In this document: piece after piece, positions 1-64,000 of the stretch | Position numbering within the stretch: the stretch's first letter is position 1 | Layout: each line of letters opens with the position of its first letter | Assembly: GCA_035491955.1 (NCBI GenBank) | Contig: DATJJU010000003.1 | Span: 15,306-79,305 of the forward strand | Length of the DNA stretch: 64,000 nt | Direction: 5' to 3' | Source: Minisyncoccota bacterium | GTDB taxonomy: Bacteria > Patescibacteriota > Minisyncoccia > Phycocordibacterales > UBA9973 | Notes under the pieces: generated by a model | Told to the model about the DNA's origin: nothing | What the model saw: only the letters and a program-made list of their open reading frames with translations | Databases searched by the model: none | Made by a program: the position numbers and the translations under genes

Positions 1-1
1 C

Positions 2-1153
2 AATGAATATGAGATCAAACCATTAACAAAACAACAGCTTGATCTCAAAATTGCTCAAGGAGATTTCGAAGCAAAGATATACAAGCAGGTCTACGATCTT
101 ATCGATATGCATTACGATGAAATTGAAGCAGCCAAGCCGCATGTTACAAAAAACAGCGCTGGATATTATCTGTGGAATGTCTGGGATAAAGAAAAACAAA
201 TTTTTGATCTGAATAAACTACTTGTCGGCGCACAAGGAACGCTGGGTCTGACAACCGAAGTAGAGATGGGACTTGTAGCAGTGCCAAAGTTTTCAAAAAT
301 GGTTGTCATGTATTTGCCAAGCATCGAAAAGCTCGGAGACATTGTTGATACTGTCATGAAATACGAACCAGAAAGTTTTGAATCATACGATGACTACAGC
401 ATGAAGCTGGCTATCAAATTCTCTTTTGATTTCTTTTCACAGCTTGGCTTTTGGGGTGCTATCAAACTAGGTATTCAATTTATTCCCGACTTATTTAAAG
501 TATTGATCGGCGGCGTACCAAAACTTATTCTTATGGCAGAAGTGACAGGCGATGATGAGCAAGAAGTTTTGAAGCGTGCCTACGATATTAAAAAAGCTGT
601 GAAGCCATTCAAATATCAAACACATGTGGCACATAGCGCAGCAGAGGTAGAGAAGTATTGGAAGATTCGCCGCGAAAGCTTCAATCTTTTGCGCAAGCAT
701 GTCAAAGGCAAGCAAACTGCGCCATTCATCGATGACATTATTGTCGATCCGCACAAAATGCCGGAATTCTTGCCCAAGCTTCAAGCTATTCTTGATCAAT
801 ATAAGCTTATATACACTATTGCGGGCCATGCCGGAAACGGTAATTTCCATATCATTCCATTGATGGATCTTAATAATCCTATTTCAGGCGATATCATTCT
901 TGAGCTCTCTAAAAAGGTCTACCACTTGGTGGCTGATTACGGAGGTTCTATTACCGCCGAACATAACGACGGCATTATCCGCACGCCTTTCCTGCCTTAT
1001 ATGTACAAGCCTGACATTATTCAGTATTTTGCCAAAATTAAGCAGATTTTCGACCCTCTCGATATATTCAACCCTGGAAAGAAGGTAGGAGGCTCTTTTG
1101 ACTATATTCAGCACCACCTTGTGCAGTCTCATAACACTGAGCACGGTTCTTAA
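2..1153 (+). CDS. FAD-linked oxidase, C-terminal portion (GlcD / D-lactate dehydrogenase family); 5' end lies outside the window
   Basis: Frame is open from nt 2 with no upstream stop; FAD-oxidase C-terminal motif HAGNGNFH (HAGDGNxH-like); stop at 1151-1153. Confidence 0.7.
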   Translation, partial: NEYEIKPLTKQQLDLKIAQGDFEAKIYKQVYDLIDMHYDEIEAAKPHVTKNSAGYYLWNVWDKEKQIFDLNKLLVGAQGTLGLTTEVEMGLVAVPKFSKMVVMYLPSIEKLGDIVDTVMKYEPESFESYDDYSMKLAIKFSFDFFSQLGFWGAIKLGIQFIPDLFKVLIGGVPKLILMAEVTGDDEQEVLKRAYDIKKAVKPFKYQTHVAHSAAEVEKYWKIRRESFNLLRKHVKGKQTAPFIDDIIVDPHKMPEFLPKLQAILDQYKLIYTIAGHAGNGNFHIIPLMDLNNPISGDIILELSKKVYHLVADYGGSITAEHNDGIIRTPFLPYMYKPDIIQYFAKIKQIFDPLDIFNPGKKVGGSFDYIQHHLVQSHNTEHGS

Positions 1154-1155
1154 TC

Positions 1156-1197
1156 CCATAGGTCTTTCCTATGGAGCTCCATAGGAAAGACCTATGG
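1156..1197. repeat. Perfect 42-bp palindrome (21-bp arms, no loop) immediately after the stop codon of the FAD oxidase gene
   Basis: ccataggtctttcctatggag / ctccataggaaagacctatgg are exact reverse complements; no U-tract follows. Confidence 0.8.
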
Positions 1198-1208
1198 TAG
1201 AGACGGGG

Positions 1209-1236
1209 TTGCAAAAACGGGGTTTTTCAGTATACT
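1209..1236 (+). promoter_or_regulatory. Putative sigma70-like promoter (TTGCAA-N16-TATACT) for rplY; the -10 ends 8 nt before the ATG, which implies a leaderless or near-leaderless mRNA
   Basis: Hexamers read directly; the same GTATACT -10 recurs 6-7 nt upstream of several other start codons. Confidence 0.45.
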
Positions 1237-1244
1237 AGGAGCCT

Positions 1245-1874
1245 ATGATTACCCTAGAAGCAAAGCAGCGCACAGGCTCTCCGGATGCCCTTCGCGCTCA
1301 AGAATTAATCCCGGCAGTGTATTACGGATCAGGCAAAGACGCTGTGTCTATTGCTGTTCCTGCACGGGAATTTACAAAAGTATTGAAAGAGGCGGGCGAA
1401 ACAACTGCTGTCACCCTTACTATTGGTAGTGAAAAGATCAGTACCCTTATCCATGACCTTCAGCGCAATCCTGTTGATGGCTCTGTGACTCATATCGACT
1501 TTTTGGTTATCGACATGAAGAAAGAAATCGAAGTGGCTGTGCCTATCGAATTCACGGGTCTTGCAGAAGCAGAAAAGAGTGGTCTTGGTACACTCGTGAA
1601 AGTTCTTCATGAAGTGCACGTATCAGCATTGCCTGCAGATTTGCCACACAATCTTGAAGTAGATGTTACTGGTCTCGCTACGCTTGAAGATCAGATCCAT
1701 GTGAAGAATATTTCACTTCCAAAAGGTGTCACTATGGTGACTGACGGCGAAGAAGTAGTAGCACTCGTTGCGCCATTCGTTGAAGAAAAAGAAGAAACAG
1801 CGCCTGTTGACCTCTCAGCTATCGAAGTAGAGAAGAAAGGCAAACAAGAAGAAGAGGGAACCGACGGAGAATAA
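1245..1874 (+). CDS. rplY: 50S ribosomal protein L25 / general stress protein Ctc (long form with acidic C-terminal tail)
   Basis: N-terminal LEAKQR...ELIPAVYYG...HDLQRNPV...VTHIDFL is the L25 signature; ~209 aa; acidic C-terminus. Confidence 0.85.
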   Translation: MITLEAKQRTGSPDALRAQELIPAVYYGSGKDAVSIAVPAREFTKVLKEAGETTAVTLTIGSEKISTLIHDLQRNPVDGSVTHIDFLVIDMKKEIEVAVPIEFTGLAEAEKSGLGTLVKVLHEVHVSALPADLPHNLEVDVTGLATLEDQIHVKNISLPKGVTMVTDGEEVVALVAPFVEEKEETAPVDLSAIEVEKKGKQEEEGTDGE

Positions 1875-1907
1875 ATAACTCCATCACAACCTTGTCAATA
1901 GATTTTT

Positions 1908-1931
1908 ATGTAAGACTCCTGGTATACTAGG
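1908..1931 (+). promoter_or_regulatory. 8-bp inverted repeat (agactcct/aggagtct) enclosing an extended -10 TGGTATACT, 14 nt upstream of the 1944 start
   Basis: Perfect inverted repeat seen directly; TGnTATACT extended -10 sits in the loop. Confidence 0.4.
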
Positions 1932-1943
1932 AGTCTTATTGTT

Positions 1944-3347
1944 ATGTCACAACACAAAACCAGAATAATACTAAGCCTCCTTCTTATACTCTCTGTTCCT
2001 ACCTCTATCATTCCGTTCTCTGCAACATCTGTGGCACATGCTCAAAGCACTACTTCAACGTCTACGCCAGCTGTTTGTACCAATCCAAGCAATGCTGATA
2101 TTGCGCAAGCCTGTGCCGACTATGCAGCAGAAAACAAAGTCTTAGCTCAACTTCAGGCTCAGTTAGCTGATCAGAAGAGTAAAAGCGGATCATTACAAAA
2201 GAATGTGAATGCATTGGTGTCTCAAATCACTGCTACACAAGCCAAAATTTCTGGTGAAATCAGCACTATCAACAGTCTCAGCTTGCAGATCGGCCAAAAG
2301 CAAAAAGCTATCAATGATTTGAACTCGCAGCTTGATCGCGAAAATGCTTCCATGGCACAACTTATCACTCGCACCGATGAACTCGACCAAAAAGGCGCGA
2401 CATATGTCCTTCTCAGCGCCGGCTCTATTTCCGACTTCTATCAAGATCTTGATGACTTCTTTTCTATCAAGCAGGATTTGTACTCTACATTGAACTATGT
2501 GAAGCAGATCAAAACCACTACTCAGACTCAAGAGCAACAGTTGCAGGACCAGCAGTCTCAAGCAGTCAATGCCAAAAATGCTCTTACCAGTGCCAAGGCT
2601 CAGCTTGCGGCTTCACAAAAACAGGCTCAACAGCTGCTTAACAATAGTAAATCAGCCGAACAAACCGAGGCTGCACTTGTTGCACAACAACAAGCCAAGG
2701 TTGCCGCTATCCAAAGCAAGCTCTTCAGCTTCGCCGGAGGTGCAACAGGAGCTATTCCGTTTAGTCAGGCTTATGCCTATGCAACGACTGCACAAAATGT
2801 TACCGGAGTGCCAGCAGCCTTCACATTGGCTATCCTTACTCAAGAATCTAATCTTGGTAAAAATGTCGGTACCTGTAATCGTGCCGGTGACCCTCCATCA
2901 AAAAGCTATGTCAATGTCATGAATCCTACCCGCGACCAGCCTATTTTCTTGAAAATTACTGCCGCTCTTGGTCTTGATCCAAACACTACGCCAGTCTCAT
3001 GTCCTATTGGCGGAGGCGGATGGGGAGGTGCTATGGGTCCTGCTCAGTTTATTCCCTCTACATGGCAGCTTATTGCTCCTCAGGTGGCCTCTGCGCTTGG
3101 TGAAGGCACTGCGAACCCTTGGAATGCTCGAGATGCTATTGTAGCTGCTGCTGTATACCTCAAAGCTCGCGGAGCAGACAACAATGCCACAAATCAGCGT
3201 AATGCGGCATGTAAGTATTACTCTGGGCGTTCTTGTGACGGCAAATCGCCGCCAAATAGCTTCTATGGAAACAGTGTTATGACGCTTACCCGAAGTATCC
3301 AGGCAGATATTGACTATTTGGTACAATATGGTGTTTCGAAGCGCTAA
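1944..3347 (+). CDS. Secreted coiled-coil protein with C-terminal family-3 (MltB-like) lytic transglycosylase domain
   Basis: Signal peptide; ~200 aa Q/A-rich heptad region; C-terminal TQESNLG ... GAMGPAQFIPSTW resembles the MltB GAMGQxQFMPSS motif. Confidence 0.6.
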   Translation: MSQHKTRIILSLLLILSVPTSIIPFSATSVAHAQSTTSTSTPAVCTNPSNADIAQACADYAAENKVLAQLQAQLADQKSKSGSLQKNVNALVSQITATQAKISGEISTINSLSLQIGQKQKAINDLNSQLDRENASMAQLITRTDELDQKGATYVLLSAGSISDFYQDLDDFFSIKQDLYSTLNYVKQIKTTTQTQEQQLQDQQSQAVNAKNALTSAKAQLAASQKQAQQLLNNSKSAEQTEAALVAQQQAKVAAIQSKLFSFAGGATGAIPFSQAYAYATTAQNVTGVPAAFTLAILTQESNLGKNVGTCNRAGDPPSKSYVNVMNPTRDQPIFLKITAALGLDPNTTPVSCPIGGGGWGGAMGPAQFIPSTWQLIAPQVASALGEGTANPWNARDAIVAAAVYLKARGADNNATNQRNAACKYYSGRSCDGKSPPNSFYGNSVMTLTRSIQADIDYLVQYGVSKR

Positions 3348-3378
3348 TCTGACCACTTGAAATCCTTTAGAACTATGC

Positions 3379-3384
3379 TACAAT
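3379..3384 (+). promoter_or_regulatory. -10 box TACAAT 9 nt upstream of the rpmE ATG (short or no leader)
   Basis: Hexamer read directly; no SD sequence between it and the start codon. Confidence 0.35.
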
Positions 3385-3393
3385 AGCTCCACT

Positions 3394-3651
3394 ATGAAAA
3401 AAGACATTCATCCAAGCAATTTCCGTGACGTGGTATTCCACGATAACTCCTCTGGGGCGGAATTTGTCATTGCTTCTACAGTAAAGACATCTGAAACTAC
3501 CACGCATAAGGGCAAGGAATATCCATTGTTTCGCGTAGAAATCTCAAGTGCCTCTCATCCGTTTTATACTGGTACTGAAAAGGTTATCGACACTGCTGGA
3601 CGCGTTGATCGCTTCAACAAGCGCCGTGCAGCTTCTGCTACAAAGAAATAA
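3394..3651 (+). CDS. rpmE: 50S ribosomal protein L31 (non-zinc, type B-like; no CxxC)
   Basis: MKKDIHP start and HPFYTG motif typical of L31; 85 aa. Confidence 0.9.
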
Positions 3652-3662
3652 ATTCTATAATA

Positions 3663-3746
3663 GTTGCGATTGTCGCAAAACACTTCCAAAAGGCCAGACC
3701 CCGCCCAGACCCCCTTTGGAAGTGTTTGTGCTTTAATCGCAGCAAC
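3663..3746. repeat. REP-like compound palindrome, ~12-14-bp stem around an 18-nt C-rich loop (CCAGACCCCGCCCAGACC), between rpmE and prfA
   Basis: aaacacttccaaaagg ... cctttggaagtgttt inverted repeat with outer gttgcgatt / aatcgcagcaac arms; the loop shares CAGACCCCG with the palindromes flanking the transposase at 35.1 kb. Confidence 0.6.
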
Positions 3747-3751
3747 ATCAT

Positions 3752-4687
3752 ATGGATCTAGAAACATTAAAAAAGAATCCTAAGACCCAATATCTCGCAG
3801 AACAATACGAGCGTCTTTTGCAACAGGAGGAAGAAACAAAAGCATTGATTGAAAGCGATCCTTCTATGAAAGAAATGGCGGAAGAAGAAATGAATGCTAT
3901 CGCTATTCAAAAAACTGCTATCGAAGAACAAATTGCTGCTATTGAAACATCTGAGAAAGAAGAAGAGGAATTTCCTAATGAAATTATTTTGGAAGCGCGT
4001 GCTGGCGCCGGTGGAGATGAAGCAGCACTCTTCGCGCAGCAATTGGTAGAAATGTACACCCGCTATGCTGAATCAAAAGGCTGGAGCGTCAAGATTATTG
4101 ATGACATGACGCTCGAAATAAAAGGAAAGGACGTCTATAAATTGCTTCGCTTTGAAACAGGCGTTCATCGCGTACAGCGCGTGCCTGTGACAGAAAAGAA
4201 TGGCCGCATTCATACCTCTACTGCTTCTATTGCCATCTTGCCAATCCGCAAGAAAGTGAAATTTGAAATTAATCCGGCAGACTTGGATATGGAGTACTCT
4301 CGTTCAGGGGGAGCGGGCGGACAAAATGTGAACAAGGTGGAGACAGCCGTGCGTCTTATTCACAAACCGACAGGTATTGATGTTCGTTCAACGAGTGAGC
4401 GTAGCCAGTTGGCAAACCGTGAGAAGGCTATGGCTATTTTGACGGCTAAACTTCAACAAAAGAAAGAGGAAGAAGAAGCCAAGAAATATGCCGGTGATCG
4501 TAAAAATCAGATTGGTACCGCTGATCGTAGTGAAAAAATCCGTACCTATAACTTCCCACAAGATCGCGTGACTGATCACCGTATCCGCCAAAATTTCTCT
4601 AACCTTGAAGGTATTATGCTCGGTAAGCTGGATAAGATTATTGATGCAATGCAGAGCGGGGAAGTCGGCGAGGCAGAGGAGGAATAA
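3752..4687 (+). CDS. prfA: Peptide chain release factor 1 (RF1-type, short N-terminal domain)
   Basis: GGQ motif (SGGAGGQNV), RF1-type PxT tripeptide (PVT) in [17 protein letters not shown]; 311 aa, about 45 aa shorter at the N-terminus than E. coli RF1. Confidence 0.85.
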
Positions 4688-4692
4688 AAAGC

Positions 4693-4770
4693 TGCGGACT
4701 TTCCAAACATATTCCCAAAAGGCCAGACCCCGCCCATACCCCTTTTGGAAACATGTTTGTCCGGTTTTTG
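4693..4770 (+). terminator. REP-like palindrome with the same CCAGACCCCGCCCATACC loop, followed by a T-run; probable prfA terminator
   Basis: caaacat...ccaaaagg / ccttttgg...atgtttg stem, then gtccggtttttg; near-copy of the 3663-3746 element. Confidence 0.55.
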
Positions 4771-4771
4771 C

Positions 4772-4799
4772 TTGAAAAATAGCAAAAATTTGGTATAGT
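4772..4799 (+). promoter_or_regulatory. Promoter TTGAAA-N16-TATAGT (extended -10 TGgTATAGT) about 16 nt upstream of tRNA-Ile
   Basis: Consensus-like hexamers with 16-nt spacing, read directly. Confidence 0.55.
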
Positions 4800-4815
4800 T
4801 ATTCAGCCATTAATT

Positions 4816-4888
4816 GCGTGTATAGTTCAGTGGTAGAACGCTGTCCTGATAAGACAGAGGTCCTTGGTCCGATTCCAAGTACACGCAC
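4816..4888 (+). tRNA. tRNA-Ile (anticodon GAU); CCA not encoded
   Basis: Manual cloverleaf: acceptor GCGTGTA/TACACGC, D-arm GTTC..GAAC, anticodon stem CTGTC/GACAG with loop CTGATAA, T-arm CTTGG-TCCGATT-CCAAG, discriminator A. Confidence 0.85.
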
Positions 4889-4891
4889 AAA

Positions 4892-4921
4892 TAAAAAGGC
4901 ACCTCTTTTAAAGAAGTGCCC
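4892..4921 (-). terminator. Rho-independent terminator for the minus-strand small gene (hairpin plus T-run on the minus strand)
   Basis: ggcacctcttt/aaagaagtgcc stem (one mismatch) preceded by AAAAA on the plus strand. Confidence 0.5.
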
Positions 4922-4938
4922 TTCAAAGCCATACAGCT

Positions 4939-5124
4939 TCACAATGCTTTTTGTCTTCGCTTAGGAAGGGAGCCAACACCTATTACGATGATAACAGCTC
5001 CTGTGATGATAAAAAGTCCTTTGTTTTGACTAAATGAATTTGTTAATAAATCAGGCGCGGCGGCTGATAAAACCAGACATACGGCACCCGCTACAACTGC
5101 GATAACGGAAATGAGCTTTCTCAT
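4939..5124 (-). CDS. Small hypothetical membrane protein (2 predicted TM helices)
   Basis: 61-aa ORF with two hydrophobic stretches and a basic C-terminus; terminator downstream. Confidence 0.4.
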   Translation of the reverse strand: MRKLISVIAVVAGAVCLVLSAAAPDLLTNSFSQNKGLFIITGAVIIVIGVGSLPKRRQKAL

Positions 5125-5162
5125 GGCGGGGAAGAATTAAGTTTTTTTAAATATAGCACTTA

Positions 5163-5191
5163 TTTACAAAAAGTCAAATATACTGTATAAT
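5163..5191 (+). promoter_or_regulatory. Promoter TTTACA-N17-TATAAT whose -10 ends 7 nt before the rsmI ATG (leaderless)
   Basis: Hexamers read directly; no SD sequence. Confidence 0.5.
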
Positions 5192-5198
5192 ATTTCTC

Positions 5199-5882
5199 AT
5201 GAATCTCTCAATTGTCGCTACACCTATAGGCAATCTTGCAGACTGTTCGCCGCGAGCGAAAGAAGTGCTTGCTCAAGCAACGCTTATTATTGCTGAAGAT
5301 ACTCGCACAACAGGGCAGCTTTTAAAATTGCTTGGCATAGAGGGGAAGAAAGAATTCGTTTCTTCACACGCTCAAAGTTCAGACGTTTCTTTACAAAAGA
5401 CATTGGAGCGTTGCAAAGAGCATGAATATATTGCCTTAGTGACTGATGCCGGTACGCCTGCTATTTCTGATCCAGGATCATTCTTCATTAAACATTTTCG
5501 TACTATGTATCCAGAGGCTGCCATTGTACCTATACCCGGCCCATCAGCCGTTATTGCAGCACTTTCTGTTTCAGGTTTTCCCGCTAGCCATTTTGAATTT
5601 CTTGGTTTTATTCCACATAAAAAGGGCCGTCAGACGCTCTTCGCCTCACTTGCAGGTAAAGAACATACTGTCGTGTTGTACGAGTCTCCGCATCGTATTT
5701 TGAAAACATTGGAGTCACTGTCAGAAGTACTCGGTGATCGTCTTGTGATGGTGGGCAGGGAGATGACAAAACAGTTTGAAGAGTATCCAATAAACACTGC
5801 TAAAATGCTCCTAGACTACTACACAGAGCATTCTGACAAGGTCAGAGGGGAATTCGTCATCGTCATAAGTCCTATGGTATAA
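5199..5882 (+). CDS. rsmI: 16S rRNA (cytidine1402-2'-O)-methyltransferase RsmI (tetrapyrrole-methylase fold)
   Basis: N-terminal VATPIGNLAD ... IAEDTR ... VTDAGTPAISDPG motifs. Confidence 0.85.
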   Translation: MNLSIVATPIGNLADCSPRAKEVLAQATLIIAEDTRTTGQLLKLLGIEGKKEFVSSHAQSSDVSLQKTLERCKEHEYIALVTDAGTPAISDPGSFFIKHFRTMYPEAAIVPIPGPSAVIAALSVSGFPASHFEFLGFIPHKKGRQTLFASLAGKEHTVVLYESPHRILKTLESLSEVLGDRLVMVGREMTKQFEEYPINTAKMLLDYYTEHSDKVRGEFVIVISPMV

Positions 5883-5889
5883 TAGGCCC

Positions 5890-6108
5890 ATGATCGGGAA
5901 ATTACGAATCCTATTTTGGCTGGGCGTACTCATGCTTTTCTTGCCTTTTTTGGGTATTCCTAATACTTGGAAAACCATTATTGCTGTTATTATCGGCATT
6001 GCTCTAATTGCTCTTTCTATACTCTTGCGAAGAAAATATCGCAGCTTGCGTCACATGATTCGCACCTTAGAACATAGTGTTATCGAACAGCCAATTCACC
6101 ATGAGTAA
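5890..6108 (+). CDS. Small hypothetical membrane protein
   Basis: 72-aa ORF with two hydrophobic helices, between rsmI and ctpA. Confidence 0.4.
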   Translation: MIGKLRILFWLGVLMLFLPFLGIPNTWKTIIAVIIGIALIALSILLRRKYRSLRHMIRTLEHSVIEQPIHHE

Positions 6109-7396
6109 TGAAGAACAGACACAACTAAAAACGACAAAAATTCCTAAGCACGTAAAGCTTGGCTTGCGTATTTTGAGCGGAGTAATAATAGTAGCCGCAG
6201 TATTTCTTGGTGGAGTGTATATTGGCTATGACAATCGTCCTGCATTTGCCAGTGTGACCAGTATCGTACACCCACAAGCTGCTACTTCTAGTATTACGCC
6301 CGTGACAAGTAATAACGAGGACCTTAGCCAGTTTTGGAAGGCATGGCAGCTGGTGAATGAAAACTTCGCTCCTGCACCAAATGCTCCGAAGATCAGTGAT
6401 CAAGATCATATTTATGGTGCTATTCAAGGCCTCGTATCGTCATTTGGTGACCCTTATACGGACTTTTTCCCGCCATCAGAGAATAACCAATTCCAAGCCC
6501 AAATTGCTGGTTCATTCAGTGGTATCGGCATTCAAATAGGGGAGAAAGATGGCTTGCTTACTGTTATTGCTCCATTGAAGGGTACTCCAGCTGAAGCGGC
6601 AGGTATTAAGGCAGGGGATGTCATTACTAAGATCGGTGATACTAATACAAGCAATATTACCGTTGATCAGGCAGTCAGCATGATTGAAGGCAAGAGCGGC
6701 ACGACTGTTACGCTGACATTGGCGCGCCAGGGTACAAGTACTCCTATAGTGCTCACTATTACTCGTCAGACTATCAATCTCCCTACAGTAGATACAGAAA
6801 CTCGTTCAGACAAGGGCGTATTTATTATTCACTTCTACAGTTTCTCAGAAAATTCTCCTACACTCTTCAAGCAGGCTCTTAATACCTATCTTGCTTCTGG
6901 TTACCATAATCTTCTGCTCGATCTTCGTGGAAATCCAGGCGGTTATCTCGATGCAGCAGTGCAAATCGGTAGTGAATTTATTCCGCAGGGACAAACTATC
7001 GTGAAAGAGATCGGCAAGGATCCAAAAGATGTGACAGTACATACTAGTACCGGCCCTGTGCTATTTCCAAAAGGCGATAAGCTCGTCGTCTTGGCTGACC
7101 AAGGCTCAGCCTCTGCCGCAGAAATCTTAGCAGGAGCACTCAGTCAGGATAATATCGGTACATTGGTGGGTGCGCAGACATTCGGCAAAGGATCTGTCCA
7201 AGAAGTTATTCCGCTCGACAATGATACTTCACTAAAGGTCACCGTTGCTCACTGGTATACGCCAAATGGTACTTCTATCTCTGCCAAAGGTCTTACGCCG
7301 CAAGTATTGATCCCATTTGATCCAACAGCGAAGACAGACACGCAGCTTGAGAAGACTGTAGATATGTTTCCAACACTCCCGAACCCTAATCGTTAA
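6101..7396 (+). CDS. ctpA: Carboxyl-terminal processing protease (S41 family, PDZ-containing); an alternative GTG start lies at 6077
   Basis: N-terminal TM anchor; PDZ GIKAGDVITKIGD; S41 LDLRGNPGGYL. Confidence 0.85.
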   Translation: MSNEEQTQLKTTKIPKHVKLGLRILSGVIIVAAVFLGGVYIGYDNRPAFASVTSIVHPQAATSSITPVTSNNEDLSQFWKAWQLVNENFAPAPNAPKISDQDHIYGAIQGLVSSFGDPYTDFFPPSENNQFQAQIAGSFSGIGIQIGEKDGLLTVIAPLKGTPAEAAGIKAGDVITKIGDTNTSNITVDQAVSMIEGKSGTTVTLTLARQGTSTPIVLTITRQTINLPTVDTETRSDKGVFIIHFYSFSENSPTLFKQALNTYLASGYHNLLLDLRGNPGGYLDAAVQIGSEFIPQGQTIVKEIGKDPKDVTVHTSTGPVLFPKGDKLVVLADQGSASAAEILAGALSQDNIGTLVGAQTFGKGSVQEVIPLDNDTSLKVTVAHWYTPNGTSISAKGLTPQVLIPFDPTAKTDTQLEKTVDMFPTLPNPNR

Positions 7397-7400
7397 ATCT

Positions 7401-7844
7401 ATGAAAGTTATATTATTAAAATCAGTTCCAAAAGTCGGTAAGAAAGACGATATTGTTACCGTTGCTGATGGGTATGGTCAGAATGTGCTGTTGCCGAAGC
7501 GCATGGCTGTTGTTGCAACTGAGCAGGCTGTTGCTGCATTGAAGCGTACTCAGCAAAACAATGTTACTAAAAAAGAAATCCAACATAGCCTTCTTGATAA
7601 GGCTATTGATGAAGTCATAAACAAGACACTTACATATAAGGTAAAGACTAATGAGAAGGGAAGTCTTTTCTCTAAAATAGATGAACGTGATATCAGCAAA
7701 GCTCTTTTTGATCAACATCGTGTCGATATTGATCCTAAATTACTGACTATTGAAGGCGGAGCAATAAAAGAAATCGGCAGCTATACCGTGACTGTAAAAG
7801 AGGGAAGCTATACGAATAGTTTTACGCTAGAGGTTACGAAATAA
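7401..7844 (+). CDS. rplI: 50S ribosomal protein L9
   Basis: MKVILLKSVPKVGKKDDIVTVADGYGQNVLLPK matches the L9 N-terminus. Confidence 0.9.
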   Translation: MKVILLKSVPKVGKKDDIVTVADGYGQNVLLPKRMAVVATEQAVAALKRTQQNNVTKKEIQHSLLDKAIDEVINKTLTYKVKTNEKGSLFSKIDERDISKALFDQHRVDIDPKLLTIEGGAIKEIGSYTVTVKEGSYTNSFTLEVTK

Positions 7845-7878
7845 AAAAGCGACACCGGAACGGTGTCGCTTTTTTATT
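7845..7878. terminator. Bidirectional rho-independent terminator between rplI (+) and rpmA (-)
   Basis: agcgacaccg-gaa-cggtgtcgct hairpin flanked by an A-run and a T-run. Confidence 0.8.
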
Positions 7879-8161
7879 ATCCTCGTGTCTCCTGAATACT
7901 TACTACCTTACGAACAGTAGTGGTTCCGTCAAAGTTGCCTTTGCGCTTTTGTGAGAATTTCACAAAGCCAGGCTTCATTGCAAAGAGGGTATGGTCCTTG
8001 CCCATGCCAACTGCCTTGCCAGCCAAGATCTTAGTACCGCGCTGACGCACGATAATAGAACCAGCCAATGCCTTCTGTCCGTCATAAAGCTTAGTACCTA
8101 GATACTGTGGATTGGAATCCGTTAGGTTTTTTGCTGCTCCTTGAGCCTTCTTATGTGCCAT
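7877..8161 (-). CDS. rpmA: 50S ribosomal protein L27 (start placed at the MAHKK methionine, not the upstream ORF-track M)
   Basis: [12 protein letters not shown]...SNPQYLG...IIVRQRGTK...GKDHTLFA is the L27 signature. Confidence 0.9.
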
Positions 8162-8170
8162 AGTGGTACC

Positions 8171-8200
8171 ATCATAGCCCAGAGTCACAACTATGTCAAT
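8171..8200 (-). promoter_or_regulatory. Minus-strand promoter TTGACA-N18-TATGAT whose -10 ends about 9 nt before the rpmA ATG
   Basis: Reverse complement of tgtcaa (8195-8200) and atcata (8171-8176). Confidence 0.45.
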
Positions 8201-8214
8201 AAAGGCTTTTTGGG

Positions 8215-8220
8215 GTATAC
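8215..8220 (+). promoter_or_regulatory. -10 box TATACT (GGGGTATACT) 7 nt before the 8228 ATG (leaderless)
   Basis: Same GTATACT-N6/7-ATG arrangement as at rplY, 10056(-), 19492(-), 20614(-). Confidence 0.45.
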
Positions 8221-8227
8221 TAGAGCC

Positions 8228-8602
8228 ATGCAGACCTTTATTTCCCGATACTATCAGCCTCTGTTTGCCCTGATTTTGGTCTTTATTATTGGCTTTGCTT
8301 TCTATGCTGGCTTTCTAGAAGGGAAGAGTACCCCTAGTCAGCAAGTTGTCCTATCTTGCAAAGAAAACATTTTAAGTAAATTGTCAATACCTCTGGAAAA
8401 ACTAGCAAATTTGCAAACTGCGGACGCCGCTAGCACGGCTATGGCGCATCAAGGCGGGGCATATGTCGGATCAAAGAACGGTACGAAATACTATCCATCC
8501 GCTACCTGCAGTGCAGTGAAGCGTATCAAGCCGGAGAATTACCTCTGGTTCAATAGTGCAGAAGATGCTCAAATACAAGGGTACACCCCAGGAAAATGTT
8601 AA
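8228..8602 (+). CDS. Hypothetical membrane-anchored protein with a Cys-containing C-terminal ~45-aa domain (start moved to the in-frame ATG downstream of the rpmA promoter)
   Basis: Signal-anchor helix; C-terminal [11 protein letters not shown]...[17 protein letters not shown] with conserved-looking Cys/aromatic spacing. Confidence 0.5.
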
Positions 8603-9504
8603 AATCAATTCTCTCAATCTCAATAATGGCAGCCATCGGCTTATTGATCCTAGCGATCCTTTTGCCCACGCAAACTAATCAAATGGCGCAAAGAGTACTA
8701 GGGGAGATGACCAGTATCGGCAATAGTTCGCTTATAAGCAATCCTGTCGCTACTCTATCGAACAAACTCGCCAGTGCCGTTAATACTCAAACACTAAAGT
8801 CATCCAGTGCTGATAATTCTGTGCTTTCTGCGGCAGATATTATTGATGCTACCAATCAGGAGCGTCTCGATGATGGGCTACCTCCACTGAAGACCAATAA
8901 TGAACTAGCAGCGTCAGCGAAGCTCAAGGTAGAGGATATGATCACCAATCAATATTTTGACCACACCTCTCCTTCAGGCAAGACAGTGGCTGACTTGGGA
9001 CAACAGGTAGGGTATGACTACGTAGTCATGGGCGAGAACCTGGCTCTCGGCGACTTCACGAGTGCTCACGACCTTCTTCAGGCCTGGATGAAAAGTCCTG
9101 GTCATCGCGCCAACATTCTTAATGACACGTACCAAGACATTGGCGTCTATGCCGCACAGGGAATGTACCAGGGTCACATGGTCTGGTTCGCTGTTCAACA
9201 CTTCGGCACAGAGCGCACCGCCTGTCCTCCGCTTGATACAACTCTCAAGACGACTATCGATACACTTAATGCCACCCTCAAGAATGAAGAGGCACAGATC
9301 GAAAGTCTTCGCGCACAGATCGAAGATCCTAACCACCCAACAGGTTCGACATACTCAACGCTCATCAGTAAGTTCAACAGCATGGTCTCTATGTACAACT
9401 CTCAGCTGGTGACATCTCAATCACAGATCAGTTCATACAACAAACAAGTTGTAGCATTCAACAAATGTCTTTCTCAATACCAGACTTCTAAATCAAAAGA
9501 GTAG
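8596..9504 (+). CDS. CAP/SCP/PR1-like domain protein (YkwD-like), N-terminal TM anchor, C-terminal coiled-coil tail
   Basis: CAP motifs NQERLDDGLPPL...HTSPSGKT...GENLALG...AWMKSPGHRANIL; start overlaps the previous stop by 7 nt. Confidence 0.7.
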   Translation: MLKSILSISIMAAIGLLILAILLPTQTNQMAQRVLGEMTSIGNSSLISNPVATLSNKLASAVNTQTLKSSSADNSVLSAADIIDATNQERLDDGLPPLKTNNELAASAKLKVEDMITNQYFDHTSPSGKTVADLGQQVGYDYVVMGENLALGDFTSAHDLLQAWMKSPGHRANILNDTYQDIGVYAAQGMYQGHMVWFAVQHFGTERTACPPLDTTLKTTIDTLNATLKNEEAQIESLRAQIEDPNHPTGSTYSTLISKFNSMVSMYNSQLVTSQSQISSYNKQVVAFNKCLSQYQTSKSKE

Positions 9505-10056
9505 GGGAAGAATACGTTTTGTGCGCTTCATGTAGGCAGGGTACTGATCAGGAAATTGTTCGAGCATGTAGGCCTCCTCTTGCGCGGCTTTAATGTAGAA
9601 GCTGGCCATCATGATAATGAATCCTAGCAACGCGCCGACTGTACCGATAGCGAGGCCGGTAGCGAGAAGGAGAAGAAAGATGGCAGCATAGATAGGATGG
9701 CGAACATAGTGATATGGTCCGGAGGTCACAAGCTCGTGGCCTTTTTTAATTTGCACTGAGCCGCTCCAGTTTGAGCCAAGAGTCACGCGAGACCAGATAG
9801 CAAGTGCTACTCCGAGCACTGCGAGAATGTTCGCGATGATAATAACGTGATGCGTAGGGTAGATGAGAAAAATATTGAATGGAAAAATTTTTGTAAAGAT
9901 ATTGCCCTCCCATAGGAACATCCAGCCGATGAATAGGGTAATGACATACCATATGCGGTCTTTGCCGCTGCGCTTCTTCGCTGTCTCCTTCGTCCATCCC
10001 CACGTCGCGATCCAGAAAATTAAAAATGTAAGCCAACTGATTGAAATAATATTCAT
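9493..10056 (-). CDS. Isoprenylcysteine carboxyl methyltransferase (ICMT/PEMT-like) family membrane protein
   Basis: HELVTSGPYHYVRHPIYAAIFLLL motif; multiple TM helices; start placed at MNIISI (6 nt after a TATACT -10). Confidence 0.65.
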   Translation of the reverse strand: MNIISISWLTFLIFWIATWGWTKETAKKRSGKDRIWYVITLFIGWMFLWEGNIFTKIFPFNIFLIYPTHHVIIIANILAVLGVALAIWSRVTLGSNWSGSVQIKKGHELVTSGPYHYVRHPIYAAIFLLLLATGLAIGTVGALLGFIIMMASFYIKAAQEEAYMLEQFPDQYPAYMKRTKRILPLLF

Positions 10057-10062
10057 ACATTT

Positions 10063-10068
10063 AGTATA
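10063..10068 (-). promoter_or_regulatory. -10 box TATACT (minus strand) 6 nt upstream of the 10056 ATG
   Basis: Reverse complement of agtata at 10063-10068. Confidence 0.4.
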
Positions 10069-10261
10069 CGCTCGCTGACTATCGATACAACCCTCCATTG
10101 TTGGCTGAGGGGAGCACTACCCTGAGATTGTATTAACGTCGCACAATATATCTTTTACGACGTATATATCAAAAATAAAGCTTTATATATAAATATCTGC
10201 AGCGTTTGCGCTGGATCTGAGTTGCTGGTACTATTCCCTAAATTAATCAAAAGGAGGAGCT

Positions 10262-10744
10262 TTGGAACTTCATAAAAAATTCTTTCAAATTGCCGCTCAT
10301 GTGGCCATTCATTCACTTTGTCTTAGAGACAAATGTGGCAGCATACTTGTGCTCAACGAGGACGTGATTGCTAGTGGCTACAACTCACCACCTGGCAATC
10401 ATACTGATGACCGTAAATGCGAGTATCAGTTCCCTCTTGATCGACTAAAACCGAAGACTGACTGTACTTGCTGTATGCACGCTGAGCAGCGTGCCATCAT
10501 GCATGCCTTGAAGTCTGGCAAAGATATCAGAGGCAGTACCTTATACTTCACTCGCGTCGACAAAGACGGCGAGATCGAATATTCTGGTGATCCATATTGT
10601 ACGGTTTGCAGCCGCATGGCCTATGACGCTGGTATTGCATACTGGGTGCTGTGGCATGAGTCAGGCATCAAAGTATACTCGGCAAAAGAGATCTATGACC
10701 TCACCTACGAGTTTCAGAAAAAATCAAAAGGAAGGCATGCTTGA
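10262..10744 (+). CDS. CMP/dCMP deaminase family zinc enzyme (ComEB-like) with an insertion before the PCxxC motif; TTG start
   Basis: HAEQRAI and PYCTVC zinc-ligand motifs; AAGGAGG RBS 4 nt upstream. Confidence 0.65.
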   Translation: MELHKKFFQIAAHVAIHSLCLRDKCGSILVLNEDVIASGYNSPPGNHTDDRKCEYQFPLDRLKPKTDCTCCMHAEQRAIMHALKSGKDIRGSTLYFTRVDKDGEIEYSGDPYCTVCSRMAYDAGIAYWVLWHESGIKVYSAKEIYDLTYEFQKKSKGRHA

Positions 10745-10812
10745 ATTGCAAACGCTTCATCGAAAAACCCCCAATAAGTCTAACGACATTGGGGGTTTAT
10801 TAAATTAACTTC

Positions 10813-11520
10813 CTATTTTTTAACTAGTGCTTTCGGAAACTCACGAAGGAGTATGTAGCACATTGTAGTAATCATCATCGCTTGGAAGTTCAGAGGATTT
10901 TCCATGACCTGAAGTTCCCATCTAGTGTCTTTTGCAATAGAGAGAGCATGAACGCTCCCGACGACTATAAATATGTTCTTATAATCATTCTGATACTGTC
11001 GAGCACGATCAATGAAGAAACTGTCTGTTTTATTTTCAATCTCAAGAAGTTCCTGGCACAATTTAATTGTTTCCGGAGAAGAATCTACATTGAGAGAAAA
11101 GTCGCATTGATCATTAAGGATCATGTGCAGGGCTTCCACCATGCTCTCTGGTCGATGAAAACGCATCTGATTGATGTATTCCTTACCAAGTTTCTGCAGT
11201 CTCTGCAGCTGGTTTCCGTACTGTAAGAATCGAGAAGGATTGAATGAATTTCTGTAATCAGAAAGCAGTATGTCAGGAGTATATCCATTACTAGCAAGGA
11301 GGGGCGAAATTTTCGCAAGCTTCTTCACATAGTTAGGATGGCTAGATTTTACAACCGTACTGTCGAGCTGCCCCTCGCTTATGATAAGCGTATGGGAGTC
11401 AATCATCTTCCCATAGCGAGCCATAAACAGTACATCTGCTTGTTCGCTCAGGATGTTTCTTTGATACATAGCGTCAAAGCTCTCGGAGTGAGCGGTACCA
11501 ATGATTTTTATAGTGGCCAT
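10813..11520 (-). CDS. Hypothetical protein, possibly TraB/GumN family
   Basis: N-terminal IKIIGTAHSES and C-terminal IFIVVGSVHALSI resemble TraB-family terminal motifs; weak. Confidence 0.35.
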   Translation of the reverse strand: MATIKIIGTAHSESFDAMYQRNILSEQADVLFMARYGKMIDSHTLIISEGQLDSTVVKSSHPNYVKKLAKISPLLASNGYTPDILLSDYRNSFNPSRFLQYGNQLQRLQKLGKEYINQMRFHRPESMVEALHMILNDQCDFSLNVDSSPETIKLCQELLEIENKTDSFFIDRARQYQNDYKNIFIVVGSVHALSIAKDTRWELQVMENPLNFQAMMITTMCYILLREFPKALVKK

Positions 11521-11613
11521 ATAAAGTGCTGTTTGTTTCCTACTACTCTACCCTATTTCTTGACAAAGTCAAGAAATGATGTAATATAATAAAAAATTAA
11601 AACAAAGAAATAA

Positions 11614-12063
11614 ATGGGACCTTCAAAAGAACTTGAAGCTGCAGCAGAAAATACTGTAGCTTACTCTCAGGAAAGCTTAATTAAATGGCTTCTGGTTTTT
11701 CAAAAAATAGGAGTTGATGCTGGCTTTACCTCTTCACAGATAGTAAGGAGATCAAAAGAGAATACTTCTTTTGATCTGGATATCGACAACGATACAATAT
11801 TTAATATTCATTCGGATATTACGCCCGAAGCGGATACTACTGTATTCGTCGTAATTAATTTTAAAGACAAGAACGTCGCTGAAATTGGTAAAGAAGTCTA
11901 TAACTTTGATAACGAAAGTGGTGCACCAGAAGATCTGCTTCAGAAAATTTCCCCCACCCTTGGTTTCAAAGGCACATGGGAGGAAGTAACGAGGAAATGG
12001 ATTGAGTTGAAAGCAATCGTTGCTGCAAACTCCAACATTCCTCCTGTACCAGACGATTTATAG
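11614..12063 (+). CDS. Hypothetical protein
   Basis: 149-aa ORF with no recognisable motif; followed by two terminator hairpins. Confidence 0.45.
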   Translation: MGPSKELEAAAENTVAYSQESLIKWLLVFQKIGVDAGFTSSQIVRRSKENTSFDLDIDNDTIFNIHSDITPEADTTVFVVINFKDKNVAEIGKEVYNFDNESGAPEDLLQKISPTLGFKGTWEEVTRKWIELKAIVAANSNIPPVPDDL

Positions 12064-12086
12064 TCGTACGTTAGGGGTTTAAATTG

Positions 12087-12122
12087 TAAAACAGCTTGAT
12101 ATCACATCAAGCTGTTTTTTAT
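12087..12122. terminator. Bidirectional rho-independent terminator
   Basis: acagcttgat-atcac-atcaagctgt perfect 10-bp stem, then TTTTTT; an A-run precedes it. Confidence 0.8.
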
Positions 12123-12156
12123 TGTACAATCTTAGGGAATGTTAATTTTATACGGA

Positions 12157-12201
12157 CCCCCCTCTCTGAGCCTCGGCCGTGGCAATAAGAGAGGGTTTTT
12201 G
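12157..12201 (+). terminator. Second hairpin (8-bp stem, 20-nt structured loop) plus T-run, at the 3' end of the convergent amine oxidase gene
   Basis: ccctctct ... agagaggg followed by TTTTT. Confidence 0.5.
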
Positions 12202-12210
12202 TATTGGCAA

Positions 12211-13491
12211 TCAGGCTGGAATCGATAAAATTTTTTCTGCCACTTCTTTTCCGCTTGCCAGAGCTCCTTCTACGGTGGCGATCTCTTTGCCTGTGTAGAG
12301 TGCTTCGCCGGCAAAAAATAATTTGTCTTGAATTGATTCAAGTAGGATATCTGCTGACTCTTTATATCCTACTGTGGGATAGCTATACGCACCTTGCGTG
12401 TACGGATCTGCGGCCCAGTTCATGACCTTGCTTGCAACAAGCTCATTTTGCAGCATTTCTTTTTCTAGGCTAAATGTCTTTGCAAGGCATGTCAGCGCAA
12501 TATCAAGAATCTCTTCATCAGAGCTTTCTTTGAATTGCCATACTTTCGGGCCAGCGAACCATCCTGTGATGATTGGTATATCGTGAGGATACTGCGTCCA
12601 CCAAGTGCTCATTAGTTCGTTTGAAATGATCATTTGCATGTCTTTGTACTCGCCATTGTTCAGCGGTTTCCAAAACTCAGTTTTAAATTTCAAAAACATT
12701 TTTATAGCAGGACCAAAACCCATTGCATCTATGGCAGCCATTTTTTCAGGAATAGCGGGAGTGAAAGAAATAGTTTTTATGATCGGCAATGCTACAGTCA
12801 CAATAACTTTTTCGGCTTCATACGCAGCTCCTGTTTTGGTATGTATAGCCACCCCTTGATCAGTCATTTCAATGCCGGTAACTTCTGTATTGAGCACTAT
12901 CTCTGTGCCCTGCTTCTTACATTCTGATTCAAGGAAAGCGACCATAGCGCCGTAGCCTTCCATAACACGACCTTGCTCCCATCCTTCTTCATTTGCCCAT
13001 TCGTCACGGATAGCAAGCGCGCTGATGCGATCCAAATCACCAGCATCGTAGCCTTCGATCATTCGTGTCACGTCATTGCGGAGGACCTCGTATTTTTCAT
13101 CGCTAAAGTAAGCAGAGATAAATTCGCTCATAGAAATATCCTCAGTAAGCGTACTGAGCTTTTCAGTAAAAGCCCCCTTTTCAACTTCCAGAAAGTCATT
13201 CTTCTTAGGAGAGCCGCTGTGCACGCTCCAATAGTCTCCTTCTACAGGCACAACGTGCATATTTGCTTCTGCGAGCAATGCTCTGGTCACTGCTCCATTG
13301 CCATGCACAAACTCAGCAGCTCCTTCCAATGGGTAACCTAGCATCTCTTCACTAATAGGCGCAATACGTCCACCAACTCTGTCTCTAGCTTCTAAAACGA
13401 GTATCTTCTTTCCATTTTTCCCTAATTCCCTTGCTGCCATCAATCCTGATGCTCCTGCACCAATAACGATAATGTCTGATTTCATAGTCAT
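12211..13491 (-). CDS. Flavin-containing amine oxidase family protein (FAD-dependent oxidoreductase)
   Basis: N-terminal Rossmann DIIVIGAGASGLMAARELGKNGKKILVLEARDRVGGR; ~426 aa. Confidence 0.8.
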   Translation of the reverse strand: MTMKSDIIVIGAGASGLMAARELGKNGKKILVLEARDRVGGRIAPISEEMLGYPLEGAAEFVHGNGAVTRALLAEANMHVVPVEGDYWSVHSGSPKKNDFLEVEKGAFTEKLSTLTEDISMSEFISAYFSDEKYEVLRNDVTRMIEGYDAGDLDRISALAIRDEWANEEGWEQGRVMEGYGAMVAFLESECKKQGTEIVLNTEVTGIEMTDQGVAIHTKTGAAYEAEKVIVTVALPIIKTISFTPAIPEKMAAIDAMGFGPAIKMFLKFKTEFWKPLNNGEYKDMQMIISNELMSTWWTQYPHDIPIITGWFAGPKVWQFKESSDEEILDIALTCLAKTFSLEKEMLQNELVASKVMNWAADPYTQGAYSYPTVGYKESADILLESIQDKLFFAGEALYTGKEIATVEGALASGKEVAEKILSIPA

Positions 13492-13834
13492 AGTATATCA
13501 GCTTCCTGCGGTAGATAGACTTTTGACTCAAAGCGGTTTGACAATATCATTTATATATTGTAATTTAGATAAAACTTAAATCATTAAAAAATGACAAATA
13601 CAGATGCATTCTTTCTGAGCACGTTGGGGAGATGTATCATTGGCATCCCTTGTGCAATACTCTGCATATATTTTATCTTTGATTTAGTCTTGCATAAAAA
13701 TGTAATTTCTAAAGCAATTAAATACTATGTATTCGGACAACGAAAAGTAGATGTAAAAAACTTAGAAACATACAGTCTTAATCATTAGCGATTACAAACA
13801 ATCGATTCACTCTGATGATATTGACCTTCCCTAC

Positions 13835-14413
13835 TTGCTACGGTTTCTTACGTATATAACTCCCGGTTCAACTGTTTTGGACTATGGATGCGGTGCAGGA
13901 AATCTCTCTCATACACTATGGGAGCGCGGTTTTAAACCATTAGGATCTGATGTCTCGGAAAGCTTCATTTCTTTGGCACGTGAGACATATCCTGAGATAG
14001 GTTTCTTAAAAGCTACAAGTAAAGATTTGTTCAAAATGGGATTGCGATTTGATGCAATTGTTTGTGCATACTCAGTGATTCATCTGAGTCCTTATATGTT
14101 GCAATATGCTCTTCTGGACTTTAAAAAGCTTATTAATAGAGATGGGTATCTGTATCTTTCTTTGCAAAATAGTCTAGATGATCAAGATGGGTATACATGG
14201 GAAAAACATTCGATTCCATATAGACCTGAGATGAATCTCTGGATCAACACATTCACAGCATTTGATATTAAATATCTTTTAGTACATTATGGGTTTGAGG
14301 TTATTGATATTTCCTTTCGGGATCCTGTTGAAAACGAGTTCCCTTTTAGGAAGATGTTTGTAATTGCAAAAAACAACAATACTAAGCCTTCTATCGGATC
14401 GTTTTATTTTTAA
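13835..14413 (+). CDS. Class I SAM-dependent methyltransferase (TTG start as in the ORF track; true start uncertain)
   Basis: Motif I VLDYGCGAGNLS and downstream Methyltransf_11-like layout. Confidence 0.65.
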   Translation: MLRFLTYITPGSTVLDYGCGAGNLSHTLWERGFKPLGSDVSESFISLARETYPEIGFLKATSKDLFKMGLRFDAIVCAYSVIHLSPYMLQYALLDFKKLINRDGYLYLSLQNSLDDQDGYTWEKHSIPYRPEMNLWINTFTAFDIKYLLVHYGFEVIDISFRDPVENEFPFRKMFVIAKNNNTKPSIGSFYF

Positions 14414-14552
14414 TTGACAAATAAAAGTAAAAAGCTAACATGTGATCAGTTTAGAGTTATTCAAACTTTGTTACGGAAAAAGGATCCATCCGTATGGAGT
14501 TGCTCAGGCACGAATAATAAAGAATAGTTCTCACACTACGGTGACCAGAGAA

Positions 14553-14584
14553 TGCCCCGACCAAGGTCGGGGTTTGTTTTTTTG
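14553..14584 (+). terminator. Rho-independent terminator
   Basis: ccccgacc-aa-ggtcgggg hairpin followed by tttgttttttttg. Confidence 0.7.
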
Positions 14585-14667
14585 TTCACAGGATGAATCT
14601 TTGATTTATTTGATACACTATTAATGAAGGGCAAATAAGTGCCTCAGTTTAATATTATTAAGTATCT

Positions 14668-15153
14668 GTGATAAGACGGATGGCGCGAGGCTTTCCGTCT
14701 TTTTTATTTGCCGATTTTATGTATAATCCTCTCAAATCGATTGTTATGACAACACAAAACTTTGAAGTTCATCTAAAGGATCCTCTTTTTGATAGGATAT
14801 TGAAAAAGGGATTTATTCCTTCCGGCCTTACGCTTGAGTCGTCTTATGAACAATATGTCGAGAAGGCAAAAGAGTTTCTACAGACTATGACGGAAGAAGA
14901 AAAGAAGATGGTGCCACCAGTGCAAGGTCACTGGGATACCTGTACGCTGGAATTCTCAATTCCTGATGGTTCTGAGACTCGATTGTTTGAACTCGGCTTT
15001 AGGAATTTCTTCATGGCTTTAATGAATACCATTACCGGCTATAAGTTTGACCCCAATCCTCCTGGTCCTGAAAGAAAACCTGGATTGCTAGGGAGAAATC
15101 TTCTTGCAAGTTTGCATGAAAATGAAAATAGGTTTCCAAAACGGTACTGGTAA
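14668..15153 (+). CDS. Hypothetical protein (real start may be the internal MTTQNF)
   Basis: 161-aa ORF with no recognisable motif. Confidence 0.4.
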   Translation: MIRRMARGFPSFLFADFMYNPLKSIVMTTQNFEVHLKDPLFDRILKKGFIPSGLTLESSYEQYVEKAKEFLQTMTEEEKKMVPPVQGHWDTCTLEFSIPDGSETRLFELGFRNFFMALMNTITGYKFDPNPPGPERKPGLLGRNLLASLHENENRFPKRYW

Positions 15154-15231
15154 GTGTATACTCTATTCGGGATTGTTTTAATTGATTAGTTCCTCCGGCC
15201 CTCAGTGTTCCAGACTGAAGCCGGAGGTTTT

Positions 15232-16707
15232 TTATTGTTCGTTCAAAGCCTTTCTTGTTTGCGGACCAACGACGCCGATAGCAACAATATGCTGAGCTTT
15301 TTGATATTTGATGACGGCGGCTTTGGTGGCAGGACCAAAAAGGTCGGTTTCGTGATTGAGTGAGCCAGGACCGGTAGCAGCAACTGAAAATCCATGAGTA
15401 TTGAGGAAGTGCTGAAGCTCCTGTACTTCAGAGTTTTTTGAACCAAGGGAAAGAGTAAGTGTGAACATCAACGCGACTGGCGGAGTGGTAATCGGAGTTG
15501 CGATCACTGGTGGCGTAGCGACTGGCGTGGCATAGGTGCAGCCTTTTGTCACATTCACGCCAGGAAATGACCCTTGATAGTTGGTTGCATTTGGGTCAGT
15601 ACAAAACCATGCTGATCCGCCGCTAATTCCCCCTTGCGAAGCGACCACAGGCACGGTCGCAGGCGGCGGTGTACACGCAGAAGTAGTAAATGAAGTAGAG
15701 CTTGTGTCAAATAAGTTGTTGTTTGTCGTTGAAAATTCTTCAGCATAGTAGTGCGTGCCGCACACAAGATCAGTGGCGGTCAATGAGTATGTTCCATCAG
15801 AAAAACCGCTGCCATTAAAGTCTGTCACAGCGTCAAAATCTGAAAATGACGGATCGGTTGAGTATAGAAAGCCACGAGTGGTAACAGGACTTGTACCTAC
15901 AGATAATGTGCCATGAAAGGTCGCAGCGGTTTGCTGAATGCCGTCAATACTATCAAGGGTCATGTATTGGCCGATGATGGGAACATCAGCCAGCGTTGCC
16001 ACTTCCGTAGGATTCAAGACTCTGTTGTATAGGCGAACTTCATCAAGCGTGCCGATAAAATAATTATCATTATCATCACCAGAGCTGCCAAAATGAAAGT
16101 TTCCTACATTTGATCCGATAGTAGGACCTGTCCATGTATTAGTTCCTGCTAGTTCTCCATTTACATAAAGTGAAAATGTATAAGCACCATTGGCATAATG
16201 CCATGTCATTGCCAGATGGCTCCACTGGTTTTGGGTAATGGTTGGCCCCACTATTGCTACTTCATGGCTATTATCGGCATTTATTATGGCGCGCCAGGTT
16301 CCTGGTGAGCCATTCCCTCCTTCGTCGATAAGCATGTAGCCGCTTCCGATTATTTTCCAGCCCATTGGACTAATCCAATCGCTATACGCAGTAGGATACA
16401 CCCAGGCTGACATAGTGCCATCACCAGGGAAACTGCCCACTCCTGTATCAGCCGTTTGTCCGCTGCCATTAAATGATAGTCCTCCATTGGTGTGGCCTGT
16501 TGTCCATGTTGGTCCTCCTACGAGAAGTGCATTGGCACCTCTCGGGCTATCGTTAGCAATAAAACCGCTCCCATCATCAAGATTCCAGTAGTCGGTAAGG
16601 TTGCTGGTAATGTCAGCTGCATGTGCTGTCAACAAAGATTGTGTAAACGATAAAAAGAATACAGCAAAAATAATTGACGCAATACGCAAAGACGAAAACC
16701 TTTTCAT
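15232..16707 (-). CDS. Secreted LamG (concanavalin-like lectin) domain protein with C-terminal peptidoglycan-binding (PG_binding_1) domain
   Basis: Signal peptide; LDEVRLYNRVLNPTEV LamG_3 motif; C-terminal VQELQHFLNTHGF...GPATKAAVIKYQ...GVVGPQTRKAL. Confidence 0.65.
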   Translation of the reverse strand: MKRFSSLRIASIIFAVFFLSFTQSLLTAHAADITSNLTDYWNLDDGSGFIANDSPRGANALLVGGPTWTTGHTNGGLSFNGSGQTADTGVGSFPGDGTMSAWVYPTAYSDWISPMGWKIIGSGYMLIDEGGNGSPGTWRAIINADNSHEVAIVGPTITQNQWSHLAMTWHYANGAYTFSLYVNGELAGTNTWTGPTIGSNVGNFHFGSSGDDNDNYFIGTLDEVRLYNRVLNPTEVATLADVPIIGQYMTLDSIDGIQQTAATFHGTLSVGTSPVTTRGFLYSTDPSFSDFDAVTDFNGSGFSDGTYSLTATDLVCGTHYYAEEFSTTNNNLFDTSSTSFTTSACTPPPATVPVVASQGGISGGSAWFCTDPNATNYQGSFPGVNVTKGCTYATPVATPPVIATPITTPPVALMFTLTLSLGSKNSEVQELQHFLNTHGFSVAATGPGSLNHETDLFGPATKAAVIKYQKAQHIVAIGVVGPQTRKALNEQ

Positions 16708-16920
16708 GTTTCAATAGTATATCTTATTTTTATTTTTCTTTACAATTATTTTGATAGGTATACACTTAATAAAGATTTCTCATCGTAAGATGAAAGCTGT
16801 TTTTCATAGGTAGATGTAAAAGCGCCCGATCGCAAGGATCACGGCGCTTTTTTACTTCTGAGCAATAAGCACTACGTCTCGTTCTACTCTATCGACGATT
16901 GATCTATTTATATCACAAAA

Positions 16921-16951
16921 TAAAAAACCGGCCCACTTTCGTGAACCGGCC
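16921..16951 (-). terminator. Rho-independent terminator for the 16981-17691 gene (GAAA-tetraloop hairpin with two G-U wobbles, then a T-run on the minus strand)
   Basis: Reverse complement reads ggttcac-gaaa-gtgggcc then ggtttttta. Confidence 0.55.
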
Positions 16952-16980
16952 CCCCTAGAAACATCACACAAACATCTTCT

Positions 16981-17691
16981 TCATTTTATCTTGCAAGTAA
17001 ATCCAAGCGTAAATGCATGAACCGCTGTCACATGTGGAGCGTTGATGTCATTTGTAAACTGACATGCAACATATACTCCTGATTTGTGAGTCAACGAAGC
17101 ACTGATCGAACGAGCAAAGCCTTGTGTTCCATCGGAATAATCCAGATAGAAAAGATTAGCTGTTGCTGAAATCGTATATGTGCTGCCGAGTTGCTGACTG
17201 CGAGTATATTGGAAACTTGTATAAGTTCCCGCTATACCGTCGCTCAGCGGAATCGCTTTGGTATACCATGATTCAAGATCAAAGGCATTTTTGGGATCCA
17301 TAGTGAATCGCATCTGCAGTTTGGTAGTCGGATACGGTACGCTCATGGTTTTACCATTTGCTTGTTGTACGAATATCAGAGACCAGTCTATGGCTGCACT
17401 GGCTATCCAACGCCCAGCGGTATCGAGCTTGAGGTTGCCCTGAAGCCACGTATCGCCAAACCACCCTTGACCGTTTGTGAGGTCGATCCCAAGATCGGGA
17501 TTGGCCTCCAAACTGAATCGTTTGGTAGAAATGATGTTGCCATCAAATGCAAGAAATGCTGCCGGCTTGCCAAGCTTGAATGCTGGCACCGGAGCTAATC
17601 CGTTAGAAGTTACAAATGCGGTGATGCTTTGTGCTTTCGCAAAGCTCACAATACTTACCAAGATGATAAGTGTGAGGAATCCTTTTTTCAT
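16981..17691 (-). CDS. Secreted hypothetical protein
   Basis: Signal peptide MKKGFLTLIILVSIVSFAKAQ; Gly/aromatic-rich mature region. Confidence 0.5.
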   Translation of the reverse strand: MKKGFLTLIILVSIVSFAKAQSITAFVTSNGLAPVPAFKLGKPAAFLAFDGNIISTKRFSLEANPDLGIDLTNGQGWFGDTWLQGNLKLDTAGRWIASAAIDWSLIFVQQANGKTMSVPYPTTKLQMRFTMDPKNAFDLESWYTKAIPLSDGIAGTYTSFQYTRSQQLGSTYTISATANLFYLDYSDGTQGFARSISASLTHKSGVYVACQFTNDINAPHVTAVHAFTLGFTCKIK

Positions 17692-17720
17692 TACTATTCT
17701 TTTAAGGTTTTGATACTACA

Positions 17721-18884
17721 TTACTTACTGTTTTTCTTCGGTAAAAAAGTAGTAGTCCTTAATGGAATAGGTTCCACTAATTGTGGGAACCCGCGTAATA
17801 ACGATAATGAACATTCTTTAAGCCATTGCGTAGTGACCCGTGCGTAATACACGAGTCCGGTGGCGCAGTCATCAACCCATGCCTCAATCGGTATGAATGG
17901 AGCGTGGTGTGTATATGTGCATGATACAGCCCCGCAGTCCTGACCGTAATGATCGTGCTGGGTTGTTACTACCCGTATTGCTTCCCTCTTGTCGCGATAT
18001 ACGTGATACGTACTGGCCAAGCATGGAATACAACGAAGGATAATAGTAATGCATACTGCAACTAGAAATGAATGATGAATAATCTTTTGCTCAAGCTTCA
18101 GCATACTGTGAAGCTCAGCTTTTGTTATCATTCCTTTTGCAAAGCGTGATAGCTGAGCGAGTTCGTCTTTAGAGAGAATTGAAAGGAAGTCTTTCTTCCT
18201 TATTCTAACTGCACTCTCCATCTCTACTGTTCTCCACCATTGAATGGTAGATATAAGCAGTATCAGAGGGTGAAATGCGACAGCAAGCATGAAGCCGATT
18301 GGACTTCTCATTCGTAGTTTTCGAAGATCTGAGTCTTCGTATAACCATAAAAGAAAAAGTATCACTACAGCTGGAAGCATTTTGAGGTAGAGGTGTAAGA
18401 ACCATTTTCGCACAAGCTTCCAATCAATAGATTCTTCTTTTTTGTGTTCTCTGTATTCAGGAAATAAATTCGCCCGAGCTTTGACAACATCGTCATAAGA
18501 ATATCCACCAGTTTTAATACTTTTATTCATCAATCCTAGTAGTGTCTCAAAATTTGAAATTCCCATAGTGTAGCCACGCTGTTCTCTAAACGTAATAACT
18601 CGTTTCATATCGCCAAAATAGTCATAAGGAGAATATAATCCACCGTGTGCTACTTTTGCACTCGCTTTGTCTACAAGCTGGTCATAATACGCATTCACTT
18701 TCATCCATTGTTCGTTGTCATCTTCCTTAGATATTTTTTCTTTTGGAATATACGCATGATCATAGATGTTGTTTTTTGATTTGTCGGTGTTAAGGAAAAT
18801 AATTCCTGAAATAACACCGGTGCTAAATAAAAAATAGAACCAAAATCCTATTTTGTACAACACGATAAGTGCTTTTTTCATGAT
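17721..18884 (-). CDS. Hypothetical polytopic membrane protein with Cys/His-rich C-terminal segment (start at MKKALIV, preceded by a GGAGG RBS)
   Basis: RBS aaatcGGAGGaaataatc-ATG; several TM helices; C-terminal CIPC...HDHYGQDCGAVSCTYTHH...DDCATG. Confidence 0.5.
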   Translation of the reverse strand: MMKKALIVLYKIGFWFYFLFSTGVISGIIFLNTDKSKNNIYDHAYIPKEKISKEDDNEQWMKVNAYYDQLVDKASAKVAHGGLYSPYDYFGDMKRVITFREQRGYTMGISNFETLLGLMNKSIKTGGYSYDDVVKARANLFPEYREHKKEESIDWKLVRKWFLHLYLKMLPAVVILFLLWLYEDSDLRKLRMRSPIGFMLAVAFHPLILLISTIQWWRTVEMESAVRIRKKDFLSILSKDELAQLSRFAKGMITKAELHSMLKLEQKIIHHSFLVAVCITIILRCIPCLASTYHVYRDKREAIRVVTTQHDHYGQDCGAVSCTYTHHAPFIPIEAWVDDCATGLVYYARVTTQWLKECSLSLLRGFPQLVEPIPLRTTTFLPKKNSK

Positions 18885-19033
18885 TATTTCCTCCGATTTT
18901 TTAATTAAACATTTGGTATGCTTATAGCATAAAATATTTGACTTGTCAATCAATACGTGTTATGGCACAAGCTTAAATCCCGAGTACTTTTTTGAACAAA
19001 CCCCTACTGACCAAATGGTAGTAGGGGTTTTGT

Positions 19034-19492
19034 TTATTCCTGATTAAATGCTTTTTCTAAATCAGCGATGATGATCTTGCCCATCTTGAGCATGGCTTGA
19101 GTAGCGCGGTCAGCCTTTGCTCTATCGGGATCTTGGATCATTTCCATGAGTCTGACAGGAATGATCTGCCATGATACGCCAAACTTATCTTTGACCCAGC
19201 CGCACTGACTCTCCGCTCCCCCTTCAGAAAGCTTTTCCCAAAGGTAGTCTACGTCTTCCTGAGTTTCGCAATCAATAAATAATGAAGCTGCTTCAGTAAA
19301 CTTGAAGTATGGGCCGCCGTTAAAGGCACGGATTTCTTGCCCGTACAATTCAAAGGTCGCCATGCCGACTTTGCCGTCCGGACCTTTTGGTGCGCTAATA
19401 ACCTTAAGCTCTTTAAAAACTGATCCATAGAACTCCAGCACTTCGCCCAAGTCATGGTCGTACATAAGAAACGGTGTAACTTTTTTAATCAT
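19034..19492 (-). CDS. PhnB-like / VOC (glyoxalase-fold, 3-demethylubiquinone-9 methyltransferase-like domain) protein
   Basis: FNGGPYFKFTEAASLFIDCETQEDVDYLWEKLSEGG...CGWVKDKFGVSWQI motif set; -10 TATACT 6 nt before the ATG. Confidence 0.7.
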   Translation of the reverse strand: MIKKVTPFLMYDHDLGEVLEFYGSVFKELKVISAPKGPDGKVGMATFELYGQEIRAFNGGPYFKFTEAASLFIDCETQEDVDYLWEKLSEGGAESQCGWVKDKFGVSWQIIPVRLMEMIQDPDRAKADRATQAMLKMGKIIIADLEKAFNQE

Positions 19493-19562
19493 ATGATAAG
19501 TATAGCACTATAAAAGCCACGACTTAAAATCGCGGCTTTGCTGTTTTACGGTCCATCATTAT

Positions 19563-19967
19563 TCAGTTTTTTTGTAGAAGCTCAGCGGCTCTTTGGACGC
19601 CATAGATTGAGATTTCTTTAGCGGAATTAATGTACGTGATTTTATCAAGATCGATGATCTCAAATGTGCTGAAGAAATCACCGATTTCTTGTGCCGATTG
19701 TGCAAGATCAATGACTTGTCGAAGGGCAACTTGTTCTTGGTCTGAGTGTCTCGGCGTTTTGCAATAAATATTCTGAGCCTCTTCGAAGTCTTTAGCATCC
19801 TTAATCGGTACGCTTAACCTAATAGGTCTGAGAAAAAAATCTTTCCTTTCCAGCAGGTCTCTAAAGAGGTCTACTACGGATGGCGGTACGGCATTAATAT
19901 TTTTGGCTGAGGTAAACATACACACCAATTCCTCGAATTGTGTGTTATCTAGCTTAGGTGCTGTCAT
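19563..19967 (-). CDS. Hypothetical protein
   Basis: 134-aa ORF, no motif recognised. Confidence 0.45.
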   Translation of the reverse strand: MTAPKLDNTQFEELVCMFTSAKNINAVPPSVVDLFRDLLERKDFFLRPIRLSVPIKDAKDFEEAQNIYCKTPRHSDQEQVALRQVIDLAQSAQEIGDFFSTFEIIDLDKITYINSAKEISIYGVQRAAELLQKN

Positions 19968-20051
19968 ATTTTTAATAAAATGGTTTTTGCAATATTGCCA
20001 TAAAAAACTAGGTTTGTCAAAATTATATTTTGGCTTGAATAAGCTCCTTTG

Positions 20052-20080
20052 TTGACATATAAAAGGATTGGGACTATCAT
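20052..20080 (+). promoter_or_regulatory. Promoter TTGACA-N17-TATCAT in an otherwise gene-free plus-strand region
   Basis: Perfect -35 and good -10 with 17-nt spacer; a terminator lies ~170 nt downstream. Confidence 0.45.
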
Positions 20081-20086
20081 CATCAA

Positions 20087-20256
20087 CAGACTTTTTGTTC
20101 TCTGCCTCGGTGGAAAGTATTGTAGTGATGAACTACGACCAAAATGCTCGAAGGTGGCATTGTGGATGTGGCAACACTCCTGCGACAAAATGATTAGCTA
20201 TCAGCCGCTACGGTGGCCAGCGCAAACTCTCAGACAAGTTCTGAGAGTTTTTTATT
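20087..20256 (+). ncRNA. Candidate ~170-nt small RNA (promoter to intrinsic terminator); identity unknown
   Basis: Bounded by the TTGACA/TATCAT promoter and the 20227-20256 terminator; only a 21-codon ORF inside; no SRP/tmRNA/RNase P motifs recognised. Confidence 0.25.
20227..20256. terminator. Rho-independent terminator, usable from both strands, at the 3' end of the DUF1801 gene
   Basis: ctctcaga-caagt-tctgagag then TTTTTTATTT. Confidence 0.75.
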
Positions 20257-20614
20257 TCGCCCTCTCTCCTACTCTGAACTTTGTGATCTTTGTTACAAGC
20301 GTAAGCGGCAATCGTTCATCTAACGGAAACTGAATAGTGCCCTTGCTGCATTTGTATTCAGCGAGCTCTTTCTTAAACGCTTTTACGCCAGAAGCCGTAG
20401 GAAAAAATCCAATATGTGTCTTGAATGCTCCAAAATGAACAAGATTCTTATTATGTAATCTATATGTTGGAATGCCGTATCGTATCGCTTCTTCTGCTTT
20501 TGGCGCTGCTTTCGCTATAGTCTGACGCATCTTTTTTAACAGTACCTGAATCTCCTCTGGATACAATGCAATATATTCATCAATAGTTGCAACAGCCTTC
20601 ATCATCTTTTTCAT
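20252..20614 (-). CDS. DUF1801 / YdhG-like family protein (start at MKKMMKAV, 6 nt after a TATACT -10)
   Basis: IDEYIALYPEEIQ...IRYGIPTYRLHNKNLVHFGAFKTHIGFF pattern typical of YdhG/DUF1801; ~120 aa. Confidence 0.55.
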   Translation of the reverse strand: MKKMMKAVATIDEYIALYPEEIQVLLKKMRQTIAKAAPKAEEAIRYGIPTYRLHNKNLVHFGAFKTHIGFFPTASGVKAFKKELAEYKCSKGTIQFPLDERLPLTLVTKITKFRVGERAK

Positions 20615-20714
20615 ACCCATAGTATAGCTTCTTGCATAGGTTGGATCTATGTAAAAGATAATTGACAAAAGTGTGTTTTTATGATATTATAAAACAAACT
20701 CAAAACCGAAAGAA

Positions 20715-20909
20715 ATGGAACTTAACAATTTTTTGGAAAAGGCTGAAGATTATTTCATTAGCCATTTTGCTGTAGACCTTCTGGTATTCGCAGTAGTAAT
20801 AGCCATAATCGTTATCATTATTGTTCGACGCCACAAAAAGAACGAAGCTAAAAAATCATTGAACAACATCATTACTGAAGCGTTGGATAGACCTGGAAAA
20901 GGATCTTGA
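20715..20909 (+). CDS. Small membrane peptide (64 aa; one TM helix followed by an RRHKK basic cluster)
   Basis: Hydrophobic core VDLLVFAVVIAIIVIIIV followed by RRHKKNEAKK. Confidence 0.35.
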   Translation: MELNNFLEKAEDYFISHFAVDLLVFAVVIAIIVIIIVRRHKKNEAKKSLNNIITEALDRPGKGS

Positions 20910-21072
20910 TATCATGTGCGATGATTTATGGAATGCGACAGAAACCTTTCCTTCCCTTCGTGCTGAGCTTACAAAAAAGTATGCCCTGTTATCCTATCGA
21001 GAGAAATAATAATTCCTTCTCGCTGGATCGCATAAATGCTATTCTATAACTGAATTAAAAATTCCTGAAATC

Positions 21073-21207
21073 ATGAAAATTCCTGAAATCCCTTCCCTTT
21101 TATTGGTTATCGTTACAATTGTACTTTATTTTCTCTGGCCGCTTCGCCGGCACAGAAAATCCTATGTTGAGCCAATAGCTCCTAAAAAAGAAACTGTTAT
21201 GGGGTAA
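21073..21207 (+). CDS. Small membrane peptide (44 aa; one TM helix followed by RRHRK), unannotated paralogue-like companion to 20715-20909
   Basis: MKIPEIPSLLLVIVTIVLYFLWPLRRHRKS... then stop; not in the ORF track (below its size cut-off); terminator 30 nt downstream. Confidence 0.3.
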   Translation: MKIPEIPSLLLVIVTIVLYFLWPLRRHRKSYVEPIAPKKETVMG

Positions 21208-21237
21208 CTTCTCATAATTGTACGGTGATTAATAAGA

Positions 21238-21272
21238 CCCCTCGAACTGTGAATGGTTCGGGGGATTTTTTG
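21238..21272 (+). terminator. Rho-independent terminator
   Basis: cccctcgaac-tgtgaatg-gttcggggg (9-bp stem with one G-U) then ATTTTTTG. Confidence 0.7.
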
Positions 21273-21360
21273 TTCTTGAATAAATATTGACTTTATCTTT
21301 ATTTTATGGTAAAAAGCGTCAAGTTCATTCACATAAATAAAAAACCAAAATTCAAACACC

Positions 21361-22068
21361 ATGAAAAATCTCCTGTTTGCCCTTCTCGCTCTTATGGTAA
21401 TTATTATCGCTTCTTGTTCGAAAAAAGAAGAAGTTATTCCGCAGTCCCCTGTATATTCTCAACGCTTAGTTATGTCACATCATCAGATGGACAGTGCTAT
21501 GCAAGCGAATACAGGAAAACAATTTACAATGCATAATTTCCTCTCTCGTAGGAAAAGAGCTGCCAGGCTGGCTTCGCTAACTGACTCTATGAAAAGATGC
21601 GTAGTAGAAATTGGATTAACCAAAGATTCTACGACCAATCAATATATTAGAGATGAAATAGCATTAGCGCATGATTCTACTGCTCATGTGGGGTATATAG
21701 CTGGTGAAGATGCCATTCGTTTTCCAGGGTTCGGTGCTGCTGCATTAGCCGCTAAGGCACAGGATACCGTATCAAAAGATACAATACCGGAGTCTGTTGA
21801 TGTTCGTCCATACAAGGCTTACGAAAAAATTCCGTTGTATGCCGCAGTAAAACAAGACGGTCACTACGTCTTATTTGTTGACCCACGAGAAAATACGCTT
21901 CCAACAAAAGGTGGTCAGTTGTGGCTTCATGATAAAATGAGGGCTCGCAAAGATTCAGTCAGACTTGATATTGCACCCTATTATTTTGATGTAAATGCAG
22001 CAGATCCTACGTTGCCTCCATTGGCTACCAGATTTTCCGTTTCATTTTGCGTAAAGAAATTTAAATAA
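21361..22068 (+). CDS. Hypothetical lipoprotein
   Basis: Signal peptide with lipobox IIIASC. Confidence 0.5.
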   Translation: MKNLLFALLALMVIIIASCSKKEEVIPQSPVYSQRLVMSHHQMDSAMQANTGKQFTMHNFLSRRKRAARLASLTDSMKRCVVEIGLTKDSTTNQYIRDEIALAHDSTAHVGYIAGEDAIRFPGFGAAALAAKAQDTVSKDTIPESVDVRPYKAYEKIPLYAAVKQDGHYVLFVDPRENTLPTKGGQLWLHDKMRARKDSVRLDIAPYYFDVNAADPTLPPLATRFSVSFCVKKFK

Positions 22069-22178
22069 TATTTTGGTACACAAAAGAATAAAATCCTTCT
22101 TTATTTTAAATAGAGAGGGATTTTTTTATTGACAAAGTGTTATAAAACTGTTATTATATAGAAAACAATTTTATAACA

Positions 22179-22739
22179 ATGAATAAGCAAAACTTGGAAA
22201 ACGTACAGATAGCAACGGCTCATGTCATGTTGCTGAATATTCCTCCCTATGTCGGAGAATATCTTGAAAGAAACAGTACTAACAAAAAAGATATTCGGAC
22301 GGCGTTATGCATGCAGCAGGATATCTTTACCCAATTCCCTATTCTTAATGAAGTAGTGGATAAAAAGGAAAGGCTGGCGATGGCTACAAAGTTCATACAG
22401 AAATACTTTGTCAAAAAGAGGTGTGTTGCGAGAAAAACAAATTACTTGCCCATGAATCTTTTTGAACACCACAAAGAGATCAATCAAACCCCACCGGGGC
22501 TTGTGGGAAATTTTTTCTGTGATGAAAGGCACTCCTCTCTTGAAAGTGCTATGAAAAAGTATGACTATGTCAGTATGCTTACTGCTGTAGACATGGAGAA
22601 TCCTAAATCACAAGGATATCTTCTTGTTCACCACTGTACGCTTGAAGAGCGGTTTGAGCCATTCTCTGACAACCTTCTTATGGATCGCTCTCACGCTGTC
22701 CACACTGCCAAGCTTCTGCTTGCAAGTCTTTCTATTTAA
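22179..22739 (+). CDS. Hypothetical cytoplasmic protein
   Basis: 186-aa ORF, no motif recognised. Confidence 0.45.
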   Translation: MNKQNLENVQIATAHVMLLNIPPYVGEYLERNSTNKKDIRTALCMQQDIFTQFPILNEVVDKKERLAMATKFIQKYFVKKRCVARKTNYLPMNLFEHHKEINQTPPGLVGNFFCDERHSSLESAMKKYDYVSMLTAVDMENPKSQGYLLVHHCTLEERFEPFSDNLLMDRSHAVHTAKLLLASLSI

Positions 22740-22763
22740 ACAATAAACAATCTTGAAATGTAA

Positions 22764-22801
22764 AACGGCTACCATCATGATGGTAGCCGTTATTTTTTTT
22801 A
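22764..22801. terminator. Bidirectional terminator (14-bp perfect palindrome plus T9)
   Basis: aacggctaccatca/tgatggtagccgtt then TATTTTTTTT. Confidence 0.8.
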
Positions 22802-22818
22802 CGTATTAATATACTGAT

Positions 22819-23487
22819 CTATTTTTTTTCAGCAAATGCCAATATACAGTATTCTTTTTCAATTGGTTCGGCCATACTATACAAACCAAACTCTGTTGGT
22901 TGATACTCTTCATTCCGAATGAAAATCCAAGGATAGTTGATGACACCGTTACGGTCATCAGCCCAAAGATTCTCTTGTTCATCCAACGAATTGATGTAGC
23001 AATTTCTCGGCAAGTATTCCTTATGTTGATCTAAGGCAAGAAGTAGTCCTGGGGCACCGACAAGCAGCAGATGATGCTTGTGTAGAAATGTCAATGTTTC
23101 TTTAGTACTGATTCGCACTTTTTCTATTACAGTAAATACTTCAACTGTGTATGTTTTTCCTGGAATCAGCTTACACGAAGGGTTACAGAAGTAACATCCT
23201 CTAAAATGTTCCCAGTCTTCATCCATAGAAAACACAAATGAATGGCTCCCATGTATCCTGGCGTCGTATTTTATAGCCATTGAACTATCAATATAAGACC
23301 GTTCGTCATATTCCTCAGGAACAGTAATCTCGAATAATCTGACCGGCAGACCAAAGCGTTCGTCGATGCTGTCAGGGATAGAATGTATCGTTACATACGC
23401 GTCAGGATGTGTATGCTTATGCTTATTCTGTGCCCAGCTCATCATCCCGATGAGTACTGTGGCCAAAAGACAAAAGATCTTTTTCAT
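22819..23487 (-). CDS. Secreted hypothetical protein (start at MKKIFCLL)
   Basis: Signal peptide; His-rich N-terminus NKHKHTHP; several Cys. Confidence 0.5.
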   Translation of the reverse strand: MKKIFCLLATVLIGMMSWAQNKHKHTHPDAYVTIHSIPDSIDERFGLPVRLFEITVPEEYDERSYIDSSMAIKYDARIHGSHSFVFSMDEDWEHFRGCYFCNPSCKLIPGKTYTVEVFTVIEKVRISTKETLTFLHKHHLLLVGAPGLLLALDQHKEYLPRNCYINSLDEQENLWADDRNGVINYPWIFIRNEEYQPTEFGLYSMAEPIEKEYCILAFAEKK

Positions 23488-23608
23488 ATTGTTAAATTTA
23501 GGATTTTTTATTACTCTACCCTCTTTCGTCGTTGTGTCAATCTGCTTTACAAGATATAAAAATCGTGTTATTTTAATAAAAAACAATTACATACACAACT
23601 TTAACAAT

Positions 23609-25378
23609 ATGAAGAAAGTACTCACCACCTATTGGATCCACACTGAAGGCATTCGCCGTTTTGGCGTACTGACCATGATTTTCATTACTCTGGCTATGCT
23701 GTTTCGCGATATCCTTCGCCCCTTAGCTATGAAGAATGTTATCGACGGCTTAACAGTTCACAAATTTGATCATCCATATATATGGAAACAGTTTGGATTG
23801 TTTGCCTTGTTCCATTTCGGAGCACAGCTATGGTTTCGGATCTCAGGCCGATCGAAGGTATGGTTTGAGCTGAATCAAATGCGCATATTGCGCAATCTCA
23901 GCTTCACGACCATGATCACTCGCTCGCTTGAGTTTTTCCTTACCAACCCCTCAGGGTCGCTCGTCGCTAAGCAGAAACGTTTTGTCGGCGCAGCTGAAGT
24001 CCTTTTTGATGAACTTAATGACAAGTATATTCAACTGACAATCCAAACAATTGGAGTTTCGATAGTTATGTATTTTGTCTCACCTATTATCATGGGCATT
24101 GTGCTGATATGGATATTATTTTATTTCCTTAATGCACGAATGAGTTCAAAGAAAAGACTGGCATTCGGATATGCTGAATCTGCGGTAGAGTCAGAAGTTA
24201 CAGGCATGTATGCTGACGTCGCTGCAAACATGCCGACTGTGAAAGCATTCGGCATGATCGAAGAAGAGCTTTCTCGCTTCGATTCGTTGACGAAAAAGCA
24301 TTTCAAAGCATTTAAAAGAGCATGGAACTATGCGGAGAAGCAACATGCTATACAAAGCATCTTCTCTTTCATTATCCATGTTGGATGCTTTGGCTTGGCG
24401 ATATTTTTCTGGATGTATCATGGCATGACTACTGGCCAAGTTATCCTTGTCAGTATTTACGCTGGACAGCTTTCGAGCTCCTTCTGGGATTTTGGAAAGA
24501 CATTGAAGCGCTACATGCGCTGCATTACTGATGCAGAAGAAATGGTAGATATTATTGATATTCCACTGACGATCCATGATTATTCAGGAGCGTATCAGAA
24601 GATATCACTATTGCCTGCTGATGCCAGTATCGAGTTCAATAGTGTTCATTTTTCCTATGATCCTAAAATACCGATCTTTGACCACTTTAGCCTGCATATT
24701 CCTGCAGGACAAAAAGTAGCTATTATTGGTTCAACAGGTGCAGGTAAATCAACGCTGATTAAATTGATCCAGCGTAATGCCGATCCTCAGTATGGAGCAA
24801 TATATATTGGTCCATACAATATCAAGACTGACATTACGCAGCGGGCATTGAAGCGTTGCATTAGTATTGTCCCTCAAACCATCAATCTGTTCAATCGCAG
24901 TATTGCGGAGAACATTGCGTACGGTAAGCAGGATGCTACTTTAGATGAAATTATGACTGCGGCTAAGAAAGCATTCATTCATGATTTTATTATGGATTTG
25001 CCTCGGCAGTATCAAACATCGGTCAGTGAAAATGGCGCGAACTTTTCCGGCGGGCAACGCCAACGCATTGCTATCGCCAGAGCGATCTTGCATGATGCAC
25101 CCATTGTCATCTTTGATGAAGCGACTTCATCGGTTGATAATATTATGGAGCGCCAATTACAGCAGATCCTTCAAACCGAATTGAAAGATAAAACATTCAT
25201 CACTGTTGCACACCGCTTATCAACGGTTCGTCATTGTGAGCGTATTATCGTTCTTGAGAATGGTGCTATTGTTCAAGATGGCACGCATGAGCAACTGGCA
25301 GCTGACACCGACGGTATCTACTACCGCATGCTTAACTCTCCGGAGGATGCAGAAAAGGAAGAAATCTTCAGTAATTAA
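23609..25378 (+). CDS. ABC transporter, fused permease/ATP-binding subunits (type I exporter, MsbA/multidrug-like); start at MKKVLTTYW
   Basis: Six-TM N-terminal half; Walker A GSTGAGKST, signature FSGGQRQR, Walker B IVIFDEATS, H-loop AHRLST. Confidence 0.85.
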   Translation: MKKVLTTYWIHTEGIRRFGVLTMIFITLAMLFRDILRPLAMKNVIDGLTVHKFDHPYIWKQFGLFALFHFGAQLWFRISGRSKVWFELNQMRILRNLSFTTMITRSLEFFLTNPSGSLVAKQKRFVGAAEVLFDELNDKYIQLTIQTIGVSIVMYFVSPIIMGIVLIWILFYFLNARMSSKKRLAFGYAESAVESEVTGMYADVAANMPTVKAFGMIEEELSRFDSLTKKHFKAFKRAWNYAEKQHAIQSIFSFIIHVGCFGLAIFFWMYHGMTTGQVILVSIYAGQLSSSFWDFGKTLKRYMRCITDAEEMVDIIDIPLTIHDYSGAYQKISLLPADASIEFNSVHFSYDPKIPIFDHFSLHIPAGQKVAIIGSTGAGKSTLIKLIQRNADPQYGAIYIGPYNIKTDITQRALKRCISIVPQTINLFNRSIAENIAYGKQDATLDEIMTAAKKAFIHDFIMDLPRQYQTSVSENGANFSGGQRQRIAIARAILHDAPIVIFDEATSSVDNIMERQLQQILQTELKDKTFITVAHRLSTVRHCERIIVLENGAIVQDGTHEQLAADTDGIYYRMLNSPEDAEKEEIFSN

Positions 25379-25469
25379 ATTCAAGCGCTTTACCTTACAG
25401 GTAAAGCGCTTTTTATTTGACAATTCATGAATAAATGGTAATGTTTTACCAAACTTTAAAAATATCGTT

Positions 25470-25889
25470 ATGAGAAATATCACTCTAGTACTCGCTCGAC
25501 CGCTTATGGTCCTCGTAATTGTTACGCAATTCCTTGCTGTTATCGGCTACCTACTGTGGCATTACGGTGCAACAACGAATGACATTATCGCTATTAAGCT
25601 ACTGCCAGGCGTTGCCACTTTTTGCAACCTGTCTTTAATTGTTTGCTTCTATGAAGATTATCCAGAGACCGAAAGAGAATTCTTGGAAGCCTGGCTCGTC
25701 CTATTAGGAACAGTTCTTATCTTTGCAGGTGAATTCTTTCATGCATACCTGGTAAAACACGGTACACATATCTTGATCAGCTCCACTATTCCGTTGATCG
25801 GATTATATTGCGCCGTTAGGTTTGATTCTATTTTGTATAAAATGATTTTTAAGAAACTTGATTCCGAATCACTTATAAAAAATACCTAA
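25470..25889 (+). CDS. Hypothetical membrane protein (4 TM)
   Basis: 139-aa ORF with four hydrophobic helices. Confidence 0.45.
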   Translation: MRNITLVLARPLMVLVIVTQFLAVIGYLLWHYGATTNDIIAIKLLPGVATFCNLSLIVCFYEDYPETEREFLEAWLVLLGTVLIFAGEFFHAYLVKHGTHILISSTIPLIGLYCAVRFDSILYKMIFKKLDSESLIKNT

Positions 25890-25891
25890 AA

Positions 25892-26350
25892 ATGAAAGAT
25901 AGAAAAAATAAGACACACCATCTCCTTCATTTGGACTACAACCTTTCTTGGGTTCCAGCCAAAGAAGTACGTATAGAATTATCCTTTGAGCAAATAAAAA
26001 GTGTTCTATCTGATAAGGACTTTCAAAAAGAGCTTTCTGATGCGCGGCAATTTAAGTTTTACGTTAAGCAGGCTTTTGTACTATCGTTTGGTCATATTAA
26101 GTATGATCCCAACATAGAACCGCAGGAACTCGCTCAAATGATTAAAGATTTACTGGCAATAGTTAATGATGACAGTATTGAATATCCAGAAGTGCGAGCA
26201 CTTGTGGCCATGATTCGTTTTGAGCATTTCAAGGAATCTATTCTTCCTGATGAATTATTTCAAATGTTTGCTCGTCCAGCATTCATCCTTGATGATTATG
26301 TTGAACAGATTGCTTACAGAGAATTCTGTAGACGAGCAAAAAAGCTATAG
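25892..26350 (+). CDS. Hypothetical protein
   Basis: 152-aa ORF, 2-nt gap from the upstream gene, no motif. Confidence 0.45.
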   Translation: MKDRKNKTHHLLHLDYNLSWVPAKEVRIELSFEQIKSVLSDKDFQKELSDARQFKFYVKQAFVLSFGHIKYDPNIEPQELAQMIKDLLAIVNDDSIEYPEVRALVAMIRFEHFKESILPDELFQMFARPAFILDDYVEQIAYREFCRRAKKL

Positions 26351-26402
26351 CTCCTTTGACAAAGGCAAGAGTCGTAGTAATCTAAAGAAAAAATAACTAT
26401 AT

Positions 26403-26882
26403 ATGAAACTTTTGATCCTTGTAAGTACTGGTGATACTCAGGCGTCCACCAACAACGACCTTAAAGAAATCAAGTCAGCCGCAGAAAAGCTTTCAGTTCT
26501 CCAGCTTGGAAAATCAGGCATCTTTCCCTCATTCGAAGGGGCAGAAAAAGAAGCAGCTATTATACTGGCGGAACGTCTCAATCTTGATGTCCTAGAAACA
26601 ATACAAATGAAATGGGGCAAAGATGAGAGGAAAAAGAGGTGCGCAGAACTTGTTGTAAATTTTGTATCAGAAAAATACCAGTATGAAAAATTTGATTCAG
26701 TTATCTTGGTAAGCGGAAGCACTCAGCTGAAGCACATAGCACGGAGTATTGATGCCAATCAACCACTTCCTTTGTACCTTAAGTATGGCGAAATGCTTAT
26801 TATTGATAAGGAAACCAAAAAAGTATATTACATCAATAAGTATGCTCCTCATACTCATCATCAGATTAAAAGCAGGCAATAA
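26403..26882 (+). CDS. Hypothetical protein (faint resemblance to a degenerate histidine-phosphatase fold)
   Basis: LLILVSTGDTQ / ILVSGSTQLKH spacing recalls RHG...H of SixA/PGM but the catalytic His/Arg are replaced; speculative. Confidence 0.4.
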   Translation: MKLLILVSTGDTQASTNNDLKEIKSAAEKLSVLQLGKSGIFPSFEGAEKEAAIILAERLNLDVLETIQMKWGKDERKKRCAELVVNFVSEKYQYEKFDSVILVSGSTQLKHIARSIDANQPLPLYLKYGEMLIIDKETKKVYYINKYAPHTHHQIKSRQ

Positions 26883-26893
26883 AGCCTGTTTTT
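26870..26893 (+). terminator. Rho-independent terminator overlapping the stop codon
   Basis: caggc-aataaa-gcctg then TTTTTTTATTT. Confidence 0.5.
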
Positions 26894-26965
26894 TTATTTG
26901 CACCCTCTAATTAAAAGAACCCCGCTGCTATTGCTAGCTTTGGGGCCCCAGTGTGTCTTAATTTC

Positions 26966-27352
26966 TTAATTGTTTTCGAAAACTGTTTCGAAAAGATTTT
27001 TTCCTGGTGGAAAGTGTGATAGGAGTATCTCCTCCATTCGTTTTTTTCGAATTAAAGCTTCTTCAGACGATTTATTTTCTTCATTTTCGAGACATTGTAT
27101 GAAGCAGAGTTTGGCTACATCAGATATATCATCGAAGAAATGAAGTTTTAAAAGCGCTGGCAGAGCTTTTATTGTTCCAGTCCGCGTTACGGTCTGCAGG
27201 CCGGAAGATGAAACATAGCATTTGCGGACAGCGCGCCACGCACTCAATTCCTTTACTACTCTTATGAATAAAGAGTCAATTTGCTGGTAGGCATTGGTGC
27301 GGGTGTTGCTAACCCCGGTGAGCTGTTGTTCGATTGAAGGTACAGTTGTCAT
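26966..27352 (-). CDS. Hypothetical protein
   Basis: 128-aa ORF, no motif recognised. Confidence 0.4.
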   Translation of the reverse strand: MTTVPSIEQQLTGVSNTRTNAYQQIDSLFIRVVKELSAWRAVRKCYVSSSGLQTVTRTGTIKALPALLKLHFFDDISDVAKLCFIQCLENEENKSSEEALIRKKRMEEILLSHFPPGKNLFETVFENN

Positions 27353-27399
27353 AATAAATAATTAATTTTTCTTTATTATAACAAACTTTACAGTATGTG

Positions 27400-28107
27400 T
27401 CAATCATGGGCTAATACTTCTGCTCGCTCTGTCTCAATAGCTTCGAGGATGCGTTCCGCTACATATTCTGCAGTATCAGCATCCGGTAAGTTGCCTGGAC
27501 GGCTAAATTCTGGTGCGCCTTCAGTCTTCAGTGAGTTCTGCCCAAAGCCTGTGTCAGTGAGGCCTGGGTGCATAACATTCACTACGATATTATCCCCTTC
27601 TAGCTCTGCGCGAGCAGTCAATGAAATAGCGTTCAGTGCATATTTTGTTGAAGCATAGGCTCCAAGGTTTGGAAAATAATTTTTTGATACCAGAGAGCTG
27701 ATATTCAATATGTGACCAGAGCCTTGGCTGCGCATGATAGGAATAACTTGCTGCATAGCGATCAGCGGGCCGATAACATTCAGTTCCAAGATACGGCGAT
27801 AGTCATGAATGCCCACATGCTCGATCGGGCCGTACAAGCCTTGTCCGGCATTATTTACCAGTACATCAATACGGCCAAAGTGCTCCTTCACTTTGTGGAT
27901 CATTTCCTTAATGTCGGTCTCGTTGCTCATGTCAGTTGGTATAGCAAATGAACCTGGCAATTCTTCCGTCAGTTTTTCCAATGTCTCGCGTGAGCGTGCT
28001 GCCAGCGCTACCTTTGCACCGTGCTGTACTAATAGGCGTGCCGTAGCCAAGCCAATGCCAGCAGACGCTCCTGTTACAATGATTACTTTATCTTGTACTT
28101 TTTTCAT
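27400..28107 (-). CDS. Short-chain dehydrogenase/reductase (SDR) family oxidoreductase
   Basis: TGASAGIG cofactor motif, NNAG, catalytic S...YxxxK (YASTKYAL). Confidence 0.85.
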   Translation of the reverse strand: MKKVQDKVIIVTGASAGIGLATARLLVQHGAKVALAARSRETLEKLTEELPGSFAIPTDMSNETDIKEMIHKVKEHFGRIDVLVNNAGQGLYGPIEHVGIHDYRRILELNVIGPLIAMQQVIPIMRSQGSGHILNISSLVSKNYFPNLGAYASTKYALNAISLTARAELEGDNIVVNVMHPGLTDTGFGQNSLKTEGAPEFSRPGNLPDADTAEYVAERILEAIETERAEVLAHD

Positions 28108-28122
28108 ACCCCTAGTATAGCA

Positions 28123-28629
28123 TTAGGAGGTGGCGTGGAAAGTTGCCAAAACGTGGCTGTATGTTGCATCGTCAGCACTATTGGTGGAGATGGAGTACAT
28201 TCCCTGCTCGCTCGTTTTGGCATAGCTCTGCATGACGCATGATGTCGGACTAATATCGATCGTGACATTGCCCGGACCAACGATTGTTTCTGTTGTGCAG
28301 TTCTTCACTTTCTTTTCAAAACTATTCCAGCCGATCGGTGCTTCGAATGTAAAGCCGTCTCGAATAACTGTTTTATATTCTATGGTACTTGTATCAGTAT
28401 CAATGCCGTCATTTTCAGAAGACGGTTGCTGTTCTTGAGAAGCTTGCTCTGAGCTTGTTGAAGGATGTGGTGGTAATGACATGTGCGGCATAGCTCTGCG
28501 CAACGCATCAGTGGTATTGTTGTTATTTTGTGTCTGTACCGTATAGGCTGCCACGCTCAAGAGCGCAATGACACCGAGCGCTAGCAGTACGAACCGTATG
28601 ATTATTCTTCTTTTAAAACCGTTGCCCAT
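28123..28629 (-). CDS. Hypothetical membrane-anchored extracytoplasmic protein
   Basis: N-terminal TM anchor, then Ser/Gln-rich low-complexity linker; overlaps the ATPase start by 17 nt. Confidence 0.45.
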   Translation of the reverse strand: MGNGFKRRIIIRFVLLALGVIALLSVAAYTVQTQNNNNTTDALRRAMPHMSLPPHPSTSSEQASQEQQPSSENDGIDTDTSTIEYKTVIRDGFTFEAPIGWNSFEKKVKNCTTETIVGPGNVTIDISPTSCVMQSYAKTSEQGMYSISTNSADDATYSHVLATFHATS

Positions 28630-30967
28630 AATACCAAACCTTCATTTGATCAAGAATGAAGAAATAGATAAGCGTTACTCCTACTAATCCTGCCAGCATA
28701 CTGAGGCGTAATGGCACAAAATGAAAGGCATGCTGTATGACTGGTATGTAAATAATACCGAATGAAATAATGAATGTCAGTAGGAATGAGAGATTTAAGA
28801 GGCCTGATGGCATTTTACTCTTCCAAAAATAGCTCTTATTGCGAAATGCGTAGAAGACGATCAGTGCGGTAAATGTGAAGAATGCATAGAGGCTGGTTTG
28901 AATGACCGGCAGCGGCTGCGATCGAATCACCATGTAGTACAGTAGCTCGAACAATGCAGTCGGTACGCCGAGCATAAGAGAAATGAAGAGGAGCTCTTTG
29001 ATATTGTGACGCTGCGGCTTCACTATATCGCTATTTTCAACAGTATCGGAATAGATAGTGATAAGCGGAATATCGGTCAAGACATTTGTGAGCAAGACCT
29101 GTATAGGCAGCAATGGCAGATCGTGTGAGAACAAATACAGCACGGCAAGCGCCATGAAGCTCCCAAAATTATTTACCATCGTATAGGTGATGTACTTATT
29201 GATATTTACAAAAATAGTTCGGCCGTATCGAATGCCGTTCACGATAACCTGCAAATCTTTATTCAAAAGCACAATATCGGCACTGTCTTTGGCAATATCA
29301 GTAGCAGTGTTTACAGCAATAGCGACATCGGCCAACTTCAAGGCTGGCGCATCATTAATACCATCACCCTGATAGCCAACCACAAAGGATTCTTTCAATG
29401 CCTTAATGATGGCGAACTTCTGCGTTGGCGTGACACGCGCGAAGATGTGGTGTTCGGTTACGGCTTTTTTAAACTCTTCCGGTGATAGTGTTTCAAGCTC
29501 ATCGCCCGAGTAGACTCTGCTAGTGTCAGTTACCAAGCCGACTTCCCGTCCGACATATGTTGCTACTTCTTTGCTGTCGCCAGTCAGTACCTTAATATGA
29601 ATACCAAGACCCCGTGCTTCTTCGATAGTGGCTTTTGCTCCGGGGCGCAACGGATCAGTTAAGCTGGCGTAGCCAAGAAAAGTCAGATTATTTTCATCTT
29701 TGGCAATATCGTAGTCTTCGGTGTACGCAGCAATAGTTTTATACGCAATACCGACATGGCGCAAACCGTTTTCCCCTTCCTTTGAAATAGTTTGCAAGTA
29801 ATCAGCTTTTTTATCGCTCTTAGAAATATCGAGAAGAATTTCCGGAGCACCAATGCTTACTAAGTAATACTTGTCAGCATCTTTGTCGTGCACCACTACG
29901 CGTCGGCGTTTATCAGTTGGGTCGAATGGCAATTCTTTCATGATGACGAAGCATTTTGCCTTGTCTTGGAGCTCCTTTGGCACATAGCCGATAAATGCAT
30001 CATCATATGCATCCATTACGCGACGTTTTCTATTTTTTAGTGTCGCAATAGTAGCGCTGGCTAGCAATTGAAATAATTCCATTTCATCAGAAACAATAGT
30101 CTGAATAGCCATCTTGTTTTCGGTAATAGTGCCGGTTTTATCAGTGCAGAGCACGCTAATGTTGCCGAGATCTTCTACAGATGACAACCGCTTCACTACC
30201 ACGTGTTTCTTTGCCAGGCGTAATGCTCCGCTGGAGAGCGATACTGTAGCAATGACTGGCAGGACTTCTGGTACCACGACAATAGCCATGGATATAACGA
30301 AAATAAGAAGGATTGTGGTACTGACACTTCCTTTATTCAAGAAAAGCTTTGCGAAGAAAATAACCACCAGTGCCAAAAGAACGGTCTTCAAAAGAAAAGT
30401 ACTAAAAGATTTTAATGATCGTTCGTATTCAGTTTCTTTTTTGGTTTCTTCGGACAAACGAACGATAGTGCCAAACTCTGTATTATCTCCAATAGCTGTG
30501 ACAGTGCCGGTGACTTCGCCTTTTTGAATGATGCTGCCTTCATAGACTTTGCCATCGATAGCTTTTGTTACGAATGCCGATTCGCCGGTCAGAGCTGACT
30601 CGTCTACCTCTACATCATCAACTTCCGTCACGTTCATATCGGCTGGTGCAATATCACCCTCATGCAAGATAACAATGTCTCCTACTACGATGTCATTTTC
30701 ATCAAGAAGCACTATTTCACCGTTGCGCTTCACTCGCACCACTTTGGAAATAAACGTTTCAAGCTTTTGAATAATGCGCTCCGATTTGTATTCTTGAAAA
30801 AAGCCGAGCGATGTATTGATGGCGAGAATAATAAGAATGACAATGCCGTCAGAATAGTCCTTGATGATAAAAGAAATAACACTTGCTGCGATCAATAGAT
30901 ATATTAAAGCATTCTGAAATTGCCGCCCTAGTATGGCAAAACCGTTAACAGCCTTCTTTTTCTTCAT
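28613..30967 (-). CDS. Cation-transporting P-type ATPase (P2/P3-type, Ca2+/Mg2+-like)
   Basis: TGES, phosphorylation site CTDKTGTIT, GDGINDAPAL hinge, 10 predicted TM helices. Confidence 0.85.
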   Translation of the reverse strand: MKKKKAVNGFAILGRQFQNALIYLLIAASVISFIIKDYSDGIVILIILAINTSLGFFQEYKSERIIQKLETFISKVVRVKRNGEIVLLDENDIVVGDIVILHEGDIAPADMNVTEVDDVEVDESALTGESAFVTKAIDGKVYEGSIIQKGEVTGTVTAIGDNTEFGTIVRLSEETKKETEYERSLKSFSTFLLKTVLLALVVIFFAKLFLNKGSVSTTILLIFVISMAIVVVPEVLPVIATVSLSSGALRLAKKHVVVKRLSSVEDLGNISVLCTDKTGTITENKMAIQTIVSDEMELFQLLASATIATLKNRKRRVMDAYDDAFIGYVPKELQDKAKCFVIMKELPFDPTDKRRRVVVHDKDADKYYLVSIGAPEILLDISKSDKKADYLQTISKEGENGLRHVGIAYKTIAAYTEDYDIAKDENNLTFLGYASLTDPLRPGAKATIEEARGLGIHIKVLTGDSKEVATYVGREVGLVTDTSRVYSGDELETLSPEEFKKAVTEHHIFARVTPTQKFAIIKALKESFVVGYQGDGINDAPALKLADVAIAVNTATDIAKDSADIVLLNKDLQVIVNGIRYGRTIFVNINKYITYTMVNNFGSFMALAVLYLFSHDLPLLPIQVLLTNVLTDIPLITIYSDTVENSDIVKPQRHNIKELLFISLMLGVPTALFELLYYMVIRSQPLPVIQTSLYAFFTFTALIVFYAFRNKSYFWKSKMPSGLLNLSFLLTFIISFGIIYIPVIQHAFHFVPLRLSMLAGLVGVTLIYFFILDQMKVWYYGQRF

Positions 30968-31036
30968 GTAGTAAGTATAACAAATAAAAAAGCCACTTTT
31001 ATTAAAGTGACTCTCATTAGTATGGATAAATAATCC

Positions 31037-31369
31037 CTAGTTACCAGAAGGTCCTGATCCTTGTTGTATTCTTTGTGAGGATGGCCAGGTTGCTTGCTTA
31101 AGTTCGCGTGACCGCATTTCAAGCGCTTCTTCGGCGAAGTAATTACTTATCTTCATATACCCTATATAGTCTGCATGGCTCACTGTTACTCTTGTACCCT
31201 TTTTCTTAAAGTACATAGTAACGGTTGAATCAGTCTTTGATACTGAATCGGGAGCGGCATATGGCAATACATTTCTCTGCATCCAGGTAGATTTTTTTGT
31301 GGTATCTCTGGTTTGAGCAGACACTATGTAACTAAATGCCATACATACGATAAGTGCTATTGTTTTCAT
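31037..31369 (-). CDS. Small secreted hypothetical protein
   Basis: Signal peptide MKTIALIVCMAFSYIVSAQ. Confidence 0.45.
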   Translation of the reverse strand: MKTIALIVCMAFSYIVSAQTRDTTKKSTWMQRNVLPYAAPDSVSKTDSTVTMYFKKKGTRVTVSHADYIGYMKISNYFAEEALEMRSRELKQATWPSSQRIQQGSGPSGN

Positions 31370-31384
31370 TTTTTAATGGTTTAC

Positions 31385-31427
31385 CGCAAATCCTGTAAGG
31401 GCTTTCTGGTAAACCATTAAAATGCTT
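31385..31427. other. 11-bp inverted repeat with 21-nt loop immediately upstream of the 31369 start codon
   Basis: aatggtttacc ... ggtaaaccatt; no U-tract on either strand. Confidence 0.5.
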
Positions 31428-31491
31428 AAAGAACGCTATATTTAAATAATAGCACAGATTTAATAAAAAGTCAATATTAGACTCATTACCT

Positions 31492-31878
31492 CTATCTTGT
31501 TAGATTAGCTCCCTCTTTCATTATCTCTTGAAAACGTTCGTACGTAAGATCAGGGTTTAGCAGGTCGTGTACAAGTGTATTGTAGTCTTCGGTAATATGC
31601 GGAATAACACCATCCAAGGTTTCTGCACTTTCCCCGGTACGGGCTTCAAGCGTGCTTAAGTCGGCATCAATTACTGCCTCCTTCACATCTTCTATAGTTT
31701 TAAGAAATTTAAATTGGATGATATAGCTTCTCGCCTCTTGAATCTTTTGCAATAAGATTTTTTCTTGATCAAATATACTCTCATCTCTTCGCGGGAATTC
31801 TTCCATATCCCCAAGTATAACACCTATCCGTCTTTTTCTCCCCACTGCCATTTCGGCCTCTCGCCTTTTTGGTAGCAA
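31492..31878 (-). CDS. Hypothetical protein (true start possibly the internal MAVGRKRR)
   Basis: 128-aa ORF. Confidence 0.4.
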   Translation of the reverse strand: MLPKRREAEMAVGRKRRIGVILGDMEEFPRRDESIFDQEKILLQKIQEARSYIIQFKFLKTIEDVKEAVIDADLSTLEARTGESAETLDGVIPHITEDYNTLVHDLLNPDLTYERFQEIMKEGANLTR

Positions 31879-32087
31879 ATCATGATGAGAACGATATTTA
31901 AAATCACGAACGGTACAGCAAATGCAAATAGCGCATCGCTAACAGAATGTTGCCTATTAGATAGTAGGACAAAATGCACCATTCCTACTACATACAGCAA
32001 AAGAACTACCCAGCCTTCCCAACTCACTGGATACCATCCCCATCCATATCTTTTTCGCCTAAACCATAACTTCTTCTGTTTTTCCAT
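31824..32087 (-). CDS. Small hypothetical membrane protein (2 TM, Trp-rich N-terminus)
   Basis: WFRRKRYGWGWYPVSWEGW followed by two hydrophobic helices. Confidence 0.35.
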   Translation of the reverse strand: MEKQKKLWFRRKRYGWGWYPVSWEGWVVLLLYVVGMVHFVLLSNRQHSVSDALFAFAVPFVILNIVLIMICYQKGERPKWQWGEKDG

Positions 32088-32132
32088 ATTCTTTCATTAT
32101 ACTCCTAACCCCTGAGGTTGGACCTGTGGGAA

Positions 32133-32759
32133 TTAGTTATTTTGCATAAGGTGTTCGGTGTCGAGGTTTTTCATGATGCGTTTCCAGAAGAGGATGACGC
32201 AGCCGATCAGGACAATGAGCACTATGATTGAGAAATTGCCAATAAGATTATTTACCGCTTCCCAGCTATCGCCGAAGAGAAAGCCAATCATGCCGTAGAG
32301 TACGGCATCACCGACTGCACCAATAGCTTCAAAGAGCAGAAATTTTTTATAGGGTACCTTACTCAGCCCGCAAATCGCATTGACGCTCAATGTAGCAATA
32401 GCCTCAAAACGGCTGATGAATATGACAAAGCCGGGGCGCTGACGAAGCTTTGCTTCAATAAGCTTAAAGTTTTTTGATTCAACAACTTTTCGCGTAAATG
32501 AAAAATAATCAAAGACTTGCTTGCCATACTTGCGCGCAATCCAATAACAAATGTTATCCCCAACAATGTTGGCAATGATGACGACAAGGAGTACGAGGTA
32601 AAAATTAAAATAGCCCTGGCTGGCAAAGGCCGATGATGCCACCAGCAGCGTCCCTGCTGGTATCGGTATCGCTAAGGACGAAAGAAAGGTTATGAAAAGC
32701 AGTGCCCAATACTTATACAGCAGAACATACGGCAGAATGGTTTGGGCAAAGAAATCCAT
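32133..32759 (-). CDS. DedA/VTT-domain (SNARE-associated) family membrane protein
   Basis: LLVASSAFASQGYFNFYLVLLVVIIANIVGDNICYWIARKYG DedA core. Confidence 0.7.
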   Translation of the reverse strand: MDFFAQTILPYVLLYKYWALLFITFLSSLAIPIPAGTLLVASSAFASQGYFNFYLVLLVVIIANIVGDNICYWIARKYGKQVFDYFSFTRKVVESKNFKLIEAKLRQRPGFVIFISRFEAIATLSVNAICGLSKVPYKKFLLFEAIGAVGDAVLYGMIGFLFGDSWEAVNNLIGNFSIIVLIVLIGCVILFWKRIMKNLDTEHLMQNN

Positions 32760-32760
32760 A

Positions 32761-33183
32761 TTAATGACTCGTGTACGCGTTAATGTAATATCTCACAGTG
32801 CTAATCATAACAAGGGGGTTGATGCTGTAGTCTCGAGCATAGGTATCAATGCGGATATTCGGATATCGCGAATCGGTAATACCAAAAATATTCTTAAAAT
32901 AATCTTTCGGTATTTTAAATACTACGTTTATGTAATCAAATGTCATCCACGATTGAATATCATCTGCGGAGAGCTGGTGTTGCTGCTGTTGAGATGAGCC
33001 TCTATCGTTTCGATCAGAGTGGTTGTAGATATACGAATGATACATTGGGCGCAGCTCTCCTTCTGAATATGAAGTGCGGAATGAATAGATGAAATACCAG
33101 ACTGACCAGCATAATGCGGCTACCAGCAACACTACAGTAATCACGATCCAATATCTTTGAAGAAAGCGTTTTGCCCTTGTCAT
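32761..33183 (-). CDS. Hypothetical single-pass membrane protein
   Basis: One N-terminal TM helix; 1-nt gap to the DedA start. Confidence 0.4.
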   Translation of the reverse strand: MTRAKRFLQRYWIVITVVLLVAALCWSVWYFIYSFRTSYSEGELRPMYHSYIYNHSDRNDRGSSQQQQHQLSADDIQSWMTFDYINVVFKIPKDYFKNIFGITDSRYPNIRIDTYARDYSINPLVMISTVRYYINAYTSH

Positions 33184-33210
33184 ATAGGTATTATATCACT
33201 TCTTGTTGTT

Positions 33211-34095
33211 TTATTGGGTAAAAAGAGTGACAGGGAAATTATCCGAATATTCCACAGAATGATCTGGCCTCATGATGAGGTAGTCGAAAGTGAAATGTTC
33301 GCGCAGTGCCTGTGGTGAAGCAAAGAAGAGACACGTAGTGAGACCATCCGCTAGTAATGTTGTATCTGCAATAACCCAGACTGCCAAGATGTTTGTCGGA
33401 GAAGAAAGCTCTTTTGGATCAATAATGTGATGCATGGTACCTTTACTGGTTTGCCATACTCGCCTATTGCCTGCTGATCCGCATACACTATTATTCCGTA
33501 GCTCTACAAAACCAATAACTTGGTCGCTATTGTCGGGATGTTCCAAGCCCACTTTGATTGGCACGCCTCCTCTATGTACCATATCTCCCCCAGCATCCAC
33601 GCAATATTGGTAAATGCCGTAGGACTCTATTACTTCCGCCACGATGTCTACTAAGTATCCCTTACCTGCAGCACCGAAGTCGAGAAGCGCCGGAAACTTT
33701 ATGACAAGCTCTGGGTGGTCGTATTGCATGATTTCTTCCCACGGTGAAGGAGTGTGAAGCTCAGCTCTTTGTTGTAAGGAATACTCTGCGTCATAGCCGG
33801 CATCGGATAGTGTTTGTCCGATCAATGGCGTGACATATCCGTCGGTAACCTCATACATTTTTTTATACAAGTCATGCATCTTTTTGAAATCTTGCGGCAT
33901 GTCATACGTGCCTGCAGCATGCGCCATTCTTGTCACCAGTGAATCAGCTCGGAAGCGCGAATAGTTCAAGTCAAATATAGCAATACGTTCATGTATCGCA
34001 ACAGAAAGCACCGACTCCTGGTCAGAAGTCAGTGCTTCATAAATATCAATATGCCAACGTGTACCAATAGCTTCAAAGTTCAGTTGTGAAGCCAT
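33211..34095 (-). CDS. apbE: FAD:protein FMN transferase (ApbE family)
   Basis: ApbE-type layout with GTMHHIIDPKELSSPT near the C-terminus (HIIDP motif), ~294 aa. Confidence 0.75.
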   Translation of the reverse strand: MASQLNFEAIGTRWHIDIYEALTSDQESVLSVAIHERIAIFDLNYSRFRADSLVTRMAHAAGTYDMPQDFKKMHDLYKKMYEVTDGYVTPLIGQTLSDAGYDAEYSLQQRAELHTPSPWEEIMQYDHPELVIKFPALLDFGAAGKGYLVDIVAEVIESYGIYQYCVDAGGDMVHRGGVPIKVGLEHPDNSDQVIGFVELRNNSVCGSAGNRRVWQTSKGTMHHIIDPKELSSPTNILAVWVIADTTLLADGLTTCLFFASPQALREHFTFDYLIMRPDHSVEYSDNFPVTLFTQ

Positions 34096-34103
34096 GGCGA
34101 GTA

Positions 34104-34637
34104 TTAGGCCTTGGCCTGTGCTTCAATCTGAGCAACAGCATCGTTAAAGCCGCCTGAGGTCAAAGAAGAGCCCGAAACCTTGCTGAGCTTGATAGAGCTA
34201 ATGTCCTTGCCGACAACTAATGGTGTGTAGTTGTTCGCAAAGATATTCTGATAATACGCTGACTCTCGATCGCCCGGTTCAGTTTTCACCGAAGCTTTTG
34301 TCACAACATCATTCTTCAATGTCAGTGTTACTTCAATCTTATCAGGACCGCCTGGTGACTGATAGGATCCAGTGGCAGTATAGGTGCCGTCTTTGTATTC
34401 AGATGCATTAGGGTTAGTTGTTTCGTGAGGAGCGCTAGTAGTACTGGTAGTGGTCTGTCCGCCATTTGCACTAGTGTCCGATGTTGTATCGGTAGAGACA
34501 GTGCTCGTATCAGTAGAGGTAGTGTCAGCAGACTTCTTTGTGCCGAATACGACTGCAATAACAGCGAGTAATGCAACAACAGCAATGCCGATGCCTAATT
34601 TCTTTCCTGAAGATGACGGTGTTTGATTTGGTTCCAT
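34104..34637 (-). CDS. Membrane-anchored FMN-binding (FMN_bind) domain protein, likely ApbE substrate (PplA/RnfG-like); start at MEPNQT
   Basis: N-terminal anchor, Thr/Ser-rich linker, C-terminal YTATGSYQSPGG...SLTSGGFNDAV FMN_bind-like domain with candidate flavinylated Thr in SLTSGG. Confidence 0.55.
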   Translation of the reverse strand: MEPNQTPSSSGKKLGIGIAVVALLAVIAVVFGTKKSADTTSTDTSTVSTDTTSDTSANGGQTTTSTTSAPHETTNPNASEYKDGTYTATGSYQSPGGPDKIEVTLTLKNDVVTKASVKTEPGDRESAYYQNIFANNYTPLVVGKDISSIKLSKVSGSSLTSGGFNDAVAQIEAQAKA

Positions 34638-34662
34638 AAATATATTCTCTTTAATGTAATAA

Positions 34663-35052
34663 TTATTCGTGAAGACAGAGCATGTCGGAGCCATTCATAA
34701 ATACAACAAATGTTGCCAATGCAAGACCGAAGTCGCGCACGGCAATTTCTCCATACCCAACAGTAAACATGATGTCGAGCAAATGCAGCGCTAATAGCAA
34801 TGCTACCCAGCGAGTCCAAATACCAAAGAGCAGCAAGACGCCCAAAATGAGCTCAGCTGCACCATTAAGGTACACGATGGTTTCCCTACTAAGATGGCTC
34901 ATTGTTACGACAGAGTCTGGCACATAGCCAAGCCAATTTGCCGTATTAATGAATTGCTGGCTGCCAAACCACAAAATAACTATGGCCATGGCATAGCGCA
35001 ACACGCTCGGTGCGTACAGTTTCAATTTCTGCATCTCTGTATTATACAGCAT
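34663..35052 (-). CDS. DoxX family membrane protein
   Basis: AMAIVILWFGSQQF...LNGAAELILGVLLLFG DoxX pattern, 4 TM. Confidence 0.65.
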   Translation of the reverse strand: MLYNTEMQKLKLYAPSVLRYAMAIVILWFGSQQFINTANWLGYVPDSVVTMSHLSRETIVYLNGAAELILGVLLLFGIWTRWVALLLALHLLDIMFTVGYGEIAVRDFGLALATFVVFMNGSDMLCLHE

Positions 35053-35072
35053 TCCCCCTCATTTTCTTTCAT

Positions 35073-35102
35073 TTAGCAATGGGGTCAGACCCCGTTGCTA
35101 AA
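35073..35102. repeat. REP-like imperfect palindrome TTTAGCAATGGGGTC-A-GACCCCGTTGCTAAA at the 5' flank of the transposase gene
   Basis: Inverted repeat with one mismatch read directly. Confidence 0.7.
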
Positions 35103-35164
35103 TATTCAAATATGTTGGATAAAAATTTAAAATTATTTGATCTCTGTTTTGCAATAATGAAAAT

Positions 35165-35713
35165 ATGGCCAGGAAACCTCGTATTGATGTAGGCGGAGAA
35201 TTTTATCACGTACTTAACAGGGTTAATGCTCGTGTAAAAATTTTGTTTACGGACAAAGAATATTTAATGCTTGAAAAAATACTGTGTGAAGCAAAATCAA
35301 GATTTAACATGAGAATAATCGCTTACTGCCTTATGCCCAATCACTTCCATTTGATTCTCTACCCTCTTAAAGATGGAGATATGCAGAAGTTTATGCATTG
35401 GATTACATTTATGCATGCACAATTATGGCACAAGGAACACGGTACCACAGGGACAGGTCATTTATATCAAGGAAGATACAAATCCTTTCTTATAAAAGAT
35501 AGCAGACACCTTATGGCTGAATTAGTCTATGTGGAAAGAAATCCTGTAAGAGCAAAACTAGTCGATAAAGCGATTCATTGGAGATTCTCAAGTGCAAGAC
35601 ATAGATTTGGAAGTAAAAATAAATTAATAACAGATATTCCAATTGAATTCCCAGAAAATTATAAAGATCTCCTTAATGACAATATATCTTTAAGGAATGT
35701 CAACGGGGTCTGA
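35165..35713 (+). CDS. IS200/IS605-family Y1 (HUH) transposase, REP-associated tyrosine transposase (RAYT)-like
   Basis: HUH motif MPNHFHLIL and catalytic Tyr region YQGRYKS; 182 aa; flanked by GGGGTC-N-GACCCC palindromes. Confidence 0.8.
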   Translation: MARKPRIDVGGEFYHVLNRVNARVKILFTDKEYLMLEKILCEAKSRFNMRIIAYCLMPNHFHLILYPLKDGDMQKFMHWITFMHAQLWHKEHGTTGTGHLYQGRYKSFLIKDSRHLMAELVYVERNPVRAKLVDKAIHWRFSSARHRFGSKNKLITDIPIEFPENYKDLLNDNISLRNVNGV

Positions 35714-35722
35714 CCCCGTTGA
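35700..35722. repeat. Perfect 11-bp-arm palindrome TCAACGGGGTC-T-GACCCCGTTGA overlapping the transposase stop codon (3' flank)
   Basis: Exact inverted repeat; the TGA stop lies inside it. Confidence 0.8.
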
Positions 35723-35727
35723 CTCAT

Positions 35728-36018
35728 TTAGCAGATTTTTATCACCATAAAGAATCGGTAGCAGACAATAACGAGTGCGCTCAGGCCAACTAAAATGGTG
35801 AAGAGATCAAATGCTTTCATGGTTAATTTCTCATGAGTGACATATGCTGGAATAGTAAGCAATGCACTAATACCAGTGAGAACGCCGAATACGTTGTACG
35901 AGCTTCGATTTGAGAGACAGAACGAATAGTTTTGACCAATACCTTTGAAGAGCCAGAGTGCTAAAAAGACATATGTGAGAATAAAAAATATATAGCTATA
36001 GCGATAAAACCATTTCAT
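35728..36018 (-). CDS. Small hypothetical membrane protein (3 TM) downstream of the NRAMP gene
   Basis: Hydrophobic ~96-aa ORF abutting the NRAMP stop. Confidence 0.35.
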   Translation of the reverse strand: MKWFYRYSYIFFILTYVFLALWLFKGIGQNYSFCLSNRSSYNVFGVLTGISALLTIPAYVTHEKLTMKAFDLFTILVGLSALVIVCYRFFMVIKIC

Positions 36019-36019
36019 G

Positions 36020-37333
36020 TTAATGCAATACAAGTGTATATAATAATGCCAATGCCGACAATGCCATGATGCCGAATGTCAGCCATACCATCGTACGAGA
36101 CAATGCGCCGCCCTTTTTATCGCCAAGAATGTTTTTATTGCCATTAATCTTGCCGATCAAGAACAGAAGCGGTACAGCAGCAATGCCGTTGAACACTGCG
36201 GTGAAGACAAGAGCTTTGATCGGATTAATACCGATGAAATTGATGAGCAAGCCTACCAATGTGCCGATAATGATCACTCCATAGAATCCTTTAGCTTCAT
36301 TAAATTTGCGGGACAAGCCTTCTTTCCAACCAAACGCTTCAGACATAGCGTACGCGGAAGATCCTGCCAAAACCGGAATACCGAGCAAGCCGAGACCAAT
36401 GACGCCTACTGCAAAAAGATCCTTTGCTACTTGCCCAGAGTTTGGGAATGAGCTGACAAGAGGCTGCAATGCCTTTGCAGCATCGGCCGCTGAGTTGATA
36501 GTAGTAATACCGTGACTAAACAATACGGTGGCGGTAGTAATGATAATGAACCACTGCGCTACTTCAGCCGCTATCATGCCGGCCGTAGTATCAATACGCG
36601 CATTGCGCAAATAATACTTTGGAAGTTTCGGTTTTTCTTTTACAAGAGGAACACCTTCTGCTATTTCTTCTTCTACTTCTTGCGATGTTTGCCAAAAGAA
36701 CATGTAGGGAGAAATAGAGGTACCAAAGACGCCTGTAATGATGAAGAGGAATGCAAAGGTGAATTCAAAATGAGGAACTGCTGTTGCATAGAAGATCTGC
36801 TTCCATGGTTCGTGCACGATCAATGCCGTAATAGGATATGCCAATAATGCTAATGCCAGCCACTTCAATACCTTGGCATATGTTTTGTAATTGATAAATA
36901 CTTCCAGCAAGATAATGACTACAGCAGTAATGGCAGCTAATACTCCAAATGGTACGTTTACTACTAGCTGGCCTGCAGCAGCCACCGCTCCAATATCAGC
37001 ACCGATATTGATAGTATTTGCCACTACCACTAAAAAAACTACCCCTATGAGGATATTCCGCGTGTAATGCTTCTTGATAATGCCAGCCAAGCCCTTGCCG
37101 GTCACAATACCGATACGCGCACATGCTTCCTGCACTGCTAGCAATAACGGTATTTGATAGAGAGATGTCCACAACTGACCGAAGCCAAACTGGGCACCCG
37201 TCTGAGAATATGTCGCAATGCCTGATGGATCGTCATCAGCTGCTCCGGTAATTAAGCCGGGCCCCAGTAATTTTAAAAAGCCTCTCACGCCGAGACGTTC
37301 TTTCTTAGATGAGGAACTCGATGGTTCTGCCAT
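36020..37333 (-). CDS. NRAMP-family divalent metal (Mn2+/Fe2+) transporter (start at MAEPSSS)
   Basis: GPGLITGAADDDPSGIATYSQTGAQFGFGQLW NRAMP signature; 11-12 TM. Confidence 0.8.
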   Translation of the reverse strand: MAEPSSSSSKKERLGVRGFLKLLGPGLITGAADDDPSGIATYSQTGAQFGFGQLWTSLYQIPLLLAVQEACARIGIVTGKGLAGIIKKHYTRNILIGVVFLVVVANTINIGADIGAVAAAGQLVVNVPFGVLAAITAVVIILLEVFINYKTYAKVLKWLALALLAYPITALIVHEPWKQIFYATAVPHFEFTFAFLFIITGVFGTSISPYMFFWQTSQEVEEEIAEGVPLVKEKPKLPKYYLRNARIDTTAGMIAAEVAQWFIIITTATVLFSHGITTINSAADAAKALQPLVSSFPNSGQVAKDLFAVGVIGLGLLGIPVLAGSSAYAMSEAFGWKEGLSRKFNEAKGFYGVIIIGTLVGLLINFIGINPIKALVFTAVFNGIAAVPLLFLIGKINGNKNILGDKKGGALSRTMVWLTFGIMALSALALLYTLVLH

Positions 37334-37408
37334 TTCCCTATTGTATCTAAATATATTTGTTTGACAAAATATTGCTGTGAGGAGTAAGGTATACAAAACG
37401 ACTAACAT

Positions 37409-37738
37409 ATGAATACCGAAACCCAAGTGCCCGCAAAAGAACTGGAAGAGTTGGAAACCCTGCCAGCTACTAAAGACCGAAGTCTTCATTACGATTCTAT
37501 TTCTGAAATCGTGAAAAAAAGTAAGCTCGGCGAACATCTTTCAGGCTTCCCATTCAATGTAGTGTGGCCCCCTAACCACCTGCCCAACAATTTTGAAGTT
37601 ATTATTACAAATGGATCACGCATTAGTGCCACTGTTGAGCTCGGCTCCGACGGCAAAGAGTGGCATACTGCTGAAGGAAGTGGTGTACTACCACGAAAAG
37701 ATGTCGCCGCCTGGCGATGTACCACGTTCCATCATTAA
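37409..37738 (+). CDS. Hypothetical protein
   Basis: 109-aa ORF with TTGACA -35 and GGTATACA -10 upstream. Confidence 0.4.
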   Translation: MNTETQVPAKELEELETLPATKDRSLHYDSISEIVKKSKLGEHLSGFPFNVVWPPNHLPNNFEVIITNGSRISATVELGSDGKEWHTAEGSGVLPRKDVAAWRCTTFHH

Positions 37739-37769
37739 CGCCCATCGTTAAAGAACAAAAGAAAAGCAA

Positions 37770-37808
37770 AAGCCCCGCAGCGTATGTGCGGGGCTTCCTC
37801 TTTTTTTG
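37770..37808. terminator. Bidirectional rho-independent terminator
   Basis: aagccccgca-gcgtatg-tgcggggctt 10-bp perfect stem then CCTCTTTTTTTGG; an A-rich run precedes it. Confidence 0.8.
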
Positions 37809-37810
37809 GC

Positions 37811-38521
37811 TTATGCCTTCAGTGTCTTCAATCCTGTGCGGATAGTATTGATATCCTTCTTCACAGATTTTAGAGCGCTTGCAAGGGCCTTCTCAGCAGT
37901 CTTGCCAGCAGCCACTGCAGCTTTGTTGCTTGCCTGAATGGTTTTGTCGCCATTATCAACCTTCAGTGAAGTCACGGCAGTAATGACAGCCTGCGCCTGA
38001 GTCTGCGCATCAGTGAGTTTTGCGCTGGCATCAGTCGCCGCTGTTTGAAGGGCGCTCACATCCTTGCCTGCAGTCTGTGCAGTGCTGATGCGCGTGTTCA
38101 ACGTAGTCAGCGTATTTTGATACGTTGTAATACTTGCCATGCCGCTGTCAGCCACAGCCAGGTCATGCGCGCTAGGAATCACTACAGCATAAATGCGGTA
38201 GTCTTTGGTGATAGACGCATAATCAGATCGGAGCAGTGTCAGATCGGTCTCGCCATCAATCTTTGCCTTCAGTGTGTTCATAGCATCAATAGCATTCTGG
38301 ATAGCGCCCGTGATAGAAGTGCGCTGCGCATCAGTCAAATGCTTGTATTTGGTGCCAATAGTATTCTTAATTTTCGTCAAGCTCGCCATTCGTGCACTAA
38401 TAGCGGTGTCGGACTTAGCAATAACCTGAGCAGAAGTGATAGTCGATGCAGCGTGAGCAGGAACCGTTGAAAGTGTTACTCCCAAGGCTACAACAGCCAA
38501 GGAAATCATGATTTTTCTCAT
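37811..38521 (-). CDS. Secreted Ala/Thr-rich hypothetical protein (coiled/repetitive)
   Basis: Signal peptide ...VPAHAAS; repetitive TAQT/DAQ motifs. Confidence 0.5.
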   Translation of the reverse strand: MRKIMISLAVVALGVTLSTVPAHAASTITSAQVIAKSDTAISARMASLTKIKNTIGTKYKHLTDAQRTSITGAIQNAIDAMNTLKAKIDGETDLTLLRSDYASITKDYRIYAVVIPSAHDLAVADSGMASITTYQNTLTTLNTRISTAQTAGKDVSALQTAATDASAKLTDAQTQAQAVITAVTSLKVDNGDKTIQASNKAAVAAGKTAEKALASALKSVKKDINTIRTGLKTLKA

Positions 38522-38598
38522 AAAACAGATAAATATAAATAATTATTAATAACAGGTACGAATAAATTATACGCTCCTTCGATCAAATTTCTTTCAAG

Positions 38599-40080
38599 CT
38601 ATTCTACATGAACCTTGATATCAGTTCGTTCATTCTTCAGCTTGAGGCCGAGCACAAAGAATGCTCCGACCATAACCAAGATAGCTGAGAACAAGAAGAC
38701 GTAGTTATAGGCATCAATCTGGGCTTTGAGCTCCACCAGCGTCACGTATTTCTGAATATCAAGAGCGGCATGACTTCTCAAAATGCTCAATGAATTGATA
38801 TGAAGGACATTATATTTGGTGCGACTGGTCAAAATAGTACCGAAGATGGCAATACCAAAGGCCCCAGCTACGTTACGAGCCAATGCCAATATTGATGATG
38901 CAACGCCGATTTCTTTTGGATCAACAACAGAGGCAATGACATTGGTTCGCTGCGCCATACCGAAACCAAGACCAAAGGCCATGACGCATAATGGAAGCAT
39001 CAGACTGAGCGCTGTGGACTTTGGATCAAGGAATGAGAAGAGATACAAACCGATAGCAGCCACGAAAGTGCTCCAGAAGATCACGTATCGCGCTTGCACT
39101 TTACCGATCAATGATCCGCCGAGCGGTGCTGCGAGCATCAGTGCGGCCGCCATTGGCATGAAGAGATAGCCTGTTTGTGTAGCATTGTAGCCAAGGAATG
39201 TTTGCGCAAACACTGGCAAGAGGAAGAGTCCGCCCATCAAGCCCATAAAGACCACGAAGTTGTTGAACAATGTATTGACGAATGCTGGTATCTTGAAGAA
39301 TCGCAAATCAACGATCGGCTCTTTGGCTCTGCGTTCGATGCGAATGAAGAGTACTGTCAAAAGCAGGATCAATCCGTAGCACAGCATGCTCCATGATGAC
39401 AGCCAGCCCCAGCTTGTGCCTTGATCAAGCACCAAGACAAGTGCCGAAAGCATGCCGCCAAGAGACAATGCGCCCCACCAGTCGAAGTACTGAGTTTTTG
39501 TTTCTGAACGAGACTCATTGATGAAGCGAATAGCCATCAAGAGTCCGAGAATACCGACCGGTAAGTTCACCAAGAAGACTGAGCGCCATCCCAAATGGTC
39601 GATCAGTGGGCCTCCGATCAGCGGACCAAAGACACTGGCAGCTGCAAATGAACTAGACCAGATGCCAAGCGCTTGCGCACGTTCCTTTCCTTCTTTAAAT
39701 GTTACCGCCAAGATAGCCATGGCTGTTGGGTAGTCCGCAGATCCGGCAATAGCCTGAATGACACGGAAGACAATCATAGAAGGAAGATTCCATGCTAAGC
39801 CCGCTAATACTGAACCGATAATGAAGATCGTAAAGCCGAGGATATAGACCTTCTTGCGGCCTATAGTATCCCCCAATTTGCCCCAAATTGGCACGAAGAC
39901 AGCGTTTGCCAGAATATATGCAGTAGCGATCCATCCGGCCGCAGAAACGGTAATATGGAAGTCTGTGATTATGTCCGGCAACGCCAGATTCACAATAGTC
40001 TGATCCAAGCGCCCCAAAAAAGTACCGACAATAACGGTCAAAAGAATCCACCAGCGCAAGTTGGATTTCTTCTCCTCCAT
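38599..40080 (-). CDS. MFS transporter, DHA2 (EmrB/QacA-like, 14 TM) drug:H+ antiporter
   Basis: MFS motif A GKLGDTIGRKKV, ~493 aa with 14 hydrophobic segments. Confidence 0.8.
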   Translation of the reverse strand: MEEKKSNLRWWILLTVIVGTFLGRLDQTIVNLALPDIITDFHITVSAAGWIATAYILANAVFVPIWGKLGDTIGRKKVYILGFTIFIIGSVLAGLAWNLPSMIVFRVIQAIAGSADYPTAMAILAVTFKEGKERAQALGIWSSSFAAASVFGPLIGGPLIDHLGWRSVFLVNLPVGILGLLMAIRFINESRSETKTQYFDWWGALSLGGMLSALVLVLDQGTSWGWLSSWSMLCYGLILLLTVLFIRIERRAKEPIVDLRFFKIPAFVNTLFNNFVVFMGLMGGLFLLPVFAQTFLGYNATQTGYLFMPMAAALMLAAPLGGSLIGKVQARYVIFWSTFVAAIGLYLFSFLDPKSTALSLMLPLCVMAFGLGFGMAQRTNVIASVVDPKEIGVASSILALARNVAGAFGIAIFGTILTSRTKYNVLHINSLSILRSHAALDIQKYVTLVELKAQIDAYNYVFLFSAILVMVGAFFVLGLKLKNERTDIKVHVE

Positions 40081-40082
40081 AT

Positions 40083-40718
40083 TTATTTTATATAGACCTT
40101 AATCTTGGCTGACATGCCATTCTTGAATTCTGGATGCGCAGCAACGTCATAGCGAACCTTCACATCGAAGTTCTGCTCTGCACGCTCATCTGAAATACTG
40201 AAGACGATGCCTGACTGATTGGAAGTAGGACTGACTTCATCGACAATGCCGGTGAATGTGTCGTTCCCAAATGCATCCACTGTGAATGTCACAGGCTGGC
40301 CGACTTTCACATCTGCCAAGCCTTTGTCTTCCGCCAAGGTACCGACAATGCGAAGCTGGGTGGGATCGATCATAGTGATGACTGCAGCACCAGGCTGAAA
40401 GACCTGACCAGGAGTGTTTTGCACGCTTGTCACAATGCCGTCTACTTGCGCAGACAATGTTTCTGAGCCAACGCGAGCCACAGGTTCGTTGGCGGTAACC
40501 TTATCGCCTGCCTTCACATAGACTTCTTGCAAGATGCCTGCTGCTTGAGGGCCGATATTAATAACTGGCGCACTGACAAGTGAGTCTTTGATAGATACGT
40601 ATGAAGATAATGACTTCCATACGATCACTGCACCGAGCAAGAGCGCTACGACAACAATGCCGACGACGCTTTGTACCCAGGGCTTTTGAAATAATGATTG
40701 TTTCTTAGGTTCTTCCAT
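40083..40718 (-). CDS. Efflux periplasmic adaptor / HlyD-family membrane fusion protein (short form)
   Basis: N-terminal anchor, biotin-lipoyl-like VKAGDKVTANEPVARV, beta-barrel segment. Confidence 0.65.
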   Translation of the reverse strand: MEEPKKQSLFQKPWVQSVVGIVVVALLLGAVIVWKSLSSYVSIKDSLVSAPVINIGPQAAGILQEVYVKAGDKVTANEPVARVGSETLSAQVDGIVTSVQNTPGQVFQPGAAVITMIDPTQLRIVGTLAEDKGLADVKVGQPVTFTVDAFGNDTFTGIVDEVSPTSNQSGIVFSISDERAEQNFDVKVRYDVAAHPEFKNGMSAKIKVYIK

Positions 40719-40719
40719 A

Positions 40720-41709
40720 TTATTGATTGATAGTAATACTGATAACGGCTTTGTTGGCAGCGACTGACTGTCCAGACTTCAGATCGGTGTCGATGAATGA
40801 CACAGTACCGCTGACCGGTGCCACGATGAGATCGTTTTGGTATGCACCAAGAGCAGCTTGATAGACGCCTTCAGCAGAATCCACAGCTGCTTTGGCAGTG
40901 TTAGCTTTTGAACCAGCCGAGAGATTAGCCTCATATTGGCTCAAGACCTGATCGCGAGTAGACACAGCGAGGTCATACGCATTTTTGTTTTGAACATAGT
41001 TTGAAGACTGAGTGTTTGGAATATTCACTGTCCACTTTGTTGCTCCAGAAAATCCTTGCACGAATGTTACGAACAAACCACAAGAGCCGAGCGGCTGAGG
41101 AGTGTTATAGGTAACCTGACCTCCGCCTTTTTCAAGACCGCTATAGGTGAATGAAAATCCTGAAGTAGCGCCTGATGGATATGGAGTAATAGTGTAAGAG
41201 CCTTGCTGTTCACAAGTATATGTACCGCTGATAGTTGGTACATGACTATCGTCCTGAACTGTTGGCGTAGCAGTCAAACCACTAGAAAGAAGCGTGCGGT
41301 ATGCATTCTGTACGAGCACATCCTGTTGCTTCTTGGCATTGGCATACTGCACATCCTGAGAAGCATACTGAGCTTGTGCCAGCTCAAGAGCGCCTTTGGC
41401 CTGACTGACAGCACCCAGAGCACTGCTGCTGTCCAAAGAAGCAAGAGTCTGCCCTTTTGTGACATGGTCACCAACTTTGACAGAGACAGATGCGACACGG
41501 CCTCCCTGTGGGAATGCTAAGTCAAACTGGTTGTCTGATGAGTTTGTAATAACTGTCCCTGAGGTCGCAGACCCTGAGGAGACCTGACTAGCAGGAAGGC
41601 TGACGATGGGAGCAACCCCGACACTGCGGTACAAAAAGAATCCAGCAACAATGGCAATGACTGCCACGATGGGAATGATAAGTTTCGGTTTATGTATAAA
41701 TGCTGTCAT
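40720..41709 (-). CDS. Second membrane-fusion (HlyD-like) adaptor with ~100-aa Ser/Thr/Gly-rich Cys-containing insertion (start at MTAFIHKP)
   Basis: VSVKVGDHVTKGQTLASLD lipoyl-like hairpin and C-terminal LIVAPVSGTVSFID; central insert TYTCEQQGSYTITPYPSG...GSCGLFV. Confidence 0.6.
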   Translation of the reverse strand: MTAFIHKPKLIIPIVAVIAIVAGFFLYRSVGVAPIVSLPASQVSSGSATSGTVITNSSDNQFDLAFPQGGRVASVSVKVGDHVTKGQTLASLDSSSALGAVSQAKGALELAQAQYASQDVQYANAKKQQDVLVQNAYRTLLSSGLTATPTVQDDSHVPTISGTYTCEQQGSYTITPYPSGATSGFSFTYSGLEKGGGQVTYNTPQPLGSCGLFVTFVQGFSGATKWTVNIPNTQSSNYVQNKNAYDLAVSTRDQVLSQYEANLSAGSKANTAKAAVDSAEGVYQAALGAYQNDLIVAPVSGTVSFIDTDLKSGQSVAANKAVISITINQ

Positions 41710-41710
41710 A

Positions 41711-42145
41711 TTATTTTGCGAGCGTACTGATAATATCTGATAAATGCTGTTTTTGTTCTGCTGATAATTTCTTGAGCATGATAGCCAAGAGCTTGGCTTT
41801 TTTCTTTTGCAAAGACAGTGCCAGCTTCTGAGCCTTGGGTGTGAGCGCAATGCGCACGCTGCGGCGGTCATTGGCCAATGTCACGCGCTTCACCAGCTTG
41901 TTCTGCTCCATCACATCGATAATGGTCGTCACAGACGGCGGCGTAATGCGCAAAAATCCGGCAATCTCTTTCATGGTCGGATTTTTGCGCTCCCGAATAA
42001 ACTGCATGATTTCCAAATGCGAATGAGGGCAGTGCAAGCTCGCAGTCTCTTTGCGATACCAGTCGCTCATGCTGCGCTTGAACACGCCAATCAGCTGCTG
42101 AAATTCATCAATATCAAAACTCTTTTTTGGCAATGCTTTTGTCAT
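41711..42145 (-). CDS. MarR-family transcriptional regulator
   Basis: Winged-helix core MKEIAGFLRITPPSVTTIIDVMEQNKLVKRVTLANDRRSVRIALT. Confidence 0.8.
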   Translation of the reverse strand: MTKALPKKSFDIDEFQQLIGVFKRSMSDWYRKETASLHCPHSHLEIMQFIRERKNPTMKEIAGFLRITPPSVTTIIDVMEQNKLVKRVTLANDRRSVRIALTPKAQKLALSLQKKKAKLLAIMLKKLSAEQKQHLSDIISTLAK

Positions 42146-42284
42146 AATTATTAGCTAAACTAACTATTAGCTTTCCTCATAATACCCGACCATCTGCAAA
42201 AAGTCAAAACTCCACCCTATTTGACAAAACAGGTCTTTATATTGTAATATAGGAACAAATTGTTACACCAAAAAACTATACAAT

Positions 42285-42644
42285 ATGAAAAAAGTATTTA
42301 TTATCGCTTCCCTTCTACCATTAGTTGCATGCCGTCGTACTGAGCCTATCAAAGTAGCTGGATTCTTACTGGTAGCCTCTCCTATTTCTACAAACAGAAT
42401 ACCGGGGTACACAGAAACTATCCTTATAGATACTTTGGACGACGAGTATTACCACAAACCTTTTACGGTCGCTGTTAAAACAGATAGCTTTGATTTCTGG
42501 GCCAAAGGAAAAACGACTTCAATGGATATGCCGCCCAGCGTTCGAGTAAAAGGATTACTCAAACTAGGCGCAGACGATACACTGGTCTGCAAGCGCGACT
42601 ACGCCCTCGAAAGCGAAGATCCTGACGAAAACCCGCCACGATAG
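42285..42644 (+). CDS. Hypothetical lipoprotein
   Basis: Signal peptide with lipobox PLVAC. Confidence 0.45.
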   Translation: MKKVFIIASLLPLVACRRTEPIKVAGFLLVASPISTNRIPGYTETILIDTLDDEYYHKPFTVAVKTDSFDFWAKGKTTSMDMPPSVRVKGLLKLGADDTLVCKRDYALESEDPDENPPR

Positions 42645-42839
42645 CTTGCATTTATTGAGAAGTGTGATATAGTAAAGATGTTCATAAACAGGGTCGTAGA
42701 ATACCCTATAGTTGTTGAACAAATGGTGATGCAGTCATAATTGTGATTAATAGTTTCTGCTCGCCAAACAAGTACCAAATTTGTCAGCCCGGAGTTAAAT
42801 GATGATTCCGGGTTTTTTATTTGACAAAATATTGTTTGC

Positions 42840-43487
42840 ATGTTATTTTGTAAAAAACAAAAACCCTTTACAATGCATTCAGAATCACTCCCTCTCCCGA
42901 TCGGCGTCTCGCTTGGAAGAGGAATTTCTCGTAAAAAGATTTTTTTCGCTGGCATATCCAGCTACCTTCCTCATGGTGCAATGCTTAATGTCGTTGCAGC
43001 GGGCATATTAATAAAGCTCGGCTTGGTCAAACAAATCGTCTTCACTGGCGGCAAAACCCAGGGTCAAGACTGGTTTTCGGAAGCTGCGGAAATGAAAAGA
43101 GTCTTTATAAGACTTTTCCGCAACGTAGATCCTGAACTGATCCTTGTCGAGCCTTGTGCAATCGATACGCTTGGCAACATAGAGAATATGTTTCAGGCCG
43201 GCTTGTTACAAAAAGACTCGCCTGTGATCCTTCTGACTGTACGGCAGCATTTGCGTCGGTCCCAGATACTGTTTCGCAATATTGCAAACATGGAGACAGG
43301 CGGCATTTCTTCCCAAGATCTTATTTTAGAGCACGGCACTGCTGAACAGAAAAAATATGTTCGCCAGTACCAGGAGACGATTGAGTATCGCAAAGAGCTT
43401 GTCAAAGAATGGCTACTAAGGATCATCGTGAAATTTGATCCTCAAGGAAAAGGTTTGCGCAGAATAACTTCAAGGACAAGAGTCTGA
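42840..43487 (+). CDS. DUF218 (SanA/YdcF/ElyC-like) domain protein
   Basis: AGILIKLGLVKQIVFTGGKTQG ... EPCAIDTLGNIEN DUF218 pattern. Confidence 0.6.
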   Translation: MLFCKKQKPFTMHSESLPLPIGVSLGRGISRKKIFFAGISSYLPHGAMLNVVAAGILIKLGLVKQIVFTGGKTQGQDWFSEAAEMKRVFIRLFRNVDPELILVEPCAIDTLGNIENMFQAGLLQKDSPVILLTVRQHLRRSQILFRNIANMETGGISSQDLILEHGTAEQKKYVRQYQETIEYRKELVKEWLLRIIVKFDPQGKGLRRITSRTRV

Positions 43488-43501
43488 GATCAAAAAACTA
43501 A

Positions 43502-43538
43502 AACACCCATTATAGAAAATATATAGGGTGTTTTTTTA
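43502..43538. terminator. Bidirectional rho-independent terminator
   Basis: acaccc...gggtgt stem then TTTTTTTATT. Confidence 0.65.
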
Positions 43539-44570
43539 TTATAAAATTGTATGCTCGGCAGTAAAATCGATGGTTTGCGTCTGCATGGCATTTGCTTTAG
43601 CAATGTAGTGATTAATCGCAAAGGTGCAGCCAATGATTGCAACAACCATTACTCCATTTAGTATAAGATCGGGGTGGTGATGGCTGATTTTAATCCCAAT
43701 ATTAAGAAATACTGCCAGAGCTACAATTCCAAAAATAATCCCTAGAATAATATTTGTTGTCGTGCGAGGAGAAGCGAACATTCGCTGGAATAGGTTTGAC
43801 TGCTGTGCTGGAGCCGCAGGTTCTACTGAAACAACAGGTACTACTGGCGCTACCGCAGGTGCAATGGCAACTACAGCGGGTTTCGATACCAATTTTGAAG
43901 GCTTGGTCTTAGTGGTACTTTCAGCTCCTAGAACATGAACTGTTGAATTTGAAGCAGAAGTAATAGGAGTAGATACTGTTTGCGCAGGAACTGCAGCAGG
44001 ATGAGCAAAATCTTGTGCCACAAAAATGGCAGGATATCCCTGATACATCCCAGAGGCAACACCAGTTCCTACTTGCGTATAATTTGCTTTCAAAATGTTT
44101 TCTCGGTGCGTCGGACTATTCATCCATGCAGCTGTTACATCATTTGCGTTTGTAAAATCAACTGCAAGATTTTCTCCGGCAGATGAGTAGTAATACCCCA
44201 CCTTATCAAACCAATACCATGGCGTTTTCCCATCCGGGCTAGTGTGTGCAAAATAACTATTCGCTGCCATATCATTAGCTTTTGCCTGTGCTGCTTCGTT
44301 AAGCAATGAGTTAACAGTGAGGGGTTGTAGGCTATACTGCGCACGTTCATTATTTATTAAAGTTGAGAGAACCTCCGGAGTAATATTTCCCGTGTCCGCT
44401 CTGCTAATTAGTGCAATAGTAGGTATTAAGAAAGCAAATACTTCAATAAAAAATACAAATCCGATAATACGATGAGCATTTTTTTCATGCAAAATAAGGG
44501 GGCGATGGCCATTTCCTTCATGCGGGATAAAATGTAATTTTAACCACTGAAACATAGAAATATAATACAT
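43539..44570 (-). CDS. CAP/SCP/PR1-like domain protein with N-terminal TM anchor and C-terminal TM segment
   Basis: NERAQYSLQPL...HTSPDGKT...GENLAVD...AWMNSPTHRENIL CAP motifs. Confidence 0.7.
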   Translation of the reverse strand: MYYISMFQWLKLHFIPHEGNGHRPLILHEKNAHRIIGFVFFIEVFAFLIPTIALISRADTGNITPEVLSTLINNERAQYSLQPLTVNSLLNEAAQAKANDMAANSYFAHTSPDGKTPWYWFDKVGYYYSSAGENLAVDFTNANDVTAAWMNSPTHRENILKANYTQVGTGVASGMYQGYPAIFVAQDFAHPAAVPAQTVSTPITSASNSTVHVLGAESTTKTKPSKLVSKPAVVAIAPAVAPVVPVVSVEPAAPAQQSNLFQRMFASPRTTTNIILGIIFGIVALAVFLNIGIKISHHHPDLILNGVMVVAIIGCTFAINHYIAKANAMQTQTIDFTAEHTIL

Positions 44571-44599
44571 AAAAATTAATGTTTTGTCTATAGTGCAGT

Positions 44600-44628
44600 A
44601 AAAAGCCCTCGGACGGAGGGCTTTTTTA
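44600..44628. terminator. Bidirectional rho-independent terminator
   Basis: agccctc-ggacg-gagggct flanked by AAAA and TTTTTT. Confidence 0.8.
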
Positions 44629-44636
44629 CAATAAGC

Positions 44637-45848
44637 TTATGGAAGCTGAGGCATTGGAAGGTTAAGACTTGGGCAGACAATATTGTTTATGTCACGCTTA
44701 GTCGTCTTATAAACATAGCCTGTACCGACAAGATTCGGATTACCGAGATTCTTCCATGGAACCAAGACTTGTACTGATTCCTTTTCTTGGAATTGCTTTA
44801 CTGCTGCAAAGGTCTGAGGTCCATATGAACCATCTATCTTTATATTTGCGTGAATAAAGTAATTGAGGAAAGCCTGCAAGTTTGTTACATTTTGTTTGTC
44901 ATTCTTTGCACCAAGCTTCACATAACTAGTAATGTATTCTCCACAACTGTTTGGGGTGTCTGTACTTGCACCCAAAACCTGGCCTGCAGGTTTGCCGCCC
45001 GTACTTCCTCCAGAAGTACCTCCTGATCCACTACCACCAAGAATTGTGGTAGGAAGAATACCGCTTGAGCCTCCCCCGCCACCGTTACCACCTCCATCTG
45101 ATGGAGTAGTCGCTGGTGTGGTTGGAACATTGAACGCTACACAGTGGTAAGTTGTGCCCGCTACAGGATTTCTAATATATTCGAAGTTGTCATAATTCAA
45201 ACCGTCGGTTTCGCAATAGAATTCAGCACTGTCTGAATTGCTATTATCGCGAGTTGATTCATTGAAGGTGAAAGGAATGTATCCTGTCTGCAATACTTCA
45301 CGTACGTGGTACTGAGAAACAGTATTAGGAAATGGAACAGTAACAGTTGTTGAGCCATTTGCATCGGTAGGACCAAAAGTATTCCAGTCCCCAGATGCCT
45401 CACCAATGAAGTCATTGGCTACATCGGTAGGATTGGTATCCTGGTAACTCCACTGAAATCTCCAATTCGGAGCCAAGTGACAGTGACCATTACTGTTCGC
45501 TACATAATCTGAAGCCGTAGTAGCGGTAATTGATGTGCCGTTTCCAAGATGCGGTGAGTAGTCGTCAGTATCACAAATCACCTTGGTTGCTTCTATGGTG
45601 ATAGTAGGTACAGACGGAGTCTGAGTATCAATATCAGGATTAGAAACATCAGGACTCTGAGTTTCATCTGTATCTGTAGTAATAACAAGATCCGGAACTG
45701 AAGGGGTCTCAGTTACGATAGAAGGCTCAGTGACTACAGGACTCTGCGTATTGTCATCAGCATGTACTACAGTAGCCATTCCTTTGAATAACAAAGAAGC
45801 GCTCACGAGCAACACTAGCATCCCTAACAATAAATGACTTTTTTTCAT
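44637..45848 (-). CDS. Secreted protein with Gly-rich linker and C-terminal peptidoglycan-binding-like (PG_binding_1) domain (start at MKKSHLLLGM with GAGGA RBS)
   Basis: Signal peptide; GGGNGGGGGSSG linker; NLQAFLNYF...GSYGPQTFAAVKQFQ. Confidence 0.6.
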   Translation of the reverse strand: MKKSHLLLGMLVLLVSASLLFKGMATVVHADDNTQSPVVTEPSIVTETPSVPDLVITTDTDETQSPDVSNPDIDTQTPSVPTITIEATKVICDTDDYSPHLGNGTSITATTASDYVANSNGHCHLAPNWRFQWSYQDTNPTDVANDFIGEASGDWNTFGPTDANGSTTVTVPFPNTVSQYHVREVLQTGYIPFTFNESTRDNSNSDSAEFYCETDGLNYDNFEYIRNPVAGTTYHCVAFNVPTTPATTPSDGGGNGGGGGSSGILPTTILGGSGSGGTSGGSTGGKPAGQVLGASTDTPNSCGEYITSYVKLGAKNDKQNVTNLQAFLNYFIHANIKIDGSYGPQTFAAVKQFQEKESVQVLVPWKNLGNPNLVGTGYVYKTTKRDINNIVCPSLNLPMPQLP

Positions 45849-46143
45849 AAAAAATTCCTCAAAACTTAATAAAATAGTGACTATCTGCACACTACATCTC
45901 CTTTCTTATTTTGTCAACTATCTGCGCGTTGAGAGATCTTTTATAAGCATAAAGCAGAAAAGAGCTACAAAAGATACGAAAAAGCACACTGTTCCAAATG
46001 TATCTTCCCGTGGCCATGGGAGTAAATGCGTGAGAGGTAGTGCCAAGGTCGTTGGATGAAAAACTGCATTCTCTGCAATATAAAACCAGCCTGAAAAACA
46101 AAAGAAAAATAAGGTAAATGTAAAAGCCTTTAGAAATCTCATA

Positions 46144-47430
46144 TTAATTCAACCCACTCGAGAGAAAACCTTGCATTGTTTGATAAGCAGGCTTTTGCGA
46201 ATAATCATTTCGAACAAGACCGAAAAAGTTTTCATTAGTATCAGTTGTAGTTCCCCCATCTCTGTAGGTATACCAGAATAGTGGGCCAGCCCAACTATAT
46301 GATTTATAGAGATTTATGGTATCCGTAACCATCTTTGATTGCTGATCTTCACTAAGATACCACTTTGAATCAGGACCATTTGTTGGAGCGCCGTATTCAG
46401 TGATCCATATCTGCTTTGCGCTATCACCATTCGCATTCATTATACTTCGTACACTAGGGTTACCATTACTCATGCCAGCCCATGCATTTGTAGAATTTGC
46501 AGAAGGAAGCGCAGGAAATGTGTACGGATGATAGCCAACTGCATCAAAGTAATTTTTACCACCGTCCTTATAAACACACTGTAAGAAATCTAGAGGAGCA
46601 ATATTAACATTAGTATTAGCAACCTGAGCCAACCCTCCTGTTATGACATACGCGCCCGGGTCAGCCTTCTTAATAGCTGGGTATACAGCTTTGAGTAGAG
46701 TTGTATATGCTCCACAATCTGACTTGGTAGCCCAAAAATCGTAATCATTTTCTTCATTCCAAATCTCCCAGTAATGCATCCCGTAGCTCTTGTAGCGATT
46801 AACTAAAGCTGTAGCAAATGTCGCAAACTGATTCGGATCATTTGGTGGGCAATGAGCGCCTCCAGTACAACCGGCCGTTCGAGCCCATGGCGGAGTGTTA
46901 ATAATAATACCGAGCCCTACAATACCGTGTTTCTTTAATGAGTTTGCAATTCGATCGTACTTACTCCAATCGTATTGTGAAGCAGAGTTTTGTTGTACAA
47001 AACCCCAATCGATGTCATATCGAACAATTTTCACACCCATAGCTTGCATGCCACTTACTTCTTTTTCAAGATCTGTATCATTCAAACCAGTTAGTTGGCT
47101 ACCCATAGCCATGCCTATACGGTGTGGAAGTGGTGCAACAGGAGTATAAAGACCGCCAAGAGGTTTTGTGGCATCGCTGAGGGTAGCTTTGGTACTAGTA
47201 TCAATAGGATTAGGCGTACTAGTATCGATCGCCAATGGTGTAGTATCAGCAGTAGCTGGGTTTTGTGCAATAGGCGCTACTACCGGCATTATTTTAGAAT
47301 TTTTATATATAAGTGCCAAACGATACCCAAAAAAAATAATGGCAAGAAAACATAAAAAAAAGGTTGTATTACGCGCCGCCCTATTCTTTTGAGATGGAAT
47401 GCCGCCTGATTCTGGCTTCTTTAATAACAT
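46144..47430 (-). CDS. Clan GH-A (TIM-barrel) glycoside hydrolase, PslG/GH39-like, membrane-anchored
   Basis: Acid/base HYWEIWNEEN (NEP-type) and nucleophile IWITEYGAP (ITE-G) motifs; N-terminal signal anchor. Confidence 0.6.
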   Translation of the reverse strand: MLLKKPESGGIPSQKNRAARNTTFFLCFLAIIFFGYRLALIYKNSKIMPVVAPIAQNPATADTTPLAIDTSTPNPIDTSTKATLSDATKPLGGLYTPVAPLPHRIGMAMGSQLTGLNDTDLEKEVSGMQAMGVKIVRYDIDWGFVQQNSASQYDWSKYDRIANSLKKHGIVGLGIIINTPPWARTAGCTGGAHCPPNDPNQFATFATALVNRYKSYGMHYWEIWNEENDYDFWATKSDCGAYTTLLKAVYPAIKKADPGAYVITGGLAQVANTNVNIAPLDFLQCVYKDGGKNYFDAVGYHPYTFPALPSANSTNAWAGMSNGNPSVRSIMNANGDSAKQIWITEYGAPTNGPDSKWYLSEDQQSKMVTDTINLYKSYSWAGPLFWYTYRDGGTTTDTNENFFGLVRNDYSQKPAYQTMQGFLSSGLN

Positions 47431-47489
47431 TACTATCTATGCTACAATATATCGGCAATAAAGTGAAGCATTTGCAATGCTTAACGCCT

Positions 47490-49328
47490 ATGGAAAATCC
47501 TATCACTCGCCTTCTAAAATCTTTTTTTGGCGCGAACCAAATGTCTTTTCGCCAATATATGAAAAACATGGTTGTCCGATTTAAAGAAGACAGCCTTTTT
47601 AAAAACTCGGTATATTTGATAACAAGTACTATCGCAATGTCCTTATTTGGCTTTGCTTTCTGGATCATTACAACTCGCCTTTACACAACAAGCCAAATCG
47701 GGTTTGCAACAGCTCTTATTTCTACCACTATTCTTCTTTCTACTTTCAGCCTGTTCGGATTTAACACAAGCATAGTACGCTTTTTACCGAAATCTGAAAA
47801 TCAGAACAGAACCATAAACACTGCAATTACAGTGGTCACGTTGATTACAATAGTAATTGCTACTGTATACGTACTCAGTATCGGCCGCATTGCTCCTCAA
47901 TTTGATCTTCTAAAAAAAGTGCCGGCATACGGAGTATTTTTTGTATTTTTCATGATACTAGTAAGTATCAACATGCTCACTGACAGCATCTTTATTGCTT
48001 TTCGTGCGGCAAAATATATTTTTATAGAATATATTTTTTTCGGCATCGCAAAAATAAGCCTACCTTTGCTGTTAGTCTCGCTGGGTACATATGGAGTATT
48101 TTTTGCCTATACTGGGTCTGTTATTGTGGCACTAATCGTAACGCTCTATTATCTTGTTAAGAAATTTAGATACTCTCCTAAAGTAGTAATCTCTAAAACT
48201 GAAGTAAAAAATGTAGGACTGTTTGCTGTTGGCAACTATGCAGCAACATTTATCTTGGGGCTTCCCCTTCTTATTCTCCCGACTATTATAGTGACCACTA
48301 TGGGGGCAACTGAATCGGCATATTTTTATATTGCCTCTACAATTGCCGCACTACTATATGGCATTCCTGTAGCAATATGCCAATCGCTTCTCGCAGAAGG
48401 GTCATATGATGAGAGAGCCCTTCGTAGGCTGGTAAAAAGTGCCGCGAAACTGTTGGGTGTTATTATTTTGCTCGGCATCGGCGCCTTTATCGCACTCAGC
48501 AAATTCGTACTGCTTATATTTGGAAGGAATTATGCCGCCAACAGCCGTAACCTGCTCATTGTCATGGCCATTGCTGCTATTTTCGTTGCTATTAACAATT
48601 TAGGAGAAACTGTACTTCGCATTCATCGTAATATAAAAACCCTTGTTTGGATAAGTATTGGTTTTCTTATTGCCACTATTGCTTTTATCTTTTTGCTTAT
48701 CTCGCACGGCATTCTCGGCATGGGATGGGCGCTTCTTTTAGGTCAGGCATTTATGAGTGTTGAACTTGGAGTATATTTTTCATATAGAAAAGTTAAGAAC
48801 GCTTTGCTGTTCTATCTCTTAGGAAGACGCACGTGGAAAGACATAGAATATTTTGACTCTGCATGGTCAGATCGCATTGGACAAATGGCTCAGTACATCC
48901 CTGCAGGTGCAAGTATCTTGGACCTTGGTTGCGGCAAAATGCTTCTCCAGCAATACCTTGAATTAAACCACACGTACTACCCGGTTGATTACAAAGATCG
49001 CGGAGAAGGAACTATTGTCTGTAATTTTAATAGACATCATTTTCCAGATCGATATGCAGATATCGCATTTGTTTCTGGCGTATTAGAGTATGTTGAAAAT
49101 GTTCCTGTATTTATTGCAGATATCGCAAAGCATACAAATCAATGCATCCTTTCCTACTGCTTAATAGAAGATTTTCCGAATATAAGCTTCAGACGAAAAC
49201 AGGCGTGGGTTAATGCCTTTTCTCGGGATGATATCATTTCCCTTTTCTCACAAGCAGGTTTCGTAATTAAAGATGAGAGTAAAACCCCTTCTAATAATTC
49301 TATCTTTAACTTTGTAAAGCAGAATTAA
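47490..49328 (+). CDS. Fusion protein: Wzx-like polysaccharide flippase (MOP superfamily, ~12 TM) with C-terminal class I SAM methyltransferase domain; start uncertain (47364 TTG / 47490 / 47541)
   Basis: About 420 aa of polytopic polysaccharide-biosynthesis-protein-like helices, then SILDLGCGKMLLQQYL motif I and Methyltransf_11-like C-terminus. Confidence 0.55.
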   Translation: MENPITRLLKSFFGANQMSFRQYMKNMVVRFKEDSLFKNSVYLITSTIAMSLFGFAFWIITTRLYTTSQIGFATALISTTILLSTFSLFGFNTSIVRFLPKSENQNRTINTAITVVTLITIVIATVYVLSIGRIAPQFDLLKKVPAYGVFFVFFMILVSINMLTDSIFIAFRAAKYIFIEYIFFGIAKISLPLLLVSLGTYGVFFAYTGSVIVALIVTLYYLVKKFRYSPKVVISKTEVKNVGLFAVGNYAATFILGLPLLILPTIIVTTMGATESAYFYIASTIAALLYGIPVAICQSLLAEGSYDERALRRLVKSAAKLLGVIILLGIGAFIALSKFVLLIFGRNYAANSRNLLIVMAIAAIFVAINNLGETVLRIHRNIKTLVWISIGFLIATIAFIFLLISHGILGMGWALLLGQAFMSVELGVYFSYRKVKNALLFYLLGRRTWKDIEYFDSAWSDRIGQMAQYIPAGASILDLGCGKMLLQQYLELNHTYYPVDYKDRGEGTIVCNFNRHHFPDRYADIAFVSGVLEYVENVPVFIADIAKHTNQCILSYCLIEDFPNISFRRKQAWVNAFSRDDIISLFSQAGFVIKDESKTPSNNSIFNFVKQN

Positions 49329-49329
49329 A

Positions 49330-50526
49330 CTATTTATTTCTGACTAAAGAAGCTACTTTGTAGAGACGACTTCTTGTGTAGTAGTAATCATAAAACCAGA
49401 TCTTTTCTAGGACCTTACGCCCCTGGCCAGTATGAGGATGAGCAAATGATTTGCTAATGCTTTCCTGTAATGCATCCCGCAATTCCTTGTCTGATTCCAT
49501 TTTATTGAGATCCAATAAATTCTCCATTTGAAATGCTGCACCGTCTTCAGTGTACGTTCTTAGATTTTTTACAACCTGTAAATCTATAGACCGAGGAAAT
49601 GTCTTCGATTGTTCTAAAGTTCCTGCAATATGAAGACCGATCATGGTTCTATTACACTTATCACAAAGGCCGCAGTTAAACTTGCCTCTCTTATTTAAAT
49701 AGCACACACGCAAATTTTCTAAAACAATCTGCTCATGAGCAATATACTTTGTCTTCCCTAACCTGTTTGTTTCTGTACCATCATGATGAAAATTGATAAC
49801 CTCGGTACCCCATAAGCCGTCCAGTTGTAGGTGGGTTCCATTGGGGTACTGTTGATCTTTTGTATATGTCGATGCGATATATACGTTATTGATTTCTTTT
49901 CGCAAAGCCAAACCAAGAGCCGCCAAACAACCTCCGTGCGTATAGTCCCACGTCAATATTGGTTCAATGCAATGACGAACATTGCTTTCTACGGTAATAA
50001 GTTCGATACCTTCATGATCTGCAACATTTTCTACAGTGGCCAATGATCTTTCCCATAAATTCTTATTTCTGAGACTAATGTCATAGCCATTTGCCAATAT
50101 GAAATACTGTATCTTTTGAACAGCGGGATTATTTTTGTTTTTAAGATAGGTATAAAAAGAATCAACACCTCCTGAGAAAAATGACGCCGCTGCAGCAGGC
50201 TTATAGGTATCCTTTTTCAGGCTATTAGCTACAATTTTAATTTTCTTTAATCCAATATTCCAAGAAAAGACAAGCTCCATAGCTTCATGTAATCCTTTAT
50301 AAAGCTGTTCGGATATCTCTCCTTCTATAATAAGATTACTGCCCAACTTCATTGAAGGAATCAATAATGCAGCAGCAAAAGGACTCATATCAAGAGCAAT
50401 AAAGTCAACATATTTTTTATCAAACTTGAAATAAATCTTATCGGGCCCGAATGGACGAATAAAACAATCAGCCATCAGAGTTGCGAATTTTGCATCAATC
50501 TTTAATTGTAGATTGCTAATTTTCAT
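49330..50526 (-). CDS. PP-loop ATP pyrophosphatase superfamily protein (QueC/ExsB fold), candidate N-acetyl-sugar amidotransferase (WbuX/WbpG-like)
   Basis: SFFSGGVDSFYTY PP-loop (SGGxDS) and C-terminal CYLNKRGKFNCGLCDKC Cys cluster; ~398 aa; glycan-cluster context. Confidence 0.45.
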   Translation of the reverse strand: MKISNLQLKIDAKFATLMADCFIRPFGPDKIYFKFDKKYVDFIALDMSPFAAALLIPSMKLGSNLIIEGEISEQLYKGLHEAMELVFSWNIGLKKIKIVANSLKKDTYKPAAAASFFSGGVDSFYTYLKNKNNPAVQKIQYFILANGYDISLRNKNLWERSLATVENVADHEGIELITVESNVRHCIEPILTWDYTHGGCLAALGLALRKEINNVYIASTYTKDQQYPNGTHLQLDGLWGTEVINFHHDGTETNRLGKTKYIAHEQIVLENLRVCYLNKRGKFNCGLCDKCNRTMIGLHIAGTLEQSKTFPRSIDLQVVKNLRTYTEDGAAFQMENLLDLNKMESDKELRDALQESISKSFAHPHTGQGRKVLEKIWFYDYYYTRSRLYKVASLVRNK

Positions 50527-51766
50527 AAATATCTTTTACTGTATAAATAGCCTTATTAGCCTCTTCAATATATCCAGGCAAAACTGTATCTAGATGACGC
50601 AGATAGACTGAGCGTTCTCGCGTAAGACGATCGAACATATCAATAAGGTTGTCAGATTCTACTTTCTTAATATTTACTACCCATTGTTCTAGACCGAGGT
50701 CAGCCATGATGCCTCTGGTTTTGTGCTCGTATTCAATAGCCATGCTTGGCACCTTCGAAGTAAGGGCAAATATAACCGAATGGAAGCGGGTACCAACAAG
50801 GTAATCCAGATCGGCATACATTGCTTTTACAATATGGTGATCATATCGCTCCTTTACTACATACGCTTTATCCTTCTCCTCCATATAACTGTAAACACGC
50901 TTACTGCTCTCTCGATCATCATCTGACTGCAGCTCAACAGTAACCTGAGGAATAAAAATAACAGCGGCATTATACGCGGTCACAATATGGTCCGCTAAGG
51001 CTGCTACTGAACGCTCGTAATGTTCCTGAGCTTTTGAATTGAGCCATGCCCGAACAGTAACACCTACAATCATTTTTTCTTCCGGGATGTGGAATTTTTC
51101 ATGAAGATTGACAGAGGTATTGCTTTGGAAAGCAAAACCGCTATCTACAGACAAAGAAACGTTCTTTTTGATACCCCATTTCTTCAACAACTCAAGCGAG
51201 ATATGTTCTCGCACAATAATTCCATTAAGTCGTTTTACTGCAAAACGAGCCATTCGCTCCTGAAAACGATTTCCGAATGGTCCCACAGACTGGGTATAGC
51301 CGACTGTTTTCTTGCCCAAAATATAAGAGAAGACAAAAGGATGAAGAATGAAGAAAAGCCCAAAGGTGCCCATAAGGCCTTCTTTTCCCCTCACATATCC
51401 GCCGCCAACAGAAATAACGATGTCAGCATCTTCATATAGCTTCACGACTTCTTGAATGGATTTCGGTAAAGGAATATTTACTTTAAACCATCTATAGGAA
51501 AATGCCGTGATAAAGGTAAGTGTAGTGATGTATGCAGCATAGATAGCTTGCAGCACACGGTTTTTATACTGCTCTCTAGCATAATACATAAACGCATGCT
51601 TCATTGTTACTCCGTCAAACGTTTCTCCGGGAGCAAGAGTATCGAGCGTCAATATCGTCATATCAGGATTATCAAAACCGCGCTTGATATCCGATATCAA
51701 AACACTGAGGAGCGCAGCGTCTCCTTTATTATCGTTTGAGTAAACATGTGAGATAAGTATTTTCAT
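50516..51766 (-). CDS. Polysaccharide pyruvyl transferase family protein (CsaB/WcaK-like)
   Basis: N-terminal YSNDNKGDAALL (GNxGDxAxL-type) motif; ~416 aa. Confidence 0.65.
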   Translation of the reverse strand: MKILISHVYSNDNKGDAALLSVLISDIKRGFDNPDMTILTLDTLAPGETFDGVTMKHAFMYYAREQYKNRVLQAIYAAYITTLTFITAFSYRWFKVNIPLPKSIQEVVKLYEDADIVISVGGGYVRGKEGLMGTFGLFFILHPFVFSYILGKKTVGYTQSVGPFGNRFQERMARFAVKRLNGIIVREHISLELLKKWGIKKNVSLSVDSGFAFQSNTSVNLHEKFHIPEEKMIVGVTVRAWLNSKAQEHYERSVAALADHIVTAYNAAVIFIPQVTVELQSDDDRESSKRVYSYMEEKDKAYVVKERYDHHIVKAMYADLDYLVGTRFHSVIFALTSKVPSMAIEYEHKTRGIMADLGLEQWVVNIKKVESDNLIDMFDRLTRERSVYLRHLDTVLPGYIEEANKAIYTVKDIYEN

Positions 51767-51772
51767 AAGCTG

Positions 51773-54079
51773 TTAGTGATAAATTTGTGAACCTCCACTG
51801 TTATAAATAAGGTTTTTATTGTTTTTAATAAATTCCATTGGATAATTAAAAGTAATCAGATCATTTTTATATTGGAATGACGCTATGCCAGTCATAATAT
51901 TATTCGTACTAATGTATACATATCCCTTTGGGTCAATTGTTTCTGGAAACACGGCCGTATTTTCAGAGCTCATACCTGCAAAAGATTCTAAGCGAAGATT
52001 CGCTTGAGCATCTGCTTCAACAGGATCGTCGTAATTTCTATCATTCAAAATCCAATGAGCTCCGGCTATTTCCGAATCATGAATATAGAGTCCCTGCATA
52101 GTACTTGGAGGTTGATTCAAGGTAATATGAATCACTCCTCCCGTATAATAATCAACCAGACCCGTTGTTGATAAAAATACTACCGATAGGACACAAGCAA
52201 TTACGAGTTCATTTCGTTTAAAATATTTCGTCAAATTAATAGCCCCTACAATAGCTACAGTACTCAGGAAAAGGAACATCTGAAGATATAATCTGGTGAG
52301 ATTATATTGCTGCTGCAGGTACGGAACCGCAACCATCAATACAATAAGGGCGCACCCGCTGACACTAAGAACAATAAGCTGGTATTCCTTATTGGACCTT
52401 GTTTTAGAGAAACCTTTATATAAAAAGACTAATCCAGCCAAAGGAAATACCGCGATCGCCATAATCTTAGCTGTGTTTGCTATAAAAGCAAGTGCTTTCG
52501 ACAGAACCTCAGGGAGCATTTTTTGAGCGTGTACAGCTGAATCTACGGGGTAGGATGGATAGCTAACAGTCAGAGAATCAGGATAAAATTGATAGTAATA
52601 TGTCTTAATAGCATTCTGTTTTGCTTCCTCTATTGTATCGATCGTATTCTTCGGACCGACAATGTTTGCTACTCCGTTTTTTGATACGCCTGATGAAAAT
52701 GACGGTTGTGAGGATGTAACGATTTCAGATTCTGTAATAGGTGCATTCTCTGTTGCAGGCTTCATAACCGTACCTTTATTTGTTATAAACTCTGTAACCT
52801 TTCCAATAGTTCGAGTGATGGGTACCTGCCATATAAACAGCATTGTTACAGCAAGAACAATAAATACCGGCTTGAACACGGAGGACTGATCTTTAAAAAG
52901 ACTGATCTTTTTTGAAATATATGAAAACAGTGATGCTACTACCAGCAAAATAATTGCCACATAGGCAGTTGAGTAGTGAGACAAAACAATGCCCATAAAA
53001 CTAATTCCCACCAATATATTACGCGTTACTTTTTTCAGATTTTTATCAAGAAGCACTAGCAACAATAGCAAGAAAAAAGGGAAAGCATACTCTTGTCTTA
53101 TAAGCGCTGGCATTTGTTCAAAAAACCATGTTTGCGATAGAAGTAAAAATGCAGAAAGGAAAGCAGAGATGCTAGTGCTTACATATCGCTTTGCAAACAC
53201 ATATACCATAACAGGAGAAAGAGCGAAGAAGATCTGGAACAGGAATTTAAATACATATTCTCCGGAAATATGCGTTAGTTGAACAAGTATGGTTGGCAAT
53301 ATCGTAATACTAAGACATGCATTATAGTCCAGCCCTGCATAATAAGACGCGTGCCACATAAGATGCTGGAGCGTTGTTTGAAACACTTCATACTCCTGAT
53401 TGATATCCCATCCTAATATATGATTGCTTCTGAGAGAGTACATGAGAAGCAAAGAGAGGCTGATTGTGTAGAGCGCTACAATATAAACGCTCTCTTTAAG
53501 ACTTTTATTCCAAAATGCCAGAGCGATAACATAGACAGCTATTGCGGCAATCATTACGACTGTTATCGTATTACTGCCATTATTGTTTAAACGCTCTGCT
53601 CCTAGCCATGCGAGTATGGGAAAAATGAAAGCTATGGCTAAGAATATTCGACTTATCATATTTCCAACTTGGAACTTTACTGTAAGAGTAACGTTCTTCT
53701 GAAAAAAATATATGAAAAGCGAAAGCCCTAAAATAATAACGTCAAAAAATACTACGAGCGGAATTTTTGCCAGAGGGTGATGAATACCAAATAAAGGTAA
53801 TAGAAAATTGGCTATCACCCCCCCTAAGAGTACGAAGCCGAAACCTGTAAGAAGAGCATAGACAATGTATTGAGCAGTATTATCAGAGGGTATATTCAGT
53901 ATCACTGACAACAATAAACCGGTTAAGCCGAAAAGGCCCACTAGAACAATCGGAACTGTAATCCATAAAGGTACAGAGGAAACAAGCACTACGACAGTCA
54001 TGATCGCGATCAAATAAATCGCTACAAACAGAAGCCTCTTATTTGTCAGTATTAGATTATTCCCTCCTCTCTCTTCCAT
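51773..54079 (-). CDS. Large polytopic membrane protein, paralogue A (GT-C-fold / DUF2206 / YfhO-like architecture; family unassigned)
   Basis: About 16 hydrophobic helices, ~100-aa central loop, ~110-aa C-terminal soluble domain; shares GWDINQEYEVF, ACLSITILPT, LSHYSTAYVA and C-terminal NNKNLIYNSGGSQIY motifs with 54096-56471. Confidence 0.5.
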   Translation of the reverse strand: MEERGGNNLILTNKRLLFVAIYLIAIMTVVVLVSSVPLWITVPIVLVGLFGLTGLLLSVILNIPSDNTAQYIVYALLTGFGFVLLGGVIANFLLPLFGIHHPLAKIPLVVFFDVIILGLSLFIYFFQKNVTLTVKFQVGNMISRIFLAIAFIFPILAWLGAERLNNNGSNTITVVMIAAIAVYVIALAFWNKSLKESVYIVALYTISLSLLLMYSLRSNHILGWDINQEYEVFQTTLQHLMWHASYYAGLDYNACLSITILPTILVQLTHISGEYVFKFLFQIFFALSPVMVYVFAKRYVSTSISAFLSAFLLLSQTWFFEQMPALIRQEYAFPFFLLLLLVLLDKNLKKVTRNILVGISFMGIVLSHYSTAYVAIILLVVASLFSYISKKISLFKDQSSVFKPVFIVLAVTMLFIWQVPITRTIGKVTEFITNKGTVMKPATENAPITESEIVTSSQPSFSSGVSKNGVANIVGPKNTIDTIEEAKQNAIKTYYYQFYPDSLTVSYPSYPVDSAVHAQKMLPEVLSKALAFIANTAKIMAIAVFPLAGLVFLYKGFSKTRSNKEYQLIVLSVSGCALIVLMVAVPYLQQQYNLTRLYLQMFLFLSTVAIVGAINLTKYFKRNELVIACVLSVVFLSTTGLVDYYTGGVIHITLNQPPSTMQGLYIHDSEIAGAHWILNDRNYDDPVEADAQANLRLESFAGMSSENTAVFPETIDPKGYVYISTNNIMTGIASFQYKNDLITFNYPMEFIKNNKNLIYNSGGSQIYH

Positions 54080-54095
54080 ATATCACTCTTAGATG

Positions 54096-56471
54096 CTAAC
54101 GGTATACTCGTGACCCTCCGTTGCTATAGACAAGATTCTTATTGTTATTCAAGAAATCCATCGGGAAGCTGTAGTACACGACATAGCCATTAATGATTTC
54201 AAGAATGTTTCCTGTTTTAACATTGTCGTAATTCAGATACACATATGAGTCTTTTTTTGTTGTTTCCGGCAGTAGCTCGATATATGAAGTAACACGGCCG
54301 TACGCAAGCATCTTAATATCCGAAAAGTGCGCGGCCTGAATAGGAAGTCTAATGGCGTCTGCTTTAGCCAGCCAGTCTGCAGAAGCTACTTCTTGCGGAT
54401 GAGTATAATAAGAGTCGTAATACAAGCCGTCATTATTAAGCGGCAGTAATGGTCGTGCTCCTCCAGTAATCTGAGGCAATAATCCGGATAGAATGATAAA
54501 GAAGAATAATACTGTTATTACTGATGCCGCCAATTGTTTTCTAGCATTTTTAGTAAACATTCCTATGATAGCCATAAGGCCGAGAAGTATAGGCAAACAT
54601 AGGTAAATCAAATTCTGTTGAAATAGGCGCAAAAGCCCATAGTCAATGGCGTTTGCAGGAAGCACAGTCTGTCCGACAAGAACAACGATGCCGGCAAAAG
54701 AGATTGAAATAAACTCTACAGGCACTTTGTGCAAAATCTTTTCTTTAAAGCTATAGCCGAGCCCCAATCCTATAAGCCCCACAAGGAGAAGGAGTTGCAG
54801 GATCTTTGCATACGCCTGCTTTATAAATGCAAAAAATGTAGTGAGACTGACACGAACCACTCCTTGTACAACATGTCCCACTTTTGTCAGAGGAGCGATA
54901 TATTCCGATACAGGCTTCGTTGGGTAGCTTTCAGTTAATGCGAGCGGGAAAAATTCTGACTGCTGCTGATTAACTTTTTGATTTTTTATACCCTGATCGA
55001 GGAATTGATTGAATAATACTTGAGGACTTGGTGTTTGAGAGCTAAGGATACTGTATTTTGCCGGGCCAGTTTGCTCATCCAAGCTAAAAGGCTTGGTCAA
55101 GCTCGTACCGATCTGTTTAATGGTATTAATAAAACTAGTTGAAGTCTTGGTAATAAATGTTGACCATACCACCATTATCACAAGCAAGCCGATAACAAAT
55201 ATGAATTTCAGAGCACTCTTTTTTTCATAGACTTCCTTATTACCGACTTTGTCCGTGAGTCGTACAAGCCAGCGAGGGCGCTTACGGGTCATAATAAAGC
55301 GCAAAATCTTATTAATAAGATACGTGGCGATCAGCAAAGGTACTGCGATGTAAGAAGTAGAATAGTGAGAAAATACCATACCGGTTCCCAGGATAAAAAG
55401 AATCAGCATTTTTACTTTTTCACTGACATACTCTTCACTAAACAGTACAAAAACCATTAAGCCGAAGAAAAGAAAGGCTATTCCCTGTCGATTAAGGAAT
55501 GCCATATCGACAGTGAATGTTGGGAAGGTAATATAGATAAACGCTGCTAAAAATGCCAATTTTTCAGAAACATATTGCTTAGAAATATAGTACACCACTA
55601 CGACAGGCAGAGCCCCGACAAACTGAATGAAGAATTTGAAGATATATGCATCACTTGCAACGTGCATAAGATTCTGTAGATAAGTCGGAAAAATGGTAAG
55701 ACTGAGACATGCCATGTACGGATCTTGATATAAGGACATCAGCCAGTGATGGGCATCGTTGGTTAATGTGAAGACATGATACTCAAGCAAGATATCATGA
55801 CCGGTAATGAACCATCCCCGCATAGAGTTCATAAGGAGGAATGACAAAGCCATCATGTATAAAATGACCGGCTTTACAGGCTCATCAATTTCTTTCCTCG
55901 TAAGAACTACGACAGGCACAAGGATAACGACAAGCCCCAGTGCCGCCATCGTCAAAATATTTGACTGGCCGTTATTAAGAAGCAGAGCACCTAGCACAGA
56001 CAGTACAGGAAGAAGCACTGATATAAAAATAAGGCTGATGCTGAGGCCGTTCAATCGCGGTAAACGAAGCTCGAAATCTGTTTCAAATATTCTATTGAGA
56101 GCAAACAAGATAAAAATGATTGCATCAAACGTGATAACCAACGGCAAAACACTCAAGGGCATTTGAATGCCTACTAAGGGCAGCACTGTGTTGATTATCA
56201 AGCCGAAGAACATGAGCATAAAAATACTCAATGCAACACTGAATGCGACGCCAAGCATGAATGGCATTTTTCTTTTTGTTAAGAATGGCAATAAGAAGAG
56301 GCCGGGAGTAATAATGATATAAAGAAAAGCTAAGAATTGAGCAATATAGGCTAAGGCAGGCTGATGAATCTGAAAGAGTGCTACCAGGTTTACCAAAGGA
56401 GCAGCCGCAATAAAATAGGCCAACGAGGTCTGGAGGGAGTACTGTGGTTTTGTATCGTTTTCGTATTCCAT
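54096..56471 (-). CDS. Large polytopic membrane protein, paralogue B of 51773-54079
   Basis: Same architecture and motifs (GHDILLEYHVF, ACLSLTIFPT, FSHYSTSYIA, NNNKNLVYSNGGSRVY). Confidence 0.5.
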   Translation of the reverse strand: MEYENDTKPQYSLQTSLAYFIAAAPLVNLVALFQIHQPALAYIAQFLAFLYIIITPGLFLLPFLTKRKMPFMLGVAFSVALSIFMLMFFGLIINTVLPLVGIQMPLSVLPLVITFDAIIFILFALNRIFETDFELRLPRLNGLSISLIFISVLLPVLSVLGALLLNNGQSNILTMAALGLVVILVPVVVLTRKEIDEPVKPVILYMMALSFLLMNSMRGWFITGHDILLEYHVFTLTNDAHHWLMSLYQDPYMACLSLTIFPTYLQNLMHVASDAYIFKFFIQFVGALPVVVVYYISKQYVSEKLAFLAAFIYITFPTFTVDMAFLNRQGIAFLFFGLMVFVLFSEEYVSEKVKMLILFILGTGMVFSHYSTSYIAVPLLIATYLINKILRFIMTRKRPRWLVRLTDKVGNKEVYEKKSALKFIFVIGLLVIMVVWSTFITKTSTSFINTIKQIGTSLTKPFSLDEQTGPAKYSILSSQTPSPQVLFNQFLDQGIKNQKVNQQQSEFFPLALTESYPTKPVSEYIAPLTKVGHVVQGVVRVSLTTFFAFIKQAYAKILQLLLLVGLIGLGLGYSFKEKILHKVPVEFISISFAGIVVLVGQTVLPANAIDYGLLRLFQQNLIYLCLPILLGLMAIIGMFTKNARKQLAASVITVLFFFIILSGLLPQITGGARPLLPLNNDGLYYDSYYTHPQEVASADWLAKADAIRLPIQAAHFSDIKMLAYGRVTSYIELLPETTKKDSYVYLNYDNVKTGNILEIINGYVVYYSFPMDFLNNNKNLVYSNGGSRVYR

Positions 56472-56472
56472 A

Positions 56473-58803
56473 TTATGGGTATATAGACAACAAGGCTTTT
56501 CCTACAACATCCCAATCGTAATGAGTAAGAACGAATTCCCTGCCCGCTGCAGACATTTCATCATATTGCATATTTTTATACAAAATGTCAAGTATAGTGT
56601 CGGCAAAAGCTTCTGGTGCGTCCGCTATTGCGATACCGTTATTTTTCTCTATTCCTTCTGCTCCTTTTGATGCAGAAACTACAGGCAAGCCAGCAGCCAT
56701 GTACGTTAATATCTTAAGTCTGGTGCCGGAGCCGTAGCGAACAGGACAAATACCAATTGCTGACTCAGCAAGATAAGGACGGATATCTTCCACAAAGCCT
56801 GTGCCTTTTATGGAGTCGTCTTGAACACCTTCTTTTTTAAGCCACTCAGGTGTTGCGCCAATAATAGTAGTTGATATTGCGGAATCTTTTTTCTTTAAAT
56901 GGGGGTAAATTTCATGTATGTAAAATTTCACTGCATCAGCATTCGGAGGATATTTTACCCCTCCGATAAACAGTATCTTTTTATTGTTATCCTTCTTTTT
57001 TACTGGAACAAACTCTTTGCAGTCGACTCCATTAGGAACGATGAACACATTCTTATTAATTTGTTTAAAATAGTCTGCATCATTATTTGAACATGCAATA
57101 ACAATATCGGCTTGCTTCGTAGCTTCTATTTCAACTTTCTGCAAATGAGGTACAAGCCACTTCCCTACTATTCTTTTTGGTGATGAAAACAGTTCCAATG
57201 ACTGTTCAAATAATGCTCCTTCAATATTATGAGTATCAAGAACTATTTTCACGCCTTGTTTCTTAAGCCAAGGAATATATTTTCGGATACAGTAATATCC
57301 GCTGATCTGTTCAATATGGACTACATCAGGTAATTTTTCCTGACAAGCGGCATAAAAAATTTCTCCCACCCCGCTTATTCTGAAATTCTCTATTGCGGGT
57401 TGCACACGCTTGAACAAAATAGCCTTTAAAAAAGTTAGTGGTGTTAATTTCTTTTTTTGTATAGGATGAACAGTGATATTCGGCTCTCGTTTTAAAGCAT
57501 CCACAGCTTCGCTATTATCGGCAATACAGAAAAGATCGATAGTAGTATGACTTTTTTTAGAAAGCTGTTTAAGCAAATGGAAGTTTCTAATTTCAGCTCC
57601 TCCACTGTTTCGAGGAGTGTTAGTAGATACAATATAAATTGTTTTTTCCTTGACATCTTTTTTTACCGCAGAAGATATGCCCAAGAAAGCTTCAGTTTCT
57701 GCTGCTAATATAGACCAATTATATTTTTCTTTAGCGTATACCTGAGCATTTTTTGATTTATCATATATATCTGCATCACCCAACGCATAGAGAATTGTCT
57801 TTTCGAGGTCAGTACGATTGTTTGACTGGGCAATATATCCAATTCTTCCATGATCCACAAAAGAAGGCAGATCGCCGATATTGCTGACAAGAGGTACGAC
57901 CCCTCGAGCCATGTATTGAGAGACTTTCATATTGCTTGCCGCTAATACTGTCCGCTCATTCGGCATATAACTATAGCCAATATCGCCGGGAGAAAAAGTA
58001 TCCTTCACATCAGTGAGGGCAAGCCATCCTGTAAATATAGTATTCTTGGTAATTCCAAGAATACCGGCTTTTTCTTTAAAATAATTAAGATATGTTCCGT
58101 TGCCCATTATTAAAATTTTTATGTCTGGGTATTGCGCGATGACATTAGGAAGAACATCGAACAATGGTTCAAGAATATTTTTTCTATTAATAGCACCCAT
58201 GAATAAGATTCTTTTACTATGCATTTTTTCTTTCACGGGAGTAAACCACTCATCACTGACGCCGTTCGGTAATATATGCACAGGCTTTTTAGGAAAGGAT
58301 TCTTTATACATGCTGTAAAGAAAACTTGAAGCAGCTATAATCTTATCAGCATAATATGCCGATATTTTTTCTGACCATGCCACAAGTACGCGCTGATACC
58401 ATGGATGACCTTCGATTTTCATTACTTCACTACCCAAATCATCCATATCTAATACTACGGATGTGCCGTAAAAAAGCTTACCGAGCAAGCCTACAGCGCT
58501 TATCGGCGTAGGCTTGTAGATATAAATAAGGTCTGAGCGTTTTCGTAGTATTTTCCACGAAGCACTAATAAGATAAGGAATGAGATTTATTAGAGGGTTT
58601 CGTGTTTTAAATTGAAAAGGTTGATAGATCTTTACTCCATTAAGTGTCGTGATTTTTTCATATGAAAAATTATTATACTTGTCGGCACTAGGAACTATAA
58701 TGGTCACATCATGACCATTCTTGTGCAGCTCTGTTGCAAGTTGCACAATGCGATAACTAAAATTGCTGCGGATACTCCCCGATCCTAAAAAAGTAATCTT
58801 CAT
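56473..58803 (-). CDS. Tandem double-domain GT4 (group 1) glycosyltransferase
   Basis: Two GT-B modules, each ending in an E-x7-E-like region (EKYNWSILAAE; second copy after aa ~400); 776 aa. Confidence 0.7.
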   Translation of the reverse strand: MKITFLGSGSIRSNFSYRIVQLATELHKNGHDVTIIVPSADKYNNFSYEKITTLNGVKIYQPFQFKTRNPLINLIPYLISASWKILRKRSDLIYIYKPTPISAVGLLGKLFYGTSVVLDMDDLGSEVMKIEGHPWYQRVLVAWSEKISAYYADKIIAASSFLYSMYKESFPKKPVHILPNGVSDEWFTPVKEKMHSKRILFMGAINRKNILEPLFDVLPNVIAQYPDIKILIMGNGTYLNYFKEKAGILGITKNTIFTGWLALTDVKDTFSPGDIGYSYMPNERTVLAASNMKVSQYMARGVVPLVSNIGDLPSFVDHGRIGYIAQSNNRTDLEKTILYALGDADIYDKSKNAQVYAKEKYNWSILAAETEAFLGISSAVKKDVKEKTIYIVSTNTPRNSGGAEIRNFHLLKQLSKKSHTTIDLFCIADNSEAVDALKREPNITVHPIQKKKLTPLTFLKAILFKRVQPAIENFRISGVGEIFYAACQEKLPDVVHIEQISGYYCIRKYIPWLKKQGVKIVLDTHNIEGALFEQSLELFSSPKRIVGKWLVPHLQKVEIEATKQADIVIACSNNDADYFKQINKNVFIVPNGVDCKEFVPVKKKDNNKKILFIGGVKYPPNADAVKFYIHEIYPHLKKKDSAISTTIIGATPEWLKKEGVQDDSIKGTGFVEDIRPYLAESAIGICPVRYGSGTRLKILTYMAAGLPVVSASKGAEGIEKNNGIAIADAPEAFADTILDILYKNMQYDEMSAAGREFVLTHYDWDVVGKALLSIYP

Positions 58804-58807
58804 AACA

Positions 58808-59962
58808 TTATTTAATAAGAGAATTATATATTTCTATATACTTTCCAGTCTGTATCTCCCAGCTGAACCCTTGAGCTTTTAACGACCCCGCATCTCCTAA
58901 TGCCTGAGCAAAAGCATGATCACTTATTATTTTTTCTATAGCCTCAGCTAGAGCTTGTGGATTTTTCGGTTCAACAATCAGACCTGTAACACCGTTATCG
59001 ATGACCTGAGGAGTACCGCCAATATTAGTACCAATAATCGGACGACCTGATGCCATAGCTTCGACCAGTGACACACTAAACGCCTCTGAGTCAGAGGTAG
59101 ATGGCAAAACCATTACATTCATTCTCTCAAACGCCTTCACAAGCTCTGCCCCATATTGAGGACCAGGAGTAATAAAATTGTCTTGTATATTTAAATCTTT
59201 TGCCTGTTGCGTATAGAGACCGAGTGCATCGCCTCCTCCGACGATCTCTAGTGTCGCGGAAGGTCTTTTTTTAATCACAATAGCCATTGCCTTAATAAGA
59301 TATTCGATACCTTTCCACATTGAAGAAAGCTCTACTCTGCCAACAAAAGCTACACGTTCATTATTCGGCACCGCAGTCTTTTTAAATCGTTCCAAATCCA
59401 CTCCGGTAGGAATAAAAGAGACCTTGTTTATAAATTGAGGAAATACGACAGGAATAAAGTTTCGAGCCACTGCCACAATATGATCAGCGCGCTGAAGGAG
59501 CTTTTTCAAAAAATATAATTCGTAGACCCCTATAATAAGATCAAGAATGAAATTTCCCTTACGCATACTGCCAGAGTGATATGTCACGACCAAAGGAATA
59601 TGCTTTTTATGAGCTACTGCAGCAGCAACATCCGCCATAAATGGCACGGGTGAATGCGTGTGAACAAGACTAGGCTTTTCTTCATCAAAAATCTTTGTGA
59701 TCATTTTTGACCAAGCAAAATTAATAGGCGTATTCGATAAACGAAACGCGATAGGAAGACGGTGCACTGTCATGCCGTCAATCATATCTTTGCGATAGCC
59801 TTTTCCATCATAGTTACTGGAGATAATGCTGACCGTATAGTTTCCGCTCTCTTGCAGCATCTTTGCAGTGGTATAAGCAATAGTTTCGAGACCGCCCACT
59901 TTTGGGTAAAAATATGATGCAACCACTGTAACATGAGGTTTTTTTATTATTGATTCATTCAT
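58808..59962 (-). CDS. GT4 (group 1) glycosyltransferase
   Basis: N-terminal HVTVVASYFYPKVGGLE and C-terminal SDSEAFSVSLVEAMASGRPII GT4 motifs. Confidence 0.8.
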   Translation of the reverse strand: MNESIIKKPHVTVVASYFYPKVGGLETIAYTTAKMLQESGNYTVSIISSNYDGKGYRKDMIDGMTVHRLPIAFRLSNTPINFAWSKMITKIFDEEKPSLVHTHSPVPFMADVAAAVAHKKHIPLVVTYHSGSMRKGNFILDLIIGVYELYFLKKLLQRADHIVAVARNFIPVVFPQFINKVSFIPTGVDLERFKKTAVPNNERVAFVGRVELSSMWKGIEYLIKAMAIVIKKRPSATLEIVGGGDALGLYTQQAKDLNIQDNFITPGPQYGAELVKAFERMNVMVLPSTSDSEAFSVSLVEAMASGRPIIGTNIGGTPQVIDNGVTGLIVEPKNPQALAEAIEKIISDHAFAQALGDAGSLKAQGFSWEIQTGKYIEIYNSLIK

Positions 59963-62226
59963 ACATATAACTCTTCTAATTTGCTAATAGTTGCCTCCCA
60001 ACTGTATGGTTCTGAAAAATGCTCGTAATACTCGCCAGGTTTTCTTGATGCCAATACTTTTTTAATTGTATCAGCAAGCGCCTCGGCATTTAAATCAGAT
60101 ATCATGCCATTATCATTATTGATAATAAGATCTTTTGCTGCATTATGCTTGGCGTTGACTGTTACCACCGGCAAGCCTATGGCGTTGGCTTCGATTACAG
60201 TAATTCCGAATCCTTCACGATCAGAAGGAAGCACAAACACCTTAGAGGCTTTCATTAATGCATACACGTCTTCTTGCTTATCTAAGAAACCAGTAAAAGT
60301 TACCGCATCACTGATATTCAAACTGTCTGACATTTTTTCTAGATATTCTTTTTGAGGACCATCACCCACAATATACGCCTTTATGGCTGGAGAATCTTTT
60401 TTTATCTCCGCTATAGCATGAAGCAAGGTGCCCACATTCTTATGAGGTAATAATCTTCCGGCAAAAATAATATCTGACTGAGTACTCGGTAGTATTTTTT
60501 TCATAAAAGAAAGATCTAACGCATTTGGAATAGTTACAACACGATTTTTTATACCCAAAATATTTTTTAACTCCGCAGTAGTATGATCTGATACTGAAAT
60601 TATACTATCAGGCAACGTGGCGCTGATTTTTTCAATAAAATACGCTATGGAACCGAAAGTAAAACCAAGATATTCCCTCCAGTATTTCTTTCCCCATACT
60701 TCATGCCAAGTAGCTATCATTTTCTTTCTCTTAAGCATACAGACAAATTTTGTAACAAGTAGCACCGTATGAGGAATATGATCAACATCAAGAATATCGA
60801 ATGATTTTGTAAGAAGCTTAAATGCGCTCAATGAGAAAAATAGTGCCTGCTTTAAAGATCTTCGATTGCCTATATATAAAGGATAATAAGAGCTTATCGC
60901 AGATAATGTAACTCCCTGATCTTGAATGGTATATGGGCCCTTCCACCACTTCATACAATAGATCGTGACATCATAGCCTTCTTTCGCCAGTTGTATCGTC
61001 AGATCATATAATCTTTTCTCTTTTCCTCCTTTGTTAAATTGGTACACGGCGTCAGAAACAAACGCCAATTTCTTAGGGGGCTTTTGGCCAGCATCTGAAT
61101 ACACGCGCTCTAGTTTTGAGATAATAGCATTCCAATTAAAATATTCATTAACATACTGTTTTGAGTATTCTCCCATTTTCTGCAGGCGTGTTTCATCGAA
61201 AACAATTTCTCTTATAGCGCCTTGAACGCTTTCATCTGTGGGATTCTTAATAAGATACATCATCTCCCTATCGAGTTTATAGTCCTTATACCCTTCATCG
61301 TCAGATGTAATAATAGGTAAACCGCATGCCATAGCCTCTTGAATAGCAAGAGGAAACCCTTCACTCTCCGATGGAAGAATAAAAATATCGGCAGCTTGAT
61401 ATACTTCCGCCATTTCCGAAGGCTGTATTTTTCCTAGGAAAACCAGATTATCGCTACTCTCCTGAATAGGAGTAGCTCCGGCAAACGCAATTTGATATTC
61501 TGAACTCTCAGCAGATAAAACTTTGGTAAAGCCCTTTTTGGGTACAAATCTTCCCACAAAGAGGATAACCTTTTTATTACTATCCAAGCCAAATTTTTTA
61601 CGCAATATCTTTTTCTCTTCTACTGAAACAGGCTTAAAAAGTTTTTCATTTACGCCATTGATAAGCATAACGATCTTTTTATCGGAAACTCCTCGTCTTA
61701 TTAAGAATTTTTTTACCGACTGGTTATACACCATGATACGATTGCTAAATTTAAAAATTATTTTACCCGTTGTGACATATACGAATTTCTCAATTAGTAC
61801 AACAATGCGACTCGGGTGCTTGATGAGTGCAATATGTTCAGTTAACACTAATGGCTTTTTAAACAACCGAGCGAATAGTGCGGCAAAAAACGAACTCATA
61901 TAAAACGCATCGTGAATATGCACGACATCGGCTTTCTTTACTTCGCGTCTTAGTACTGGCAGTAATCGAAGGGAGAAAATCGGGAATGGTGCTCCCCATT
62001 TTTCTGAGAAGTTCAGTGCTTTGATTCTGATGACACGTATTCCATCAACAATAGCACTTTTCTCATCTGCATTAGTCTCACTAGTTACTACAGTAACCGT
62101 ATACCCCGAAGCAACCAAGCGCTTCGCTTGGTTATATGCCACCATTCCTACACCAGTTACATGAGGAGGAAAATGATGAGTGACTATAAGAATGCTCTTT
62201 TTAGACTCATTCATATTGCTACTCAT
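59959..62226 (-). CDS. Tandem double-domain GT4 (group 1) glycosyltransferase
   Basis: Two GT-B modules with ESEGFPLAIQEAMACGLPII and DREGFGITVIEANAIGLPVV. Confidence 0.7.
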   Translation of the reverse strand: MSSNMNESKKSILIVTHHFPPHVTGVGMVAYNQAKRLVASGYTVTVVTSETNADEKSAIVDGIRVIRIKALNFSEKWGAPFPIFSLRLLPVLRREVKKADVVHIHDAFYMSSFFAALFARLFKKPLVLTEHIALIKHPSRIVVLIEKFVYVTTGKIIFKFSNRIMVYNQSVKKFLIRRGVSDKKIVMLINGVNEKLFKPVSVEEKKILRKKFGLDSNKKVILFVGRFVPKKGFTKVLSAESSEYQIAFAGATPIQESSDNLVFLGKIQPSEMAEVYQAADIFILPSESEGFPLAIQEAMACGLPIITSDDEGYKDYKLDREMMYLIKNPTDESVQGAIREIVFDETRLQKMGEYSKQYVNEYFNWNAIISKLERVYSDAGQKPPKKLAFVSDAVYQFNKGGKEKRLYDLTIQLAKEGYDVTIYCMKWWKGPYTIQDQGVTLSAISSYYPLYIGNRRSLKQALFFSLSAFKLLTKSFDILDVDHIPHTVLLVTKFVCMLKRKKMIATWHEVWGKKYWREYLGFTFGSIAYFIEKISATLPDSIISVSDHTTAELKNILGIKNRVVTIPNALDLSFMKKILPSTQSDIIFAGRLLPHKNVGTLLHAIAEIKKDSPAIKAYIVGDGPQKEYLEKMSDSLNISDAVTFTGFLDKQEDVYALMKASKVFVLPSDREGFGITVIEANAIGLPVVTVNAKHNAAKDLIINNDNGMISDLNAEALADTIKKVLASRKPGEYYEHFSEPYSWEATISKLEELYV

Positions 62227-63003
62227 TTATTTATTATTGAGTATTGGCTGCTGGCGCAATCGAGGTTGCTGCTGAAATTGAGGTCTCGGTTTCCAGAATA
62301 GGTTCTTGAAAAACATCCAGAAAATCCGAATGCCGTCTTTGAAAGGATTGAGGTTTGTTTCTCCGGCGCGAGCACTGTAACTAATAGGAACAGAGCAAAT
62401 TTCTAATCCAAGGTGAGCCATTTTTGTTACCATTTCCATTTCAATAGCAAAGCCTTGCGATTTTAGGTGAGGTCGAAGTTTTTCTAAAGCACTAAATTCC
62501 CATGCAAAGTAACCAGTCAAAACATCAGTGACATGAACACCGTAAAATGTACGTACTAATCGTGAAAAAATACGATTACCAATACGATTAGTCATCTTCA
62601 TAGAACCCATGAGAATCTTGCCTCCCAATCGTGAGCCAATAACGACATTGCTAAACTTTGAACGAAGAGGTTCGAGAAGGCGGAGAATCTCACTAGAGTG
62701 ATAAGTATTATCCCCATCAAGCATTACAACGTAGTCACACCAATCAGAATTGATTACGTACTTGAAGCCGGTTCTGATAGCATTCCCTTTACCTTTCTTT
62801 GGTTCGTGCAAAACTGTTGCACCTAATGAACGAGCGATTTCTCCTGTTCGATCTGTAGAATTATTATCAATAACAACTATTTCAGTTTCAAAACCGCTGT
62901 GACGCAAGGCTTGTTTTGGAAAACTATGAATAACGTCTGCGATGCCACATTCTTCATTGTAGCAAGGGATAACAATAATTACTTTGTGTGGTTTTATAGT
63001 CAT
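62227..63003 (-). CDS. GT2 glycosyltransferase, Dpm1/polyprenyl-phosphate sugar synthase-like (start at MTIKPHK)
   Basis: VIIVIPCYNEE, VVIDNNSTD and MLDGDNTY (DxD) motifs; ~258 aa. Confidence 0.8.
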   Translation of the reverse strand: MTIKPHKVIIVIPCYNEECGIADVIHSFPKQALRHSGFETEIVVIDNNSTDRTGEIARSLGATVLHEPKKGKGNAIRTGFKYVINSDWCDYVVMLDGDNTYHSSEILRLLEPLRSKFSNVVIGSRLGGKILMGSMKMTNRIGNRIFSRLVRTFYGVHVTDVLTGYFAWEFSALEKLRPHLKSQGFAIEMEMVTKMAHLGLEICSVPISYSARAGETNLNPFKDGIRIFWMFFKNLFWKPRPQFQQQPRLRQQPILNNK

Positions 63004-63007
63004 AGTA

Positions 63008-63454
63008 TTAATTGTTATTAGGGATAAGAAAATCAATACTCTGATTGAGATTTTTCAAAGTAACTTGAACCATTCCTTCTTCGTCTGTAAGAGTTGAAGT
63101 ATGCGAAACAATAACTGTTCTTGTTTCATCATCTGCGAGAGTCACAGTTCCTTTAAGAATGGAGAGGGTTTGACCATTTTTATATACAAAATTTACAGTA
63201 TAGGGATATGTAGTTTGTATTCCTTCAACATTATGAATATTAAAAGAAAATGTTATTTTTTGTCCCTTACTTATTGATTTAGGAAGATTCTCTGAATTAT
63301 TAAAATAGAGTTCGGTATAGGGTTCTAACTTGGGAGTAAAATTAAGACGATTGAGAGCATCTGATATTTGAGTATTAAATACCAAGATAGCAACTGCAAG
63401 CGCAACAATTACTACTGCTGGGATAAGTATTTTTTTGTGTACTGGATTCTCCAT
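63008..63454 (-). CDS. Hypothetical membrane-anchored protein at the head of the glycan operon
   Basis: N-terminal TM anchor; ~148 aa. Confidence 0.4.
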   Translation of the reverse strand: MENPVHKKILIPAVVIVALAVAILVFNTQISDALNRLNFTPKLEPYTELYFNNSENLPKSISKGQKITFSFNIHNVEGIQTTYPYTVNFVYKNGQTLSILKGTVTLADDETRTVIVSHTSTLTDEEGMVQVTLKNLNQSIDFLIPNNN

Positions 63455-63554
63455 ATAAATAAGACGTAAAGAAATAATCAATATTTCATAAGTATTTCAT
63501 AAACGCCACCCTACCATATTATAGTTAATACGTCAATAGTTCCCTATTGGAGTG

Positions 63555-63998
63555 TTAGAGCGAAGAGACAGAGAAGTCTTTCACGTCTAGTTCGCTAGAA
63601 CCAGGAGTACTATTATATGCATCGAAGCCAATACCACCACTAGAAAGACCTGTTGGGATGGTTGCGCTGACAGTTGAGCCGTTTACCGCACAACCTATCT
63701 GATCTTTGTTGACCGTCAATTTATAATCAACATCCCCAACATTAGGAATAGTAGGAATTTGATCTCCATTTTGAGTTAATGTAGTAGTTTTTCCATTAAC
63801 AACGGCGTCGATACGTGTAATACCTCCTTGAGAGTAGACACATTTTAGATAATTTTTATTATCACTGAACCGTCCTATAAGTGAGAAGGTTGGTCCGGAA
63901 ATAAAATTCGCGTGTAATATATAAGAATAATTAACCCATGCCTCACTTCCTCCAAGCTCTGCAATACCGTCAACAGCGGAAGTGGAAGCTATTGTCAA
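63555..63998 (-). CDS. Hypothetical protein; N-terminus may extend past the window end
   Basis: ORF reaches within 2 nt of the window edge on the minus strand. Confidence 0.35.
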   Translation of the reverse strand: MTIASTSAVDGIAELGGSEAWVNYSYILHANFISGPTFSLIGRFSDNKNYLKCVYSQGGITRIDAVVNGKTTTLTQNGDQIPTIPNVGDVDYKLTVNKDQIGCAVNGSTVSATIPTGLSSGGIGFDAYNSTPGSSELDVKDFSVSSL

Positions 63999-64000
63999 AA

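Follow-up and report, generated by a model that had tools for sequence, protein, structure and literature searches.

A RAYT-like HUH/Y1 transposase gene between inverted palindromic ends in a Minisyncoccota bacterium is a probable single-gene TIRtron

In the window (the whole stretch of 64,000 nucleotides analysed here), a small gene for an HUH/Y1 enzyme stands between two hairpin-forming palindromes. This arrangement raises the question of whether the locus is a REP-associated tyrosine transposase (RAYT) with its dispersed palindromes, as the original prediction proposed, an insertion sequence, a resident gene with regulatory hairpins, or a unit of another kind. We consider it probable that the segment 35069-35733 is a single-gene TIRtron, that is, a RAYT-like (TIRYT-type) HUH/Y1 enzyme gene between inverted cognate ends. 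The features of the locus are listed in Table 1.

Table 1 Positions of the gene, its ends and the neighbouring features in the window
Feature	Position	Strand	Basis or remark
HUH/Y1 gene, RAYT-like (TIRYT-type), 182 aa	35165..35713	+	ORF list, Pfam, NCBIfam, profile, fold
HUH motif H60-F-H62; putative nucleophile Y122, within YVERNPVRAK	window protein
Left end, 33-nt near-perfect palindrome ATTTAGCAATGGGGTC-A-GACCCCGTTGCTAAAT	35071..35103	.	fold z = -7.4
Right end, perfect 25-nt palindrome GTCAACGGGGTC-T-GACCCCGTTGAC	35699..35723	.	fold z = -5.5
Core motif GGGGTCAG, left end, outward-facing	35081..35088	+	fits GGGGWSAS
Core motif GGGGTCAG, right end (CTGACCCC on the plus strand)	35710..35717	-	its TGA is the stop codon
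10-bp direct repeat TCATTTAGCA, left copy, just outside the left end	35069..35078	+	direct reading
10-bp direct repeat TCATTTAGCA, right copy	35724..35733	+	direct reading
Conserved 96-aa membrane-protein gene, after Nramp	35728-36018	-	homologues found

The protein encoded in the window starts with MARKPRIDVGGEFYHV and contains both MPNHFHLIL and YQGRYKS. Y1_Tnp was the sole Pfam domain found in it (E 5.6e-15). With the NCBIfam model REP_Tyr_transpos (NF047646), it was aligned end to end (model positions 2-146 of 146) and scored 70.8 bits, which is below the equivalog cut-off of 80 bits, and it gave no match to the NCBIfam IS200 model at E <= 0.01. Its close relatives scored 74-79 bits on REP_Tyr_transpos versus 17-23 bits on the IS200 model, for which the cut-off is 55. 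When the family profile was compared with solved structures, 4ER8 (E. coli TnpA_REP) was matched with E 1.7e-7 and the ISDra2 TnpA with 0.06. Furthermore, an AF2 model of the window protein (pLDDT 86) had 4ER8 as its top Foldseek match (E 1.9e-8, TM 0.67/0.73) over the full chain, followed by IS200-type TnpA proteins with E of about 1e-4 and about 115 residues covered. The placement of the protein with RAYTs instead of ordinary IS200 TnpA, as had been proposed, was thus borne out.

RAYTs are distinguished by a conserved N-terminal Thr and by the motif NP(L/V)(R/K)xG after the catalytic Tyr (Nunvar 2010). The window protein shares with RAYT/TnpA_REP proteins (E. coli YafM, 4ER8) the Y1 fold with HUH and Tyr, the NP(L/V)(R/K) residues after the tyrosine and, probably, a single gene copy. 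All invariant columns of 57 homologues are kept in it, including H60, H62 and Y122. In the alignment with 4ER8, however, the RAYT Thr column is occupied by His15, which is invariant in the family, and the motif reads N126-P-V-R-A-K, with Lys in place of the RAYT Gly. Because of these two differences, the protein appears to be a non-canonical RAYT, although it falls on the RAYT side of the Y1 family. The exact protein was recorded only on the source contig, in an NCBI and a JGI version. It lacks, as do its two closest relatives (64% identity), the last ~45 residues of the typical relatives, which are about 224 aa long and end in GRPKKG[TSG]. Pfam detected no HTH domain in the 182-aa protein or in the 221-223-aa relatives. 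The GRPKKG tail of the 224-aa relatives resembles an AT-hook; as such a candidate it was rejected, having given no Pfam match.

Subsequently, the ends were examined. The left palindrome has 16-nt arms with one T.G mismatch (94% complementary), and the right one has 12-nt arms, codes for the final residues VNGV and carries the TGA stop codon (35711-35713) at its centre. When folded as single-stranded DNA, the left and right ends gave -13.7 and -13.1 kcal/mol, respectively, both far below shuffled sequences (Table 1). The sequence GGGGTCWGACCCC occurs exactly twice in the window against 0.01 expected, both times as an end of the unit, and GGGGTCAG likewise occurs twice, once per end. The two ends form an inverted pair: positions 35077-35097 and the reverse complement of 35701-35721 are identical at 20 of 21 positions. 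In the window copy, the inner half of the end now complements the outer half exactly, and the same was seen at two related loci (L046 and L018). The description of a 182-aa HUH/Y1 gene between two related hairpin-forming palindromes, with a perfect 3' palindrome overlapping the stop codon, agreed with these results, as did the statement that no second IS ORF is present, since none was found between the flanking host genes. On the other hand, the statement that the unit has no terminal inverted repeats was incorrect, because the palindromes are themselves inverted copies of each other with GGGGTCAG, a form of GGGGWSAS, facing outward.

These results bear on the possibility that the unit is an ordinary autonomous insertion sequence of the IS200/IS605 family with tnpA only. 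In favour of it are the Pfam domain name 'Transposase IS200 like' and the small size of the unit with its one gene. The TnpA proteins of that family (IS608, ISDra2) share with the window protein the catalytic core fold and a presumed need for single-stranded DNA and folded ends. However, their similarity to the window protein is weaker, the NCBIfam IS200 model scored its relatives well under the cut-off, and both sequence and fold are nearer to TnpA_REP. IS200/IS605 elements have distinct, non-identical subterminal hairpins on the left and on the right, with no inverted-repeat symmetry between them, whereas the ends of the window unit are inverted copies of one sequence. Such elements mostly occur in several copies and often include tnpB, whereas the window has one copy in 64 kb. 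In addition, Y1 transposition of the IS200/IS605 kind is not known to make a target duplication, and for this reason the 10-bp direct repeat at the flanks of the window unit is at odds with that mechanism. Taken together, these findings make an ordinary IS200/IS605 insertion sequence hardly credible.

Another explanation is a canonical REP/RAYT system, in which a single-copy domesticated RAYT would spread GGGGTC-N-GACCCC through the source genome as a high-copy REP or REPIN. RAYT/TnpA_REP genes with their REP, BIME or REPIN sequences were reportedly described by Nunvar in 2010, Bertels and Rainey in 2011, Ton-Hoang in 2012 and Messing in 2012. The RAYT-like character of the protein in model, profile and fold speaks for this explanation, and the two hairpin-forming palindromes surround the gene in inverted orientation, as in a REPtron. 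Against it, besides the score below the equivalog cut-off and the replaced Thr and Gly residues, is the absence of a GTAG/CGTC tag at the stem foot in both palindromes and their immediate flanks. Furthermore, no additional copy of the palindrome was found elsewhere in the window (~63 kb), which bounds its density at roughly < 1 per 21 kb; high-copy dispersal of the REP kind was not seen within these 64 kb.

Dispersal of the palindrome had originally been deduced from a recurrence of its core at the hairpins flanking prfA. The 9-mer CAGACCCCG does recur there, at 3695 and 4724. However, the hairpins at 3678-3727 and 4704-4759 have AT-rich stems unrelated to the palindrome, and the 9-mer sits between them in an unpaired loop of 18-20 nt, CCAGACCCCGCCCA[G/T]ACCCC. 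The complementary GGGGTC arm is absent from both hairpins, and no counterpart of the loop was found among 210 loci. Since the shared 9-mer is unpaired and the stems are unrelated, the prfA hairpins were rejected as dispersed copies of the palindrome; judged by their sequences, they belong to another repeat family. The evidence for dispersal that had been drawn from them is accordingly withdrawn.

A protein search retrieved 2,095 relatives at E <= 0.001, and all of the named ones came from Patescibacteria groups. Loci of these relatives were examined in assemblies (8 loci) and in metagenomes (80 loci). When the upstream and the stop regions were searched without bias for the best inverted repeat between them, nearly always one and the same pair came up, of which the upstream half is AAA(T)GGGGTCAG-NNNCC-(A)TTT and the other half is its complement at the stop codon. 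With a strict pattern, which required GG[GT]G[AT]CAG ahead of the gene and the complementary motif at the stop or shortly after it, both motifs were found as GGGGTCAG...CTGACCCC inverted repeats in 57 of 73 testable homologue loci; GGGGACAG and GGTGTCAG are motif variants also seen within the family. In 48 of the 57 paired loci the left motif starts 33-51 nt ahead of the ATG, and in 35 the stop codon is the TGA of CTGACCCC, in the same register as in the window (motif end 4 nt past the ORF). The outer 8 nt of the ends are constant, and the inner 5 are variable (GTACC, CCACC, GAGCC, GAACC, ACACC, ACCCC). The family-wide feature, as far as these loci indicate, is therefore a pair of terminal inverted repeats.

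The family ends are partly self-complementary around the A of TCAG, and at offset 7 they covary (AT or TA), being paired in 75% of cases versus 44% in shuffles. Strong hairpins as a family trait were rejected, as typical ends gave only -2.3 and -4.9 kcal/mol, no better than shuffles. Since the typical ends fold so weakly, recognition of a hairpin is not assured, and the palindromy of the ends could instead mirror the binding of a symmetric protein to duplex DNA. At least 12 Patescibacteria loci had extra end copies at a distance of 0.4-1.4 kb from the gene, an observation that favours the canonical REP/RAYT explanation. Within 300 nt, extra right motifs were seen in 16 of 57 loci and extra left motifs in 11 of 57.

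We also scanned species-representative genomes for GGGGTCAGACCCCGTTG and obtained at least 118 loci; the source genome was not among the matches listed. In these matches, the hosts were Gaiellales, Iamiaceae, Planctomycetota, Acidobacteriota, Clostridia, Prevotellaceae and one Saccharibacteria genome, several genomes had 4-9 exact copies, and the density of the 13-nt core reached 13 per 8 kb. The stem was extended by at least 3 of 4 further pairs in 50 of 124 occurrences, compared with about 6 estimated by chance, and the outer stems beyond GGGGTCAGACCCCGTTG vary from genome to genome. Among the matches listed, a Y1 gene was found in 2 of 118 loci, and both genes are bracketed as in the window: ...CAA[T/C]GGGGTCAGACCCC... 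lies upstream, with the downstream copy either overlapping the stop codon or coming directly after it. The two proteins (Iamiaceae, L090; Planctomycetaceae, L127) are 295-333 aa long and share 26-30% identity with the window protein. Faint HTH-like matches below threshold were obtained for the Planctomycetaceae protein, and Y1_Tnp alone for the Iamiaceae protein. Because the identical palindrome is multi-copy there and brackets Y1 genes, in other phyla it is, on this comparison, REP-like and dispersible and a real partner of TIRYT-type genes. Neither GGGGTCAGACCCC nor GGGGTCTGACCCC was found in any paper of the literature searched. The multi-copy, clustered occurrence of the palindrome in those phyla, including around Y1 genes, is what a canonical REP/RAYT system would lead one to expect; with the lack of further copies in the window, the distinct prfA repeat, the missing tag and the residue replacements on the opposite side, we judge such a system in the source genome to be unlikely.

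RAYT-like genes that lie between terminal inverted repeats, and not between REPs, have been named TIRYTs, and their units TIRtrons (Di Nocera, De Gregorio and Rocco 2013, PMC3733652). Many TIRtron repeats contain GGGGWSAS (PMC3733652, PMC6006769), and among the repeats there are self-complementary ones, ones that run into the 3' end of the gene and ones that make up families of moderate abundance (PMC3733652). TIRYTs correspond to TnpA-Y1 subclass 2.1, whose proteins are extended at the C-terminus by a long HTH-like domain (Quentin et al. 2018, PMC6006769) of the Bac_DnaA_C, HTH_23 or HTH_28 type (PMC6006769). In the literature searched, the term TIRYT occurred only in PMC3733652 and PMC6006769, with no TIRYT biochemistry found and no mention found of TIRYT members in Patescibacteria.

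The window unit resembles TIRtrons in that a RAYT-like Y1 gene stands alone between terminal inverted repeats, that the repeats contain GGGGWSAS, here as GGGGTCAG, facing outward at both ends, and that the protein has an N-terminal YHV.NR (His for the RAYT Thr), common also to the bracketed Iamiaceae and Planctomycetaceae genes. It differs in that the protein has no C-terminal HTH- or DnaA_C-like domain, that the stop codon usually lies inside the repeat in the Patescibacteria family, and that a 10-bp direct repeat flanks the window copy. Going by these characters, the unit matches the TIRtron definition except for the C-terminal domain, and it is a Patescibacteria member of an already described, little-studied TIRYT/TIRtron kind. 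The REP-associated arrangement that had been proposed was therefore partly right: a RAYT-like gene is indeed bracketed by inverted hairpins, but the arrangement is the published TIRYT/TIRtron one and not the canonical REP/RAYT one. For annotation, gene and flanks together are best given the label of a single TIRtron-type unit, neither as IS200 nor as a REP system.

For such a TIRtron, a mechanism can be proposed by analogy. As in the biochemistry of TnpA_REP and IS200/IS605, the ends would fold when the DNA becomes single-stranded, for example on the lagging-strand template, and the enzyme may recognise the folded end and GGGGTCAG together. Cleavage would then occur nearby through a 5'-phosphotyrosine link, with Y122 and a metal site at H60/H62, and the strands would be rejoined. 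In consequence, the cassette, or derivatives of it without the gene, would be expected to move rarely, and end units would often be duplicated or deleted locally. The cleavage sites, the strand preference and the use of hairpins in TIRYTs are inferred in this scheme. It does not account for the 10-bp direct repeat, since Y1 transposition is not known to make such a duplication, or for the weak folding of typical family ends.

More tentatively, two ideas may be joined, namely that the Patescibacteria genes are an undescribed TIRYT branch active on its own ends and that GGGGTCAG is part of a recognition code shared across phyla; the combination strikes us as possible, albeit doubtful. If the branch is active, its traces would be changes in the copy number of end units, gene-less deleted copies and occasional insertions with flanking duplications. 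If the recognition code holds, GGGGTCAG would have been conserved from Patescibacteria to Actinomycetota and Planctomycetota despite the 26-30% protein identity. If both hold, the perfect GGGGTC-N-GACCCC form would turn a terminal inverted repeat into a REP-like, dispersible hairpin. The Patescibacteria family is large and has compact proteins, short and well-defined ends, and natural variants ranging from weak repeats to perfect palindromes; because of these properties, it is a convenient system for studying end recognition and the origin of REP-like repeats.

The insertion site was then considered. TCATTTAGCA is the longest word common to the two flanks, and a common word of this length was reached in 0 of 200 shuffles. 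On the minus strand, its right copy provides the last codon and the stop (TGC TAA) of the 96-aa membrane-protein gene. A third, inverted copy is contained in the inner arm of the left end (TTGCTAAAT, 35095-35103) and lengthens the left palindrome. If 35079-35733 were taken out, the stop codon of that small gene, 20 nt with the ribosome-binding site GAGGGGG, and the doxX start would remain. The junction predicted for the empty site is ATCTGCTAAATGAAAGAAAATGAGG, and the unit at the window site measures 645 bp.

The original prediction had suggested comparing the flanks with empty sites in related genomes. In two relatives (L209 and L210; Nramp 87% identical), the order Nramp-DoxX-x-ApbE-x-VTT is kept, and the gap between Nramp and DoxX is 265 bp with no Y1 gene, versus 967 bp in the window. 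Syntenic loci without the unit were thus found, but the intergenic DNA is too diverged for nucleotide alignment, so that an empty site at the nucleotide level was not obtained. Two loci with homologues of the small membrane-protein gene (L211 and L223) were rejected as nucleotide-level empty sites, the downstream gene being different. Because the unit is missing in a syntenic relative and has the 10-bp repeat at its flanks, it gives the impression of an insertion into an operon spacer, the 20 nt between the small membrane-protein gene and doxX. Loss in the relatives instead of gain in the window is possible, since L209 and L210 are that diverged and also lack the small membrane-protein gene. 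Target-site duplication as a rule of the family was rejected, as significant flank repeats were found in 2 of 55 loci, those of the window and L046. The flank repeat of L046 is, in addition, similar to the 3' end of the L046 gene.

Signs of rearrangement were observed at other loci of the family. At L062, an internally deleted copy with intact ends, in which 25 N-terminal codons are joined near the 3' end, lies 1 kb from a full copy. In contigs from different samples, the gene for the protein P0056 occupies one and the same locus in 24 of 24 cases, and it accordingly looks like a resident, possibly domesticated gene instead of an active transposon.

The stable position of P0056 fits the third alternative, namely that the gene is resident, domesticated and immobile today and that the palindromes are regulatory elements acting on duplex DNA or RNA, the upstream one as an operator for autoregulation and the downstream one as a terminator or mRNA-stabilising hairpin. 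The near-fixed distance of the left motif from the ATG and the overlap of the right motif with the stop codon in the family are likewise consistent with this alternative, and symmetric sites are compatible with the binding of a dimer. However, a terminator scan was negative, no T-run follows the right hairpin, and promoter-like matches were no commoner than in shuffles. The syntenic site without the unit in relatives and the internally deleted copy at L062 also argue against it. Moreover, the palindrome lies far from any Y1 gene in 116 of the 118 loci of other genomes among the matches listed, and the copy number of end units varies among strains. A regulatory role of this kind without mobility thus seems to us quite improbable.

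The variation in end units was seen in six aligned P0056 contigs, in which the gene is identical and the differences are confined to the ends. The right-end unit of 64 bp occurs in one copy, in two copies or, in L217 and spanning a run of Ns, in at least three; these contigs also differ in how many left half-site units they have.

The word (T)CATTTAGCA borders the Y1 unit as two direct copies, and a third, inverted copy lies within the unit, where it extends the left palindrome. This three-copy layout looks like a target duplication with a complementary 'guide', and it is unaccounted for by known Y1 transposition. In L046, one of the Patescibacteria relatives of the Y1 gene, a 20-bp flank repeat was observed, and the ends are perfect palindromes, as in the window unit.

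Features in the window and in fetched loci (L-numbers).
Feature	Position	Strand	Setting
Perfect 42-bp palindrome, CCATAGGTCTTTCCTATGGAG/CTCCATAGGAAAGACCTATGG	1156-1197		spacer between two plus-strand ORFs
Two related hairpins	3678-3727; 4704-4759		one on each side of prfA
Word (T)CATTTAGCA, three copies	35069-35078 and 35724-35733 (direct); 35095-35103 (inverted)		Y1 unit
Predicted 96-aa membrane-protein gene	35728-36018	-	directly after Nramp
Gene-less, internally deleted copy of the unit	L062:3234-3431		1 kb from full copy
GGGGTC[AT]GACCCC arrays	L101:730-4018; L137:7543-7942; also L119, L163		other phyla

The end units vary in number. At the locus of the Y1 homologue P0056, contigs of different samples (L213-L222) were identical except for end-unit copy number (e.g. 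L217:3100-3420). The 64-bp unit, built from the gene 3' end together with the right repeat and a 7-nt stretch of flank, was present in one, two, or at least three copies depending on the contig, the last in L217, where the copies span a run of Ns; the number of the 15-bp left half-site unit GGAATAAAGGGGTCA was likewise variable. The deleted copy in L062, another Patescibacteria relative, retains two left ends, 25 N-terminal codons joined near C-terminal codons, and one right end, and is followed by a string of ATGACCCCATTTCC-like half-sites.

In the family alignments (A1/A4), most relatives of the Y1 protein end in GRPKKG[TSG] and the stop, and the right repeat sets their final codons (AAA GGT ACC TGA). 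At its GRP core this tail may be similar to an AT-hook; a Pfam search of the GRPKKG-tailed relatives gave no match for it.

In high-GC genomes outside the Patescibacteria, copies of the GGGGTC[AT]GACCCC palindrome are densely arrayed, with 5-13 of them in stretches of 0.2-3.3 kb, in a manner reminiscent of BIMEs. Among the papers searched for this palindrome, none was found to quote the sequence.

The 96-aa gene beside Nramp was absent from the JGI gene call. Its protein was conserved after Nramp in two further Patescibacteria contigs, L211 and L223 (61-68% identity).

The two prfA hairpins share a conserved, C-rich loop of 18-20 nt, CCAGACCCCGCCCA[G/T]ACCCC, while their stems are unlike in sequence with complementarity kept. 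The first (3678-3727) lies approximately 25 nt upstream of the prfA start, and the second immediately 3' of the prfA stop, ahead of tRNA-Ile. Among 210 fetched loci, none had a match to the loop. Separately, smaller palindromes are nested inside the 42-bp palindrome near the window start.

Follow-up and report, generated by a model that had tools for sequence, protein, structure and literature searches.

A segment of about 17 kb (46144-63454) in the MAG of an uncultured Patescibacteria (CPR) bacterium (Candidatus Paceibacterota) is a real sugar-polymer assembly operon, beyond what chance would produce, as its gene order is kept in a relative and its core in 80 loci from other genomes. Far from being peculiar to this genome, the gene set is a decorated form of a module that is conserved and widespread. 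We tentatively propose, rating this reading a little below an even chance, that the product of the cluster is a decorated glycan of the cell envelope, made via polyprenyl phosphate without a phosphoglycosyltransferase (PGT) by a route centred on membrane proteins of the DUF2206 family.

Layout and conservation of the operon

The open reading frame list of the window (the whole stretch of 64,000 nucleotides that was analysed), combined with Pfam and NCBIfam scans, placed eleven tightly packed genes in the segment. Every gene named in a previous sequence-only reading was reproduced at its coordinates, and the eleventh, absent from that list, encodes a 148-aa membrane protein whose ATG is position 63454. 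From there down to 49330, nine genes are separated by gaps of -11 to +16 nt, and therefore form a single operon. The Wzx-methyltransferase gene is convergent with the 3' end of the operon and divergent from the glycoside hydrolase gene. Gene order is identical in a 73%-identical relative, in which the flanking synteny is also kept. The earlier description of the region as an island, in the sense of a recent acquisition, was not borne out, since its G+C content is only slightly lower than that of the remaining window (0.387 versus 0.424) and its flanks are conserved in the relative. The accompanying view that the cluster serves surface-glycan biosynthesis is supported.

Across the 80 loci, the order of the core module is conserved: small membrane protein, GT2, GT4s, DUF2206, Wzx and glycoside hydrolase. 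Its carriers include many CPR bacteria, Chloroflexota, Actinomycetota and DPANN archaea.

The GT2 enzyme and the absence of a linked phosphoglycosyltransferase

The first gene of the operon (63008..63454, minus strand) encodes the 148-aa protein, which consists of a single N-terminal transmembrane (TM) helix and an extracytoplasmic domain of about 110 aa. It is DUF1616-like, with a weak Pfam match (26.1 bits, under the 31.6 cutoff); the score of its Acidothermaceae orthologue is over the cutoff (35.4 bits). Such a protein is present in 51 of the 80 related loci, adjacent to the GT2 gene in 37 of 50 and upstream of it in 42 of 50, and here its gene ends 4 nt ahead of the GT2 start. It may act as a partner to the GT2 or the GT-C enzymes. 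A role as GT2 activator is possible by analogy only, because the protein lies mostly outside the cell and is not homologous to GacJ/WpsB.

The GT2 (62227..63003, minus strand; 258 aa; Pfam Glycos_transf_2, 8.5e-25) has a GT-A fold and no TM helix. Its best NCBIfam match is AglJ (TIGR04182; 1.7e-56, 191.8 bits, below the equivalog cutoff of 325), with dolichyl-phosphate hexose transferase and PpgS next, and in the PDB it matched the Dol-P-Man synthase (DPMS) of P. furiosus (5mlz, 1.2e-11) and ArnC (9hwj, 1.7e-4). These top matches are all polyprenyl-phosphate glycosyltransferases, and the protein is accordingly classed by similarity as a putative polyprenyl-phosphate hexose synthase (AglJ/DPMS/ArnC-like), whose proposed product is a polyprenyl-P-hexose primer or donor. 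Homologues occur in 65 of the 80 loci, often at 50-67% identity, and lie on the same strand as and upstream of DUF2206 in 38 of 40. The GT2 is the most conserved DUF2206 partner across the loci.

The sequence-only reading had reported no PGT, Wzy, Wzz or ABC-2 exporter inside the cluster. Pfam and NCBIfam scans confirmed this and counted one flippase. The search beyond 64 kb that it had recommended gave the same result: on a contig with identical proteins, none of the four was encoded in the roughly 9 kb past the window end, where the only genes were MacB/YknX-type efflux genes and two for hypothetical proteins. PGTs were likewise absent from the inspected clusters of the relative and of loci L081, L023/L022 and L006, and from the recurrent neighbour families of the 80 loci, as judged by Pfam scan or match to window proteins. 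No Wzy_C/O-antigen-polymerase domain or PCP/Wzz protein was found across the inspected loci. The missing PGT would be explained by the type of the GT2, because a polyprenyl-phosphate hexose synthase fits monophosphate-primed pathways. A PGT could also lie in another part of the genome, since the analysis covered 64 kb plus about 9 kb.

Three cytoplasmic GT4 proteins are encoded next on the minus strand. The first (59959..62214; 751-755 aa, 751 in the JGI assembly gene call) has no TM segments and carries two full Glyco_transf_4 plus Glycos_transf_1 modules, the second (58808..59962; 384 aa) has a single module (Glycos_transf_1, 5.7e-36; Glyco_transf_4, 5.7e-25), and their homologues are found in 71 and 70 of the 80 loci, respectively. 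The third (56473..58803; 776 aa) is again a double-module protein, with TIGR03087 (stp1) as its best NCBIfam match (7.7e-50, under the cutoff).

The DUF2206 membrane proteins

Two large membrane proteins follow on the minus strand. Paralogue b (54096..56471; 791 aa, about 16 TM segments) matched Pfam DUF2206 at 3e-20 (72.9 bits; cutoff 35.6) and PMT_2 weakly; paralogue a (51773..54079; 768 aa) is a second GT-C copy. They are 30% identical (E 3e-75), which bears out their earlier description as paralogous polytopic proteins. The proteins are about 780 aa long; an additional TM bundle lies at the N-terminus and a globular domain at the C-terminus. An invariant acidic/basic motif (R217, D225, E229) is located in the loop following a TM helix, and the loop motif R..G.DI..EY is kept in paralogue b. 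A confident structure model has the GT-C fold, with AftA as the best structural match and high scores also for Pmt, ArnT, ALG12 and PIG-M; the oligosaccharyltransferases (OSTs) AglB, STT3 and PglB scored near these monosaccharide transferases. As modelled, DUF2206 is an uncharacterised family of membrane glycosyltransferases with the GT-C fold, which supports the earlier suggestion that the paralogues act as transferase and/or polymerase.

DUF2206 is single-copy in 76 of the 80 loci, two copies being confined to the lineage of the window, and the proteins of single-copy loci mostly score higher against paralogue b than against a. We propose that b is the widely conserved type, which transfers the flipped lipid-linked glycan to the final acceptor, and, from distribution alone, that the lineage-specific a is a polymerase or a second transferase. 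In several genomes the N-terminus of DUF2206 is fused to one to three GT4 modules or to GT2, and these fusions tie cytoplasmic assembly to the GT-C step.

Decorating enzymes, flippase and hydrolase

The pyruvyl transferase reported previously is real (50516..51766, minus strand; 416 aa; PS_pyruv_trans, 1.6e-29, 104 bits). It is CsaB/WcaK-like (6.1e-35 and 7e-31 in NCBIfam, each under its own equivalog cutoff) and accessory to the module, occurring in 12 of the 80 loci. Its gene overlaps by 11 nt that of a cytoplasmic PP-loop ATP pyrophosphatase (49330..50526, minus strand; 398 aa) with an SGGVDS PP-loop. The core of this protein spans approximately residues 98-300, flanked by an extra N-terminal beta domain and a C-terminal helical domain, and it had zero sequence-level matches among Pfam and NCBIfam models. 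It is QueC-like, from an uncharacterised family. The two enzymes occurred together in 4 of 4 loci, against a background of 12/80 (hypergeometric p ~3e-4); among metagenome loci with the PP-loop protein, 24 of 43 have a pyruvyl transferase and 19 show none within the sequence available. An ATP-dependent modification of a glycan carboxylate is proposed as its function.

The only plus-strand gene (47439..49328; 629 aa) encodes a MOP-family Wzx flippase of about 12 TM segments (Polysacc_synt, 4.2e-13) with a C-terminal SAM-dependent methyltransferase (Methyltransf_23, 5.7e-11). The frame is open from 47364, and the length of 629 aa follows the JGI gene call. That assembly holds both domains in one gene, so the fusion claimed before is genuine, although the relative encodes them separately (434 and 187 aa). 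Wzx is present in 61 of the 80 loci and the methyltransferase in none.

The label PslG-like proved apt for the last protein (46144..47430, minus strand; 428 aa), a clan GH-A, GH39/GH5-like glycoside hydrolase (Cellulase, 1.4e-10; Glyco_hydro_39, 4.8e-06) that matches PDB PslG (4zn2) at E 2.4e-22. It contains the motifs WNEEN and ITEYG, and with its single N-terminal TM segment it is predicted to be membrane-anchored and extracytoplasmic. Hydrolases of this kind are found in 43 loci of the 80, downstream of DUF2206 in 41 of them.

Proposed pathway and alternatives

In the pathway that we favour, the TM-less GT2, which the small membrane protein may hold in place or activate, would work on the cytoplasmic side and load polyprenyl monophosphate with a hexose taken from a nucleotide sugar, and the five GT4 catalytic modules would extend this primer to an oligosaccharide. 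The pyruvyl transferase would attach pyruvate as a ketal; its translationally coupled neighbour, the QueC-like enzyme, would, more speculatively, adenylate a carboxylate, most likely of pyruvate or a uronic acid, and convert it, for example to an amide; and the methyltransferase domain would O-methylate a sugar. After flipping by the Wzx domain, DUF2206b would hand the lipid-linked glycan to an acceptor outside the membrane (a protein, a lipid or a different polymer of the wall), DUF2206a would polymerise repeat units or make a second linkage, and the PslG-like hydrolase would trim or release the polymer.

A polyprenyl-P-hexose-making GT2 is equally needed by a side-chain (three/four-component) system, as in GacIJKL, GtrABC, CsbB/YfhO or mycobacterial Ppm1 with GT-C mannosyltransferases. 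Here Wzx would flip a polyprenyl-P-monosaccharide, the DUF2206 proteins would add single sugars to a backbone outside the cell, and the GT4s would build that backbone on a carrier that an unlinked PGT had primed. The GT2 is indeed nearest to makers of monosaccharide donors (DPMS, ArnC), the structural matches from AftA to PIG-M all take polyprenyl-P-monosaccharide donors, the weak PMT_2 match agrees, and GacK and AglR are precedents for a Wzx-family flippase in such systems. However, the backbone would require a flippase or ABC exporter of its own as well as a polymerase or a ligase, and such proteins are neither encoded in the cluster nor recurrent in the 80 loci; several genomes join GT4 modules directly to DUF2206, and OSTs score almost as high as monosaccharide transferases. 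We consider this alternative unlikely, though likelier than the two that follow.

A classical Wzx/Wzy-dependent, Psl-like exopolysaccharide, with an unlinked PGT priming polyprenyl-PP, DUF2206 replacing Wzy, and the GT2 as an ordinary repeat-unit transferase or branch-donor synthase, seems rather improbable. The gene set does resemble psl, EPS repeat units typically involve a pyruvyl transferase, and unlinked PGTs are common. Against this, every inspected locus lacks a PGT, PCP/Wzz and a Wzy_C/O-antigen-polymerase domain, the GT2, DUF2206's most conserved companion, belongs specifically to the type with polyprenyl phosphate as acceptor, and DUF2206 resembles GT-C enzymes of the OST/PMT/AftA type. 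Least probable is protein glycosylation common to CPR and DPANN, with DUF2206 as a new OST type modifying surface proteins (S-layer, pilins): the AglJ match, the parallels with Haloferax Agl including the methyltransferase, and the DPANN loci, in which an exosortase/archaeosortase-like protein is fused to Wzx or encoded beside it, speak for it, but neither an STT3 Pfam match nor a WWDxG-like motif was found in the DUF2206 protein or the family consensus, the PslG-like endoglycosidase and the CE4 deacetylases of related loci point to a polysaccharide, and the loci share no obvious conserved target protein.

Comparison with known systems

The PP-loop protein differs from QueC and Cap9 in its extra N-terminal (~97 aa) and C-terminal (~100 aa) domains and in its context, which is polysaccharide synthesis, often beside pyruvyl transferases, and not queuosine or CBASS genes. 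The mycobacterial GT-C enzymes AftA, AftB, AftD, Emb and PimE differ from DUF2206 in sequence (9% identity), domain layout and donor pathway, which is unrelated. With Pseudomonas aeruginosa psl, the cluster shares a GT2, several GT4s, a Wzx-like flippase and a PslG-type hydrolase. The psl locus encodes the PGT PslA, the Wzy-like PslJ and the PCP/OPX pair PslE/PslD, whose counterparts are absent from the cluster, where GT-C takes the place of Wzy.

[quoted passage not shown] The cluster has an AglJ-type GT2, Wzx, GT-C and a methyltransferase as well, and its module also occurs in archaea (DPANN). In contrast to Agl, it has no STT3/AglB-family OST, its extenders are GT4 instead of GT2, it resides in a bacterium that has peptidoglycan-related genes, and the module conserves a glycoside hydrolase.

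The sequence-only reading had taken the cluster as a complete pathway and could name no characterised counterpart. The exact gene set was indeed not found in the literature searched, but monophosphate-primed pathways with Wzx and GT-C had been overlooked. In L. lactis Wps and S. pyogenes GacIJKL, a GT-A enzyme and a small membrane protein make C55-P-sugar, with neither PGT nor Wzy needed; the product is lengthened by cytoplasmic GTs, exported by a Wzx-family flippase and passed to the acceptor by one GT-C, and a second GT-C, in some strains only, acts as polymerase (PMC9574508). The cluster has genes for each of these parts, from which a like mechanism is inferred, and WpsJ (always present) versus WpsI (polymer-making strains only) is mirrored by the single and the second copy of DUF2206. 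It differs in that its GT-C is DUF2206, with no detectable sequence relation, its small partner is single-pass and DUF1616-like whereas GacJ/WpsB has three TM segments, its GT2 is nearer to archaeal AglJ/DPMS than to any bacterial NCBIfam family, and no rhamnan (rgp/rml) locus is nearby; it adds the PslG-like hydrolase, pyruvyl transferase, QueC-like enzyme and methyltransferase. The conserved DUF2206 module apparently does without the initiating enzyme that is usual for such pathways in CPR bacteria, Chloroflexota, Actinomycetota and DPANN archaea.

Results

The ORF listing and the Pfam and NCBIfam scans recovered all ten genes that the sequence-only reading had assigned to a surface-glycan island at 46144-63454, and revealed an eleventh (63008-63454, minus strand), whose 148-aa product spans the membrane once and matches DUF1616 weakly; the later ATG of the 157-aa ORF is the true start. 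Between 63454 and 49330, nine genes follow one another with spacings of -11 to +16 nt, and hence constitute a single operon. The Wzx-methyltransferase gene, on the plus strand, is convergent with the operon end and divergent from the glycoside hydrolase (GH) gene. No phosphoglycosyltransferase (PGT), Wzy, Wzz or ABC-2 exporter was detected by the Pfam and NCBIfam scans within the cluster, as the same reading had claimed. Its proposal to look for a PGT past the window end was followed in the gene table of a JGI contig that encodes identical proteins. No PGT is listed in the next ~9 kb, where the genes are two for hypothetical proteins and some for MacB/YknX-type efflux.

Two of the operon genes encode members of a domain family of unknown function, DUF2206 (PF09971). 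Paralogues a (768 aa, 51773-54079, minus strand) and b (791 aa, 54096-56471, minus strand) scored 78.3 and 72.9 bits against a gathering threshold of 35.6, and share 30% identity. When the family profile was run against 1.84 billion cluster representatives, it retrieved 5,370 members, of which 3,107 had E<=1e-30. Sequence and family-profile searches against the PDB gave noise only and reached no solved structure. In the fold comparison, DUF2206 matched AftA (15.2), A. fulgidus AglB (13.5), Pmt4 (12.0), ALG12 (11.7), STT3B (11.4), PIG-M (11.2), PglB (11.0), and ArnT (10.7), and it displays the GT-C architecture with a polytopic membrane core. R217, D225, and E229 (GWDINxEY), located in a loop after a transmembrane (TM) helix, are invariant in 37 homologues including both paralogues; K278, R328, and H368 are further invariant residues in the family. 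The loop is a candidate counterpart of the modified DxD of GT-C enzymes, in which acidic residues lie in the first extracytoplasmic loop. We predict from the fold that DUF2206 is a GT-C glycosyltransferase, with putative use of a lipid-phosphate-linked donor. It is like the STT3/AglB/PglB oligosaccharyltransferases at the fold level only. Since the paralogues have no match to the STT3 Pfam domain, and no WWDxG motif is visible in their sequences or in the family consensus, they are not classical oligosaccharyltransferases. In some genomes the DUF2206 N-terminus is fused to a GT2 or to one to three complete GT4 modules, giving giant proteins of 1980 aa (P0334), 1783 aa (P0345), 1524 aa (P0337), 1173 aa (P0346), and about 1100 aa (P0023 and P0034).

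The best NCBIfam matches of the GT2 (62227-63003, minus strand), which has no TM helix, were AglJ (1.7e-56), dolichyl-phosphate hexose transferase, PpgS, and ArnC, all under their equivalog cutoffs; the top match, AglJ (TIGR04182), gave 191.8 bits and did not reach the curated cutoff of 325 bits. In the PDB, it matched the Pyrococcus Dol-P-Man synthase (1.2e-11) and also ArnC. Judged by these matches, the GT2 is predicted to be of the polyprenyl-phosphate glycosyltransferase type, with a putative charging activity. The small membrane protein encoded upstream, in close translational coupling with the GT2, combines a single TM segment with a DUF1616-like ectodomain. It is not homologous to the GacJ/WpsB activator, which has three TM segments, and resembles it in position only. 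The GT2 is 49-55% identical to its counterparts in DPANN archaea (loci L022, L023, L018, and L056) and 54-55% identical to those in Chloroflexota (L030, L037, L065, and L066), whereas DUF2206 is only about 28-32% identical in the same comparison. This suggests either inter-domain transfer or a very strong constraint on the GT2.

Searching the species genomes of GTDB with an alignment of DUF2206 gave 80 loci. Tallied from record titles, they comprise about 34 from Patescibacteria, about 14 from Actinomycetota (including the cultured strains Acidothermaceae B102, with its cluster at about 2,012,900-2,026,000 of AP028633.1, and Pseudonocardia asaccharolytica DSM 44247), 8 from Chloroflexota, 7 from DPANN or unclassified archaea, and 2 from Atribacterota. 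When the window proteins were searched against them by tblastn, GT4 was found in 70-71 loci, the AglJ-like GT2 in 65 (often at 50-67% identity), Wzx in 61, the DUF1616-like protein in 51, the PslG-like GH in 43, the pyruvyl transferase in 12, the PP-loop protein in 4, and the methyltransferase in none. Gene order was largely retained. The small protein adjoins the GT2 in 37 of 50 loci and lies upstream of it in 42 of 50; in 38 of 40, the GT2 precedes DUF2206 on the same strand. Wzx lies downstream in 54 of 61 loci, in 37 on the opposite strand, and the GH is downstream in 41 of 43. Only 4 of the 80 loci carry two DUF2206 genes. All ORFs of the 80 loci were clustered, and the recurrent families of unknown identity were then scanned with Pfam. 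Among these were CE4 deacetylases, additional GH5/39 enzymes, an epimerase, exosortases, and fusions of Wzx, but no PGT family, and individually inspected clusters lacked a PGT as well. Six loci labelled 'uncultured Gammaproteobacteria' or 'Flavobacteriaceae' (L004, L012, L015, L029, L034, and L057) carry the module and are probably mis-binned or mislabelled Patescibacteria contigs; the module proteins of L004 are up to 53-63% identical to those of Paceibacterota.

Among the remaining enzymes, the hydrolase aligned with PslG over residues 113-424 (E 2.4e-22). It has an N-terminal anchor, and its WNEEN and ITEYG motifs, bearing the acid/base and nucleophile Glu residues, are intact, so that a PslG-like enzyme of clan GH-A is predicted. 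The three GT4 proteins contain five catalytic modules. The pyruvyl transferase (50516-51766, minus strand) is a solid member of PF04230 (104.1 bits, cutoff 25.3), and did not reach the CsaB or WcaK equivalog cutoffs. The Wzx-methyltransferase fusion is a single 629-aa gene in a JGI assembly. In a relative with 73% identity in the PP-loop protein, Wzx (434 aa) and methyltransferase (187 aa) are encoded separately, and the rest of the gene order is identical to that of the window cluster. In Nanoarchaeota modules, Wzx carries an N-terminal exosortase/archaeosortase-like domain (PF09721; 734-736 aa; L022 17381-19591 and L023 13759-15963, both minus strand), and L048 has a separate exosortase gene (12146-13081, minus strand). 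The association hints at a link between the glycan and sortase-processed surface proteins. In six loci (L046 1513-3594, minus strand, and five others), Wzx is fused to an APH-type phosphotransferase domain, the scanned member being from a Saccharimonadales MAG. Wzx thus seems to be a recurrent fusion partner of glycan-modifying enzymes.

The PP-loop protein (398 aa, 49330-50526, minus strand), whose gene overlaps that of the pyruvyl transferase by 11 nt, is 100% identical to VL576_01005 from a 'Candidatus Paceibacterota bacterium' MAG, which places the host among the CPR/Patescibacteria, and belongs to a family of hundreds of members at 45-75% identity. It matched no Pfam or NCBIfam model, those of QueC included, and sequence searches of the PDB with the protein and its family profile gave noise only. 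The motifs FSGGVDSFYT and RVCY.N..NCG.CDKC.RTM are invariant, and the protein has both the SGGxDS motif and the C-terminal four-Cys cluster of QueC. It differs from the QueC family in lacking sequence membership and in being encoded among polysaccharide genes, not queuosine genes. The possible amidination put forward earlier fared less well, as a WbpG/LfnA-type N-acetyl sugar amidotransferase was rejected for want of either a family-model match or a close fold match. All four DUF2206 loci with a PP-loop gene have a pyruvyl transferase, against the background of 12 in 80. By HMM, a pyruvyl-transferase domain was present in 24 of 43 metagenome loci (>=5 kb) with a PP-loop family member, directly adjacent in 9; other neighbours were GT2, GT4, CE4 deacetylases, and a PMT-like GT-C protein. 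QueC chemistry involves carboxylate adenylation. By analogy, the PP-loop protein probably adenylates a carboxylate, the likely target being a pyruvate ketal or a uronic acid.

The PP-loop family extends far beyond the DUF2206 module, with >500 metagenome relatives mostly in other polysaccharide clusters (L082-L161). In L089, L090, L092, L093, L098, and L099, it adjoins a 694-798-aa protein (GT2 plus sigma-70 region 2 in the L099 scan), and in five of these six a nearby protein of ~700-1200 aa matches the pyruvyl-transferase profile.

The G+C content of the cluster (0.387) is mildly below that of the rest of the window (0.424). A recently acquired island was rejected on account of this small dip and of flanks that are syntenic in a close relative. 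The promoter and terminator scan gave signals no higher than shuffle expectation and was uninformative. The vicinity of the cluster contains no tRNA gene or Rfam element, and the whole window has one tRNA-Ile, at 4816, and no further RNA family. Since PADLOC gave zero defence-system matches, the 'GT4-conflict' Pfam overlaps reflect generic GT4 similarity. The ORF directly upstream of the operon (63555-63998, minus strand) runs past the window end and is 292 aa on the JGI contig, with no Pfam match; it probably lies outside the conserved module, because a homologue occurs in only 1 of the 80 loci. The downstream PG_binding_1, CAP, and DUF218 genes were rejected as module parts, being syntenic in the close relative and present in none of the 80 distant loci; the CAP/PG_binding_1 pair directly follows the cluster. 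Two CAP/SCP-domain and two PG_binding_1 proteins, one of the latter with a LamG/ConA-like domain, are scattered over the window (8596-9504, plus strand; 43539-44570, 15232-16707, and 44637-45890, minus strand). Such proteins are secreted or wall-associated and typical of CPR genomes. Adjacent minus-strand ORFs of 211 and 383 aa (40083-41871 and 38599-40080), both with HlyD/membrane-fusion domains and next to an MFS transporter gene, represent either one membrane-fusion gene that is split or frameshifted, or an adaptor made of two parts. The window is bacterial, since it encodes ribosomal protein L25/Ctc, a peptide-chain release factor, an SLT transglycosylase, and a CtpA-type protease. The release-factor gene (3752-4687, plus strand; PCRF and RF-1 domains) encodes only 311 aa, with the match starting at profile position 36, and the 190 nt before it show no CTTTGAC frameshift site of the RF2 type.

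Discussion

The locus first noticed as an island is real, and is one decorated version of a DUF2206 module that is conserved across phyla. In the most economical reading, which we favour, the GT2 would charge polyprenyl monophosphate, the GT4s would build the glycan on it, the lone Wzx would flip the lipid-linked product, and DUF2206 would transfer or polymerise the glycan outside the membrane. We favour it because the cluster encodes a single flippase but neither Wzy nor a PGT, because a polyprenyl-phosphate-type GT2 stands at the head of the operon and precedes DUF2206 in nearly all the loci compared, and because GT4 modules are fused to the GT-C protein in some genomes. The main rival is a side-chain donor system, in which the GT2 would supply a monosaccharide donor for the addition of single sugars by DUF2206. 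The nearest structural neighbours, AftA, Pmt, and ArnT, speak for it, but it would leave the backbone with neither exporter nor polymerase, and is therefore ranked second. Protein glycosylation is possible, as is a Psl-like pathway of the Wzy type whose PGT is unlinked, although the cluster has just Wzx and the PslG-like GH in common with psl, and neither the window cluster and its flanks nor the inspected related loci yielded a PGT, Wzy polymerase, or PCP/Wzz.

The searched literature yielded nothing functional on DUF2206, PF09971, or DUF1616 and no description of a cluster with this gene set, in line with what the first reading had stated; nor did it or the searched databases yield a characterisation of the DUF2206 module, the DUF2206 GT-C family, or the QueC-like enzyme. 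CPR/Patescibacteria and DPANN archaea are tiny epibionts that attach to hosts via their surfaces, and to our knowledge almost nothing is known of their envelope glycans. For such a glycan, the module is a concrete candidate pathway with wide conservation, and a domain of unknown function gains a fold and a probable role. The presence of the module in cultured Acidothermaceae B102 and P. asaccharolytica would make genetic tests feasible. The QueC-like enzymes, with their link to pyruvyl transferases, may account for a sugar modification that is so far undescribed. A more far-reaching reading, which we consider rather unlikely, would have the small membrane protein, AglJ-like GT2, GT4s, Wzx, and DUF2206 oligosaccharide transferase/polymerase form a self-contained, previously unrecognised PGT-free pathway exchanged among DPANN, CPR, Chloroflexota, and Actinomycetota, joined in this genome by a new QueC-like modification of the pyruvate-ketal (or uronate) carboxylate to an amide or nitrile.

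The sequence-only reading described the cluster correctly and was broadly right in its interpretation, but it overlooked two points, namely a known type of explanation for the missing PGT and Wzy, and the place of the locus within a wider conserved module. In the Wps system of L. lactis, reviewed together with the S. pyogenes GacIJKL system, C55-P-GlcNAc from WpsA/B is extended by WpsC-F, flipped by the Wzx-type WpsG, and transferred by the GT-C protein WpsJ, while a second GT-C protein, WpsI, polymerises in some strains only (PMC9574508). The proposed DUF2206 pathway would follow the same logic. The occurrence of one versus two DUF2206 genes mirrors WpsJ versus WpsI, and this distribution suggests that paralogue b may be the transferase and paralogue a the polymerase. 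As in GacIJKL and WpsABG-J type systems, a Wzx-family flippase and a GT-C protein are encoded together here, and the logic of the proposed pathway is shared with the Agl pathway of Haloferax (PMC3871713).

Follow-up and report, generated by a model that had tools for sequence, protein, structure and literature searches.

A Wzx-like flippase fused to a SAM methyltransferase in Paceibacteria points to probable glycan methylation at the cytoplasmic mouth of the flippase

In the window, which is the whole 64,000-nt stretch of DNA analysed here, one uninterrupted forward-strand open reading frame was found to encode a Wzx-like flippase joined to a class I SAM methyltransferase (Table 1). This is a genuine fusion of Paceibacteria (Patescibacteria/CPR), and the findings suggest, with a probability of about 0.6, that a lipid-linked glycan is methylated, alongside its pyruvylation, at the cytoplasmic mouth of the flippase. 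No description of a Wzx-methyltransferase fusion was found in the literature searched.

Table 1. Coordinates of the fused gene, its parts and its neighbours in the window
Feature	Positions	Strand	Details
GH5-like glycoside hydrolase	46144..47430	-	Divergent from the flippase gene; conserved here in every related locus examined
Promoter-like site TTAATA, 16 nt, TG-TACAAT	47421..47448	+	Between the divergent GH5-like and flippase genes
Fused flippase-methyltransferase gene	47490..49328	+	612 aa plus stop, from ATG 47490
Wzx-like MOP/PST flippase domain, 12 TM helices	47490..48785	+	aa 1-432; Pfam, hydropathy, AF2, Foldseek
Fusion junction	48786..48830	+	TM12 (...ELGVYFSY) straight into the basic methyltransferase N-terminal helix (RKVKNALLFYLLGRR)
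Class I SAM-dependent methyltransferase core	48831..49325	+	aa 448-612; PF13489, invariant residues, domain model
SAM-binding motif I SILDLGCGK	48912..48938	+	aa 475-483
Convergent 398-aa gene, uncharacterised family, QueC-like or PP-loop-like	49330..50526	-	FSGGVDSF motif, Cys cluster
Polysaccharide pyruvyl transferase, CsaB/WcaK-like	50516..51766	-	PF04230 1.6e-29; TIGR03609 CsaB 6e-35
Two tandem DUF2206 large membrane proteins, 768 and 791 aa	51773..56471	-	
Glycosyltransferase block: double GT4 776 aa, GT4 384 aa, double GT4 755 aa, GT2 269 aa	56473..63036	-	

The fused reading frame ends with a TAA codon at 49326-49328, and its longest version begins at a TTG at 47364. NCBI places the start at the ATG at 47439, giving a 629-aa protein (P0001, an exact match, named 'oligosaccharide flippase family protein [Candidatus Paceibacterota bacterium]'). 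The ATG at 47490 is mildly favoured over this start, since the promoter-like site, a consensus match alone of a kind that is not above its chance number in the region, overlaps the 47439 ATG, and since the gene calls of the related proteins P0003, P0005 and P0006 begin at the equivalent of 47490. That a flippase and a methyltransferase occupy one reading frame, as the original prediction had it, was borne out when domain HMMs were run, all three scoring above cut-off: Polysacc_synt (PF01943, aa 37-255) reached 49.7 bits against a gathering cut-off of 28.2, Methyltransf_23 (PF13489, aa 456-593) 43.0 bits against 27, and Methyltransf_11 (PF08241) 21.5 bits against 21.2.

The N-terminal domain had been described as Wzx-like with about 12 TM helices, and this description held. 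Twelve transmembrane segments were obtained by hydropathy and again in the full-length AlphaFold (AF2) model (pLDDT 94.3, pTM 0.82), where they form the two six-helix bundles of solved Wzx structures. The top Foldseek TM-score was to WzxE (9g9n_A; 0.81, rmsd 3.9 A, 412 columns). MATE, MurJ and Wzx structures gave similar Foldseek E-values, so that a MATE-type small-molecule exporter, rather than a flippase of lipid-linked glycans, might be considered. This is very improbable, however, as the Pfam family is Polysacc_synt and not MatE, the highest TM-score is to WzxE and covers the full-length 12-TM domain, and the gene is located in a conserved glycan locus; the domain is thus of the Wzx-type MOP fold and not an unrelated transporter. 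Basic residues were concentrated at the flippase N-terminus and in the even-numbered loops, which in the hydropathy analysis fits an N-in/C-in topology. In the AF2 model, TM12 and the N-terminal helix of the methyltransferase formed one continuous helix (residues 382-444). Because TM12 of a 12-TM, N-in/C-in flippase runs into it, the methyltransferase domain should lie in the cytoplasm near the membrane, where SAM is available.

The C-terminal domain is predicted to be an intact class I SAM methyltransferase. Pfam, motif and fold all agreed with the original assignment: LDLGCG at aa 477-482 matches motif I (D/E-x-G-x-G), and the domain model (pLDDT 92.8) has a Rossmann-type class I fold with strands alternating with helices and 567 methyltransferase-type structural matches in the PDB at E<=1e-3 (Foldseek). 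Residues D478, L479, G480, C481 and G482 and the strand-2 acidic residue D500, in YPVDY, were invariant among 53 members of the methyltransferase family. As a clue to substrate, the Foldseek neighbours yielded only generic class I small-molecule O- and N-methyltransferases, and sequence searches of the PDB gave no meaningful match to the methyltransferase (best E-values of 0.38 with the single sequence and 0.008 with the profile, generic hits in each case).

The family itself, of about 185 aa, is widespread as a stand-alone gene and carries the signature W-x-D-I-E-Y-F-D-x2-W-x2-R-I ... DLGCG ... YPVDY-x2-R ... FN ... SG-x-LEY ... SYC ... R ... W-x-N. The window domain matched the family HMM with an E-value of 4e-77 and retained 23/23 invariant family columns, including DLGCG and the YPVDY acidic residue. 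The N-termini of stand-alone members were strongly cationic (+4.4 per 22 aa, compared to -0.3 for the rest of the domain) and tended also to be amphipathic, as in peripheral membrane enzymes. Members are currently annotated only as 'hypothetical' or 'Methyltransf_23'.

The single reading frame was confirmed to be a genuine gene fusion and not an artefact. It was present, at 61-63% identity, in three other assemblies (P0002-P0004), all from different samples, which makes four independent assemblies with that of the window. In P0005 and P0006, the nearest relatives without the fusion, the same locus holds a flippase gene followed, after approximately 50 nt, by a separate methyltransferase gene of 182-187 aa. 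No frameshift or stop was found at the junction in the sequence of the fused reading frame, and DNA alignment showed the fused forms to be approximately 80 nt shorter at the junction than the split locus L001. These comparisons show that the fusion arose by a deletion of approximately 80 nt between adjacent flippase and methyltransferase genes. The deletion removed the last four flippase codons with the stop codon, the spacer of approximately 50 nt and the first five methyltransferase codons, and it joined TM12 without a break to the basic helix with which the methyltransferase begins. An assembly or sequencing error that merged two genes is extremely improbable; the original prediction had named a sequencing error as one way in which the claim could fail. 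In favour of an error, the window belongs to a metagenome-assembled genome and its nearest relatives keep the two genes apart. A one-base error would not suffice, however, since the fused state needs an in-frame deletion of approximately 80 nt; the same junction recurs in the three further assemblies at only 61-63% identity, and it was modelled as a single continuous helix. The artefact hypothesis was discarded on the conservation and the deletion alignment.

In a neighbour-joining tree the fused P0003 clustered with the split P0005 with moderate support (85.5% bootstrap), and the position of the window protein had a bootstrap of 16-35%. A profile search of 1.84 billion representatives gave best 150 matches that cover the flippase part only, and a scan of metagenome contigs for the fusion gave one incomplete locus. 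The census of fusions is a lower bound, because the representatives were clustered at 50% identity and the fused proteins are probably concealed in a cluster represented by a protein with the flippase part alone, likely P0011.

Synteny was kept in nine related loci. More distant syntenic loci contained the flippase without any methyltransferase, as orthologues at 56-61% identity. The methyltransferase is an accessory add-on to the flippase, and the occurrence of such similar flippases in loci devoid of a methyltransferase indicates that methylation is not needed for flipping in this flippase family. Related flippases were often fused to other tailoring enzymes, namely kinases, acyltransferases, glycosyltransferases and pyruvyl transferases, the last in the relatives P0069 and P0184. 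The C-terminal domain of P0096 was also considered as a pyruvyl transferase and gave no match by BLASTP or a custom HMM.

The conserved cross-phylum partner of the methyltransferase family is a pyruvyl transferase, not the flippase. A pyruvyl transferase gene was found within 2.2 kb of the methyltransferase in 20 of 24 family loci from six phyla, directly adjacent in 13 of the 24, and the pairs were usually adjacent and on the same strand. Cultured bacteria that carry the pair are Geomonas propionica Red259 and G. azotofigens Red51 (L031 and L032). In the window, a pyruvyl transferase of this partner family lies 1.2 kb from the fused gene with one gene intervening. No description of a methyltransferase/pyruvyl transferase pair was found in the literature searched. 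Among the family loci surveyed outside Paceibacteria, the methyltransferase was never near this flippase family. The fusion may reflect no more than convenient co-expression.

The neighbouring genes form a glycan assembly cluster, with a GT2, three GT4 proteins, the pyruvyl transferase and the DUF2206 proteins. As originally noted, the stop codon of the fused gene is 1 nt from that of the convergent gene, the single base 49329 separating it from the TAG that reads cta at 49330-49332. The convergent gene, whose 398-aa product shares the same type of locus in other Patescibacteria and whose reading frame overlaps the 3' end of the pyruvyl transferase gene by 11 nt, had been called a PP-loop gene. 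This stood in part: its FSGGVDSF (the SGGxDS PP-loop motif) was invariant in 36 homologues, but no Pfam or NCBIfam family was matched at threshold and a profile found nothing in the PDB. Sub-threshold QueC matches to the Cys-cluster region occurred in 29/36 family members (best E-value 7e-4). The second DUF2206 protein has a weak PMT_2 match, and on this ground both proteins are candidate transferases or polymerases of a GT-C-like type, acting outside the cytoplasm. No Bac_transf, Glycos_transf_4 or Wzy_C domain, as evidence of an initiating phosphoglycosyl transferase or Wzy polymerase, was found among the scanned ORFs of the window, which ends at position 64000 while still inside the locus. 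The DUF2206 GT-C-like proteins may take the outer role.

The domain, fold and topology evidence fits the original proposal that methylation of the lipid-linked glycan coincides with its translocation or comes immediately before it. In the pathway that we infer, a lipid-linked unit would be assembled by GT2 and GT4 enzymes encoded in the locus and decorated on the cytoplasmic side, by the pyruvyl transferase with PEP and by the methyltransferase with SAM. The tethered flippase would then translocate the decorated unit, its MOP/PST domain carrying a polyprenyl-diphosphate-linked oligosaccharide across from the cytoplasmic leaflet to the outer one, and the DUF2206 GT-C-like proteins would polymerise or transfer it outside. 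Tethering could raise the local concentration of the enzyme at the flippase entrance and thereby bias export to methylated units. The substrate, the order of the steps and any gatekeeping are likewise parts of the model rather than observations.

Two other functional explanations were weighed against this pathway. The fusion could be functionally neutral, the methyltransferase having as its substrate a soluble precursor, for instance a nucleotide-sugar, or some different molecule, and the joining deletion tolerated, with both proteins already at the membrane in equal amounts and with no channelling or gating. The alternation of fused and split states in close relatives such as P0003 and P0005, the flippase orthologues that work without any methyltransferase and the small-molecule enzymes among the structural neighbours of the methyltransferase agree with such neutrality. 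It is nevertheless unlikely, given that the cationic amphipathic N-terminus of stand-alone members suggests a membrane-bound substrate and that pyruvylation of the CsaB type, the partner family, takes place on the lipid-linked repeat before export (PMC6030368). Moreover, fusions of the same flippase family with other tailoring enzymes recur, a pattern that speaks for selection and against accident.

The methyl group might alternatively be an ester on the carboxylate of the pyruvate ketal, neutralising its charge, or be placed on the same sugar to give a composite methyl-plus-pyruvate epitope or cap. The pairing of the two genes in 20/24 loci across phyla and the flippase-pyruvyl transferase fusions of P0069 and P0184 are in line with this, and methyl and pyruvate are both known as terminal caps (PMC10629545). 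However, adjacency indicates a shared pathway, not a shared atom, the fold cannot separate O-methylation from carboxyl methylation, and in a review of pyruvylated glycoconjugates methyl esters appear solely as derivatives made for analysis, with no methyltransferase named (PMC6801904). We regard this chemistry as quite unlikely. A broader and still speculative reading is that the two enzymes form a hitherto unrecognised module, conserved from CPR to Bacteroidota, Verrucomicrobiota and Geomonas, whose product is a methylated pyruvate-ketal epitope, and that Paceibacteria wired it onto the flippase as a 'decorate-then-flip' checkpoint. If so, the product would be methyl-esterified at the ketal carboxylate or else O-methylated on the sugar that bears the ketal, and the same design would be seen again in the flippase fusions with kinases, acyltransferases and pyruvyl transferases. 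Methylation of the lipid-linked glycan, alongside pyruvylation, at the cytoplasmic mouth of the flippase is the reading that we prefer.

Fusion of neighbouring pathway genes is a common evolutionary event. As a natural 'Rosetta stone', which places two proteins on the same molecule in the same place, the present fusion ties a widespread uncharacterised methyltransferase family to lipid-linked glycan export, and the pairing with pyruvyl transferase gives that family a concrete, testable function. It also offers a compact model of how Wzx-type pathways coordinate tailoring with flipping, for which the selectivity of the flippase, as in TacF, is the one known form of coupling. In addition, it points to a surface-glycan pathway not yet described from the Patescibacteria, a group in which cell envelopes have hardly been studied. 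In practical terms its impact is modest, the chemistry being ordinary and the fusion limited to a small clade.

Among known systems, WzxE (PDB 9g9n), representing the O-unit and ECA flippases, shares the 12-TM MOP fold, the Polysacc_synt match and the setting in a glycan assembly locus. The sequence identity is only 14-16%, and the window protein has, in contrast, a covalently attached cytoplasmic SAM methyltransferase; compared to Wzx systems, it also has no recognised Wzy or phosphoglycosyl transferase nearby, and its host, a CPR bacterium, lacks an outer membrane. In TacF, the 'gatekeeper' MOP flippase of teichoic acid in Streptococcus pneumoniae, which checks decoration before transport, export is likewise coupled to cytoplasmic decoration of a lipid-linked unit. 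TacF differs in having 14 TM helices, in sensing phosphocholine through a binding cavity and in relying on LicD1 and LicD2 as separate proteins (PMC13385700), whereas coupling in the window protein, as proposed from sequence and model, would depend on the enzyme being physically tethered. Export and the cytoplasmic methylation of a lipid-linked glycan are also tied together in WbdD and the Wzt CBM, but WbdD is a large coiled-coil protein with a kinase that caps the finished polymer, which is recognised by the CBM of an ABC transporter (PMC10629545, PMC7685785). The window methyltransferase, of approximately 180 aa and on a Wzx-type flippase, presumably acts on a short unit; a chain-terminating enzyme of the WbdD type was rejected, as the domain has no coiled coil or kinase and its partner is not Wzm/Wzt. 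The ketal-pyruvyl transferases CsaB and WcaK (PF04230) belong to the same locus and are the conserved genomic partner of the methyltransferase family; they use PEP rather than SAM, have another fold and, in P0069 and P0184, are fused to the flippase in place of the methyltransferase. Finally, MprF, the lysyl-phosphatidylglycerol synthase-flippase, has an unrelated flippase fold, a phospholipid substrate and different chemistry, but it too combines on one polypeptide a cytoplasmic lipid-modifying enzyme and the flippase of its product (PMC5898192).

Both domains of the original prediction, a flippase and a class I methyltransferase in one ORF, were found in a single open frame on the + strand (window 47364–49328). 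Pfam matches to Polysacc_synt (aa 37–255, E=4.5e-13), Methyltransf_23 (aa 456–593, E=5.3e-11) and Methyltransf_11 all exceeded the gathering scores, and NCBIfam added only a sub-threshold match to MetW. The predicted one-base gap between the stop codons of this gene and of its convergent neighbor was present. In the identical public entry P0001 ('MAG TPA: oligosaccharide flippase family protein [Candidatus Paceibacterota bacterium]'), the start is called at an ATG 51 nt upstream of 47490. The start at 47490 is mildly preferred, because a promoter-like site lies over the upstream ATG and the equivalent start is used in several orthologues. The N-terminal extension 'MLxY..NKVK' is conserved in the fused proteins P0002 and P0004 and in the flippase relative P0008; since the TG-TACAAT of the promoter-like match coincides with the codons 'MLQY' at the NCBI-called start, what is conserved there may be promoter DNA and not a coding stretch.

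Features of the glycan locus and its flanks
Feature	Position	Strand	Details
Flippase-methyltransferase gene	47490-49328	+	ATG 47490, 612 aa, stop TAA 49326-49328
Promoter-like extended -10 match, TTAATA-16-TG-TACAAT	47421-47448	+	overlaps upstream ATG of NCBI call
Convergent gene	49330-50526	-	398 aa; TAG at 49330-49332; overlaps pyruvyl transferase gene by 11 nt
Pyruvyl transferase (PS_pyruv_trans)	50516-51766	-	1.2 kb from methyltransferase domain (48786-49325)
DUF2206 membrane proteins	51773-54079, 54096-56471	-	tandem paralogues, 768 + 791 aa
Double-GT4 proteins	56473-58803, 59959-62226	-	two complete GT4 modules each, 776 + 755 aa
Hydrophobic ORF	45918-46142	-	74 aa; immediately downstream of GH5-like gene
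Secreted proteins flanking glycan locus	43539-45890, 15232-16707	-	CAP-domain protein; PG_binding_1 proteins

The two domains occurred together in 4 of 97 homologues, the window protein and P0002–P0004 (611–618 aa, 61–63% identical, from different samples). The flippase-only proteins P0005 and P0006 were 64–68% identical to the flippase domain of the window protein, closer than any other flippase-only relative, and P0005 was 82% identical to the fused P0003. Their loci match that of the window (GH5-like gene, flippase, then convergent pyruvyl transferase and DUF2206 genes), with a separate 182–187 aa Methyltransf_23 gene approximately 50 nt after the flippase gene on the same strand. DNA alignment against this split arrangement showed that approximately 80 nt were absent from the fused genes, running from the fourth-last codon of the flippase, through its stop and the spacer, to the fifth codon of the methyltransferase. 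The loss is in frame, indicating a deletion and not a base-calling error, and together with the recurrence of the fusion in relatives it contradicts an artificial origin. In the more distant syntenic loci of the flippase relatives P0008, P0010 and P0011, flippase and pyruvyl transferase were present and the methyltransferase was absent, so the methyltransferase is an accessory module, first acquired and later fused. In a neighbor-joining tree, fused P0003 grouped with split P0005 (85.5% bootstrap), and the fused or split state has probably changed more than once; the tree does not place the window protein.

The possibility that the N-terminal domain is an unrelated transporter was not borne out. 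All Foldseek matches of the window protein in the PDB were MOP-superfamily transporters, and the top TM-score was obtained with WzxE, the flippase of lipid III (0.81 when normalised to WzxE; 412 columns, rmsd 3.9 A). The approximately 12 membrane spans that had been predicted were found as 12 hydrophobic segments by hydropathy and as 12 helices in the AlphaFold2 model (pLDDT 94.3, pTM 0.82, 106 aligned sequences as input). The last of these runs unbroken into the first methyltransferase helix, residues 382–444 reading as a single helix. Basic residues were enriched in the N-terminus and even-numbered loops, which fits an N-in/C-in topology. Both termini of Wzx proteins are cytoplasmic, which would place the methyltransferase in the cytoplasm, near the membrane, as predicted.

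Modelled alone, the methyltransferase domain had a class I Rossmann-type fold (pLDDT 92.8). All 23 residues invariant across 53 family members were kept, including DLGCG of motif I and the acidic residue of YPVDY, and the domain therefore looks catalytically intact. Its structural neighbors were mixed small-molecule O- and N-methyltransferases, pointing to no particular substrate, and sequence searches of the PDB found nothing close. The family consists of stand-alone proteins of approximately 180–200 aa annotated as hypothetical. Their N-termini carry a charge of +4.4 per 22 residues, compared to -0.3 elsewhere in the domain, and show a tendency to amphipathicity, suggesting that the enzymes bind the membrane peripherally. 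One family member, P0096 (444 aa), was fused N-terminally to an uncharacterised domain of approximately 250 aa that neither matched Pfam nor resembled pyruvyl transferases.

When the family was scanned with one genome per species, 31 loci were obtained, with 24 clear members from Bacteroidota, Verrucomicrobiota, Planctomycetota, Terriglobia, Alphaproteobacteria and Geomonas. Using HMMs built here from Pfam-annotated neighbors, a PS_pyruv_trans gene was found within 2.2 kb of the methyltransferase in 20 of the 24 loci, across six phyla; 13 of these genes directly adjoined it on the same strand, and three of the four remaining loci end at contig boundaries. Gene calls revealed the same pairing in three further loci, and its carriers include two cultured species, Geomonas propionica and G. 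azotofigens. In the related loci L001 and L003, the pyruvyl transferase is the immediate convergent neighbor. These findings identify a pyruvyl transferase as the conserved functional partner of the methyltransferase. A flippase of the window's family occurred within 10 kb in none of the 24 loci, and the fusion to the flippase is a Paceibacteria speciality.

The convergent 398-aa protein had been labelled a PP-loop gene product. Its family comprises more than 500 'hypothetical' proteins, and the gene is found in loci of this type in further Patescibacteria as well. Across 36 members, the FSGGVDSF motif and the clustered cysteines C275, C285, C288 and C291 were invariant, but QueC matches over the Cys region (29 of 36) were sub-threshold and the family has no Pfam domain, leaving the label plausible but unproven. 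If the protein is a PP-loop enzyme, it could, speculatively, amidate a carboxylate, for instance that of the pyruvate ketal. Relatives have one or two copies of the DUF2206 proteins, the second of which in the window matches PMT_2 (GT-C) weakly; these proteins are candidates to act outside the cytoplasm as the polymerase or transferase of the pathway. A single-module GT4 sits between the double-GT4 proteins. The 74-aa ORF probably encodes a genuine small membrane protein, since a 70–73 aa gene is called at the equivalent position in four related loci. The flanking secreted proteins, of which at least the CAP-domain protein is syntenic in relatives and one PG_binding_1 protein also has a Laminin_G_3 domain, may be wall-associated and linked to the glycan.

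A search with a profile built from the four fused proteins covered 1.84 billion representatives. Among the best 150 matches, no further flippase-methyltransferase fusion was found, and all aligned through the flippase part only, save one stand-alone methyltransferase; clustering at 50% probably hides the four known fusions in this search. Thirty-four of the 150 (about 23%; representative flippases among P0162–P0296) exceeded 540 aa, and nine of ten long flippases scanned carried an extra domain. The partners were APH-type kinase (the most frequent, in three proteins of approximately 700 aa), pyruvyl transferase, GT4, GT2, hexapeptide acyltransferase, polysaccharide deacetylase, AMP-binding enzyme and exosortase; P0069 is another flippase-pyruvyl transferase fusion. 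A tailoring enzyme on this flippase is therefore a recurrent theme, and the methyltransferase form one more variant. Choline kinase LicA belongs to the APH family, and through it the kinase fusions recall the TacF phosphocholine checkpoint.

In the proposed pathway, a lipid-linked unit would be built by the GT2 and GT4 proteins, decorated at the cytoplasmic face by the pyruvyl transferase and the tethered methyltransferase, exported by the flippase and used outside by the DUF2206 GT-C-like proteins. CsaB pyruvylates the lipid-linked repeat and not a free sugar (PMC6030368). As the site of methylation, the pyruvate carboxylate (giving a methyl ester) or the residue that bears it (giving an O-methyl) would be attractive candidates. 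The tether would favour export of methylated units; the orthologues P0008, P0010 and P0011, which work without any methyltransferase, argue against a strict requirement for methylation. The original observation is confirmed, and its interpretation is supported as far as an analysis of this kind can reach. Neither the fusion nor the methyltransferase/pyruvyl transferase gene pair was described in the literature searched, and the value of the fusion lies mainly in its use as a Rosetta stone together with this unreported pairing. Among known systems, the MOP flippase TacF does not accept teichoic-acid units that are undecorated (PMC13385700), ABC-transporter pathways couple methyl, methyl-phosphate and possibly pyruvate caps to export (PMC10629545; PMC7685785), and MprF is a lipid-modifying enzyme fused to the flippase of its own product (PMC5898192). 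The window protein is a variant that joins two proteins of known kind, a flippase of Wzx type and a methyltransferase that tailors glycans.
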